Shown here: positions 1-64,000 of the stretch, one piece after another
Numbering within the stretch: the first letter of the stretch is position 1
Layout of the letters: every line of letters begins with the position of its first letter
DNA from: Entomortierella parvispora E1425
Taxonomy: Eukaryota > Fungi > Mortierellomycota
DNA length: 64,000 nt
Assembly: GCA_020891255.1 (NCBI GenBank)
Contig: BQFW01000014.1
Location: 124,001 to 188,000 of the forward strand
Reading direction: 5' to 3'
Translations under genes and position numbers: made by a program
Notes under the pieces: model-generated
Database searches by the model: none
The model's input: only the letters and a program-made list of their open reading frames with translations
What the model was told of the DNA's origin: nothing

Positions 1-138
1 GATGCGCCGGCTTTTGGTGCTCTCTTCCGGGCTGTTGTTGTTGGTCCTGCCCTCCACACTGGCATCCACCTCTTGAAGGTATTGGCCATTGGAGATGCTG
101 TAGCTGGCGTGGAGGTGATCGTGGTTATTGTCCATCAT
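1..138 (-). CDS. Possible 5' end of a gene running off the window (MMDNNHDHLHASYSISNGQY...)
   Basis: ATG at 138 opens a stop-free frame to the window edge, downstream of a long pyrimidine-rich leader typical of 5' UTRs here. No domain recognised. Confidence 0.35.
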   Translation of the reverse strand, partial: MMDNNHDHLHASYSISNGQYLQEVDASVEGRTNNNSPEESTKSRRI

Positions 139-3100
139 GTAAAGACCTTTCCCGCTCTGTGAGAGTGGATGGGGGCGATGAAAGGATGAACTACTATCGT
201 TGGTTGGGAAGCTGTTAGTGCTTTGACTACCAGTGCGAGAGTACTCAAGCGTGCTGCTGCTATCGCTTCCACTGCGATGGTTCTGTAAGCTCTCGTTGGC
301 GCCCAGTGACGATGTGAAAAAAAAGTGCATATCAAAGTTGATTCGAAGTGCGAAAAGTGTTGGCAACACCGGCTGAACAGAGTAGGAGAGGAGGGTAAGG
401 TGATGCGATCGTAATCGTGGTGTTTGATAATGGGGTAATGGGGATGGTAGTAGGGGACCCTGTCGGGCAAGCGAGAAGAAGGTTGCGAGAAAAGGGAGCA
501 AGAGAAAAGGTGTAATGAGAATGCGAAATATGAGATGGTGATGTGGAGATAATGCAGGTGGGAGAAGGCGTGGTCAGGGCTGATGGAAGGGGTGTGGCGT
601 GGCAGAACTGAGAGCAAGAAGACTGTGAATGGAAGGATGGGCCAGTTGGATACCTTGTAATTAGGAATTAGAGAGTGAACTGTCTGTACGGATCTGCGAC
701 AGTGGTGTTGGAGGATAAGTGACAAAGGTGACGAGGGCAATGAGCGACGATGGGGACAATGATGTAGTTGAAAACAAAAGATGGATGAGGTATTAGAGGG
801 GAAGAGGATGCTGGAAAATTAGAGGACAGGAGAGGGGACGAGGAGCAAGAAGAGAAGGAAGAAAAGCAAGAAGAAAAGAAAGAAGGGAGGAAAGGGAAAA
901 GCATTACGATTTATTTTTTCGGAGGTCGCGTTGGTCAGACTGGCCTTTGGCAGTCGGCAAGGATCGCGTTATCTTCGTCTCGAGTGTTTTGTATGTCCCG
1001 TCTATCGGCAGAGACGCGTTTGTTTTAAGTTGGATTGCTTTGGAGAGGGATGTTGTCAACTGGGATGGATCGTTTGATGTTGCCTGTTGGCATGTCGATA
1101 GAAAGGACCACGATGAACACGGCGTGTGCATATTAGGACGTCGATGAGCAGCGCCGGATAATAACCGTGTGGGGCGGCTGGACTTGTGTGCGTTTGTGAA
1201 TGTAGCAATTGTGGAACAAAGGCTAAAGGATTGACTTGGGCGGATCCCTTGCTCAATGGCTGGGGAGGCCTCTTGGCCACGAGATGGGGCGGCTTGTTGG
1301 TTCCCTCGTTCCAACACAACGTAGAGACAAGGAAGGAAAGAGAGCTAAAAATATGGGTCATGACAGCCAATGCATTAGACGGGTCAACCAAGTAGAAAAG
1401 CCATGAAGGCATGGACCCATCGGATGATAATTTCCCTCGACAAAGAGGGGGGGGGGGGAGAGAGAAATAGACACGACAACAACAACACACACACTTTCAC
1501 GGGCAGACGGCGTTGTGAAGTACACGTCCAGTCAGCCAGCAAACAAGTAACATCAACACAGCTAAAATACAGACACAAAATAACATTGACCTGGGCGACG
1601 CCTAATAGGAACCTTACCCAAACCTCCCAGGAGAATGGGTTGATGGAACCAAGGGGGTGCAGCTTTGCTATTAAAATGAGGAGAGTGGAGAATTATAAAA
1701 AAAAAGGGCGGGATAAAGAGAGTGGAGACAAAGCGACAAGTGGGCAATCCGCCCCATGTCGCTCTTGTCGTGGCTCTTGCAGACAGAGAGGAGGTCTTTA
1801 TCCTGGCCCACCTGGGCGGATTCAAGGAAGAGGTTCACCCGACAAGCGAGCCTGACAACGCGACGCTCTGTCGAAGGGCTGTGTCCGTGCGTGCATCTAT
1901 CTCTCATCGTTGGAGATGGATAGCTAGAAGGAAGGTGTTGATCGCCGTGCAATGCTCGGTAACGGGAATGCGAAATGATATCCTGTGTCGATGCGCAACT
2001 ACAGCCATCGGCAATGGCTGAAGCGAGGTGCTTGTCCTTCTATCGGCGCGTTGCCGTGTGGTGCGCAATTCAAGGGGCTTCAACTCGCTTGGACCATGGA
2101 GACTCGGGCCTTTTGGTAACAACAGCCTGTATATCTTTCTATAGCTTGTTTCTTGATCCTTTGGAGCCATAGATTATGTACAATTCTATCTCGAGAATGA
2201 CCTCTGGAAGACCATAGAATGAGAAGTCAGTGAATCCTACGCTTCGACGGCACTCTCTCAGATCACCTTTTTTTTTTGTTTTTTTGTTGTTGTTGCCGAT
2301 ACAATGTTGCGGTCTTTGTAGTCTTCTATGTTTGTAAGGCAGCACAGCACTCCGAACCATTGTACTGGAAACAAGGGGAGTCATCAGAGAGGTAGGTCAA
2401 AGGGGGAGTGAAGAATTATCCAGTCACCGGTCCATCCTGTTGTCCTTCAGGATCTTTGGTGTGTTTCCCCGAAAGCTCCCATTTTGAATGTTTTTTTGCT
2501 GTTCCTCCGAAAAGGAGCCACCTGAGAAAGGAGCGGACAAACCTTTTCAACCTCAGTATTTGTTGGTTGATTTTCTTCCGCATCGTGGTTTGGAATCTTT
2601 CTCATCGGCAACCTGCTTACTCCCTGCCTGGCCCTCCCTCTGATACGGACCCTATCTTTCGTATCCTCAGGACTATAAAAACAAACAGCAACCCTCGATC
2701 CGTGATAAAACAAGTTTAAGTACCCCAAAATTCAAACGCGAAGACCTTCTTGCCTCCTAAAGAGAATGCTGTGCCGATGCAAGGTGATGCAAATGCAGCC
2801 CTGGATGCAGGGGTCGGAAGACGCCCAGAAGAAAAACTATCCTCTTTCTCTGGCTCTCTCTTTTTCTTTCTCTCTCCTTTTCTCCCTTTCATATTTTTTC
2901 CGAAGCGATCTTGATCGGCTTCTCCCCCCGACTGCCCTGGTTCTAGTCGTTGAGATCCTTGGATCAATTGGCCTGGATACGGCAGAGGCCCCTCTCTCCC
3001 CCCGATCGAAACAAAGGGCAGTCGAGAAGGGAAAATAGAAGTGCCAGGTTCTTCTTCTACTGCTTCTTTCGCCATGTTGATGAGGAGCAGGAGAAAACAG

Positions 3101-3539
3101 GCTCCAAGATCTTAAGAAACCGAAGAGAAAGGGGGATCAAGGGTTGACTGGGCCAACCCCTTCAAGGAACAAAGTGAATCATCAGAGGGGTTTCCAAAGT
3201 ATATCGACCTCTAGATCAAGGCCTGGGTAACCATTGTATTCACTTCAAGATATTTTTTGCAACAAGTTACAGGACACTGCATGCACAATCCTTCTTTTCT
3301 TGCAGCAACCATCACTCTCAGTGTGCCAGGGCAAGAGGGCTATTCACATATATTTATTGCAGAGTTAGGCGGTCAATTAAACGACGGCGTGGTATGAAAG
3401 ACAAATCTGTAGATTCGTACAAGGGTGGGTGCTGAAGTGGGAAGATGAAGAAATAATAAAAAAATACCAAAGAAACAAGTATGAGAACAAGTAGAAGAAT
3501 GAGAGGTGAGAATCAGAAAAGAAAACAACGCGAGCCTCC

Positions 3540-5639
3540 TCAGTAGCTCTCGACCTCCACTGGATGCTGCTCCTCCGTATTTGAATCTGCCTCTACCAAG
3601 GTATCCAACCATGGGCTGCCTCCAACAGCAATCTCTCCAAAGCTCTCTTCCTGTTCAACCTTGACGACGTCCTTTGTCGACAGCACCAACAACTCGAAAA
3701 AGAGCTTGGCGGCATCTGTGCGTGTCCGCTTTTGCTGACTGGCACCACTAGGTCCTGCCATAAGTTCCGAGAATGTGACCCGAGATGTGTCCTTGTTGAG
3801 GGCGGAGCTGGCTGTGGCCACACTAGCGTTACGTGTTGCCCGGGATGAAGACTCGCTCTCTGACTGACCCTTTGCGGTCTTTTGAGACTCGATTCGCTGC
3901 TGGACCAAGCGCATGGTCTGAATGGCAGAGTGCGAGAAAACGGTTCCATTGAGTTCTTTTGTGGATGCACCAGCTTCAGTGGATGCGCTGTCATCCATCT
4001 CTTGGAAGAGAGTGCCCTTAGGACGCGTGTCAGCGGAAGAAATCTGAGCCGTAGCGTTCTCGTCCTCTGCAGCAACGCCTTCAGGAGACTCCAAGCGGAA
4101 TCCGTCAAACATGTCTGCTGGTGGTGGTGTCGCTTGCTGAAGGTCAAAGGCATCCCCATGATCGTCGGCTTGGTTGGCCCATGCATCCTGTTGATCATCC
4201 TGCCAACGGTCGGCTTGGTTGATATCCTGTACTTCTCTGGCGGCAGGAACTGCTTGATCAATCTGAAGTCGACGGGAAAACATGCTGGCCAGCTCAGGAA
4301 CGAGAGAGCTTCCCATCACCCTGGGACCGCCAGAGCAATCCAAAAGATATCCTGCCAATCCGCCACGAGCGACATCCTGCTCAATTTGTTGGAGTCTCAA
4401 CATTTTGCGAGATCTGGGAAGCATCTCGTGGTTCATCAAAAGACCATCGGCCACCATATCCAGGTTTGTGCCCATCAGGACATCCCGGGGCATCGTGGTC
4501 TCTGCGTCTACCACCAGCTTTCGCTTCTTAGCTCCTGCTTGCTGTCGCTCTGGTCTCTCAACGGCAGGAACGCCCTCAGCATCCCAAGCATCCGCGAAAT
4601 CGAAATCAAGAGGAGGACGGGCACCATCTTGAGCAGCCATTTCGAATCCAACATCATCCTGAGGGTTGACGCTCATTGCACGGCCATCCTCGGAGCCTTC
4701 TCCAAGATTCAGAACACGGTCTTTCGCATTTTCAGAGAGCATGCCAAAGGGATCCACGCTCACAGAGCGACGCTGTATTCCTGCATCACGACCCACTTCG
4801 ATTTCCAGATCGTCCCTGTTGTGCGGGCGTCTCAAGAAATCAATGTCGCCAGCGCCAACGAGATCCTCGCCAAACATGTCCAAATCCAGGGCATCATCGG
4901 GGCCAGCAAGGTCAAAGTCCATGGCGCTATACCCTCTTCCTCCTCCAATGCGGTTCATAATATTTCTGCCCATTTCAATGTCAAGTCCACGGTGGCGACG
5001 GCTGTGGTCCAGATTAAAGTTGGCATCGTCCTCCATTGTCAGGTCGTCAGCATTGTTGTCAGCATCCAGTCCACGAGCCTGGGTCAGCTTCGAGTTCAGG
5101 CCCCAGGCATTCAAATCGATGGTCTGGGCTGGCAGGCGCAAGTCAAATTCCGTCATGGCATCAGGGACAGTAATTGCGTTGAAGGCAGCAAGAGACTGCT
5201 CTGCTGGAAGATCGCCCGAGGTACCATCCAGCATCAAGAGTGTGCTGTCGCCCTTGCCGTTCGCGTCAGTGCGGAAGGCTACCTTGATTTTGACCAAGGC
5301 TTCGTTACAGTCCTCCAGAAGATACTTTGTCTTGCGCGAGTAGATACGAGCGACACCGAGAAGGAGCTGTCCAGAAAGACGGAGGGCCATAGGGGCCTGG
5401 TCTGCACCCATGATGGCATCTAAATTGAATTGATTGTGGCGTGTTAGTATAATGTCAACTGTTATGGTCCATCTCTGCGCCACCATGAATTCATCATTAA
5501 GCAAATGGGCCTCACCAACAGATGAGTTCAGATTGGTCTGCAAGAGCTGGTTCTTGGATAGCTTGCGCTCCCAGTGGGCTGCGAGCCAGACCTTGGCCAG
5601 GGGACCTTTCTTCGACAGGATGGCCTCCGAGTAGAACAT
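3540..5639 (-). CDS. RAD21: Cohesin kleisin subunit Rad21/Scc1
   Basis: N-terminal MFYSEAILSKKGPLAKVWLAAHW motif; C-terminal winged-helix RTDAAKLFFELLVL; two separase-type sites (DIEMGR, EIEVGR). One 96-nt GT-AG intron at 5420-5515. Confidence 0.95.
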   Translation of the reverse strand: MFYSEAILSKKGPLAKVWLAAHWERKLSKNQLLQTNLNSSVGEAHLLNDEFMVAQRWTITVDIILTRHNQFNLDAIMGADQAPMALRLSGQLLLGVARIYSRKTKYLLEDCNEALVKIKVAFRTDANGKGDSTLLMLDGTSGDLPAEQSLAAFNAITVPDAMTEFDLRLPAQTIDLNAWGLNSKLTQARGLDADNNADDLTMEDDANFNLDHSRRHRGLDIEMGRNIMNRIGGGRGYSAMDFDLAGPDDALDLDMFGEDLVGAGDIDFLRRPHNRDDLEIEVGRDAGIQRRSVSVDPFGMLSENAKDRVLNLGEGSEDGRAMSVNPQDDVGFEMAAQDGARPPLDFDFADAWDAEGVPAVERPERQQAGAKKRKLVVDAETTMPRDVLMGTNLDMVADGLLMNHEMLPRSRKMLRLQQIEQDVARGGLAGYLLDCSGGPRVMGSSLVPELASMFSRRLQIDQAVPAAREVQDINQADRWQDDQQDAWANQADDHGDAFDLQQATPPPADMFDGFRLESPEGVAAEDENATAQISSADTRPKGTLFQEMDDSASTEAGASTKELNGTVFSHSAIQTMRLVQQRIESQKTAKGQSESESSSRATRNASVATASSALNKDTSRVTFSELMAGPSGASQQKRTRTDAAKLFFELLVLSTKDVVKVEQEESFGEIAVGGSPWLDTLVEADSNTEEQHPVEVESY

Positions 5640-6000
5640 TAGGGAAAATGTGATGAAATCAAGGAACGAGAATGGGCCAGAGAGAATGAGCGAGCGAGCA
5701 AGAAGCTATGCAAACGGGGAATGTTCGAGGCTTGAGAAGAGACGTGCAAGGAGGTAGCAAGCACGCGAGAATGTGCCAGGAAGGAAGGAAGTTGAATGGA
5801 TGAATGGAGGCAGAGGTGAAGAAGGTGAAGGAAACAACAGACGCGTTTTTTTTTTCAATTTTTTTTATTGTGTTTTTTCTCGCTGCGTCGGTTTCATTTG
5901 ACGAGGGAAGGGACAGCGACGCGCTTGCTGATGGAAATCTGGCTTAAAGTATCCGAGACAAACTATAAATTATTCTACATTTTATTTTGGCCAAGGCAGA

Positions 6001-6847
6001 TCAACACTCTGTGGCCATAGGCTGGGTCGTTGGGGCAGCGCTTGGAGCCTTTTCATTCACACCCTCGTTTATCTCTTTCTGCATCAGCCCTCGCCCTGCG
6101 CTTCGCAGAGAGTTCAGGAATGCTAGAGTGGGAACAGGTAGACAAAACGTCAGTAAAGACAAGGCAAAGGCAGCACATTGTCCATTTTAACCTACCAGGG
6201 ACTCCAGACTTGGCAGCCCAGTTGATGATACTCGTCGGGATATTGCCCTATTGAACATCAAAACAAAAACAACAGTGCCTTTCACGGTCAGCACCGTGCG
6301 AGCTTTCTTGGTATGATGTAACGCTGAGCAAAGCGACGATCGTTACCTTTGGGTCGTCAAAGTACCCAAACCAGATATGACATCCATTCCCATCTTCTGT
6401 GGGCTGGATAACTACATCCTGACGAAATTCATCCACACGGACCATTCCCGAGCTTGAAGGCATCGACTCGTCTACAACACTGTTTCCATTAATACAAACG
6501 ACCCCGTCCTTGAATTCCTGGACTCTCAGCTCGTAAACATAGTCTCGCGGACAGAGTGGCCAGGGGAACTTTGCCACAAAGTGTAGCCGATGGTTTGGCA
6601 ATGGCTTCCAGCTGGTCATATTCTTGTCCCAAGTTTTGCGCAGATCCAGGTCTGTATAGGCTCGAAGCAAGTAGCGGACAGGCAGATCGGGAAATGTGCC
6701 CAGCACCTTGTATTCTTTCAGGGCAGTGCCAGAGACGGATCGACGAAAGACTTTGAAGTTTGCTACTTGAGAGAAGAGCTCCCAAGAGGCAATATCGGGC
6801 TTCCTGATCTCGGCCAGGGCATCATTGACTTGTTCCTCGGTGAACAT
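6001..6847 (-). CDS. START/SRPBCC lipid-transfer protein (PCTP-like), 3 exons
   Basis: Motifs RKTWDKN, FPWPLCPRDYVY and spliced GNIPTSIINWAAK match the START fold. ATG at 6847, TGA at 6001-6003. Confidence 0.85.
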
Positions 6848-7707
6848 ATTGCTGTGTAAAAGAAGAAGGGTTGGAAAGATGTGGATGAGGAAAAAGAGAA
6901 AAAAAAAAGAGAAAAGATTGTTCGCATCACAAAGACAACGGAAAAAAAACCCGTCACGCTCATTCGCCAAAGTTGAAACGCAGAAGACAAAGGGTCGGGA
7001 GGGAGGAGGAAGAGCTTCTCTTCTCTGCTCTCTTTGTCAATTGAAGAACGGATCGCGGAATCCGAGTAAGAAGGCTAGAAAAGAGGAATAAGTGTCAACC
7101 GTGCAATTGAACCGTGGCCGCTTTGACCATGAGATTATTTTCGGTCTGTATTACCATCGCGTCTTGCATCCCAGCTCACATCATCACAGTCGAGTGAGGC
7201 TCTCGGTCTCTCCCTCTTTACCAATCTGGCGTTTACACCATGACCACGGAGACGTGCCTTCTCTTTGGTTCTAGAGATGCAATATAAATCACCTCCCTTT
7301 CACTGTTTGGAAATAAGAAACATGCCTCTGAAGAGGAAATCGCTGCATCAAGGGCCCAGGTCATCAGTCTACAGACAGCTCTTGAGGAGTCATTTTATTC
7401 ACCGATCCGTTTCTATGACTTTTTAACTGGCGGTCGACCAGAAAGCGCTGAACACCCTCCATGTAGATGGCTTAACAGCCGACCATTGCGTACCTCCTCA
7501 ACTTTGAGACTACATGGTAGAGATTCCTCCAATTGTACTCTTGACCTTTTGTTACTTTTTGAATGAAAAAAGTGGCGCAAACCACAACTCAGAAGCTGAT
7601 CCCTTCAGCTACAAAAATAACAAATGCTCCAGAGATATGGGACGCGATAATCCGCTTGTCGAGAACGCCAAAAAAAAAAGTTGCGTTTCCTTTCAGGAAA
7701 AGGAAAG

Positions 7708-7780
7708 CGCCCAACGTGGGGGTCGAACCCACAGCCTTCAGATTAAGAGTCTGACGCTCTACCGATTGAGCTAGCCGGGC
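7708..7780 (-). tRNA. tRNA-Lys(CTT)
   Basis: GCCCGGCTAGCTCAATCGGTAGAGCG TCAGA-CTCTTAA-TCTGA ... GGTTCGACCCC; 73-nt cloverleaf. Confidence 0.97.
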
Positions 7781-7840
7781 TTGATTTGTTGAGTGTCAAT
7801 GTCTCCAGACATCTATATTCTGACATCATTTCACCGAATC

Positions 7841-7868
7841 CACGTGACATTCAATGCGTGGTCACGTG
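7841..7868. promoter_or_regulatory. Two CACGTG E-boxes between tRNA-Lys and the candidate ncRNA
   Basis: CACGTG at 7841-7846 and 7863-7868. Function is inferred from the conserved spacing to tRNA genes. Confidence 0.55.
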
Positions 7869-7926
7869 AGATCGGCCGATTGACATAGCTAGGCCGCAAA
7901 AAAAAGTCCCGGCCGCCGGATTCCTA

Positions 7927-8155
7927 GGCAGCCTTTGGCAGCCCGGTTGGTAGCAAAGGCGGGTAAAATACTGGGGAAGCTTGACTCGAACTTCAGTTTT
8001 AATTCTCTGGAGGATAGTCGTCTGATGGTACCTGGCTGCTCATTTACGGTCCCTTGCAGTCAGGACATAGGACTGTTTCGGCATTGGGGCCGAGTTGTTA
8101 GTTCTCGGCGTGTGGGGATCTTTTCCGGAGCTGAGTACTTTGATAGGAGCTGCCC
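7927..8155 (+). ncRNA. Candidate structured non-coding RNA, family unassigned
   Basis: Complementary ends (GGCAGC/GCTGCC) and several hairpins (GCCTTTG/CAAAGGC, CTTCAG/CTGGAG, CAGTC/GACTG, GCCGAG/CTCGGC). No credible ORF. Strand uncertain. Confidence 0.4.
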
Positions 8156-8853
8156 AAATGCAAAGAGCAAAAAAAAAAAAACAATAGGAGTGAACAAACA
8201 GAAACGGTGAGTGACGAGGGGGGTATCAAAGCTGCTCAATTCTTCTCCTGGCCCTTCGTGATGGCAGTTTGGGTTTTCACCTTTTTTTTTTTTCTACCTG
8301 TAATGGCTGTCCGCTGATCAGTTCTATCAGAAGTATGACAAGGAGTCAGGCGAAAGAGAGGAGGGTTTTCCAAAAGGACCGAAATTCTCTTGGCACGAAG
8401 CGACTCTTTTTTTTATGTCATCGTTCACCCATGACGGGAAGGAATTGGCCCTAGTGAAGCAATGTAGAAAGTACTTGTCTGCGACCCCTTGGATTCATAT
8501 CCATAGCGTCGTTTTCTGGCTCTTTTGCTGTCTTTGGTTATTGTTTGATCACGAAAGGCGACTTGCACCTTTTCGATGTTGGCTTTCTCGATGACTGAAA
8601 CGGTGCCCCGCCGAGACCTTCATCGGGTTGCAACTTCCCTCCTCATAGTCCCCAATAGTTTTGGTACTGGGACAACATCAGCTGGAGCCTGGATCGGTTT
8701 ACGTGACAAGAGTGAAGATGTTCAAGGCTGAAGAAGCAAAGAGTACCCCCTTGAGCATGAACACCATAGCGTCCGTTTCCCCTGGGATGAGATTGTCGCG
8801 AGCAAGTTCCATCCTCCAAGGAATAACGAAGTTTCACATTGCAAAAGCATTTT

Positions 8854-10417
8854 TTATTTGGGATCTTCGCCTTGTCCTAGGGGCTGATAGGCATCAGGTT
8901 TGAACCCACTGTGATGATGGTGATACGACTCAATGTCCTCCATCGGGAGAGCCATCTCCTCGTTTCGGGGCTGCTGACGTGAGAATGGTGGTGGCTGGGA
9001 TGATGCCGAAGTTGTCGCGGGCCCATAATAATTCAAGGCATGCTGATATTCCTCTTGCTCACGTTGGTGGTCTTCCTCAGTTTCGTTTTCATCCGCGATT
9101 AGGCCTTCGTTGATCCTTGCAATCCTGCGGTTTGTGTGTTTGTAGATATACCAGCCTACTGCCAAGGCGAGGACGATCCCTAGAATATTGCTTGCCCATT
9201 TGATCACCCTGTCTCCGCCTTTGATGTTGGGGTCTGAAAGACTCGAGATGTTGTGGCCAATGAAGATCGGGATGAAGAGGCGGGGGGTCGACATGAGGAG
9301 TGGGAGCAAAAACTTCCAATAAGGGAGTTGAGTCATGGAGCCAAAGAAGGCGTTCAGAACTATGTCAACAAAAAAAAAGGTGGAGCAAAAAAGGTGGATG
9401 CAGCAGTCAGAAATAGGCAGCGTTTTCCTATACGTTGTCGATCTTCTTGGCCTCTACTACTGACCTGCAAACGGGAAAGATGAGAGGCGGATGAGGAACA
9501 AAATCTAAAGGAGAGAGACAACCAGAAAGGCACGAAAGTCAGCTTCGATCCAAGCGCCTCCCTCTTTCGAGCCAGTCCATCGAATCCGACTTACGTAGAT
9601 ACCGTCTTTGCTGACCGCTTTCGACATTTCCGTGAACTCAATGTTGTTTCCCAGTTTGCGACGAATATAGTCATGAAAGGCCAATCGGTACAGCCTACAA
9701 ACTGTGGTTAGAATCTCCGAAAGTCCTTTCACATCTTTCCTGAGACTGTCCACATGTCAATCTTACCAGAATCCCGCCGATGCGCCCAAGACGTCCCCTG
9801 CGAAAGCTGGCAAAAACCTTTCAAAGAAATGTTTATGGGTTAACACGGTATTTCAATGAGACGCGCCTGGATTGGGCAAAAGGCAAGTACCCTTTTGGAA
9901 ATCCGTAAATATAACCGCAGACCATGCTGATCACTCCATAACCTATTCCACGTTTGCAAAGTCATCCAAAAGTCCACAACCACAAAGAATAGACCTCTGT
10001 TAGTTGCTTTGCAGGCTGAGGGAGAAAGGTACCTCTCAAACTATACATTCGACTGCAAACAATAAAACAAAAAACCGAAGCACGATTGAGCATAGTACCA
10101 AAGAGAGGGAAGATGCAGGTGGCAAACATGATGGAGGCCATAATCACCATCCCTGCGTTCGAGTTCCGGATGAAGCTGACAGCAGGTTCGATCCCTACGC
10201 CAAAAAAAAGATGAGGTCAGGATGAGGTCATAATATGATGTTCCACAGCTCAATAAAAACAGAGAGGCACCTTACATTCAAAGATCTGCCGTTCAAAGGT
10301 GAAGAATACTATTACAAATGCAAGCACAACAAGAGCAGCCACGACGAGGGCTATCTTGCTGGATGTGCTTGCGTTCTGGAATCGCTCCTTGACCGTGGGC
10401 AAAGTTCGAGTTGCCAT
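8854..10417 (-). CDS. TVP38: Tvp38/TMEM64 (VTT/SNARE-associated Golgi) membrane protein, about 7 exons
   Basis: Spliced model: MATRTLPTV...WIEPAV...FPLFG-YGVISMVCGYIYGFPKG-FLPAFAGDVLGA...ILFLIRLSSFPFA-VLNAFFGS; GT-AG sites join in frame. Confidence 0.85.
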
Positions 10418-10788
10418 TGCGTGTCTTCTTTTTTGTACCTGGAAATGGGAGGGGTGGGGATGGCGATGATGGCGTGAAAGATGGGCAGCCGAGATTTCTG
10501 ATCAACAAGCGGTGAAAAAGGAGGATGAATAGAGAGGAACCAAGTGATGCAAAGAATGCAGTCGAGGAAGAATGCAGCGAATGAATGACTGAATGAATGA
10601 ATGAATGAACGGTCGAGTGGAAGAGAAAGCAAAAAAAAAAAAAAAAAAAAAAAAAAACCCAATGCGTTTTAGACTCGTGTACCCCCTTTATTTGTCTTGA
10701 TTTCACCGGGTGACAGGCTGTGGCGTGTGCGCGCTCATCATCTCCTGCCCGATTCCTTGTCCCTTCCTCTTCTCTCTCGACCACCATC

Positions 10789-13186
10789 TCAGATGCCTCG
10801 GACTGCTCGCGGTCTCTCGTTCCTCTCGACCAGGAGAGTGGCGTGCTCTGCCAAGGCTAGTGTCAGGGTGTGGACCTGATTGGGCTGGACATGGTCCAGC
10901 GTCAGCAGGCCATCCACTAGATCAATCCTCGCCTGGATTTCATTGTGCCATACCATCTTGGACACGATCGAGATCACTGCCGACCTCTCGAGGTCAAACA
11001 TCCCAGCAAGCTGGTCCAGGCCAATGGATGTATAGTGTGTCTTGTTTGAAAACAAAAACATTCGCAACCCTTCCTCTTGAATCTTGCTGTGCAGCATGGA
11101 CCTGGCGCCCTCAGGCCCATCGGATAGTCTGTCCCATGCCTTCATAATCAGATCTGAGCATTGCTGCCAGTCCCAAGCCGCAAGTGCATTCCACGCGCTC
11201 AAGATGTGGTCGCGTGTAGTCTCTGGGGGACCTGAAAAAACTCGGCGATTATAATATTGAAGCGCGCGTTGAAACGGAGTCATTGCCGATCTCTTCAAAA
11301 CACGAGCCTCAGTCTGTCCTGTGGATACCATCGACGAAGAGATCTCCAGGAGCATAGAGCAAGTCAGATAGGTGCATTCAAGCAGCTCCAGATTGAGGTG
11401 CATGTGTGGAGGGATGTGAGACTCATGGCCAAGCAGTTCCCGGGCACCGCCGGTGCCTGAAATATCTTTCAAGCACGTTTGAGCGTCCGCAAACTTCCCC
11501 TGCCGAAAGGCGCAAAGGCCTAGCTGAGCCATTGTCCGATGGTAGAGGACCTTTATGTGAACATCTGCGTGGTGGATGGCTTCTTGAATAGGGGATAGCA
11601 AGAGCAGATCTTTGGCGACTGCGAAGCGGTCGTGAAGAGCATGATGATATGCTTGGCAGAGGATTGCCTGCGCGCGAACAAGGGCTGACCCGTTTCTATA
11701 TAGGAACGCGCAGACCCTGTTGATCAAATCCGATGTATCCTGACCCTGGTCCATGTTGCTTTCAAGTCTCAGAATGGCAGCGTCGCTCTAGAGTAGCAAA
11801 AAAAAAATAGGGATGACCGGATGAGAGTTAGGAGCTGTTGACGACGCAAAGATGGTTGCTAGGCATACAGGAAGTACATGCTTACCCTGAAGTAGATGTG
11901 CTGCAGGCGTTTCATAGACATGTGGCAAATAGCATCCGTCATATCAAGGGTCTCAAAGTATCTGCTGGATCTGACAATAAGAGAAAAGAGGCTGGTTTCC
12001 AAGCGATCAAGATATTCGCTGGAGTTGGGGTCAATGCTCTGAAGAGACTTTGTAAACTCGTTGTCCAAGCGGTCCATCAGGTCGAGAAGAGAGCCTTGGA
12101 TGTAAACCGCTGACCTCCCATCCAAAACGGTTGTAGCCTCGTCATTGTCTTCTACAAAGCTCTCGATGACCACAAATCTTGAATGGGACTCTAAGATGGC
12201 GAATAGTGCATTCAGATGTTGTTCAGTCCTATGGAAGAGATCATTGTCGAGGGTCAAAATGGATCCTTTTTTACTGCTTGAAAATTGACCATTGGAGTAC
12301 GAACCGTTTCCAAAGAGGGATACTCATATGGCTCGAGCTCCCACCAGCAGTGTCAAACAGAGCTTGAAGGAGGCTCAAGAGAACGCGGAGTCTCTTGTAG
12401 GGTGAACTCGCGCGAAGCAACAGGGTCTCCAGTTTACGAACTTGCTCTTCAGGATTGGTATTCTTTTTTCCACGAGCAGACACAACCTGCTGCAGTGTTG
12501 CGAACAGGTCGTTTTCTTGCAGGTTGGCGATGGTTTCTGTTACGGCTCTTGAGGAGGCTGGTGGCTGTGGCGTTCTGCTTTTGTCTTCTTCACAGCCTTG
12601 GCTATGATCTTCAGTCTCCTTGGTGTGCTGAAGGGCGTTCTTTTTGACATTGTGTCTTACCCAGTTTAGGGCTTTGGCTTCAGAAGCACTCATCTTTTTG
12701 GAACCCTCCCTTTCAGTTTCCACTGCCGCCTGGATACGAGTCTCCAACCCTGCAATGGCCTCGAAGTAAAAGCTTGGTACCGATGTTGGACCCATCTTTC
12801 GGAGGACTTTGTTCATACGAGCAAAAGCTGTTTGGTAGGAAAAAAAAAAGTCAGTTGCCGCAGCGCAGAGCACTTCCAGGTCGCAGAAATTACCATGCTG
12901 CGCCTAGACCGGTTCATTCTGACTCACTCGCGCGTCTCTTACCTTTCTGAACACAGAGCCAGCTCCCGCTGGAGCACATCAACTCTAAGGCTTCCTTGAG
13001 CTCATTTTGGCGCCTGGTTGCTGAAGATTGCACCACACGGATAGCCTGTGCAGGGACGTTTATTGCAGAGAAACGATCGAAGGGACGACGAGCCTCTGGT
13101 GATTCGTGTTCATATTCGTGTCCGATGCTCTCGTCTGAGGAGTCTGAAGAGGACGAGTCAGTGTCGCCAATAAAAAATCGTGACAT
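10789..13186 (-). CDS. NIP1: eIF3 subunit c (NIP1)-like protein, 4 exons, appears short and divergent
   Basis: MSRFF start, VFSGPPETTRDHI motif, HIPPHMHLNLELLEC, C-terminal PCI region. Confidence 0.85.
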
Positions 13187-13467
13187 GTTCGATCAGATGG
13201 ATCGTTTTTGATAGTTCCCAGTTTGTTCTGTGGCAGTGGCTGCGGTATTGCTGTTGTTGCTGTTGTTGCTGTTGTAGCGATTATGGACGTCGTTCTCTTC
13301 AAGTTTCTTTGATTGTTGGTTGATCAATTGATTCTGTCGGTTGTGTTTATTCGTGAAATTGGGCAGGAAAGACAAGCTGGACAAAACAGAGTGACAATGG
13401 AAGCGATGAAAAAAAAAAAAAAAAAAAAAAAAAGCAAGTTGTAAGTTGAAAATGAATGACTGCGGCT

Positions 13468-16400
13468 TTAATGCGACGGGGTGTTTGCCTGGGTATGGGC
13501 TGTTGATTCGCTGCTTGCTTCCGCTCCAGGCGGTTTGCCGGAGCCTCCTTTCTTCATTAGCTCGGATGAGCCACGGAACAGACACCGCAGATCTTCCAGT
13601 CGTCGTTTGAGGATCTCTTGCTTTGAAAGTTTTTCAGAAAAGGTCAAGTCGGCTAGTGCGGCTTTCCGTTTCTGAAGTTCGAGAATTCTTTCTTCAATTG
13701 AATCCTTGATAATGAACCGAATAATATCTACCGGCTTGGTCTGCCCAAGTCGATGAATACGATCAACCGCTTGACTTTCCACAGCAGGATTCCTATGATT
13801 GAGATTACAAGGCATGTGTTAGTCTGATAGAGCAGTTTCGTCATTTACGACAAGAGAATAGATGATGTCCATCAACATACCAATGAGGATCCATGAGGTA
13901 GACGCGTTGAGCGGAGGTGAGGTTTAGTCCAACGCCTCCAGCTTTCAGACTAATGAGAATCACGGTGATTTCTGGTTGCTCCTTGAAGCGGGTTAAAGCC
14001 TGCGTCCTGTCATTTCGAGTCATCGTTCCATCAAGCCGCGTGAACTCAATACTATTCTCTTTCAAACCACTCTACGAGTCAACAGATGAACAAAAACAAA
14101 AGGCATGATGTGTCAGCACAGCCTCAATGCCAATGCTTTGTACAGAGCAGTTGAATATGTTCAGGATCACAAACCTCGATCAGGTCAAGCATTCCGGTCC
14201 ATTGAGAAAAAACCACGCTTTTCACCGGGTCCAACGGCGGCTGAGACCTTTCGCTGGCCTGCAGGAGGTCGTCTATGAGGGCCTTTACTTTTGTACTGTG
14301 GATCAGTTGACCCGCCTCGTCTGTTAAAAGCTGCATTGGTCGACTTCTGTCCGTCCCTCTTTCTTGACCACTAGCGTCGTCCTGGATTTGGATTAGATCC
14401 ACCGGACGCAAGGTGGATGAGCACTGAGGGCAGCAAAAGTCTGTCCTCAACCCCGGGTTCACGCTGACGTTGGCGTTATGGCTTTGAATAAGCATGTAGG
14501 TAACATGGTTCAGTTTCTTGACACAATCCGGGCAGAATATGTGCTCGCAACGCGCGACGATAGGCACCGGCGTTGACGAATTAAAGCAGGAGCTGCACTG
14601 ATCGTTACCCGATTCTCGCAAGAGCGACAAGATCTCGGAAGCCTTGTCAAAGTTGAATTCGGTGGAGTCGAGGTCATCAGTTGTAGACTTGACAAGTGCA
14701 TAGTGGACACAGATCTGACGCAGCTTGAGGATTGCCTGTAGAATATGAGCGTAGCTCTTCATGATCTTGTTATCATGAACGATCGCGTCCACCGTCTGGT
14801 TGGCCCTGGACTCCATGCGCTGATAAGTTTGCCTCTCATTCAAGCTCAGCTCCAGCAGGCGGGGGTGGTCGGTTCTGGTTGGCAGCTCCAGCAGAGGTTG
14901 ACCATCCACCATTTGAGACTTTGTGCGTCTCAGAGTGATGACCTTCATGAGGGTCTGGAGTCGAGTGAGTCCAATGGGACTGGCGGCCTTGATGGGTTTG
15001 GTGATGTAGTGCGTCCACTGAAGTTTCTCATCGAAAGGCCTCATACGTAAAAACTTGACCAACGCGTAAAGATCATCCAGCTAGAGATGGTGGCACCGGC
15101 AGAGTTAGCGAGGGAATCCAAAGCGACTGAAAATCTAGACGGGGTCATTTACCTTATTTTGAACTGGAGTACCAGTCAGGCACCATCGTCTCTCGGCTGT
15201 AAGGGCGGTAGCAGCCTTGCTCTGCACGGTGTTGACCTCCTTGATAATATGGGCTTCATCCAGCACGACCCGAAACCAATCAACGGACTGCAGAACACTT
15301 GGATGACTCGAGGACGCACCTGGGAATTGCTGACCTTTGCATTCCTTGGAGTATTCTGTCCCGAGCAGATTGTATGTCGTGATGACAATATCAAACTGCG
15401 CCAGGAAAGAAGGGTCGGTAACGCGCTGTCCTCCATGATAGACGTACAGCTTTAGGGCTCCTTGTTCTACATGCAACTCTAGTTGCTCTTCCCAATTCTG
15501 GACCGTCGACAGTGGGCATATAATCAATGTTCCATGCGACTTGATCTTTGGGTGCGGGCTGAGCTTGGTCGTCAATAAAGGCTGAAAGACTGAGCGATTC
15601 AAAGTAGCTGCGATCAAAGATATGATAGTAATCGTCTTGCCGAGACCCATCTGTTCGGCGAAGATAGAAGATAGAGCGTCAACACTTTCGTCAAACAGTC
15701 CCCCCTGCTCATTCAACTTTCAGTTCAACTTACATCGTCGGCAAGAATCCCGCCTCTCATGCTGATGGGTTTTGCACTGGACTCTTGATTAGTGACCACA
15801 TTCAAGAAGACGGGGTGGCCATGAGGAGGATACCTCACTCTCCACAGGGAAACAAGTCTGTTTTTCTCATTGTCCGAGTAATCCTCTTGCTTTTCACGTT
15901 CCAACAGAAAATAAAGTGCCTGCTTCTGATGACGGTAAAGTGGCGTGGTAATGTAGGCAACAGGGTCGACTTCTGGAAGATCAGTGGCACTTCGAAGTCC
16001 CTTGAAGACGCTGTCAATTTGGTTCCTGATCTCGTCTGCGGAGAGCCCATTCGATCCACTGCCGCCACCAAATGATGAGTAACCTTGTCTTTTAGAGACT
16101 GGAATCGACGCGGTCGTCAGCCCTCGAAAGATATCATATGGCGACAGTTGCTCTCCAGGAGCAGGTAGCAACGGATTTGAATAGCTCGTCCGATGGTCAA
16201 ACTCGATAGGGTCATCCAGCCTGATCTTTCCATGCAGAGCCTGAGCAACCTTCATTTGATGCTCCTCAGGTCCATAGAGAGTTATGTTGATAGGTGCACT
16301 AATAATCTGATATCGATAGGATTGCAATGTCAGTCTGGAGTAACTTTACTAGCTCAACATCCTCACCACTTCAAAGTAGCAAGATATTCGCCATACATTG

Positions 16401-17231
16401 TGCTTGCGCTGCCGAGGCACCTTGGCATCCCACCAGACCATACCCGCTGCAGCCAAGGGAACAAGAATCTCTGCTAGATCAGATACTACATGGCCATACT
16501 GTGTTTGTGCACGAGTGAGTAAGTGGATTGACAATCTTGCAATCATCGGCAACAACAACTGCATCAAGACAACAACAACATACCAGTCCAGCCTCATGCT
16601 CCACAGTTAGACTGGCTTTGTTGGCTATGGTCGAACAGCGGATTGTAACAGGATCTGCCTTGCCATCTTCATAAGGCAAATGGCGCGGGTAGAGTGTAAC
16701 GACTAAAGACTGGATCATCCCAAAGCACAGCATTCGGGACGCTTGAGTCTCCTTTGGCGAGTTGATCACGCTCGAGTCATGTGGCTGATTTGGTGGCGGC
16801 GAGGGGAGAGAGGATGCGGTTGCAGAGTGATTACGACGTTGCGGTTGCTCCTGTAGGGGTTGGGTCTGTGATCCTGTAGACGGGCTCTTCGACGTAGGGG
16901 GGGTTGGTAGATAGGAACGAGAAGAGGGAATAGAGTCGCTTTGGGGATGTGGAAGGCAGGTGCGTTTGGCAGTGTGGCTAATGTCGTCAAGACGTTCCAA
17001 AGTGCGCGACGAAGACAGGGTGGATGCGGAGGACTCTTCAGAGCCATTGCTGGCTCCGTCAACGACCGCTGACTGGGAGGTGACAGACCAGGGTCGAGCT
17101 CTCTTCAGTGCCGCCAGGGAAGTGAACTGTGTGTTCTCTTGTTCCTGAGCGCGCTGATCAAGGCTCTGACTCTGGTTCTGGTACTCCTGGCCGCGAACGT
17201 GGGCCTGGGCCGGGGCCTGATCTCCAACCAT
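13468..17231 (-). CDS. SNF2-family helicase/ATPase with C3HC4 RING (Rad5/HLTF family), multi-exon
   Basis: GGILADD-MGLGKT, RVVLDEAH, LTGTPVQN, RING CSSC...CEHIFCPDC...CPQC, SLKAGGVGLNLT, QAVDRIHRLGQ; probable HIRAN-like region upstream. Confidence 0.92.
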
Positions 17232-17942
17232 GGTATAAAAGAATATGGAGGCAGTTTGGATGGCGCGAGGGTGTGAAAAGGGAGGGAGGAGCAGAGGATG
17301 TGAAGGAGAGGGAGAGAGGAGAGAAAAGAGCGAGAAGACACTGATGAAAAAGGCGGTAAAAAAAAAATAGAGAAAGGGGATTCGCAGCAGGGAGTGGCGT
17401 CCATGTGACCAGGCGCGTGACCCTGCTTGTTTGTTGTCGTGGAAGGGTACTTCCAGCGCTATTGCTTGTTTTTCTCATGCCGTCTCTGTCGATTGGGCAG
17501 GCAGGGGTCGAAGTCCGGGGATAGGATGGGAAGGCCCCTAGATCATTGAGCGAACGAGCCAATTTGAAGCCCCAGTCAATCAGGCCAAGTCTGTCCAGCA
17601 TGTCAGTGGCCCCTCAAGATCACTCTGGTGACCCCCAATAGCCCACAAAGACACAACAGCCACTAGAGGGCCCGTTTCCCTTCAGCAATTGCCGCACCCG
17701 GACACTCTTTGGCCCAAGAGAAACACTTCCAGTGAAGTGAGCATGCAGATGCCACATCGGGGTGTCGTAATAGCCGTAGAAGGAAGTGGAACAACACCAG
17801 TCTCCTTGCATCCGTTTTCCTATTCACTTGCCCAGCGCGTGGTCTTGAACAGACGTCTCCATCGCGTAACAGTTGTAGAAGGCGGTTAATCTTGACAGGA
17901 CTGCAAGGGCGTTACATCATAAACATTATGTCTCCATTCAGG

Positions 17943-17949
17943 TATAAAA
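17943..17949 (+). promoter_or_regulatory. Probable TATA box of the small membrane protein gene
   Basis: TATAAAA about 143 nt upstream of ATG 18092. Confidence 0.45.
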
Positions 17950-18091
17950 GAGACAAGAAGACAGACACCAATTGACCAGCAATTTCAAGTACCTACATCT
18001 CACCGTTTCATCGTCTTCCTGTCCAATTCACCGCAGTCTCTTTCACAGGAGTATATTTCACAGCTACATCTTCACGGAAAGCTCCTTCAAC

Positions 18092-18391
18092 ATGTGCGGA
18101 ACCATTGAACTCGTCGCCTGGGTATAGAAAAATTGCTGGCCCACGTTTATCATTACTAAAATGACAGGGTACTAATCTGGTCTCCGCTCTCTGCAAAAAT
18201 AGGACGGTCTTATCGTCGTCGGCATCATCCTCCTCATTGTGTGGATCCTCTGTTTGGCAGGCGTTATCATCATTGCGACCGCAGGTCTCGAGCACATCTT
18301 TATTGTCCTAGCTGTTATCTTCATTATAGCCTGGATCTTTACACGATGCTGTTATGGTCGTGTCTGCTGTGGATCTCGTGGTGCTGTGTAG
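18092..18391 (+). CDS. Small (about 72 aa) two-helix membrane protein, 2 exons; absent from the ORF track
   Basis: Exon 1 18092-18121 (MCGTIELVAW); intron 18122-18202 (GT...ACTAAT...AG); exon 2 DGLIVVGIILLIVWILCLAGVIIIATAGLEHIFIVLAVIFIIAWIFTRCCYGRVCCGSRGAV*. Confidence 0.7.
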
Positions 18392-19656
18392 TTTAAACAA
18401 AGACCCTCCTCACTTTCAAGAATACATACCACTTTTACACTACTCCAATCCCGAGGAGTTGTGAGTGCTTTGCTCACGTTGTTAAAGACGTCTGTGATAT
18501 CTACGTGCTGCCACCAACCGTTTCTTCGCAAGATCGTTTTGAAATATGAGGTGAGGGTGACAATAGATCGTGTGAGAGGCGATGGAGGCGAGAATCGCGT
18601 CTTGCTGAGCCATTATCTCTTGCCCCTATGATTGTCAGTCAGTCAGTCCAAAGTTGAAAAGACACGCGAATGTGCTGGTTTGCTTTCATTGTTATTAGTT
18701 AATGGTGGCACAAGGGCTTATTGCAATTCCCTGGATGGATGGTGGGATTGGCAGTCCCACAGAGAAAAGCAAAGATCGCACATGCAAGGAATGGTGTCGA
18801 CAAGTGTCCCACCAGGGGGACCACGAAATGGCCAAAGTGAAATTCAACAGTCGAGGGTTCTGAGCGATGGCCAGGCTCACGCTCTCGTCGTGTAGAGGGG
18901 TTTTTCTTGGATGCAAAGTGGCAATCAAGGCAAGAGTATACAGACGTACAGTACAGTCGAGAGGAGCGAGCAGAGAGGCCAGCCCGAAGAGACCGCGCCA
19001 GCGCCAGCAGGACAGAGTCGAGGCCCATATCCGGAATTGAATAGGAACGAAGAAATTAATTTTCATTTGTCTTTCTTTCTTTGTGCCTGGTCCTTCCGTC
19101 GTCCAGTCGTTTCTGTTGCCATCGAATCTTTGTCCCCCCCCTGCGTTCATCCCGTCCCTTCCTGGCTTTGCCTCTTTGCTTCCTTCCTCCCTCCCTCCCT
19201 CGCGACCATCCTCCCTTTCCGCCCCTCTCCTCTCCCCTCCCCTCCTCTCCTCTCCTCTCCAGATACCTTCTCCTCCTCTCTTCTCGGCCAACTTACAAGC
19301 ACGCACACGCAATCATCGGCCCCGTTCACTCGTTCATTCCCAATCATTTTGCCGCCATTTCCCCTCGTGTGCCCTGCTCTCACCGTCTCGCTGTCCAGTC
19401 GTTCATCATCTTGATCATCCCCTCGTGTCGTTCATCTTGCACCAGACGCGGCATGACACCACCTTTTGCCTTCCACCACTAGCATCCTGTGCCTTTTATC
19501 CGCCTCTTACATGTAAGCAGCAATGGACTCATTCAGCATACAGTTTGACCCCGCAACGTAATCTTGTTTCTGACGCCTGGCTGATTTCCTCATCCGATTG
19601 CATTTCAGCCTGTTCCCCCGCCACTCTTCCTATACCGTCCTGTCAATCTGCTAGCA

Positions 19657-22608
19657 ATGCCCATCGCCATCAGTACTGCCAGCAACAGGAGCCAGCCCGA
19701 CCTTCGTCCACCTAACCGACTCTACAGCCACTCTGACTCAAAGGGCAGCACGCACAGTGTTAACAACCTCCACTCGGCGTCGTCCGGTCCAGCGCACCCA
19801 CACTGGGATCACCCGAGGGGATTCAATTCCAGTCCCAGTCCAACACTTATGGGCACCGACGACGAGTCCTCTTCAGCCAGCATCCGCCAATGGCCTCGTC
19901 AACTAAATAAAGGCGGCACCGCGCCGTCTCCCCTGGGCAATGGAACCGTTGGAGGAGGGTCTTCTTCAATGGGAAAGGGCAGCAACACCCCTGCGGGCCT
20001 CTCCTCTTTCTCGTTCTTGTCGTCAGAAAAGACGAGTGGCACGGCAGGCACGGACAGTGGTGCAAAGCCGGCAACACAGCTGCGTGTACGGCATTTGGAG
20101 CGGGATCTATCCTATTCTGGGTACCTGACAAAGTTCTCTTCCAGGACATTCTTCTCTCGCAAGCAATGGAAGCGTCGATACTTCATCCTCCACCAAAAGT
20201 CGCTTCACTGCTTCAAATCCTCGGATCCACAGCACTCTTTGCTCGAGTCTCTCACGCTCTGTTCAGACACCATCATCTGTGTGACCGATGCATTTGCAGG
20301 CAAGCGCTTCTGCCTCGAAATTTCGTGTCCAGGAGAAAAGAGCTGGTACGTGCTCGCAGACACGGCCACAGAAATGTCGGGCTGGCTTCGGGAACTTAAG
20401 GGCACTGTCAACGGCGCCAGAAACCTCCAAGCGGACTCGCGGCCTGGCACCATGTACTCCTCCGATTCGCTTGCCCTCTCCGATACTTCGTCGTCATCCA
20501 CCGCAGTCAGAATCCCTGATGTCCCAGCACTCCCAGGTCAGTTTGGCAAGGACGGCCCGGCACACTCACTGGGCCACCTTCACCCTTCAGGATACAGTCT
20601 GAACCCGCCTCCTCGGCCCATCACCCCAAAGCCTCTTCTCCCATCCAACCAGATCCACAGCAACCGGGCCCAGCCCCTCGTCAATCAGCATCAACAACAA
20701 CAACAACAACAACATCAAACACAATCCCTGCAGCCTCAGCAGCAGCAACAATATCAGCAGCCAGATCCAAGGAGGAGAAGAGGAAGCTCCGTTTCAACGG
20801 GACAAACAGTGTCTGATTACGCCAGCTTTGGATCTGTCATGGAGAAGGCAGAGGCTCTAGCGGTGGCTCAACAGAACTCGCCATCGTCGACTTGGTCCCT
20901 TCCTACGAAATCGGGGGTTACCACTGGCAATAGTATCAGCAATGGCAGCAGCAACTATGGAACAGTGCCACGAAGCAAACGGGACTCCACCATCTCTACA
21001 GTTTCAACCATGTCGGTGATGTCCAGTTCATCCACTCTCTCGGCTGCTCAGTCTCATTCACAGTATCGATCTTCAGTCATGGTCGACATGGACAGATCGG
21101 GGGCGAATACTATTCTCCCCAATCGAACCATTCAAAGAGCCCCCACAGGACCCTCTGTGAGGGCAATGAGTCCTATTCCATCATCTCGTCCTCTTAGTCC
21201 GACATTCAATAGAACCAGCCCAAGGAACTCGCTTGTGATCTCTCCCCCGCCGAGGAGTATTCACCGGCCTGTCAGCGTTTCCATTCGACACTCCACTCAG
21301 ATCTTGCCACTTCCTCAGAACCCGGCATCGGGCTTGCCAGCACAGGTGACGCCCTCGTCTTCAAGCAACAGAAGCACTCAACCGTCAAGATCTGGTCTTC
21401 CAGCCCCTCCCAACGGCCAGCATCAGGTCCCGGGAAATCTTTCCAGGATCACCAGTATTCGTCATCAACGTGAACTTCCACAAAATCGACAGAGTATGGT
21501 CATTCTGCCATCAGAGAATCTATCTGGACCACGAGTGGGGTCCGGGTCCCTCCAGGAGCGTGTTCAGCGGTCTTCTTCCAGGGCGAGCATTTTAACACCT
21601 GGCATGTCTTCAGTGAGCAGAAGTACGATCCCTGACTCTCGGCCCCTTTCACCAGTGCCTCTTGTTGAATTTGCGCCAAAGGTGCCTTTGCCAGAGCCCC
21701 CGAGATCTGGATCAAACTCTCCATCAAAGGCCTCTAATGGCAGAGCATCATCCCCCCGTCTCCAGTCTCCTGATTTGATTGTTCCAGCTCGCTCAAAAGC
21801 GCGCGCACGATCCCAGTCTCAGGAAGCGGCTTTGGTTTCATCTCAATTGGATGATCTCTCGATCTCTCCACGGCCAGCAGTCGTTTCGCCTGCCTCACCC
21901 TCGTCAGCATCGCCTCGCCTGAGCACAATATTGACCCATCAAAAGCTCAAACAGGGTGGAATTACCAACAACAACAACAACAACAACACACAAAGCCACA
22001 AGCAAATGTCGCTACCTATTAACACCATGTACGTGCTACCAGCGCCACCGACGCATCAGGTTCCAACAGAACCCCCAACAGCCAGAGGACCGGCTCCGAC
22101 CCAGCGACACCTTGGCGGCAACCTTTCTTTGCGTCCCCTTTCAACCGCGATGAGTGGCGTCCCATCCTTAGGAGGTGGCGTTGCACGTCGATCCATGGCT
22201 CTTTCGAGTCCTTCAGAGTCGAAGCGGGATTCTATTTTGTCACCTCGACTCTCCACTGTAATCCTTCCTCCGGAGCCTACAAAAGCCGTACCCCCTCCAC
22301 CGACTCAGAATGGGTTCCCGGCACCTCCAGTAGGCGCCTTGCCCTTAAAACCTCGAGTCAAGCAAGACCAGTCCCTGCTTGGATTTGGATCTATCGTCGA
22401 GGAAGAAGAAGAAGATGAGGAGGATGAGGAATACGAATCGAAACTTGAATTCGAGGAGCTCGTCGCCGCTAAAGAGGCTGCTGTAGAGCAGCAGGATCTT
22501 GACCAAGAAACGGCGGATGAGACCCCGGAAACTCGGCCCGAGTACTATGCAACCAAGGAACGCGTGGTAGTGGAGTACATCTTTCCCAGCGAGTCGTTGT
22601 CTCCGTAG
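19657..22608 (+). CDS. PH-domain protein with a long Ser/Pro/Gln-rich disordered region and acidic tail
   Basis: 983-aa single ORF; PH motifs YSGYLTKFSSRTFFSRKQWKRRYFIL and EMSGWLREL. Confidence 0.85.
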   Translation: MPIAISTASNRSQPDLRPPNRLYSHSDSKGSTHSVNNLHSASSGPAHPHWDHPRGFNSSPSPTLMGTDDESSSASIRQWPRQLNKGGTAPSPLGNGTVGGGSSSMGKGSNTPAGLSSFSFLSSEKTSGTAGTDSGAKPATQLRVRHLERDLSYSGYLTKFSSRTFFSRKQWKRRYFILHQKSLHCFKSSDPQHSLLESLTLCSDTIICVTDAFAGKRFCLEISCPGEKSWYVLADTATEMSGWLRELKGTVNGARNLQADSRPGTMYSSDSLALSDTSSSSTAVRIPDVPALPGQFGKDGPAHSLGHLHPSGYSLNPPPRPITPKPLLPSNQIHSNRAQPLVNQHQQQQQQQHQTQSLQPQQQQQYQQPDPRRRRGSSVSTGQTVSDYASFGSVMEKAEALAVAQQNSPSSTWSLPTKSGVTTGNSISNGSSNYGTVPRSKRDSTISTVSTMSVMSSSSTLSAAQSHSQYRSSVMVDMDRSGANTILPNRTIQRAPTGPSVRAMSPIPSSRPLSPTFNRTSPRNSLVISPPPRSIHRPVSVSIRHSTQILPLPQNPASGLPAQVTPSSSSNRSTQPSRSGLPAPPNGQHQVPGNLSRITSIRHQRELPQNRQSMVILPSENLSGPRVGSGSLQERVQRSSSRASILTPGMSSVSRSTIPDSRPLSPVPLVEFAPKVPLPEPPRSGSNSPSKASNGRASSPRLQSPDLIVPARSKARARSQSQEAALVSSQLDDLSISPRPAVVSPASPSSASPRLSTILTHQKLKQGGITNNNNNNNTQSHKQMSLPINTMYVLPAPPTHQVPTEPPTARGPAPTQRHLGGNLSLRPLSTAMSGVPSLGGGVARRSMALSSPSESKRDSILSPRLSTVILPPEPTKAVPPPPTQNGFPAPPVGALPLKPRVKQDQSLLGFGSIVEEEEEDEEDEEYESKLEFEELVAAKEAAVEQQDLDQETADETPETRPEYYATKERVVVEYIFPSESLSP

Positions 22609-24280
22609 TCTTCGCCGCACTTGGAAACCCCCTTTATACCATCGTCCCTAATAATATTTATGTCCACAATTGCAAGTTCCAGTGTCAAACGGTTGGTGGT
22701 GGCGCTTCATTCAATACTGGAATCTGTTGGTTGCACTATGCCGGGTGGCCACACCCAACTGACTGATGTTCATTTCAGATCCGTTCTTTCCTGTCTGTGC
22801 TGGTCCTGGATCTCCTAATGCAACTTTGGAATGATCGATCGCATTTTTCCGTAACGGAACCTGCGTCTGAACCTGCAACTGCACCTGCACACACAAGGCC
22901 CCGTTGCCAAAGGTCGATCCGTCACCAGAGCAGGATGAGCCAACAAACATAACAAACAGTCGATGTGGCGTGGCTCTGCACCCTGCAGAGTGACGCCCAC
23001 GGGCGCCCTCAACGAGCGAATGCAATCAATCCAAAGTGCAATAAAGTTGTCTTGCGACCTGCCCTCCGTCTTTCCTCTGTTCTCTCCGCTCATCTATTCA
23101 TCTGCAGTGGACGGAGCATTGCCCGTCTCCTTCTCTTCTTGTGTCTGCCTTTTGTTGGCGCTGTTCTCTCTCTCTCTCTTTTCCCTTCTCTTTTTTTTTT
23201 TATCTTCGCTTTTTTTTGGTCTTCTCTTTCCCTGAACCACACTTGTCCCACAAAGCATCCATCTCTCTTGACGTGCGCCCGTTCGTCTGTTCATTCCCCA
23301 TTCGCTGCATCTCATTCATCGTAATCAGACACGCCACCCCTCTCCTGCCTCTCCTGCCCTCTTGTCTCCCTTCCTCTTCTGCACCTTCCTCTTTCCCTTC
23401 CCTTCGTTTTCTTCTTTCGCTTCTTCCCTCCATCCTTCCATCCTTCCTTCCTTGCACATTTTGCTAAAAAAAAAACCACCCCATTACATTTCACAAAGAA
23501 TCCATCTGGTCTGTCCCTTGCTCTCTCATTCACAGCAGCCAGGCAAGTCATTGACTCTCCTTCTCTCGCGTGCTCTTTTTTCTTCCATCTCGCTCTCGGT
23601 TTCTTGTTGCTCTCGGGCCAGAACGAACAGTTATCGCCTCCGCCAATCTTTGGGGACACTGTGCATGCACGCAACTTTCATGTGCAAACGCCCAATTCTC
23701 TTCTCCTTACTCTGTAACCAAATCCCTTGCTGAAAAGTGAACTTCCAGATCGGCGAGGGGGTGGAGAAGCTTACCTGCTGTATCAAACAAGCAGTTTTAA
23801 ACGCACTCCAGCGTAAACAACCTCCTTGCGACAGACTCCAGTTCCCCCAACCGCCTGGTCGCCGTTTGTCTGGCCCAGACTTTCTTCTGGCGTCCAACCT
23901 ACCTCCTTTATTATTACATTCTCTTCATGCCGTTGAAACTGATATTTATTTTTTTCACCCCCGATCCGCCCGTTGCTCACATACCTCGTCTGACACGCCC
24001 CAACTCCTGCGCACCCTTGTCGGAACCTGCAGGTCAATCTAATTAATCGACCAGTCCTCTTGTTCCCGTCTATCTTTGTTCCTTCTCAAATACCTAGACT
24101 CTACCATAATTGTTTCTCCCTCACCCGAAAAAACAGGAACAGGAACACAATCGAATTGCATCCCTTTCTCTTGTCAGTAAACAACGATCAGGCAGTAATC
24201 GGAACATCGTCGGTCGTCATCATCATCGAACACCAACCACAGCAAAAATCAACACAAGCACGGACGGCAAAAGAAGTAGA

Positions 24281-26461
24281 ATGTCGGTGGCCTGCACCAA
24301 CTGTGGGGCAGCAGTCCAATTGCCCTCGAGTTTAAACCACACACAACTTCACACGGTGCCGAACGATCCTTTGATTCCGTTTGTCAAGGCCCAGATCGAT
24401 GACCTCACTGCTCAAAATTCGAATCTAGTGGCCGAGAATGATTCTCTCTCAAGCAAACTAGTCGAGTCAACGGAGGGTCGGATAGATCTCGATCAACAAC
24501 TGACAATGACTCAAATGGAACTCCAAACTGCTCAAACTGAGCTAAAGACCCTGCAGGAGAGCCAGAAACATTACGAGGAACTTCTCTCAATGATTTCGAC
24601 GGGTCAATTGATCGAGAAAAAGGATGTCCAGCCCGTGATCGAAAACCTGGCATACGAATCGCAACGACGATCCCAGATTGAGAGTTCGAAACTGCAACTG
24701 GAATCTGAACTGGAGGATCTGAGCCGAAGCCTGTTTGAGGAAGCCAACAGGATGGTCAATGAGGAACGACAGGCGACTTTTCTTGCTGGCAAAAAGGCCG
24801 AAGGTCTGGAACGACAGCTGGATGAAGTCCTGGACCTGTGCAAGTCTGAGAGAGATCAGCTTGTGGAGTTGAAGCTGAGCATGCAGAAACTCTCGGAAGA
24901 AAAGGATCAGGTTCAACGCGAGAGGGATGCGATCGAGTTTGCATTTGTTCAGCTCCAACAGCAACAGCACCACCAGCAGCAGCTTCAATTGCACCACAGT
25001 CAACTACTGGGAGCCTCTACGTCATCGTCGCCCACTTCGATTCATCATCACATGTCGGCAACAACGGCGGCGCGTCGCGGTATACCCCTTTTGCCCCCAA
25101 CGTCCCCCTCCTCGGCAACCGGCAACATCAATGGCATGACCCCTTTGGGCATCAATGTGGATGCGGCGACCTCCGGTGTGCGGAAACATGTTCAGCAGGT
25201 TCTGCAATATGACGCACGTCAACACCGCAGCTCGGCTTCCAGCATCAAATCCAAAACGGACTCTTGCTACTTTTCAGATGGTGACCATCCTGGATCTCAT
25301 TTGCTGAATGAACCCAACGAAGAGCGCATTCCTAGTCTTGGATTCCATCTCTGGGACCCCTCTTTTGTCGAGTTTAAGGCCTACATGGAGTCGCTCTTTG
25401 GATCGGGAAATTCAAAACAGGACGCAGCCGATACTCAAAAAGGAGGATCCAATCCAGGCAATGGACAGCACTCAGCAAGCCCATCTGTAGCATCTTCCGG
25501 CATCACGTCTATGTATTCATTCAGTCTGATGACAAAGACCGCAACGGCGCCCGCACCTGCCGCCAATGCTGTGATCCCCATCAACACCCTGCTCTCCAAC
25601 TGCAGACTTCTGAAGAAAATGTCCAGTGAGGATGTGGAAGCGACGTTGCGATTCGACCCAGGCAACCTACTCTCTTGGACACAACGCAAACGACTCATGA
25701 CTGCAGTGACGGACAATACCCTTGTAGTCGAGTCTATCCCAACATCCTCCCATCGAGACAGTCAACAACAGCAGAGTCTGTCGCCAACATCTGTTACCCC
25801 CACGACAACCGGCCCTGTTACCCGACCCAACTGTGCTCTCTGCGGACATGGTATTACGACGCCTCTCTACTACCAGTACAGACTGACGGATACAGCCAAT
25901 GAATCCAGGACCATCTGCCCGTACTGCCGGACACGTTTGACTTCTGTGTGCACGTTCTATAGTGTTTTGCGGATGATCTCGAAGCGCATCATTTCCAGCA
26001 CAACGACCCCGGAGAAACTCTACTTGGACTTTTTGAGGATCCGTTTGGGCATGTTTATGGCTCGATGTGGCGTCGGCATTGTGACAGGAGATGAGGCCAA
26101 GCCTCAGTCGCCCCTCCCACCTCCACAACCTCAACCACAACAGGCCCCGGTCGTGGCTCCTAAACGAGACAGTGGCGCTACAGCCAAATCCGCTCTTCCC
26201 CCGCGACCGCCATTGACCCCCGTGACGACGACGATCAACAACAACGGCCACAACAATAGCAGCAGCAGCTTGAACAGCAGTGCAACGGCTCCAGACCCTC
26301 CCATGCCTACCAACACTAAACTGCTTCCGAGCCTTCCTTCCCCGGTGCCCCCATCACCTACTCCTTCCTCGGCACTTCCTCCTCTCCCATCCGTCCTGGC
26401 CAGCACTGTCATCAATTCGAACGTTGTGCCCAACCAAGCGACTCTGACCAGCCCCTTGTAG
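24281..26461 (+). CDS. SEC2: Rab guanine-nucleotide exchange factor Sec2
   Basis: Coiled coil with LESELEDLSRSLFEEANRMV Sec2 signature; C-terminal CALCG...CPYC motif. ATG at 24281 is the first ATG in the frame. Confidence 0.88.
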   Translation: MSVACTNCGAAVQLPSSLNHTQLHTVPNDPLIPFVKAQIDDLTAQNSNLVAENDSLSSKLVESTEGRIDLDQQLTMTQMELQTAQTELKTLQESQKHYEELLSMISTGQLIEKKDVQPVIENLAYESQRRSQIESSKLQLESELEDLSRSLFEEANRMVNEERQATFLAGKKAEGLERQLDEVLDLCKSERDQLVELKLSMQKLSEEKDQVQRERDAIEFAFVQLQQQQHHQQQLQLHHSQLLGASTSSSPTSIHHHMSATTAARRGIPLLPPTSPSSATGNINGMTPLGINVDAATSGVRKHVQQVLQYDARQHRSSASSIKSKTDSCYFSDGDHPGSHLLNEPNEERIPSLGFHLWDPSFVEFKAYMESLFGSGNSKQDAADTQKGGSNPGNGQHSASPSVASSGITSMYSFSLMTKTATAPAPAANAVIPINTLLSNCRLLKKMSSEDVEATLRFDPGNLLSWTQRKRLMTAVTDNTLVVESIPTSSHRDSQQQQSLSPTSVTPTTTGPVTRPNCALCGHGITTPLYYQYRLTDTANESRTICPYCRTRLTSVCTFYSVLRMISKRIISSTTTPEKLYLDFLRIRLGMFMARCGVGIVTGDEAKPQSPLPPPQPQPQQAPVVAPKRDSGATAKSALPPRPPLTPVTTTINNNGHNNSSSSLNSSATAPDPPMPTNTKLLPSLPSPVPPSPTPSSALPPLPSVLASTVINSNVVPNQATLTSPL

Positions 26462-26867
26462 ATCAAGATCGGCCATGTACTTATGACATCTAATGATCAC
26501 CCTGTAATGCCCCCCTCCCCCCCTTCTATACTCTCATGATTCCCTCCTACCTACTCCCTGTATCACTCTCAATGTAGATTAAAACAAATAATTGTAATGT
26601 TCATCCAATCCTCTGTTTGAAGTGCATACGACAGTATGAATCTCGAATGTGGTCGATGAAAAATAAGATACATGTTGAAGATTTTGCTGCGACCTATGGA
26701 CATTAGCACTGAATCTAAGGTGAAGCACAGCTACAACCAAGAGAAAACTTGAAAGAAGGAAAAAGAAGAAGGAAAAAAAAAAAGAGAAAAAAAGGAATGG
26801 ACAATTCTATGCGATGGTACTAAACAATCTCTCTTTTTTTTTTTTTTGTTTGGTGGGTGTTTTTCTT

Positions 26868-28680
26868 TTACCACTTTGCATTCTTGCCAAGTCCATACTT
26901 TTCCAGCACCTTGTCAGCACCCTCCAAGCTCTTGGTCAAGCCCTGGCCCACAATCGTCACTTCGCCCGATCCTCCAGTCAACTTGGCGACACCGCCTCCA
27001 AAGACCCGGCGTGCGACACGGACGATATCCTGTCGCGTCACCTTTTCAATCTTGGAGCAAAGCTCCTCCACGGGGACCTTGTATCCGTGAACCTGGACCT
27101 GACGTCCCAAATCCTCCAACTGAACCATCTTGGACTCGAGGTTCATCAAGACACTGGAACGGAGCTGGTTCTTGGCCCGATCCAGCTCACCCTGGGCAAC
27201 ACCGCCACGACCGGTGCGTGTCGTCAACTCCAGCTCACGGACAATGACCTCCAACAACATGGATTCGTAACCAGGGTAGCACGATCCTGAAATGCCGAAA
27301 AGTCCAGAGTCAGAGTAGCAGTGGTTAAAGCTCATGCAAGACTCGATCCAGGTATAATGGTTGAGGACATTGCTGAACAGACGCGAGTACATGCCCTTGC
27401 CGGGTCCACCAGCCGAGAATGAGCTTCCTCCGCCCATGAGCAACTGTAACGTGGCAAGCGCATAGATATCGTCGTCGTGGATGGAAAGTCCCTCAAATCC
27501 AACAAAGAGGTGGGTAAAAGGCTGGGTATCATCCTCGATCAAGAGCTGGCCTCCAGTGTACTTTGCAACCTGACGGCTCAACGAGTTGTAGTCGGGTGTG
27601 GATGAAGGCGATGTGCCCTTGCCAAACAACGAAGAAAAGAGTCCGGACTTTGAGGCATCCTTGGGAGACTCGGAATTGGCTGTTGCAGAAGAGTCGGCTC
27701 CCAAGGGCTTCATGTCGCCAAAGAGCTGGTTGGTGAGATCCACGACCTTTTCATGATCAGCTCCGACGGCCGAGACCACGATCCGCTCGGGCCGGTACCA
27801 GGTGTCGATATAACTCTTGATGTTTCCAGTCGTCATCTCCTCCAATTTGTCCATGGGGCAAAGCAGAGGGTTGCCCAAGGTGTTGTCCTTGTAAGCGACC
27901 GTATGCAACAACTCTGGCAAGATCATCTCGGGCTTTGACCAGTACTCCTGAATCTCATGTCCTGCAGAGACCTTTTGCTCTTCCAACTCCTCCTCAGAGA
28001 TGACTGGGTTCCGGATGGTATCCGCCATGATGGCCAGCATCTTTGGCAAATCCTGGGGCAACAGCGCAGACTGATACATGATGGACTCGCGTGAACTCGA
28101 GCACATCACATTGCCTCCAGCAGCCTCAAGGTCTGCCATCATGGCTTCGCTGGTCCTGCTCTTTGTTGATTTGAAGGCGAGACGGTCAAGGATATGGCTT
28201 ACACCACGGGTTGATTCGTCCTCGTAACGGGATCCTGCATCAACATACACTCCCAAAGAGGCAAAGTGTCCCTGACTGTCCTCGGTGGCGATCCGGATTC
28301 CATTGGGAAGCTTGGTGACTTTGGAGGCAACACTGGAAGAAGAAGAGGCGGGTGCACTGGTGGTGGTGGTGGTAGCAGTCTTTGGAGTCTTTGCAACAAT
28401 AGGTTCAGGGGTCTAAAAAAAAACCAAGGGCGAAATGAATCCATCGTCAGCATTTACTTGCATTTTCAATCCACTACCACACACAAGATCAACACACATA
28501 AAACACCCCTTTCCTCCAAAAACAAAAAATTCAGTGGTCTACCTTGACAAAGTCTTCTGAGGGCAGGGATGCCTGCTGATGTCTGTTCATGTGGCTGACC
28601 AAGGGCCGGGCCATGTTGTTGGCCCGCCGTGTGAATGGCAGGACATGGCGTGCAAAGGCACTGGTGAGCTGCTTAGACAT
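26868..28680 (-). CDS. MAS2: Mitochondrial processing peptidase alpha subunit, 2 exons
   Basis: TKLPNGIRIATE, GVYVDAGSRYE, glycine-rich loop GGGSSFSAGGPGKGMYSRL; Arg-rich presequence in exon 1 (ATG 28680). Confidence 0.93.
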
Positions 28681-29231
28681 TAGATTAAAAGCGGATCACA
28701 GCCGAGAGGAGAAGAAAGGGAGGAGCAATAATGGTGCGGTGAGTTGCAACAAGGAAGGAGAGAAGGAGAGAAGGAGACAAGGAATGAAGGAAGGGAACTA
28801 GAAACTAGAAAGTGAAGGAAGGGAAGGAAAGAAGGAGAATGACGGAGAACCACGAATCGGATCGAAGGGAAGGAAAGAACAGCCAGGCCAACTCTGGCCG
28901 GATTTGGTCATTGTGAGCGAGCAAGAGTCGGGCGGATTGGACGGACGCCCTGCGAGGCAAAAGAAGCCCCGCCGCTGTCTGGTCTGTCTGTCGGTGTCTG
29001 TTCCTCTCGTCCCTCTCGCTGTTCCTCGGCCTGTCGCTGGTGCAGGGCGGGAAAGCGAGAAAGGGACCAGACCAGACCAGACAGACACACCCCACCCCAT
29101 GAACACGGCGAAACGCCACAGGATCGTAAACAATTCGATCTCTGCTCTTGCTCGTCTTTGTCTGGCTAGCTTCCATCCAATCCATCCATCCTTCCTTCCC
29201 TCCTCGATCCCACTACCGTCATACGCATACC

Positions 29232-31091
29232 ATGGTAACAGGACTCTCACTCACAAGCTCATGGACATGGACTGTGGACTGGACGATCGGCGTGGCATGG
29301 CCGCATTAATGCAATTGACTGACTGACGCGCCTTGTCATCTTTTTGTAGCCCACACAATTTTTGACTACCTTGACCAAGGAAAACGGTAAGTAAGCGAGA
29401 AAGCGGTTCAGGAGTAAGGCAGAAACCTCAAGGGACAGCTCTAACGCGACTCTTTGTCTTTGAATAGCACACGCCGATGGCATTTGGAGTGCTGCCTGGT
29501 CCTCAAAGAACCAGCTGGTGACTGGATCTCTTGACAACACAGTCAAAGTCTGGTATGCTCAGGGAAAGAGAACAGGACCAGAGGCGCAGAGATGGAGTTG
29601 ACAGGAGGACTATATGTTGGATCTATATACTCTGCTAATCAACGGACACCTGTATCTATTAGGAATGCCGACAATGGAGAGCTCACAGGGACTTTGACTG
29701 GTCATCATCTTGGAGTCAACTCAGTCGACACCAATGTGGAAGGAACGCGTAAGTCGAAAGGACAAATGACTTGTCAGGGCGTATCAGACACACATCGTAG
29801 GGTATGCACTAAAACACGTACTTTCATTAGTCGCCGTATCCACGTCGCTCGACAGCCAGATCAGGATCTGGGACTTGGAAAAGCTGAAGGCACACAAGGT
29901 CATCGATGCAGGATCAGGTACATAGAAATTGGCTTGCATCCTGAGCAGGGACAACGAAATACTGTAACATCTGGTTTCCGAGCTGATATTAACTCGGCAA
30001 GTGGCTGTATTGTTCTAGTGCAAGCTTGGACTGCAAAGTTTTCGCCAGACTCGAAGCACATCGCCACAGGATCATCCTCGGGAGATATCAACCAATATAA
30101 TGTGGAGACTGGAGAGAAAGTACAGACCTTTGAGGGCCGTGGAAAATTCTCCATGTGTGTCGCCTATGTAAGGGAAACGGACAGTATCATTGGACAAGTG
30201 CATGGCCTCCCTTTTGAGCACACTGGAAACTGACGCAAACTACCCCAATTGAAATTATGGAAACACCCTCATAGAGTCCTAATGGTGAATATGTTGCCTG
30301 TGGAACGGAAGCCTCATCCGACTCTGCCACTGTCCTCTTGTTCGATGTGGCTACCGGCAAGCTTCGTTCGACCTTCAAGGGTAAGAATAGCCCCGTCATA
30401 TTGTCCGCTCGGAGGATATTGCCACCGTTTTAACCTTTTTTTTATTTTTTCTTTCCCGTATTCAGGCCATGCCTTGACAGTTCGATCCATTGCATTCTCG
30501 GCAGACTCGACAAAACTTGTAACAGGATCAGATGACAAGCGCATCATGATCCATGATGCGTAAGGACTCTTTTTTTATGACTTCCAGGCTCACACAGCAA
30601 AGGCAAGAGAGATTATTTTACTAACGCTTTATTTTATCCAACGCTACCACTGCAGGGTTCACGGAGACACTATTCGCACCTTGTCAGGACATTCTGCTTG
30701 GGTGTTGAGTGTAGCAGTGAGCAGCGATGGAGTACACGTCGCCAGTGGGTACGTATAATCGGCACGGCGGCTAACTCTTGAGCTCTATGTAGAACCTCGC
30801 GATTGACACAATTACCCTCGTTATGCCATAGATCGAGTGACAGCAAGGTGAAGCTCTGGGACTTGGTAGCTGACCAGTGCATCGACACTATGGATGGCCA
30901 CAATGACCAGGTAAGGAGTCGATTTGCCACCAACGAAAAATATCATGCTTCATGCAACCGCCGATTCTAACACCAATGTCCGCTCTCTTTAAATTCAGGT
31001 CTGGGGATTGGCTTGGAACAAACAGGGCAACAAGTTTGCCTCTGCATCGGACGACAAGTCTATCAAGTACTACTCGACCACATCTGCATGA
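29232..31091 (+). CDS. SKI8: WD40 protein Ski8/WDR61, many exons
   Basis: Spliced M-PTQFLTTLTKEN-AHADGIWSAAW...VTGSLDNTVKVW; further WD repeats; ends VWGLAWNKQGNKFASASDDKSIKYY. Confidence 0.85.
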
Positions 31092-31770
31092 GAAAAGTTC
31101 ACATGAGCGGCGGTAAGAACAAGGACGGCAGATCGTCCAAAGAGGGACTGCGCCAAAATAAACCAAACAACTTCAGGCACTTGAATGGAAAACAACCATT
31201 GGACTCTGTCCTCTGCAGATGGAATAGGCGCAGTGCCATGCTCAGTAAAATAAAAAGACAAACCACAAAAAACATTATTGTTGCGTGCGTGAGGAGAGAG
31301 CCATGGCAACAACAGCTACACACCACTCACCCATGGTCTACGGATGATTTCTGAGCACACGACCTTCGGAACATCAAATGAGATTGACGCTCATTGTAAA
31401 GTCAATCCAGACGCGATGTTCAAATATTCTCGTTGAGGAGCAAAGCATCTGTGAGAGAGATAAAGAGAAGGGTGCCAGGACTCTTGTCCAACCGACGATA
31501 GCTTCAGTAGCTGGGGATGCCGTCGTCTCAAGATCAATCAGCCCAGCAACAGTAGAGCGGAAGGGAAGAGACGAAAACGGGAGCGAGGAAGAAGCAGGTC
31601 AGGAGCGCGGCAATACTGCGCCCAAGCAACCTTCTTGTTATAAAGAGAGCAAGGGCTTCATCACATCGTTCTCTCTTTCGACCATTCCATTTCCCCATCT
31701 GCATTTTGGCCAAACGCAATTTTGAATCGCTCTTCATCATTCTGCACGCCTGTTCCTCATCCTCTTTGTC

Positions 31771-33756
31771 ATGGAAATGGGCAAAAACACTTTCGCACCT
31801 GGGCCTCGACGCAGACTCTCTCGTGCACCTACGCCCCATAGCTTGGCCGATGACAGCAGCGTTCCACCGATTGTTTGTGAGCATCAACCACAAGCTTCAT
31901 CGATCTCGCTAGATATCTCCAAGGACATGAGCGTCCAAGCAGACAGCGCTCGGATCGATGCTGTTGCTTCCTCTGTTGGCCCTGATGGCCTCCCAGTCAT
32001 CCATCCACGGAATGGTGGCGCTTCAGACCCAGAATTCAAGCTCTCTGACGCCACCAATAGCTGGGTCAGTGCGCAGATCCCACCATCCATTCCTCCTCTT
32101 TCTGACAGGCTTCGTCTCTTTGCGTCCCTGAGTCGCATGTCGGCCGAAGAGATTGAGGTTGCACGCCAAACCGAGGTCAACACCCTGAACAATCATCGCT
32201 TCTCCGCCCCCACAGAGTCCGAACGGGCTGCAATATCAGCAACAACTGTCACAGGCAAGCGAAAATCAAAGTCGTCGCCTCCACCCTCGCCCTTGATGTC
32301 TTCGTTAAGTCAAACATCTGCCTCATCGCCATCACCACCTACTCTTACTACTGCTATATCAGGCAGTGATACCCCTACCAGTCCAAGCTATCTTGCGGAC
32401 GATGAGACTGAGGACAACTACGCCTCCGATACCTCTTTAACAGGATCACCACAACCGTCGTCATCATCGCAGGTAATTGCGAGACAATGAGGATTTGAAG
32501 GCTGAGGGACTAAATGTTGCTGAATCAGATATGTCCTGGATATCTTACCTTACAAGAATCTGCCATTCTAGGTCTCTAGTGCCAGAGGGAACCCACAAAA
32601 GCGGAGGCGCCTGGACAAAAAAAGGACTCGAGATATTAGCAGCAGCGCCGGAGATCAATCACCAAAGTCGCCTATGAGTATCGTCCACCACCAAACCGCA
32701 CCCCACTGCCACCAAAAAGACGCACCCTTTTCATCTCAAGGCAAGGCGAAGAAGACAGTACGGTTTGACGAATCTAGGAACACGGTGCTAGACTACGACT
32801 CCAGCTCGACCATCGCTCTGTCAGATGAGGATGTATATCGCATGATACACTCTGGAGCATCGTCGCCTCCGAGGAATACCACCGACAGAAATCCACCGTC
32901 TTCCCTATCTTCACTGGACCATGGATTGATGCGCTCACCCTGGTTGGCATGGTCGGCAGAGCTGAACAGGGAATCAAAACCCACTTCTTTGGATACGGCT
33001 CCGATCACCTCACAGTCCTCTCACTCGAGCGTTTCTTTAATAAGCAGTAGCAGCAGTGTAGACAAAAAGGAGGAAGGAGCTGAAGGTCCGGTCGTCAGCG
33101 CTCAAGCCAGAGCTACAGGCATGGCGCAACTGTGGTCACCGCCTCGTCTTCGACTTTCTTTCTCAGACATCTCGTCTGCGAATAACGCGACTATAGCAGC
33201 AGCCAAAGCGGAAACATTCCCTTCCACTCCTCCGCTGGAAGATGGTTCGAGCCCAGACCCGGCCCTATGGAGCTCAGCCCCTTCGTCACCCATTGCCCCG
33301 CGAATCCCTCTGCTACAGCGCTACGCGACTTTACCCATGTCAAGTACGCCATCCTTTGGGAGCTCGGATGCCAGGCTGTTGCTTCAATACGAAAGTTTGT
33401 CATCTGGTCTTTCTGAAGAGGTAGAAGAGACGCGACAAGATGAGACCATCTCTGAAGGCCAAAAAGATGGACACTCATCGTCTCCGGAGCGATCTTTGTT
33501 AACTCGGTTCCACCGTACACGATTGACAAGCCCACCGAGACGAAGCCCGATGAAGGGTGAATTTTTGCATGCACAAGCTGCAGGAGCTGGCTCTCATCCA
33601 TATCGTCGTGATGACTCAAATGCCCGAGGGAGTTCCACGCGTGGCACGCCACCACGCCTTGTCAGATCTGCTTCGCTGTCGACACCAGATATCGCTCGGA
33701 CGCCTAGCCTTCGACGCGAAGCATCAAGCACGTCCCTTTTGGATGTCCTCTTGTAG
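31771..33756 (+). CDS. Hypothetical Ser/Pro-rich disordered protein, 2 exons
   Basis: A phase-0 GT-AG intron at 32473-32571 joins the 239-aa and 360-aa ORFs in frame. Contains a KKTVRF (RVxF-like) motif. Confidence 0.65.
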
Positions 33757-33946
33757 ACAGAACGTGCATCTTTTCCTTGCATAGATGAAACTATAGCAAA
33801 AACTTATGTCCAACATAATGAAAAAGTGAAAGCGTGTTGCATGGCTGTTCAACCCTTAAGAAAGAAACCGCTCGATGATGACTGACCCGATGGCTCTTTT
33901 GCATTTTACATCACTGAATTTTGTCATTCATTTCCCTTCTCTCATC

Positions 33947-36253
<2,307 letters not shown>

Positions 36254-36380
36254 ATCGCCTTCCAAAGGGCCTTCTTCAAAGTAGTATTGTCGGTCCTGCC
36301 AAGAAGAAGTAAAGGGATTTGCGCGATGGTCTGCAATGGGCAGACGCCAACTGCTGGGAGGCAAAAAAAAAAATCAAAAG

Positions 36381-36454
36381 TGTTTGTACTCGGACTTGAA
36401 CCGAGGACCGTCTGTGTGTTAGACAGACGTGATAACCAACTACACCATACAAAC
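36381..36454 (-). tRNA. tRNA-Val(AAC), copy 1
   Basis: GTTTGTATGGTGTAGTTGGTTATCACG TCTGT-CTAACAC-ACAGA CGGTCCTCGGTTCAAGTCCGAGTACAAACA. Confidence 0.95.
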
Positions 36455-36585
36455 TTTGAATTCGATATCAGCTGACTTTCTAGATCACCCATAGATCCAT
36501 GACTATCAAATTATTTAATCACGTGATTATTGGTCCGGAATGGATATTTGAGTGATCTAGAAAGTCAGCTGATATCGAATTCAAA

Positions 36586-36659
36586 GTTTGTATGGTGTAG
36601 TTGGTTATCACGTCTGTCTAACACACAGACGGTCCTCGGTTCAAGTCCGAGTACAAACA
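36586..36659 (+). tRNA. tRNA-Val(AAC), copy 2
   Basis: Identical 74-nt sequence in the opposite orientation, followed by TTTT and TTTTT runs. Confidence 0.95.
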
Positions 36660-37852
36660 CTTTTGATTTTTGCCTCCCAGCAGTTGATCTTCCAACATTC
36701 AGGAGGAGGATACTTCTTCACCCCCCAAAAGTGGCGTTTAGGCCCGGGAGGGACTTCGTCACGTGGAGTATATGGCCTTGCACTTATAGAATTGCAAGGA
36801 TATAACGATAATGGTAGGATATAACGTACTCTCACGTGATATCTACACGTGACAACATACGTCATTTAGTCACGTGGATTTATATTGTCTGCCCAAATAG
36901 GAAGGAGTCTCGATCACCCCACAAAGTATAGGGAGACATGTCCGAAAAACAACATCGTTCTATGTGAAGTCATTCAAATCGTATCAGAATGCCATGATTG
37001 TTAGCAATATCGATAGATATGATAAAAATACACCTCTCAAGTGATCGCGAGCAGTTTTGAACAAGTTTGAGAGCGTGTTCATCTTCGTTGTGCTTATTTT
37101 GACTGAAAATGACGAGGGTGTTCGCTATGTTTTGGCTAGTTACCATTGTATATTCAATTACAACACCACTTTCTTCCACATACATCCAAAACTTTCAGAA
37201 TCCATGCCCTTTCCAATGTACATACTGTGAATGCGCTTTATTCGGTCAACACGCCTCGAAAAAAAGAACTTCACTTAGGAGCAAAGTGATCGACTTGGAA
37301 AAAAAATAGAATTTTGATGCATCTGAGGACATTTGTCTCGACTTTCCATGGTCAGAATTGCAACAATTGGGCTGAAAGCACTTTCCTGAGGTGGCCACAC
37401 ATTGTACGAAGAACGTAGTATCGTTTTCCTGCCAAAGAACGATTCCTCTAGAGGGCAATTGGATGAGTCATTCAAAGTAAAATGAACTTCTGACTACAAT
37501 TTTACAGTAGTAATGCCTCAGCATGATGACAAGCTCTTGGCTGTTTTCCAAAGAAGTACTATTCATAGGCAGGTGTCGCGATATACATGTTATTAAAAGT
37601 TGGAAGAGGTTTGGCTTCCGGATTCAGAGCTATCATGGTTCCTGAGATAGAGATATTGCTGCCATTTTATTTGTTTTTTTAAAAAAAAGAGCTCCCAGAA
37701 GGAGTATTTCCTCAGGAAACCCTGGGCCATAGGAACAGCAACCGAGATTGCATCAGAACTTGCGAAAGAACACTGCCAAATCATATGGTTGAACTATGAT
37801 CGATCATGTCGCATCGAAGATAGAGTGGGCTGTGTGTTTATTACATTATTAT

Positions 37853-40727
37853 TTAGAAGACTTGTCTACGTTTGTGTACGGCATTGAAGTGCAGAGGAGC
37901 TCTATTAACCATCTGACCAATACACAACGTTGTCTGTTGCAAAATGGAGGTGATGTCCTCCATCTCCTTGTCATCTTTGCTTTGCACGAGGCTAGATAGG
38001 ATGTTGATCTGCTCTAGAGCTTTAAGCCTCCACTTCGCGGCCTCTCGTTGCAGATGCCTCCGTTCTTCATCTTCGTCGTCCCCTGTTACTATTGATTCTG
38101 TCCCTCCCAAAACGACAGCAGCCGTTTCTTCTCCAGGCTCAATGCCAGCCAATAGCTTGTCCTTAGTGTCCTTTGACTCTGGAAGCACAATAGTTGTCAT
38201 GGACCCATGAAAGTTGTTGTCAACTGGTAGTTGAATGTTTGGAAACATGAGGGTAGCAGCAATGATATGTTTGCAAGGCTGAAGACGGCGCTTGAAGTCA
38301 GGGCACTCACAGGCCCGAATTGTGGGTGGATATGTCGTATGAATTGCAGTGATCTCGTACTCACTCCCATCAGACTTATCAAACGAGGTAATCCAGAGAC
38401 GGTTCGAAAGGGTGTCATGTCGGAAGAGCTGGAGCCTTTGTTGAGCGGTCAAGTTCCTGAAACGACGCTGCACAGAAATCAATCGATCCTGATATTCTTT
38501 TTGTATTTTTTGATTGCCGTCCGAGGTTCAACGTAGCTGTGTTGATAATACTCTGGAAGTATTCGACGACAGCACCAGAGAGTACATTGATCACAGTGTC
38601 AAGCCGGGGACTCTTGTTGTCTCGCAGGAACTTCGATTTCAGTTGACTGTGCCAGCTCTCCACATAGTTGTTGGTGTTGATGTCGGCCCAATATACATCA
38701 CTCCGGTATGCGCGCATCCACTGTTCTCGCTTCTCCAGAGTAAAGCTGGTAGTGTCAAGGTATTCGAGGACTTCCGTGTAAGCACTGTCTAGCGTTAGAG
38801 CCTGGCGAAGGCTTTGCTGGAGTAGAGAGGCCTGGTCGGGATCTTGAGTGTACATCATACGGCGCAACATCTTGAAGATCACCTCGCGGGATTTGTCATA
38901 CTGACGCTTTAGTTGTGCCTTCTCGTCTTTGTTCTTGCCGGTCATATCTGGATGGATCTTGCCAGGGAGAGCTCGAGCCCATGCGCGCTGAACGTGCCAG
39001 AGGCAGAGCTGAATCTTGACATCATCGAAGGCATAGTTGATGGCATTCTTCTCGATGTAGCTGTCGTCAACCACAATTGTTTTCACAATGCAATACGGCT
39101 TGTTTGACCCTTCTTGAACCATGAGTTGGCACCGCACATGACTCAGCCAAAGGCTAAGAGCCGAAGCTGACATATCACTCGTAAGAAAAAAAGCTACTGG
39201 TATTCCTTTTCCAGAGGAGTGCGCAACCACAATTGTGTAAAGTTGCGTGTTGTCATGACGGGTTGTTCCATGGGTGGCATCAATGCTAAAGCCAGCGCCG
39301 AATTGTTGCAGCATCTTCCGCTGCCAAGGGGATATAAATCCAAATCCAAACCGTTCCTTGGGACCAGTCTTGGCAGTTGGCGGTTCAATTGGCTGTTTAT
39401 CGGGTGCAACGGATTCAATAAAAGCAGCCAATCGACCCTGCTCGAGATTTAGGCCGACAGCCATTTTCTCAATGAGTGCAAAAGCCACTCTGTCTGATGT
39501 AGGAGTGGGATTCTTACCACGGGCAGGTTTCCGAGGAGCGTCTCGTTTCATTCGACCATTATCCACCAAGATATCCTTTCCCCCAAAACTGCTGGAAGAA
39601 GACCAAGCACCATCAGGTGCCTCATCGTATTCAAACACGGAGAACCCCTGTTCTCGCAATTTCGTTCCCCACAGACGCATAGATATTCTCTCATCTTGGT
39701 CAAGCTGAGAAGTAATCCGTTGGCGACGAATGTCTATATTATAGATGTCTTCCTTCGTGATGGCCCTATCTCTAGCACACTGAATATCGAATTGCGACTT
39801 GTCCTCCGGCGGCGCTTTCGAAAGCTTTTCATAGATGAACCGACGAGAGTGTCCTGCATCGAGCATCCTCTCAACCTGTTCCCTTCGCCATTTGGACAGG
39901 CGACAATGCCTGATATTCTCGATGGAATTCGTTTGGTGCCCTGTATGGTACGGTCTGTATGTAACAACGGCCTCTTCTGAGTTCTTGTAATACTTGACGA
40001 GAACGTATGACTTACAGCCAACCTTGCCACTGATCTTTTGACGCGGACGCTTCTTGAGTACATTCTCTGGAAAATCATCTTGGGTGGGGTCCTCTTTAAG
40101 GCTGCAGTCGCTGTCTGTACTAGAGTTGTCGTCTTCTGCTTTAACCTTGGTAGCCGAGCTGCCCTGTCGCCGGCGCTTCTTAGGGGTACCAGCGTGCTGG
40201 CAGAAGTATCTGACGGAGCATTCGAGGGAGGACTTCGTACTCTTCGACTTCCTCTCCTCCTTCTTCAGGTATTTGGTTGAAGCAAGACGCCCCTGTTCAA
40301 ACAGCCAGGGAATGACCATCGATTTGTCCATGCGCTTTTCGATTAGTCGGTTGTGATTAGGATGCCGCGGAAGGAGGTCCCCGAAAACCTTGGTCCACAA
40401 AGGAACAGGAGCTTCCTGGTCGTTCGGGGGTTCGACGGGTATCTCCAAGTTCTCAGTAACTTCCGATGAAGACACTGAGGCCGGGTATTCGACATCCTGA
40501 GCAGCCTCCTGGATATCCTCATCCTCATTGTCGCTGGAGTCCGAGGATTTATCTGAGAAGAAGCAGACTTCAAATGCAGGGTCTTCAACGACTGATGGGG
40601 TGACAGGGCAATCCTGTGGGGCCACATAGGTCTAACAGGAAGACAAAAGTGTGTCGATATCATTAGTATCCACATATCTCAATTAGCCTACTGCGAGACA
40701 TGCCATGCCATACCATACCTCTTCCAT
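37853..40727 (-). mobile_element. Mutator-like (MULE) transposase gene with C-terminal SWIM finger; one frameshift
   Basis: N-terminal C...C...HxxH zinc DNA-binding region; FSIDATH, VVDDS, CLWH and TNNYVESWH catalytic motifs; SWIM CECPDFKRRLQPCKH. 5' intron 40632-40718; frame break at the A6 run 38506-38511. No TIRs identified. Confidence 0.85.
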
Positions 40728-41506
40728 GTTGCAGGACTATATCGCGTAAGGGCCTCGCGTTGCCTGGTGAATGGAACGTGTTAATTCAGGTTGCATTTCT
40801 TCTCTAATTCTTTTTGTTGATCCGTCCTTCAATAGAGCTACAGCCTACCTGGCAACGCTACTGTTGTCTGGGGTATGAGGGGAGGGTGAGGGGAGGGTAA
40901 GGGAAGAAGCAAAGGTGTTGTGAGGGACGGTCAGGAACGTTTGTTTTTGTGCATTGTGATGACGTGCTGATTTTGTGCACTAAGGGAGAACTCAGGTCAA
41001 TGCACGTGATGGCACGTGGTGGCACGTGATATTTGGTGGCAATGTTTTTATGGGGGGCACATAAGGTAAATCTTCAGGAGGTGCGAAAGATCTACCCGCC
41101 GACCCTGGTTGTCGTTTTCTTTTCCACCGACCAGGGGGTGGGCGGGGCTTTTCTTTTTGGGTCCGACCGCTGACAACCGACCCCTCTCTAAACCACCGAC
41201 TTCCTCTTCTTCTATTCCCCCGCCCATGGTCAGAGAATACGTTAAATGGTGAATCTGAAACTGCACCTGGAGAAGAATTGAGTATCATGTATTTATATAT
41301 AGCAATGCGGCAAAGACTACAACCATAGCAAGCCAACCCATTGGACCCAGTTTTGATTTGGCGGCTTGCTGGCAATCCAGACCACTCTTTTTTTTTTTTT
41401 TGACCACAAAAAAAAAAAAAAAAGTCCCTGCCCCTGTCATCTTCAGCTTGTTTTCTTGTTTTCGTAAGAACTTTGCGTCCACCCAGCTTTACTTGCAAGT
41501 AAGATC

Positions 41507-43459
41507 CTATTTCCACTCAACTCTCGATTGTTTCAAACAGCGTTTTGTCTCGCTCATGACAATTATGTCGGTATCTGCATCATCGATTAGGTAATTACGT
41601 TCCTCAATGTCATCGTCCGAGGGAATGCTAAACACCTTTTCCGATTTGATAGAACAAGCCGGGATTGCCAGATACTTTCTCGCAAGTTGTGACATAACGG
41701 GGAACTCCGTTCGGTGCTTGAACCACCACTGACAGGGATCCACGTCAATATCATTGCACTGTCGACGCTTGAAGTATCCCTCGAATTCGCCATTTGGTTC
41801 CCCGTCCAGCATGTCTATAAGCTGCTGAGCAATTTCTTGCCAGGTGTTGGGTGCTGCGATCACCGAGACAATTTCTTTGTACTCACCAAGGAGCATTGCT
41901 TTGATCTCCTTGAAGCGAGACTCGTCAATCTTGTTCAATAGGCGGTTAAACGTTGGGTGGAACAATGACGCCTTCATCAAGGAGTCTGAATCGATCACCC
42001 GCGCCGAAAGCTGTTCCTGCAAGTGACCTCGGAAATCTTCAATTTCCAAAACGGTGGCTGCTTGACCTTCCAATTTCATCGAGAGGACAGTGCTCCAAGG
42101 AAGTATACAGGCCGCAAGGCCACTGGAAGTAGCCTGGCCGAGAGCCTTCTGGGCCTCCTCCTCTAACAGAGTCAAGATCGTCACAGTCTCCTTGACGTGA
42201 TTCCATTCGGATTCAGTAAGCATCAATTTCTCGAGCTCCTCCATGTCATCAATTTTCAAGGTCGACGACATCAACGACTCATAGACGGAATCAACGGTAT
42301 CCTGGAGCTGTGCGAGCCGACGTAGCATGTCCAAGGTACCGTTCCACCTGGTCTTGTTGTCTACTATGATTGTCAGAGGCATACTGTTGGAGAGCTGCTT
42401 CTTGTACTGCTCTCCTATGAGGACTCGAGTCAACTCTGAGCTGTCGTAAAAGAGGGTGGCTAGATTGCGGCACTTGTTGACAATCCTGCCAAGCTCCTTG
42501 CTCTGATGCAGCGCATCGAGCACAGAGTTGCGCAGGATGCTTGCGATACACGGCGAGTGGGGCAAGTTGGCAAGTTCGGACACCTTCATCATGACAACCG
42601 CATTGTCCATCGTGAGACCAGTGATCTTTCCATCAAACCCCTTCTTTGAAATGGCATCTTCTACAGGTTCGAGGGGAGAAGAGGGCAGTTAATTTTTTTT
42701 TTTTTTTTGAAGGCACGCGTCGTTGCCCTCACGAAATCGTTCAATTCACGTGAAATACGTGATCCACTGCGCAAGATGCATGGATCAAGGATGTGCACCA
42801 CTCTTCTCGTTGTCAGCCATTCCCATTTGCTTACCAACCAGCTTCTGAATCGACTCGGCATTGTAAGGAATTGGGTGCGGGGCAAGATCCAGAGTGCACT
42901 CAAGCTTATGAAAGTTCTTGTCGAGCCAGTGCAGATTTAGACCCAAGAGTAGACGGTGGCCGCTGTTTGTCCAGTCCTCGATTGAAATGGCCCCTGACGA
43001 GAATGTCTCCTCGAGCAAGTTCTTCAGCTGTTGTTCAAGCTCGAGTCGGTGACCATCCAACTTGGACTGCACCGCGGCTGTAGACGGAGGCGTTGAATGT
43101 GGATCGGCAAGCTGCATTAATTTCTGGAACGATGTCGAGTCAAAGAGTGAGAGGGGCACGTACTCCTCAACGACCCAATCCAGCAGAGCAGAGACTAAAG
43201 CCTCCTGCTTTGCCGTAGATCTTGATGTATCAGAGGGTACTGATTGGATCCTGGCCATGCTGCTGCCCTTGAGAACGTATTCCTGGTACAGTCTAGGGTG
43301 GTCTTGCATGAAATGGTACTTCATCGTACTGGAGCTACTTCCCGTGGAGTAGTCCTTTCGACAGCACGGTGCCTTACAAAAGAAACGTATGTGATAGGCA
43401 CCGTTGATCTTTTTCCGGCCAATGTTGAACCATCCAGCCCAGATCCCTGGCGTGAAGCC

Positions 43460-43490
<31 letters not shown>

Positions 43491-43683
43491 CAGGTATCGA
43501 ATTAACCCTGTGTGCCACATGATATGAACCGTCGACTATATTATCGCCTCACCTCATACCAGGAGGCTTGGGGGGACGGGTGAATGTGGGGCGCGCAACG
43601 GATGCTTTAAATCGTTTGGCAGGGCCCTTTACAACTTGAGGGCGGGAAGGCTGAGCGTCGTTATCAGAACCAGCGTCGGTCAT
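41507..43683 (-). CDS. hAT transposase-derived ZBED-like protein (BED finger plus hAT dimerisation domain), 3 exons
   Basis: BED: IWAGWF...CKAPCC...MKYHFMQDH; TRWNGTLDML; DPCQWW...FPVMSQLARKYLAIPACSIKSEKVFS. Introns 43447-43559 and 42661-42834. Confidence 0.85.
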
Positions 43684-44262
43684 CTTTAATATCGAATGAG
43701 TCTTTTGATCGAGTCAGTTGTTCAGGTCAGCACTGTTGGCGAGTGGAGCTGAAAGAGAGCGTGGGAAGTTCAGTGGAAGGATGGAAAGAAGCAATTGTTT
43801 GTGCGATAAATGAAAAAGGGGTGTTATGAACTTTTTCGGTTCTCATCCGTTGCGTGTGACTGGGATAGGGGAGATTGGGGTCGCCTCGTTGATAACGGGA
43901 TGGATGACGAAGCAAAGGAGTGCAAGACGCTTTGGTCGCCTTGCTATGACCCTTCGACATGTGGGCAGTCAGACTATAGTCGTGGAAGAGAAAGGAGGCC
44001 CAGCTACTGGTCTGACCATCAACCTCACCGTAGGCTGTTCAAAGTAACGACTTCTGAGGAGAATGTTCGGGGTAGAGGCAAAGACTGTGGTGTGGAGACA
44101 GCACAGCATTGATGGAGTAAGACGGTTATAGAGGTTTTTAGCTGTGAAGACGCCGAGGTCGGTCGGTTGGCTTCTCTCAACAAAAAAAAAAAAAGGATGC
44201 TGTTGGCCGTTGAGTGCACGTTTCTAAAACGCAAAAAGGTTGGGATGGATTTGAGCAAAACA

Positions 44263-44333
44263 TGAAAGTGCCGGGACTCGAACCCGGTTCTCAGGCTTGG
44301 AAGGCCGGAATGATACCCATATACTACACTTTC
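44263..44333 (-). tRNA. tRNA-Gly(TCC)
   Basis: GAAAGTG TA GTAT ATGGGT ATCAT T CCGGC-CTTCCAA-GCCTG AGAA CCGGG TTCGAGT CCCGG CACTTTC A; 71 nt. Confidence 0.88.
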
Positions 44334-44397
44334 TTCGTTTCGATGAATTTCATAAATTGAGAATCATTTTTGAATCCAGACTCTCGGAACAGAGATT

Positions 44398-44436
44398 CAC
44401 GTGATCGGTGACGTCATCTCCCGGATTGGTCACGTG
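44398..44436. promoter_or_regulatory. E-box / CRE / E-box module between divergent tRNA-Gly and calmodulin
   Basis: CACGTG 44398-44403, TGACGTCA 44409-44416, CACGTG 44431-44436. Confidence 0.5.
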
Positions 44437-44601
44437 TATTTTTTTAGCCTGCCCTGGCGCTTGCAGCGAGGGGAGGCAGGTGGATGGCGAAGACAAAAAG
44501 AGTCAAAAGGTTTCATTCTTGTTTTCATCTCTTCTTTCTGCTTCTTTTTCATCTCCCCATCCTTCCCACTATCTCCACCACCCCCGTATATACACATCAC
44601 T

Positions 44602-45723
<1,122 letters not shown>

Positions 45724-46182
45724 ACCCGACTTTGAACCGACCAGCACCTTCCTCTTTTTACCATCTTATTCTGTTCATAAAAAAAATTCTGCTTGAAAAA
45801 AAGTTGATCGTTGTTATTGTCGATGTTATGGCGAAATGCTCCAAAGCCCACATCAAATAAAAACGCCAATGGTGGATTATCTGTGTGTACTTGTGGCGTT
45901 CCGTTACCGGGGCTTAGAAGGTCCAATGACTTGTCCATTCCAGTGCGCCAATACTAAACCTGAGTCCTCAATTGGTCTTTGCTCAAGGCTCAGAAGGCAC
46001 ACGGAAAGAATAGACGAGGGGTAGCTGATGTGCCGTTTTGTATACTTTTTTTTTTTTTTTTTTTTTTTATTCTTGGTACTGTCCACGAGATTCAAATTAA
46101 AATCTCGTGGAAGGAAGGTGTGAGAGCGTCGAGGTGAGGACGGTTGGAATCTGGAGGGTTCGACCAGGCGCCTATAATGCTT

Positions 46183-47894
<1,712 letters not shown>

Positions 47895-49874
47895 TTAGAT
47901 ATGAGGGTATGAATGTGGGGGGTATGGGGTATGAGGTATGTGGAGTGTGGGTCCTGGATTCTTGTTCAGGGGTGAATCCCGAGGGTGTTCACAGGCAAGT
48001 CAGATATGATTGTTCAAAAGGCCTTTCTTTTTTTTTAGCGTAGGAAAGGTGAAGGGCGGGCAGGTCGTGAGGTTGGGGAGCAAAGGGGAAAACGCCAAGG
48101 CCAGTTGGGCTCAGAGGACCGGTAAGTACGTGCGGGTTTGTGTATTCGTGAGTCCTTTGCTGCGGTGGTGAAGGCAACTGAGGGCAAGAGTAGAGGAGGG
48201 CAGTGAGGTGCAACGCACAGAGGAACAAGGCGAAAGAATAAAAGGAAAGGGCTGGAAGGGATGCAGGTGAGAGTTGGTGTGGACGGGCAGTTGTTGAGTG
48301 GGCAATGTGGTTCGAGAAAGGTCTGGAGCGCGTGGCAATCACACCGAGGATGAGTCGACTAGGTGGGGGGGGGATGAAGGTGAGAATCAAGTCAGAGCAG
48401 CCGGCAGAGTCGTCAAGATGAAGGGCTGGATAGGTTTGGTTGGATTGTATGGATGGAAGGAAAGAATGAGGGAACGGAGGGACGAAAAAAGAAGGAAAAA
48501 GAGAAGAGAAAAAAAAAACACGAGAGCGCAAGCCAATGTCGCTTCTCAGTCCTCGAGAGGGCGCGCGGAGTGGGAATGGAATGAGGTGAGAGCGACGAGA
48601 AACAGGGAGTAGGAGTAGAGGGAGAGAGCGAGAGCGAGGGAGGGGACAGTAATGGAGGGGGCTGACTGCATTGGAAGAAGAAAGAGAGAAAGAAAGAGAG
48701 GGATGAAGAGGATCATCAGCGGGTGCCAGCCAGTCCCACACCCACATTGGACATTGCCATGGGTCATGCAATGCATGCATGAGTGTGTGTGCATTGCATG
48801 CGGGTTAGCCTGTCAACTCGGACAGCGTTTTGGTGGCGTTTTTTTTTTTTTTTTTTTTTTTTTGGTTGAGTGGGACTCGTCTTTTTTTTTTTTTTTTTCT
48901 TGTTCATCCTGGAGGACCATCCTTCACCCAGCCAGTCCGCTCCGCCCCTGTCTGTGACAGACAATGAGCTCAAACAGGGATATCCAGTGACGAGAGGCTC
49001 TTGTAATTTGCTTCCGAAATTGAACTTTGGAACCTTGCTTGACTTTGACGACGTGTTGTTTGTCGTTGTTCGTTGCTGAATTGTGTTGTGTTGTTGGTGA
49101 TGGTCTCCCCCCAGCTCTATTCTTTCTCTTCCGGGAGAAAAAGAGAGACAGAGACCAGAGAAAGGAGGGAGCCAGCAGCAAAGAGGGGCTGGAGAACATG
49201 TCGATGCAGACAGGAATGGCCCACCCACCAGAAAAGCAGATCAGATTTTCCACGACCAGACTCTCAAACTCCCCACAGCGGCTGAAAAAAGGAGCAGACA
49301 GACCCGCCGAGACGTGCGTCATTTCGCGCGCTAGCTTGCACTAGTCCAACTTATTGGCTGGACTGGACCGGGTACTCGGACCTCTTCAGTCTCATTCGCC
49401 TGCAATATAATTGAGATATTGCCGGCTGCCCACTCACAGACACTCACAGTCTGGTCATGACATTACAAGTGCTTGTACTCAATTCCAGTAGCAAATTGGC
49501 TCGGTGCTCGCCCTCTCCACACCATCCCGCCACAGACGAGATCTCCTTCCTTTTACCCATTGTCCAACGCTGTGTAACCCATCTTTTCTAACCCTTTCTT
49601 TCTGTTTCTTTTCACCTTTGTTCCCCTTGGTTCTTCCCGCTCTCGCCGACTCAGCCGTCTTGTTCTTTTCTCCTTTCTATCTTTCACCCATCGACCCACC
49701 TGATTGCCACTGTTGTGCTTCATCGCGTGGTATTTATCTTCCCCCTTCACTCTTCCCATCACGCAATCCCTCTCCGATCTCTCTCCTCCTGATCATCATC
49801 AACAAGCACAACAAACAAACAAACACAATCTGCATCAATTGCGACTACGGCACCAGCTAGGAAACAACAACAAG

Positions 49875-52800
49875 ATGTCCCGCGCCCATACCCTGTGGCA
49901 CCAGAACCTTGCCCTGGGTCCTGGCCACATCTCCGTCCTCCGCTACGGTGAGTCCATTTTTGTGAAATGGAATCTTGGTTCCTCGTCTTTCGGGGAAAAG
50001 AAGTTGAGAGCCAGGTAGAAGAGAGGGATATTTCCTGTGTCATTGTGGCTGTTGCAGTCGCACAGACTACTCAGGAGTCGACAACAACTCGACAGCTGGC
50101 GACAATTGTCGACAAGCTCCTTTGGTTTGCCTCCCGAGCAGCAACGTCTTTTTTATCTTTCAAGGACATCAAGGACAGAGAGTGGTCGCATCCAGGAGAC
50201 TCGACTGATTAAAAGGGACACAAGGCAAGAGGCAAGGAGAGGGGGAAGGAAGGGGAAAGGGGACATGGAGTCCAAGGGAACAACAAAAAAAAAAAAAAAA
50301 AAACTCGACACGTCCCGCGCACTAAGGACGAGAGCAGGTTCACTTTTCTTTCTCTCCTTCCTCTGACTCATCTTACTGCATCCTTCTCTCTTTCTCCCTG
50401 TCCATTCATTCACCCATCTCCCCACTCATTCATACCTCCATACCTCCATATATCCATTCGTCCATTCTCATCACCGCTTGCTTGAACTCGTTCACTTTCT
50501 GTCCCCCTCTTTGCATTCATTCTGCTGCATCCATCCACATTCTCGTCGCATTGTCTTTCTCCACCTCCTTTTACCTCTTTTTTTTTTTCCTTCGCCCTCC
50601 TGTCGACTCCACCAACTATCAATGCTACTGTCGCCCATAGATGATCCCTTCCCCAGGCCAATCGCTTCCTCGTCTTCTTCCGTCACATATTCGCGATTCA
50701 GAGCCGTGCTCTTCAATGACCTCCTCGATAGCGATCCAGCAAACAGGGCACGCGCCCTCGACAACATCGTCCAGATCGTGACCGAATGGGCGCGCGTAGT
50801 AACTGACAACAATGCCCTGGCTGATCTCTCCCGCCCTGGCTCCTTTTCTGCTGCCAGCATCGGCGCCCATGGAAACCCCACTCCACCCTTCAGTCCTGCC
50901 ACTGCAGGTGGCCTTGGCCCTTGCTCAATCGAGGGCACGCTCTTTTCCCAGGACAACACCTCTGCCTCCGCACTGTCCTTTGAGAAGCTGACCATCTCCA
51001 CCAGCACGCCACATCCTTTCCAAAGACAAGACGGCGACAGCAGTCGGCGAACACACTCTCGACAAGAATCCTCTTCCATGTCTTCATCGTCTCCGCTTGC
51101 AGGCTCCCCTCAGCTGAACGGCGTCCTTCACTCGGCCTCGTCTTCAACATCTGTCGTGGAGAATGGATGCAGCAACGCCAATGCTATCCTATCGTCTTCA
51201 CCCCGCACTGCATCCAGCTACCATTTCCAGAACGACCCTGATGTGCACTTCAACCGGTCGCTACCGGATAAGCTCTCGCCATTGGAAGAGCGCGTGGCCG
51301 AGGTGGATGAGGCTGCACGCCTTTTGCGCCACCACATCCTCACCATTTTGCGCTTTTCTGTCTGCTGCCCCTACAAGGACGTCAAGATATGTCTCGTGGG
51401 GCTGCTGAAAGATCTCGAGGTATTACCCCACATTCTATCATCGTTACTGCTGCATGCCGCTACTGCTTTACAAAGTCTCCTCAGTGGCGCTTGTGCAAGG
51501 GACCTGATCTCGTCAATGCTCACCTTGTTTTTTTTTTACTCCGTCATAATAGTCGTTCAATATCCCGATCCCAAAGCCTATTCATCCTTCTGCGTCCTTC
51601 TTCATTGACCCAAAGGACATTTATCTCCTGGACAGCCCAGAAAGCTCTCGCTGTGCGTCACCGACACTCTCGGCTAAAGACAGATCGTCCTCTTGCTCAT
51701 CTCTCTCCACTCTTCCAGCGAGCGCACCTTGCCTTCCTCCCACAGTTGGTTGTGTCCCGGACGAGTCCACAAAGCAGATTATGACCAACACGTTCCTCAA
51801 CTATGGTCGGACCAGCAACCTGTTCAGGATTCTGGCCTTCTTTCCCTCTTTTTGGGAAAAGTTCGAAAGCTCACAATCCTGCATGATGAATGGACCAGGA
51901 CCTATCCCAAAGCCCTGGCGTTGCTATGTCGCCATCATGGTAAGCAATTGACTCCTAACTTTTAACCCCGCATCCAGACGAGACGGGATCCCAAAACTAA
52001 GGAACATGTCGACATCACCAGGAGTCATGGTGACAAGGAATAAAAGGCTGCTGGAGCGGACATAGGCGAATGAATATTTCAGACAGCGCACTATCACGTC
52101 ATTGTCAAAAACTATGTTGACTAGTTTTAAGCTAACAAACATTCGTTTTGATCCCATTTTTGTTTTCCTCTTGCAGGCTGCCTCGCAATACAATTGCCAG
52201 TACATGGTCTCCATGATGAAACTGGATTACTTGACAAGCGGCGGGGATCCGACCTGGCTCAATGGGCTGCAGTTCACCACCCAGAAGATTCGCAACTTGG
52301 CAAAACTCAATGGCCTGATGGCCCACCAGCCCTGGCTCCTAAAGCCTAGGCACATTCAGGAGCTAGTCTGCCGTGAGTCGAACCATAACCCTCACAACGT
52401 TTGGACTATCAGTGAGCTCGCACAGGTGATGGTTATCATGTCGACCATTCACAGTATTAGCGTGCTGGTAGCAGCTTGCGGCATCGTTCCAGAGATCGAC
52501 ATGATTGGCGGCACATTTGTGGACCTTTCGAAACTCCAGAACGCGCGCAAGGCAGAAGAGGGGGCAATGAGCCCTCTGTCTATGCTCCCCTCACCTCGGG
52601 TGGATGCGGACCCAGCCAAAGCTACCACCAGTGATCAGGGCATCCTGGCTCAGTCTTTGATCCAATACGAAATCACCCTCCCCCCGCAGCCTGTCACAAA
52701 GCGAACATACGACGAGATCACCTCAAAGCTACACACTGCTGAACTTATCAGGCGGTTGTTGACCGAGCGAGAAGCTTGCAGCACTGATGGTGAAGAAGGT

Positions 52801-53723
52801 GACATGGACTCTGAGGCTTGTGGGCAAGGGCCTGGCTCAGGTTTGCCTCGTGGGTTTGAAGAAATCGAAGACAGTAAGTTCTTTATTACTTCGCCTTTTT
52901 GATATGTTTGGTCCTTATTTCTGATGCTGATATTTTCATTCCGCCCATGTTTTCAGCTTTCCCATCGCCAGAACCGCGTATTGTCTCTCCTCCTTCGTCA
53001 ACATGCGAAGTCGTTCCCAATGTTGACCAGCCCGAGGATAAGAACTTGAGACCGGTTCAGGAAGACATGAGTCGCTTTCTCGATATGGCATGTCAGATTG
53101 AACCCGCGCTCTTTGACTGCCGTTCAACTCAGTACAAGGTCTTCAGGGTGGATGAATTCCGCTGGGAGGATGATGCCTCGGCTCTTCTTTCAAAGTGTTT
53201 GCCTGAGTTGAGCGAAAGCCTTGAAGACGAGTTCACGGAGTCACTGAACTTCACAGATTTGAGCTTCTTTGATGCCACCGAAGAACAACATGACGGCGGC
53301 GTGGACACTTTCGCCTTCCGTCAAGCAATTTGGTTTTATACCCTGCGACTTTTTGGCCTCCTGCACCAGGACTACAACTACCGCAACCTCTCTAGATTTA
53401 TGAACCCAACGCTGGCAGCCTACGTTCGTAAGGCATGTCATGGTATTTCCATGGTAGAAGCCCCGGCCCCTTTGGATGATGCGGAAGGCCAGCGACAACC
53501 CAGCCAGTTTTTCCTCTCTGACATGAACAAGGTTGACAAGAATGACTTTGATAACATGGGCTTTGAGCTTCGACCTGAGGAACGATGCCACGTCAATATC
53601 ATTGTCATGGAGGCATGTAAGCAGGCCAAGCTTATGTATGCTCTGCGGGCTGTTGATCGTTGGGAACGCAAAGCGGAAGGCGGCGCCGAGGATGAAGACG
53701 AGGGTGCAGAGGAGCGATTCTAA
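49875..53723 (+). CDS. SESN: Sestrin (PA26 family), multi-exon
   Basis: GPGPIPKPWRCYVAIM-AASQYNCQY, NGLMAHQPWL, ELAQVMVIMSTIHS, FRQAIWFY, ERCHVNIIVMEACKQAKLMYALRA. Confidence 0.88.
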
Positions 53724-54338
53724 ACAACACAAGGCTCTAAAAGTGTTTGTTCAGAAGATGTCCTCTTCAGTTTTCCAGCCAGCAACCCATTGCACAGCAC
53801 TGCATGTCATTTTATTTTGTGCTACGCACAGCACTTTTCTTCTCTGTTTCCAGCAGCTCACTTACCCAAAATAGGAGACCCAACCTTGTTGTTGGGCGAC
53901 CTGACCCCATGCATGGCCCAACCCATCAGATACCCTTTTTTTTCACTCGCCTACCATACCCAGCCGACGCAAAAGAAAATAAACAGCAGTATAAAAGAAT
54001 CCGAGGTCTAGATCATGATTGCTACCGAGGTGGCGTAGGTAAAAAAAAGGGGAGGACATGGGCGAATCCCCCAGCCCATGTTGCATGCTTGTGGCGGTGC
54101 AATTCCTCTTCGTCAGGCTCACAAAGCATCATCACAACACCGCAAATAGGTTGAGTGGTGCGCTGGACACACGCCCAGGCTTGCACCCTCTTTTTTTTTT
54201 TTTTTTTTCTTTTTCAATCATTCATCATTCCGCTTTCCTCCCATGGGCAAATGAAAATCTCGACCACCCCATTCCATTCGTCCACCTGCACGTTCGTAAC
54301 CCCTTGAAGCCATTTTTATATTTCTATCCTCTCAAACC

Positions 54339-57087
54339 ATGGGCAAATTCTCGAGACCCAAACGTCCAACGGTGTGTGGTGTGCCTCTCACAAACGAGCT
54401 TCTGCTGCGTGTCATCCTTCTTGCAGTCACGATCGGAGCTTTGGCTGCGGCAACAATACCCAAGGTGAAATCGATCCTGCAGCAGAGCAAAGTTGTATCC
54501 GTGACCATGACGGACGATACCACTATCCCGGTCCCAGGCACCTTGGTCTGTGGAGAGCTCCTTGACCATGTCCAGGTTCAGATGGTAAACCGTGGGCGAC
54601 TTCTTGCCAATGGGTCATGGACACCCGATACAGTGCGGGATGTACCTACCAGTAAGTTTCCAGTTCCCTTTCCCATTTTTCTTTTTTCATGTGTGTTTGT
54701 TTTTGTTTTCTCATTCTTTTTTCGCCCTGAATAATTTTCTTCTTGTACTCGTCGGAAGAGACCAAAGCATGCTAGAGTTGAGTCTGTATTCTTGTACTTT
54801 TGGTTTGGGTACAAGAAGAGCAGATGATGAAAGAGGGAGTCTTCACAACAAAAGAAAACTTACGCGTTCTTTCCCACAACGACTGCTAGGTATGTACTCT
54901 GTCAAGCCAGCCAACACTTTAAATCTGCGAGCGAACGGAGATTGGCCGACCCTGGGCAATTGTGTTATCCTAGAGCCTCAAGGAATCTGGTATTCTAACA
55001 ACCCCCTCGGAGAAGTGGGCGATGTAAGACCATCACCGTCGGTGATTGCGGCTGGCACTAACGTATATTGAAATGACTTGTGGTTTCAACGCGACAAAAC
55101 TGAGCACAGCCCATTGTCTCCTCCACACCAATAGGCCTGCATCGACTCCATCGTTATTGTGGCCCTGAGCAAAGCGAACTTTACAGCTCAAAACGACATT
55201 GGACTTTCCATCGCTATCTGGGTAAAGAACAACGTTCACTTTTTCTTCTTGCGGTACCGTGCATCATGCTGAATACGAGTCCCACCCCTTTTTGACTATT
55301 AATAGGATGGAAACGTGTACATGGGGGACCAACAACCGATTTGGACCGGTATCCGTAAGTCAAGCCCAAGCACCAACTAAGCCTGATCTTGCATGCATCT
55401 CCTCTTGCATCTAACTCTCCACCGCGTGTGCATCGCCAACGTTCAATCTAGCCTCAATCAATACCCTGACGTTTGTCTACAGTGAGCTCATCCCTCTGGG
55501 CGCACAGGCTCCACAAACACATTTCACCATGCAAAAGGTTCGGTCCTCCAAACCGCTGTCAGTATCCTTTTCTTTCTCATCCTTCAGGCTCAGCTCACAT
55601 GTTGTCATCTTCTTGACTCTTCTTGTAGCAAAACCTCCGCTTCATGAGTGCTGGATTCTTTGCAAACCAAACAGTGATTGGCAGGGTTGTATTATCCCCG
55701 GATACATTCTTTGTTACGCGTTATTTCGACAAGCCAAGCTACACTTGGGTCGATCTCGCTGGAGCTATTGGAGGGTAACATCTATTTATTTATTTATTTT
55801 TAAAAAAAAAAAGTCATCCTCTAACCTTTTGCCATACACCATTCTAGAATGGCCTCCATTGCCCTCGCTATTTGGATTTTCTTGTTTGGAAGCGGAAAAT
55901 ACAAGAGTTGGGGTGTTGTTCAACGCTACGTCCTCCAGACTTCGCCCAACTCAAGACGTTTCCGTGGATCAAATAACGATGAGGCAAAGCCAAAGAACCC
56001 ATTTGAAGCCGCCAAGATGTTCGTACGGAGTCAAATACAGCGTTTGGATACCAGTGCAGAGCACGACGTGGACAATGTTCCTCTCCAGTCGTCAACTGAG
56101 GAGCACCGACGCGTCCTTTCAGCCCGGTACAGCAAGGCATTTGATATGGAAGTAGCAGCAGCAGTCGCATCAGGGGCTACCATGACGCGAAACGGAAACG
56201 GTGGCGCTCGGGAACGAGGTGTTTCGCCCATGGACGGAAACAACAACGACGATGTGGATCATAGGATATCCCAGTATTCGCTCGATGCAAATGCTCCGCC
56301 CAACTTTTACTTTTCGGATCAAGGAGCACCCCTGTCAAGGTCATTGCAACCTCTGAGACCAATTGGTAGCTCTGCAGATGACGCGGAGGAGCAAGTGGAT
56401 GAATTGATCCGACTAATTGATCTGAGGATGGATGAACGTATGTGGAGTTTGGAAAAGACGCTGTCTCGCTATTACTTGGACGGATTCCGATTGAGAAACT
56501 ACTCAAGTCCGCGCTCTTTCCGTTTTTCTGACACCAAAGAGCAAGGTCAAGGCAATTATCTGGACTACGGATCAGGCAATGAGCAATTTGGCCAATACCC
56601 TCCATCCCACGCTGAGCTGTTGCAGGATGGTGCAGACAATCGTGCAGGTGCTGGAGAACAACAAGTTGGTCAGCCACTGTCTCCTACTTCTTTTCCAACT
56701 GCCCCTCAATACCCTCCTCGTCCTCAAGTCCGGGACCAGTTCGACTATGTGATAGCTGTTCACGAGCATGCGCCACCACCCTCAATAGGAATTTCGCCCG
56801 TTCAGGACGACGACTCCAAGTCAGACTTTACCTCTCCTTCAGTTTCTTCTACGTCGGCGACTCCATTCCTGAACCCTGGATTCCCGGAACGTAAAGATAT
56901 GAGAGGCACCATCCGCCGGGCCGTGGAAAGACTACAGCAGGAGTGGCCACAAACCCATTCGAGCTATCCTATCGCGACGAGCGCCTATGTGCCGAGAACA
57001 CAATATGGCACGCAATACCAGCAACAACAACAAAATCAAGGTCATCCACACCCCAGTCAGGGCCAGAATACGGGAAACTACTACTAG
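54339..57087 (+). CDS. Two-TM membrane protein with a large ectodomain, DEG/ENaC/PAC-like motifs, 7 exons
   Basis: Spliced model: TM1, then VVSVTMTDDTTIPVPGTLVCG, about 215-aa loop, VVLSPDTFFVTRYFDKPSYTWVDLAGAIGG-MASIALAIWIFLFG (TM2), long disordered tail. The gene is well supported; the family call is tentative. Confidence 0.7.
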
Positions 57088-57210
57088 GAACCAAAGAACC
57101 GCTTTCCCAGGGTGCAATAAACGCGCTTTCGCCCGTTCCTACTCTCCTTCGCCGCATTTTTTTTTCGTTTTTTTTCGCGATTCAATTAAGGGTGTATGAC
57201 CTTCATTGAT

Positions 57211-57236
57211 CACGTGAGCAGGATGTTAGTCACGTG
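57211..57236. promoter_or_regulatory. Two TCACGTGA E-boxes upstream of tRNA-Tyr
   Basis: CACGTG at 57211-57216 and 57231-57236. Confidence 0.55.
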
Positions 57237-57297
57237 AATGTCTCGGAATCCTCTGGTTTCTGAAGGTCCGGGAGTTCCCGGTTAACATCAACAACAT

Positions 57298-57380
57298 CCG
57301 AAAATAGCTCAGTTGGTAGAGCGGGAGACTGTAGTTTGTCTGTCATCTCTAGGTCCCTGGTTCAAATCCGGGTTTTCGGA
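57298..57380 (+). tRNA. tRNA-Tyr(GTA) with a roughly 10-nt intron
   Basis: CCGAAAA TA GCTCAGTTGGTAGAGC G GGAGA CTGTAG[intron]A TCTCT AGGTC CCTGGTTCAAATCCGGG TTTTCGG A; C1:G72 and A73 are typical of eukaryotic Tyr. Confidence 0.95.
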
Positions 57381-57827
57381 TTCATTTTGCCATTCTCGAG
57401 AATGGTCCTATTTTTTGCAGCTTTTGGGTTGAGCGGAGCGAGTGATCTATCCACAGACCAGGGGAGGTTCTTTTCTTTTTGGGTCGCCTGTCTGTCGACC
57501 CTGCTATTTTCTAACCGTCGACCGTTGACAGCCGACCCTCTCCAGACCACCAGTTTCTCATCTTTTTTTTTTTTTTTTTTTTTTTTTTTTCAGATGCAAA
57601 AAATCGCAAATGTCAAGTCCAAGGCGCTACAGGAGAACGACGGAGGGAGGGGAAGAGTCGGCTCTGATTATGAAAACTCATCAATGATACACTAATAGGA
57701 AGCGTCGGCAAATAGGATACAAAATGGCAAGGTCGACAGTCCACCGCTGGTCGAAGGATGGATCTCTGGTCAGTATCAACGCGTGTCAACAATTATTAAT
57801 ACTTTTTTTTATTTTTTATTTTTATTT

Positions 57828-60695
57828 TTATGCTGGACGGTAAGGGTATCTGTCCTGGCTGCTCTTCTGGTGAACCTCTTGGAGACTCTGCAGATCGACG
57901 TCCAGGTCAATGGGGACATCCAATGCATAGGGGTCACAACCAATGGGTTCAAGTGCGCCGTGACCTCCAAACGCGTCGCGACGACGATGATGGTGAGGAT
58001 GGATTTGGCCAAGGCCAAAATCTTCATGTCTGTCCACTTCGGCCAACTCCTCGTCGTTTCCATAGATAGGATTGGCATACTCCTCCTCGCCCTCCTCTTC
58101 CTGGACGCTATCCAGTACCAGTCCCTGTTGATAACCGATAGTAGCTCCTTGCATACTCATCGAATGATGAGGGTGAAAAGTCTCATCGTAATCATAGCCC
58201 TCATTAACAGCATCATCGTATCCGCCTCCATCTTCAAAGTACTCTTCCTCCCAGGGCTGGATGAGAGGTCTCATCGGTGCAGGAGGCATGGTAGACAAGT
58301 ACTCGATGTCCTTTTGAGAGAGCACGCGAGGGGGCTCGCCATCTTCTTCATCTGGGTGGATCACGATGGTAGGGATCTGGAATTTTTTCTTCTTGGAGAA
58401 CAGGCCTGAAGTCTGGCCCAGGTAAGACTGCGAAAAGGACGACGGGGCTGTTGAGGATACGGGGGGCGAGTCAGCTCCGTAGCGGTGAGAAGAAGGAGAC
58501 GAAACGGCAGCGGCGGCGCGGTTTCGCCAATACTGGAAAGGGATTGAGGCAAGGCTCGGTTTGGATTTTGTGAATGCAGATATAGGTCTCGGGATTGCTG
58601 AGGTAGGTGTTATGGTGACAGAAGGTGTGGCATGGGACAATATGTGTGCGGGTGGCGACAGGACTGGAAACGGTTCATTAGATGAAGATGCTGGGGCAGA
58701 AATTATGGGTTTGGTTGTCGATGAAGGTACTGGATGAAATACATATGTTGGTGCCGATGGCGTGCTGGATGTAGAAGGATGGGGTGTGGGTTCGTCGAGC
58801 TGGGGCAAAGATGATGAAGACAGGATTGAGGACAGTGAATGTGACGACTCTGAGGAGTTTGGTTGCATCCCTGGCGAGGAGTCGTGAGGGGCGTCGGAAG
58901 CACTACTATCAGTATCAATAACTGGCTCGGGCAAACATCGATCTTCAGTGCTCTGGTCATCTTGAAGATGAGACGAATTTCGCTGATCCTTGTCCTTTGA
59001 AGTCACATTGAGTGGTGTAACAGAGACCATGGCGAGACCTGCAACCACACCTTCCTGAGAAAGACTTCCAGAGTCGCTCCCTAACGAAGTCGTAGTGCTG
59101 GATGAGATTGACGACAGTTCCGAAGACGAAGAATCTGAGGACAGAGTCAATGATGCTTTGGTAGCAGTAGCTCTGATTCTGGCCGGGTTTGGAGTGTCAT
59201 TGTCTTCTGGAAGCTGGTTAAAGATCGACTCCGTCGTTGCCGGCAAAACCGACGACGTTGCCGATGTTTGGGTGGTTGATGGCTCTGGAGCCGAGATTGG
59301 AGCCGAGGCGGCAGAGGACGATCCTGGCATACACTTTGAGATCGACTCAAACTGATACTGCCCGCCTACCGTCTGTGTTTGTTTAAAGATCATATCGGAG
59401 AGCGATTCTCCAGAGGACGCAAAGTTGAGAACATAGGCTTCATTCATATTTCCCTTGCCGCTGCCTGCAGTGCTTGGGAGTGATCTGTCGCTTCCTGCTT
59501 GAGCGTAGTTGTGGTTGGTAATGAACACAGTTGTTGATTCTGGAGTCTTTTTTAAAAGCTGAAGAGGGTCCTGGGAAGATGTTCCTGAAGGTAATGGGTC
59601 TGTGAGGACGTTCTTAAAAGTCACCACGACCTGCGATATCCGTGGGTCACTGGGAATGTAGACTGCATTGCTCTCAGAACTCGCTCTCCTCTCAGCCATC
59701 TCGTACGATCTGGTGGGCATCTTTATAACCTTGCTGTCCGTTGAGAACCGGGTTGGAACTGACTTCTTTCCTTGGTGCGTGTAGGGGTAGTTGGCTGTGA
59801 CCGCACCGTCTCCTCCTCCCGAGATTACTGAAGAACGCATGGATGAGTGGGTTGCGCCTGTTGCTGCCGGTCCACCCATCGGGGAGATCACCGACTGCCT
59901 GAAATTCAAGAGGTGCTGCCTGTGTCCGCCATTGCTATGGCTCACGCCGTCCAAGCTCACGCGATATTGTTGCCAGTGCTGGCTGCGAGTCGATTCGATC
60001 GAGTGTGGTCGTTGCTGCTGCTGTGGCTGCTGCTGCTGTTGTTGCTTTGGGTCCTGGATTTCAAAGCCCAAAGTCGGGTCCTGGGCCACAAGTCTCAATG
60101 ACACCAAACAGACAAGGGCCAAGCACCACAGACTCCACTGGAGGCCATAGAGGACCGGCAACACAATTCTCAGCGGATCAGACTTGCTCTCGGCCACGCG
60201 TTTACCAATGACAACAGCTGTCAAATCGATCTGAGTTGTCCGTGGCAGCGCGATCAAACCGCAAATCATCAAGATGTGAGCGAGCGCAAGAATCTCCCAA
60301 ACTCCAACCAAGGTCGCGTACTAGTTTGATTATCAGGCGGATATAACGCCGTCAATTTCGTTCCTACAAAGCGCAGTGCCTCATCGAGAGAACAAATAAC
60401 TTACAATATATAAGCTGCCGATATGTTGCTTATGGGCGGCGATGATCCCAACCACTACAAACGCCAAGCCTACGCCAGTGACGATGGCCCCGATCCACGC
60501 ATCAGTGTCCGCCAATGTTGATGTCAGAACGAGAAGAAGTGCCTGTGGTTGATTGAAAAATGGAAGAACGGCTCTTTTTTAGGATACACACTCTCTCTTT
60601 TGGACAAAACATAACTGTGTCCAAGGCTTAGTTGATCGACTTACGGCCTGGAACCAAAGAGCGACTTTTAGGATAACGGACGTTTGCATTGTCAT
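57828..60695 (-). CDS. Hypothetical protein: N-terminal four-helix membrane domain plus about 700-aa Ser-rich/acidic tail, 3 exons
   Basis: Spliced MTMQTSVILKVALWFQA-ALLLVLTS...IGAIVTGVGLAFVVVGIIAAHK...YI-YATLVGVWEILAL..., joining the 827-aa ORF. Confidence 0.7.
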
Positions 60696-62246
60696 GAAGG
60701 CCCGACGGAAGAAGCGTCGGTCCCGTGTTCAAAGGCGAACGGGGCGTTATTTGTTGAAGTCAGGATGAGTGCCGCTTGTCCGGCTGACAGAGTCAAGGGA
60801 AGGGTGTGTCAAAGAGTCGAAGATGAGTTATTGAGATGGTATGAGGTTGGACGAGTGCAGGTAGTGCAGGTATGGCGGACTTTTGACAGAAGAGTGATGG
60901 GCAGGCCTCCGTCCACGATCCAGTCATGAATGGGCTAGTCGTGTATGTGGGCAACGATGTAGGTACTTCAGTATGCTGGGAGATGATTGATGACAAAAAT
61001 GAGGAACCAAGGACGACCGTGCATGGAGAGGGTGCAAAAGTAAAACGAGAGGAGAGAAGAGAAAGAGAAAGAAGTCAAGAAGCGAATGGAGGAGGGTCGA
61101 GGCGGGTAAAGATGAAGGACAGGCCGGCCGGCCAGGTGTATTATGAAACGACTGATGACTGAGCCAAGGTCCATCGATGGCCCATATCACATCGCCTTTG
61201 ATTTCAGTCGTTCATCTCTTTCCTTTGGCTCTCTTCTGGTCAGTTGATCGCCACTTGAGGTCATGATGCTCCGATGTCTTTGTCACTATACACCCTCTCG
61301 ATACTCAATGCTCGACACTTGCACTCAAGCTCAATCCTGTCAGGCGAGCTAGTTACCAGTGCTCCCAGGATCGATTGGCATTCCCATCCAAAGTGCCGTC
61401 TTGAAGTCGTTTTTTATTCGGCCTTTTTCTACAGTCGGGGTCCTGTCAAAAGGTCGAGGCCGGACGAATTGAATGACTCCGTTCTTTTTCCTCGCTCTAC
61501 TCCTTTTTTTTCCTTCGCTTCTCTTGCGACTCCTTTCTTATCTCATAGCAAAAAAACCTCCTTGGCCACCAGGCGATAAATATATAAACGATGTTTTTTT
61601 TTTGTTTTGGAAACGAGGGGCTGGTCTCCTCAAAGGAAAGAAAGGGCGGAAGGAAACAGAGCAAGATAGAATATGGGCGCGCTCTGGGCGTTGAATCGAT
61701 TTGCAGGTCGTGGCTGTGCCGAGAAGGGTTTCTACTACACACACCTAAGCTCCTAGGGGATCGACAGACGTGTCGAAGTTGGCCGTTGCACAAGGATGCC
61801 ACGCTGGGATCTGCATGATACCGTCTCTCCCCTGCAGCTGCTTGTTCTTCTTTGTGCAAGCATGTGTGTGTTGTGTTTTCATGGGCGGTGGGGTCAGCCT
61901 GTCTGCAATCGGTTGCACACAATCGAAAGGTCTTGCAGCGGAGCAGAAGGACAATCGCGTCAGACGAATCCCCGCAGAGAAGGTTCTTGGAGATGAAATC
62001 ACGCACGAGAGGCGACAGAGAAAGGAAGCCTTTTTTCTTTTCTTCTTTTTGTTCTTTCCTGTCTGGCCCTCCATTGCATTCCCATCTTGCTCTTCTTTCT
62101 TCTCTCCATTCCGTCTTCCCATCCCCTTCACCCCCTCTCGGTATCCATCCCCCTAACAAAAACCTTGCGGAACTACAAACAGTCAAAAACAGGAGCCACC
62201 CACCGTAGATTCAACCCCCTCGTAACGGGCATTAGAAGCAGCCACC

Positions 62247-64000
62247 ATGGGCATCCAGATCTACGACTTCGTGTCGTTCTTCTTCACTATAATGCTCGAC
62301 ATCTTCTTTCGGGAGATTCGACCTAGAGGAGCACACAAGATCCCTCAAAAAGGTCCTGTCATCTTTGTCGCTGCACCTCATGCAAATCAGGTATTGAATC
62401 CTAATACATTTCATGGAGCAACGTAAACCCATTTTCGTTGTCTCGACCTGCTGACATGAGGACCAGTCTATAACATAAATGGGAGGGAGACCCATGCCAG
62501 AGGTATGAGCGTTGACAGAAATCCAGTTCTAATTGCGAATTCTGCTGATCGGTGTTGCTAGTTTGTTGATCCTCTCGTGTTGATGCGCGAATGTGGTCGG
62601 AGAGTCTCGTTTCTTGCGGCCAAGAAATCCATGGACCGTCGTTGGATTGGAGCTATGGCAAGGGCGATGAACGCCAGTAAGTGCCTCGTATACCCTTCAC
62701 CCTGTTCTTTTTTATCTTACTCATGGTATGTGCATGGAGGCCAATTCCTTTCTTGACGTTTATTTTCTTATCTAGTCCCGGTGGAGCGCCCTCAAGATCT
62801 GGCGAAATCAGGATCAGGAACTATCAAATTGCAGGATCGCAGAGGAGAGCCTCTTCGTATTACTGGACTCGGTACGAAGTTCACCAAGGAGCTCATGGTG
62901 GGGGATCAGATCTCACTCCCCAAGGATGTTGGAACATCAGCTGTGGCAGAGATCATTTCTGATACCGAATTGATCGTCAAGAAGGAGTTCAAGGAGCTCA
63001 AGGCTCTCGAGTTATTAACTTTGCCCGAAGGAACGAAATACAAGTGTATGCCACACATGGATCAGAGTAATGTCTACAAGACTGTCTTTGAGCGACTCAA
63101 TGCTGGACACTGCGTGGGTATTTTCCCTGAGGGAGGATCACACGATCGCGCAGAGATGTTGCCTCTAAAAGGTAAGCGTTATTAGGGGATAAAAGTAATT
63201 CTGAAGAAAGTAATTCTGAAAATGAGGTGAAGGACAGCCACTGATCTAAGGCCATTTTTTTATATTACAGCTGGAGTGACCATCATGGCACTTGGCGCAT
63301 TGGCCGCCAACCCATCTTTGGACCTCAAAATTGTCACCTGTGGACTCAACTACTTCCACCCTCATCGTTTCCGTTCACGCGCTGTGGTTGAATTTGGCGA
63401 GCCATTGACTGTCCCGCCAGAACTTGTGGAAATGTACAAGAAAGGCGGTGCGGAGAAGCGTGAGGCCTGCGGAAAATTGTTGGACACTATCTATGAGGCC
63501 CTTCGAGGCGTGACCCTGAACGCTCCTGATTACGAAACGTTGATGGTGATCCAGGCCGCTCGACGACTTTATAAGCCTACACATCGCAAACTTCAAATCT
63601 CTCAGGTTGTGGAACTGAACCGCCGATTTGTCGCTGGATACATGCACTTCAAAGACAACCCAAAAGTGATCGAAGCCAAGGACAAAGTCATGCATTACAA
63701 CACTCAACTTCGGTACCATGGACTTCGGGACCATCAAGTCAACATCAAGACAACGAGAAGACATGCAATCGGAATGCTTCTCTCTCGCGTGATCCAAATG
63801 ATCTTTTTGAGTTGTTTGGCCCTTCCTGGAACTTTGATGAACCTTCCTGTTGCTATTGTCGCTCGCGTGATCAGTAACAGAAAGGCAAAGGAGGCACTGG
63901 CAGCATCGACGGTCAAGATTGCAGGTCGTGATGTTTTGGCGACATGGAAACTGTTGGTTGCCCTCGGTTTGATGCCGGTCCTTTATTTCTCGTATTCAGT
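62247..64000 (+). CDS. SCT1: Glycerol-3-phosphate O-acyltransferase (Sct1/Gpt2 type), 3' end beyond the window
   Basis: PHANQ-FVDP (HxxxxD), GIFPEGGSHDR, CGLNYFHPHRFRSRAVVEFG motifs. Confidence 0.93.

Follow-up and report, generated by a model that had tools for sequence, protein, structure and literature searches.

A preferentially positioned E-box palindrome upstream of nuclear tRNA genes in Entomortierella parvispora, a putative site for a Cbf1/USF/TFE-type factor

Textbook promoters of tRNA genes are internal, being made up of the A and B boxes; upstream there is at most a CAA or TATA-like signature. Global control of tRNA synthesis is ascribed to Maf1 and TFIIIB rather than to DNA-binding regulators. 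The bHLH protein Cbf1, which is known to act at centromeres and Pol II promoters, recognizes the CDEI word RTCACRTG. A flanking T sets Cbf1/USF/TFE-type bHLH sites apart from those of Myc/Max, which disfavours T...A flanks.

Among the closest described systems are the gene-external TATA-like and CAA elements of plant and yeast tRNA genes, which modulate the transcription of type 2 Pol III genes from an upstream position (PMC3082873). At about -30 and -7 to -3, they are covered by the TFIIIB/TBP footprint and read by the basal machinery. No E-box word of the kind described here was reported when 11 plant and animal genomes were compared (PMC3082873). A bHLH-zipper CACGTG factor that influences Pol III is known from mammals, where Myc-Max binds an E-box in the spacer of the 5S rDNA; Myc reaches mammalian tRNA genes by protein contact with Brf1 and not by a positioned E-box (PMC4482074). 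In fission yeast, the GATA factor Gaf1 binds tRNA genes and regulates them downstream of TORC1, and the accessible text of that report describes no conserved, positioned upstream DNA word (PMC7068653). Work on Cbf1 at the ribosomal protein genes of Candida albicans never mentions tRNA (PMC2834713). In the full-text literature that was searched, no E-box is described upstream of fungal tRNA genes.

Nuclear tRNA genes of the soil fungus E. parvispora frequently carry upstream a palindromic E-box with the consensus R-T-CACGTG-A-Y (RTCACGTGAY). Its core and its flank preference are those of Cbf1/CDEI and USF/TFE sites, which are palindromic, dimer-bound and orientation-independent; the E. parvispora motif is likewise a palindrome and would share the other two properties. 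Unlike the known Cbf1 targets, the sites precede Pol III tRNA genes at a preferred spacing, and their binding by a Cbf1 orthologue is putative. In common with plants and yeast, E. parvispora has a TATA-like block, here at about -38, and CAA-rich sequence, here around -10. The E-box, by contrast, contains G+C, is palindromic and lies at -66 and beyond, outside the TFIIIB/TBP footprint. With respect to Myc/Max, the T...A flanks found here are of the Cbf1/USF/TFE kind, and no fixed upstream position has been described in mammals. Gaf1 resembles the proposed factor in being a sequence-specific Pol II-type transcription factor at fungal tRNA genes but belongs to another factor family, acts as a repressor and gives ChIP signal near tRNA start sites.

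The window, by which we mean the whole 64,000-nt stretch of DNA analysed, contains five tRNA genes on which ARAGORN and Infernal (RF00005) agree (Table 1). The distances at which a sequence-only reading had placed CACGTG upstream of these genes are correct at all five, second copies included, and for tRNA-Tyr vary by 1 nt with the 5' end that the program assigns. That reading had also put seven of about 15 CACGTG hexamers close to tRNA genes, and a scan finds 7 of 16, at gaps of 60-97 nt from the 5' end of the tRNA that they precede. The hexamer is not in excess in the window overall (16 against 12.4 +/- 3.1 expected). Two E-box clusters in the window lie apart from any tRNA gene (36760-36876 and 41003-41028). 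Neither has an Rfam match, even at E = 1, and they do not form terminal inverted repeats of the intervening MULE element.

Table 1. Positions of tRNA genes and upstream elements in the window
Feature	Position	Strand	Basis
tRNA-Lys(CTT)	7708..7780	-	ARAGORN; Infernal RF00005, 68.2 bits
TATA-like block of tRNA-Lys, ATATAGA on tRNA strand, about -38..-32	7812..7818	-	Paralogue alignment
tRNA-Lys nearest E-box (GT-CACGTG-GA), gap 60 nt upstream	7841..7846	.	Conserved column block, six Lys-CTT paralogues aligned
tRNA-Lys second E-box (TCACGTGA), gap 82 nt upstream	7863..7868	.	Window scan and Lys-CTT paralogue alignment
tRNA-Val(AAC), inverted pair, left copy	36381..36454	-	ARAGORN and Infernal
Single E-box (TCACGTGA) common to the two divergent Val genes and halfway between them, gaps 65 and 60 nt	36520..36525	.	
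tRNA-Val(AAC), inverted pair, right copy	36586..36659	+	ARAGORN and Infernal
tRNA-Gly(TCC)	44263..44333	-	ARAGORN and Infernal
tRNA-Gly nearest E-box (TCACGTGA), gap 64 nt upstream	44398..44403	.	
TGACGTCA palindrome, flanked by the two Gly E-boxes	44409..44416	.	
tRNA-Gly second E-box, gap 97 nt upstream	44431..44436	.	
Second upstream motif of tRNA-Tyr, TTAAGGG(T), gap about 105 nt	57186..57192	+	
tRNA-Tyr second E-box (TCACGTGA), 80-81 nt upstream	57211..57216	.	
tRNA-Tyr nearest E-box (TCACGTGA), 60-61 nt upstream	57231..57236	.	
tRNA-Tyr(GTA), intron-containing	57298..57380	+	ARAGORN and Infernal

The motif, with defined flanks and at a preferred position, is spread over unrelated tRNA families and coupled to tRNA genes throughout the genome. 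We used a 354-kb sample of the E. parvispora genome containing 46 nuclear tRNA genes and drawing on 10-kb stretches at 29 loci out of 59 nuclear tRNA hits. The -130 to -40 zones of the 46 genes (3.8 kb, 1% of the DNA) hold 42 of the 78 CACGTG hexamers in the sample, with 36 in the remaining 350 kb, an enrichment of 107-fold (binomial P 3.7e-61). A histogram of CACGTG over +/-1 kb around the tRNA genes has one peak, at -120 to -41, and is nearly empty outside it. Carrier genes have one to three copies in a zone that runs from 50 to 115 nt ahead of the mature 5' end. For the whole genome, we counted matches to CACGTG-gap-GGTTCRANYCC, where the second word is the tRNA B box, with reversed patterns as controls. 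Gaps of 67-97, 98-128, 129-159 and 160-190 gave 7, 98, 72 and 9 matches, with 0, 0, 2 and 1 in the controls, such that the two central bins hold 170 matches against 2. The site is borne by about 115-121 distinct B-box anchors, with real B-box matches numbering about 229 (537 matches minus 308 in the control).

The positional enrichment that the sequence-only reading had proposed to look for genome-wide is thus borne out by the histogram, the zone counts and the B-box gap counts. Its statement that every tRNA gene has an E-box is true of the five genes in the window but fails beyond it: 27 of the 46 sampled genes carry a site, and the motif is present at about 50-59% of E. parvispora tRNA genes, about half genome-wide. 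Because some 40-50% of tRNA genes do not have the motif, the E-box is not required for Pol III transcription. Nor is the distance fixed, as had been supposed. There is instead a preferred zone in which the nearest copy starts between -54 and -95, with 20 of 28 at -63 to -78 and a mode at -66/-67, and copies in the sample are spaced 12-33 nt apart without fixed phase. This variability in distance and spacing is evidence against contact with TFIIIB of a rigid, architectural kind. The yeast TFIIIB footprint spans 10-40 bp upstream of the start site, and the start site in turn precedes the mature 5' end by about 13 bp (PMC5052057). By this geometry the edge of the footprint is near -53, and an E-box at -66 to -61 would therefore lie just outside TFIIIB, in keeping with the sequence-only reading.

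The sites in the upstream zones also differ in their flanks from CACGTG elsewhere. Among 47 zone sites, T is found at -1 in 44, A at +1 in 40 and R at -2 in 39, whereas sites outside the tRNA zones have random flanks, with the T...A pair at 5 of 35 background hexamers. The upstream zones of the sample contain 32 copies of the octamer TCACGTGA, and the remaining 350 kb contain 5; genome-wide, 78 of its 635 occurrences fall in a single 31-nt bin before tRNA genes, against 0 in the control. Outside full E-boxes, the half-site ACGTG is not enriched upstream of E. parvispora tRNA genes (1 against 3.3 expected), so the element is the full palindrome. The CACGTG core, the T at -1, the A at +1 and the purine at -2 are features of Cbf1/USF/TFE-type sites, which agrees with the bHLH assignment made from the sequence alone. 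The preference for C or G beside the core seen at Myc/Max-type sites (CCACGTGG) is absent, with C at none and G at two of the 47 sites at -1.

Two further elements accompany or replace the E-box upstream of tRNA genes. One is a second enriched motif, TTAAGGGT; a reading of TTAAGGG as a telomere-like repeat was rejected, as its tandem dimer is absent from the assembly. The other is a TATA-like box, with TATA-like words peaking at -50 to -31 in the sample. A AATATAGATGTC block is invariant in the Lys-CTT paralogue alignment. The promoters are not of type 3 (gene-external, with PSE/DSE plus TATA): all 46 sampled genes are canonical tRNA genes by Infernal, and 42 carry the B box GGTTCRANYCC. Neither is the E-box a basal A/T-rich upstream element inside the TFIIIB footprint, since it lies at -54 to -95 and is not A/T-rich; the separate TATA-like block does answer to that description. 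Infernal found no 5S, U6 or other RNA genes in the 354-kb sample.

Recent paralogues are among the carriers (four Lys-CTT copies, a Val pair and a Leu pair) and, together with the unremarkable number of CACGTG in the window, this might suggest that the pattern arose by chance, from base composition or through shared descent of duplicated tRNA loci. That reading is already refuted by the counts, both the sample P value and the genome-wide matches set against reversed-pattern controls, and by the presence of the motif in 21 of 36 unrelated upstream-sequence clusters and in 14 of 18 anticodon families of the sample. When six diverged Lys-CTT paralogues are aligned, two E-boxes and the TATA-like block stand out as islands of identity amid diverged DNA. 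A tie to mobile elements, with the motif as a landing mark of tRNA-targeting retrotransposons or a remnant of their ends and without a role in tRNA transcription, is suggested by a Ty3/gypsy element that inserts 17-34 nt upstream of tRNA genes. We regard it as very unlikely. The E-boxes of 21 independent clusters sit in unique, unrelated flanks with no element nearby, and the LTR has no CACGTG beside the tRNA and, where inserted, separates the tRNA from its E-boxes, such that the motif is neither inside repeated element DNA nor at its junction. At tRNA-His a 610-bp solo LTR provides a natural disruption, and taking it out of the sequence restores a gap of about 60 to an E-box. To our knowledge, known tRNA-targeting elements read TFIIIB or TFIIIC and not an upstream DNA word.

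The factor could also be another dimeric protein with an ACGT-core site, such as a bZIP of the plant G-box or ATF/CREB type, in place of a bHLH protein. Plant bZIPs and bHLHs both bind CACGTG. In E. parvispora, the palindrome TGACGTCA, ACGT-centred like the E-box, occurs in three upstream zones and nowhere else in the 350-kb remainder of the sample, and the 7-mer TGACGTC is enriched (8 against 0.44 expected). We nevertheless consider a bZIP decidedly unlikely, because TGACGTCA is rare relative to the E-box, the R-T...A-Y flanks agree with the Cbf1/CDEI word RTCACRTG, and the CATGTG variant TCATGTGA of related contigs has no ACGT core yet fits that word and has the same form as a Cbf1p site that PMC5052057 quotes for yeast. 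A different role for the bound protein would be that of a boundary, shielding the tRNA gene and TFIIIB from incoming Pol II or spreading chromatin, and protecting neighbouring genes too, without activating Pol III. The E-box occupies the outer margin of the Pol III complex, and its copies frequently come in twos and threes. In yeast, TFIIIB roadblocks Pol II about 65 bp upstream of tRNA genes, and Cbf1p sites act as weak roadblocks themselves (PMC5052057). That same weakness, and the sufficiency of TFIIIB alone in yeast, count against a boundary (PMC5052057). A promoter-proximal role also accords better with the preference for a certain distance from the tRNA start and with the conserved spacing relative to the TATA-like box; on balance we think a boundary unlikely.

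We consider it probable that RTCACGTGAY is a selected gene-external cis-element of E. parvispora nuclear tRNA genes, a putative Cbf1/USF/TFE-type site that would aid TFIIIB. We infer the identity of the binding protein and its effect on transcription as follows. The nearest copy, usually at -63 to -78, would stand directly upstream of the expected location of TFIIIB and about two helical turns upstream of the TATA-like box at about -38. It would most likely be bound by a homodimeric bHLH-zipper factor of Cbf1/USF/TFE type, for which the genome offers at least 23 HLH-domain loci as candidates. As a palindrome, the site should act independently of orientation and could serve divergent tRNA pairs in common; the pairs Val/Val, Lys/Ile, Lys/Glu and Phe/His have E-boxes in common. 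The bound factor would most likely hold the upstream region nucleosome-free and help or stabilize TFIIIB assembly, and a Pol II-type regulator might thereby give input to tRNA transcription, with TTAAGGGT as a second element able to accompany or replace the E-box. A bolder version, possible but doubtful, is that Mortierellaceae have a composite, Pol II-like tRNA promoter in which a Cbf1-like E-box factor, a TTAAGGGT factor and the TATA box together recruit or license TFIIIB. If so, sequence-specific DNA-binding proteins would link about three quarters of tRNA genes to growth control as one regulon, and Pol III would have a layer of control undescribed in any eukaryote.

A palindromic factor word that precedes half of the tRNA genes of a fungal lineage and hardly occurs elsewhere would provide a clear example from nature of factor-specific, gene-external input to type 2 Pol III genes. 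The same anticodon family includes genes both with and without an E-box. The shortness of the motif and the availability of both kinds of gene within a family make the proposal directly testable, and Mortierella species are cultivable, some of them transformable. The E-box could also serve as a simple marker in the annotation of active tRNA loci and in work on site choice by the tRNA-targeting retrotransposons of E. parvispora.

The motif appears to occur in other Mortierellaceae at lower frequency. The Lys tRNA is not kept in the Rad21 neighbourhoods of Gryganskiella, Lobosporangium and Actinomortierella wolfii, nor the Val tRNA in the MFS-gene neighbourhoods of Actinomortierella; tRNA positions are thus not syntenic. 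A Ty3/gypsy polyprotein search for tRNA loci in named relatives matched only E. parvispora and short contigs. In the named relatives the evidence is thin: the upstream zone of a Lobosporangium tRNA-Tyr has no E-box, Benniella and Dissophora Lys-CTT genes have only an ACGTG half-site (-64/-65), and Gamsiella multidivaricata Lys-CTT has TCACGTGC at -55, the Lys upstream regions of these last three genera having diverged beyond alignment. Across related Mortierellaceae DNA, the motif lies upstream of 6 of 16 independent tRNA genes, less consistently than in E. parvispora. Among 12 metagenomic tRNA-Val genes of Mortierellaceae type, five have CACGTG at -57 to -121 and three more have TCATGTGA near -61; on one such contig, the neighbouring gene is 66-71% identical to Actinomortierella proteins.

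ARAGORN and Infernal/Rfam agreed on five nuclear tRNA genes in the window (see the table). The hexamer CACGTG (E-box) occurs 16 times, against 12.4 +/- 3.1 in shuffled sequence, and is therefore not in overall excess across the window. Seven of these 16 copies are placed 60-97 nt before a tRNA 5' end, and the spacings between E-box and tRNA gene reported by the sequence-only reading are all exact. The two Val-AAC genes have a single E-box lying centrally between them, which is common to both.

We extended the analysis to 29 ten-kb stretches around tRNA matches elsewhere in the genome, which together with the window amount to 354 kb and contain 46 nuclear tRNA genes, each called by both ARAGORN and Infernal. 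A histogram of CACGTG within 1 kb on either side of the tRNA 5' ends has one peak, made up of 47 site-gene pairs at positions -120 to -41 (counted from the mature 5' end), with 0-2 sites per 20-nt bin outside it. At least one E-box is present in 27 of the 46 genes, and 14 of the 18 sampled anticodon families are represented; within the Lys-CTT family, seven genes have an E-box and four have none.

Across the whole assembly (38.9 Mb, 20 contigs) we counted matches to CACGTG followed by a gap and the B box GGTTCRANYCC, which is matched by 42 of the 46 sampled tRNAs, and used the reversed pattern as a control. Gaps of 98-128 nt (approximately 47-77 nt to the tRNA 5' end) gave 98 matches and gaps of 129-159 nt (approximately 78-108 nt) gave 72, compared with 0 and 2 in the control. 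The flanking bins gave 7 matches versus 0 (67-97 nt; approximately 16-46 nt) and 9 versus 1 (160-190 nt; approximately 109-139 nt). Thus, the positional enrichment that the sequence-only reading had put forward as its check is found genome-wide. By itself the B box matched 537 times, versus 308 for its control, implying approximately 229 genuine tRNA genes, and about half of these (approximately 115-121 distinct B-box anchors, counted by hand over the four gap bins) have at least one E-box. For the octamer TCACGTGA there are 635 genomic matches, versus 380 for its control; 78 of the 635 fall within one proximal 31-nt bin upstream of tRNA genes, where the control gave none. The tRNA-upstream E-box is therefore a real and genome-wide feature of E. 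parvispora, although the earlier claim that it precedes every tRNA gene holds for the five genes of the window and not beyond them.

Features of the window, of other sampled E. parvispora loci (L002-L029) and of one metagenome contig (L036)
Feature	Location	Strand	Source or context
tRNA-Lys-CTT	7708-7780	-	ARAGORN + Infernal/Rfam
tRNA-Val-AAC, left of divergent identical pair	36381-36454	-	ARAGORN + Infernal/Rfam
tRNA-Val-AAC, right of divergent identical pair	36586-36659	+	ARAGORN + Infernal/Rfam
tRNA-Gly-TCC	44263-44333	-	ARAGORN + Infernal/Rfam
tRNA-Tyr-GTA	57298-57380	+	ARAGORN + Infernal/Rfam
Inverted duplication forming the Val-AAC pair	36340-36700		~35 nt upstream and terminator flank duplicated on each side
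Rad21/SCC1 ORF	3540-5639	-	
ORF with MULE transposase domain	38415-40625	-	between Val and Gly tRNA genes
ORF with hAT dimerisation domain	41507-42610	-	between Val and Gly tRNA genes
E-box cluster without tRNA	36760-36876		four sites within 117 bp; no Rfam match nearby
E-box cluster without tRNA	41003-41028		three sites, 10-bp period; no Rfam match nearby
Second word TTAAGGGT/ACCCTTAA	57186-57192		also upstream zones of L002, L009, L015, L021, L022, L024
TGACGTCA	44409-44416		also L005 and L014 upstream zones
CGCCACCAA/TTGGTGGCG outside tRNA zones	16063, 16790, 32049, 48830		
Ty3/gypsy element upstream of tRNAs (Asn, Met, His)	L003:5019-9999; L005:5040-9308; L029:5467-6076		
bHLH protein gene, Mortierellaceae-type contig	L036:5196-7184	+	663 aa; ~1 kb from tRNA-Val

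The E-box is part of a longer consensus, R-T-CACGTG-A-Y, with T at -1 (44 of the 47 sites), A at +1 (40) and a purine at -2 (39). Starts of the nearest E-box range from -54 to -95, with 20 of 28 at -63 to -78 and a mode at -66/-67; one extra site is at -33, adjoining a retrotransposon LTR. Additional copies occur 12-33 nt farther upstream in no fixed phase, and no enrichment of half-sites was found upstream of the sampled E. parvispora tRNAs. Divergent gene pairs other than Val/Val also have E-boxes in common, two each for Lys/Ile and Lys/Glu. Among six diverged Lys-CTT paralogues, two E-boxes, a AATATAGATGTC block (approximately -40 to -30) and TCAACAA (near -10) are conserved and the remainder has drifted. 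TATA-like words peak at -50 to -31 in the sample. The yeast TFIIIB footprint covers 10-40 bp upstream of the start site, which itself precedes the mature 5' end by approximately 13 bp (PMC5052057); if this geometry is valid in E. parvispora, the nearest E-box would abut the upstream edge of TFIIIB.

An unbiased search for enriched k-mers in positions -150 to -1 ranked the E-box first, followed by ACCCTTAA/TTAAGGGT, an 8-mer present 13 times in the upstream zones (0.07 expected), in either orientation and mostly at -70 to -110. This second word, as CCCTTAA, is present in 15 of the 46 genes, nine of which lack an E-box and six of which have one; 21 genes have the E-box only and ten have neither. 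Genome-wide, at B-box gaps of 120-150 nt, CCCTTAA gave 13 matches (control, 1) and TTAAGGG 23 (control, 0), for a total of 36 versus 1. A telomere-like tandem repeat was ruled out as the source of the word, its dimer having no matches. Among minor companions, the palindrome TGACGTCA is confined, within the 350 kb sampled, to three tRNA upstream zones; another copy precedes a Lobosporangium tRNA-Tyr gene (locus L031). Mild enrichment of CGCCACCAA/TTGGTGGCG at -140 to -1 (5 versus 0.2 expected) accompanies frequent occurrence elsewhere, and this may be a general promoter word of the genome. With the E-box, the second word and these companions, the tRNA upstream region resembles a small composite promoter.

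Chance is a highly improbable explanation of the E-box pattern. With each site counted once, 42 of the 78 CACGTG in the sample fall inside the -130 to -40 zones, which make up 3.8 kb or 1.1% of the sampled DNA, a density 107-fold over that of the rest (binomial P 3.7e-61). After paralogue removal by BLAST clustering of the upstream 140 nt, 21 of 36 independent upstream sequences retain an E-box. Sampled CACGTG sites outside the zones are randomly flanked, and just 5 of 35 show the T...A pair. A link of the E-box to retroelements that target tRNA genes is improbable. Of the ten genes lacking both words, three carry a Ty3/gypsy LTR 17-34 nt upstream; the element has a 610-bp LTR and a 1415-aa ORF with gag, RT, RNase H and integrase domains. 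The sample contains no LINE. At one of these loci (L029) a 610-bp solo LTR separates tRNA-His from the two E-boxes of a divergent tRNA-Phe, and in silico removal of the LTR and its short target duplication places tRNA-His approximately 60 nt from the nearer E-box. This tRNA-His gene, at least, had an E-box before the LTR inserted. Very probably, in our view, the E-box is a cis-element that is under selection and specific to tRNA genes.

A palindromic site that has strict flanks, is often multicopy and is used in both directions bears the hallmarks of a dimeric DNA-binding protein. T...A next to CACGTG separates sites of Cbf1/USF/TFE-class bHLH-zipper proteins from those of Myc/Max, and the flanks seen here point to the former class as the putative reader. 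At least 23 HLH-domain loci are present in the genome, among them C15:2408013-2408168 and C7:888527-888670. A candidate bHLH-type factor bound just outside TFIIIB could hold the upstream region open, aid TFIIIB assembly and supply a growth-linked input to tRNA genes, a model that we judge, taken whole, to be reasonably likely. Less probably, the same element is read by a bZIP-type factor recognising ACGT palindromes, or acts as a roadblock or boundary, for which there are yeast data (PMC5052057).

The upstream signatures of plant and yeast tRNA genes are TA-rich sequence close to -30 together with CAA at -7 to -3, and in animals a conserved upstream word is absent (PMC3082873). In mammals Myc arrives at tRNA genes via Brf1, and E-box use is limited to the 5S spacer and the vicinity of 7SL genes (PMC4482074). 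Among fungi, ChIP places S. pombe Gaf1 on tRNA genes (PMC7068653), and C. albicans Tbf1 and Cbf1 have been studied jointly as ribosomal-gene regulators in a paper that nowhere mentions tRNA (PMC2834713). In a full-text literature search, whose coverage left out most subscription journals, no report of fungal tRNA genes preceded by a positioned E-box was found. The positioned E-box would be a new, putative variation on upstream control of Pol III transcription.

The window Rad21/SCC1 ORF is 95% identical to E. parvispora 'cohesin complex subunit SCC1', its next-closest relatives being from other Mortierellaceae; the sequence-only reading was right to suppose an early-diverging fungus. When window positions 1-8000 were set against loci from relatives (L030, L031 and L047-L054), the Lys-CTT gene adjoining START/Rad21 was absent in Gryganskiella; in Benniella, Dissophora and Gamsiella a Lys-CTT gene lies several kb downstream of Rad21, and in Lobosporangium a Tyr gene is found there. 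Because tRNA genes are not kept beside Rad21 or an MFS gene between genera, comparison of synteny yielded little. The named relatives contributed four independent genes. The Lys-CTT gene of Gamsiella multidivaricata, which is present as two identical copies, has TCACGTGC at -55; those of Benniella and Dissophora show just ACGTG at -64/-65, and Lobosporangium tRNA-Tyr has no E-box within the zone.

Exact matches to the initial 26 nt of the Val-AAC tRNA, which is unusual in sequence, were sought among JGI metagenome contigs and found in 14, of which 12 have full upstream sequence. CACGTG is present at -57 to -121 in five of the 12, with flanks unlike those of E. parvispora, and TCATGTGA near -61 in three more. 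These three (L034, L036 and L040) are tRNA-Val paralogues from a single metagenomic organism, in which TCATGTGA(T/C) replaces the E. parvispora TCACGTGA; at another paralogue (L038) there are two ATCACGTGCC sites. RTCACRTG is the yeast CDEI word, which TCATGTGA fits. A Cbf1p site of the same form, ATCATGTGAC, is quoted in PMC5052057. Overall, the motif is present in 6 of 16 independent genes from metagenome and Mortierellaceae relatives, all in-group, which is far above the 1-2% expected by chance and below the E. parvispora rate. One metagenome contig (L046) has four E-boxes, and its adjacent MFS gene is 66-71% identical to Actinomortierella and 42% to Entomortierella and Gryganskiella proteins, indicating a distant genus of Mortierellaceae.

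Both tRNA-less E-box clusters of the window flank the MULE transposase ORF, one on each side, and no terminal inverted repeat joining them was found. The bHLH gene on L036 may be near tRNA-Val by coincidence; the nearest PDB chains to its HLH domain are SREBP, MITF, USF, Max and Cbf1 (E 3e-6 to 1e-3).
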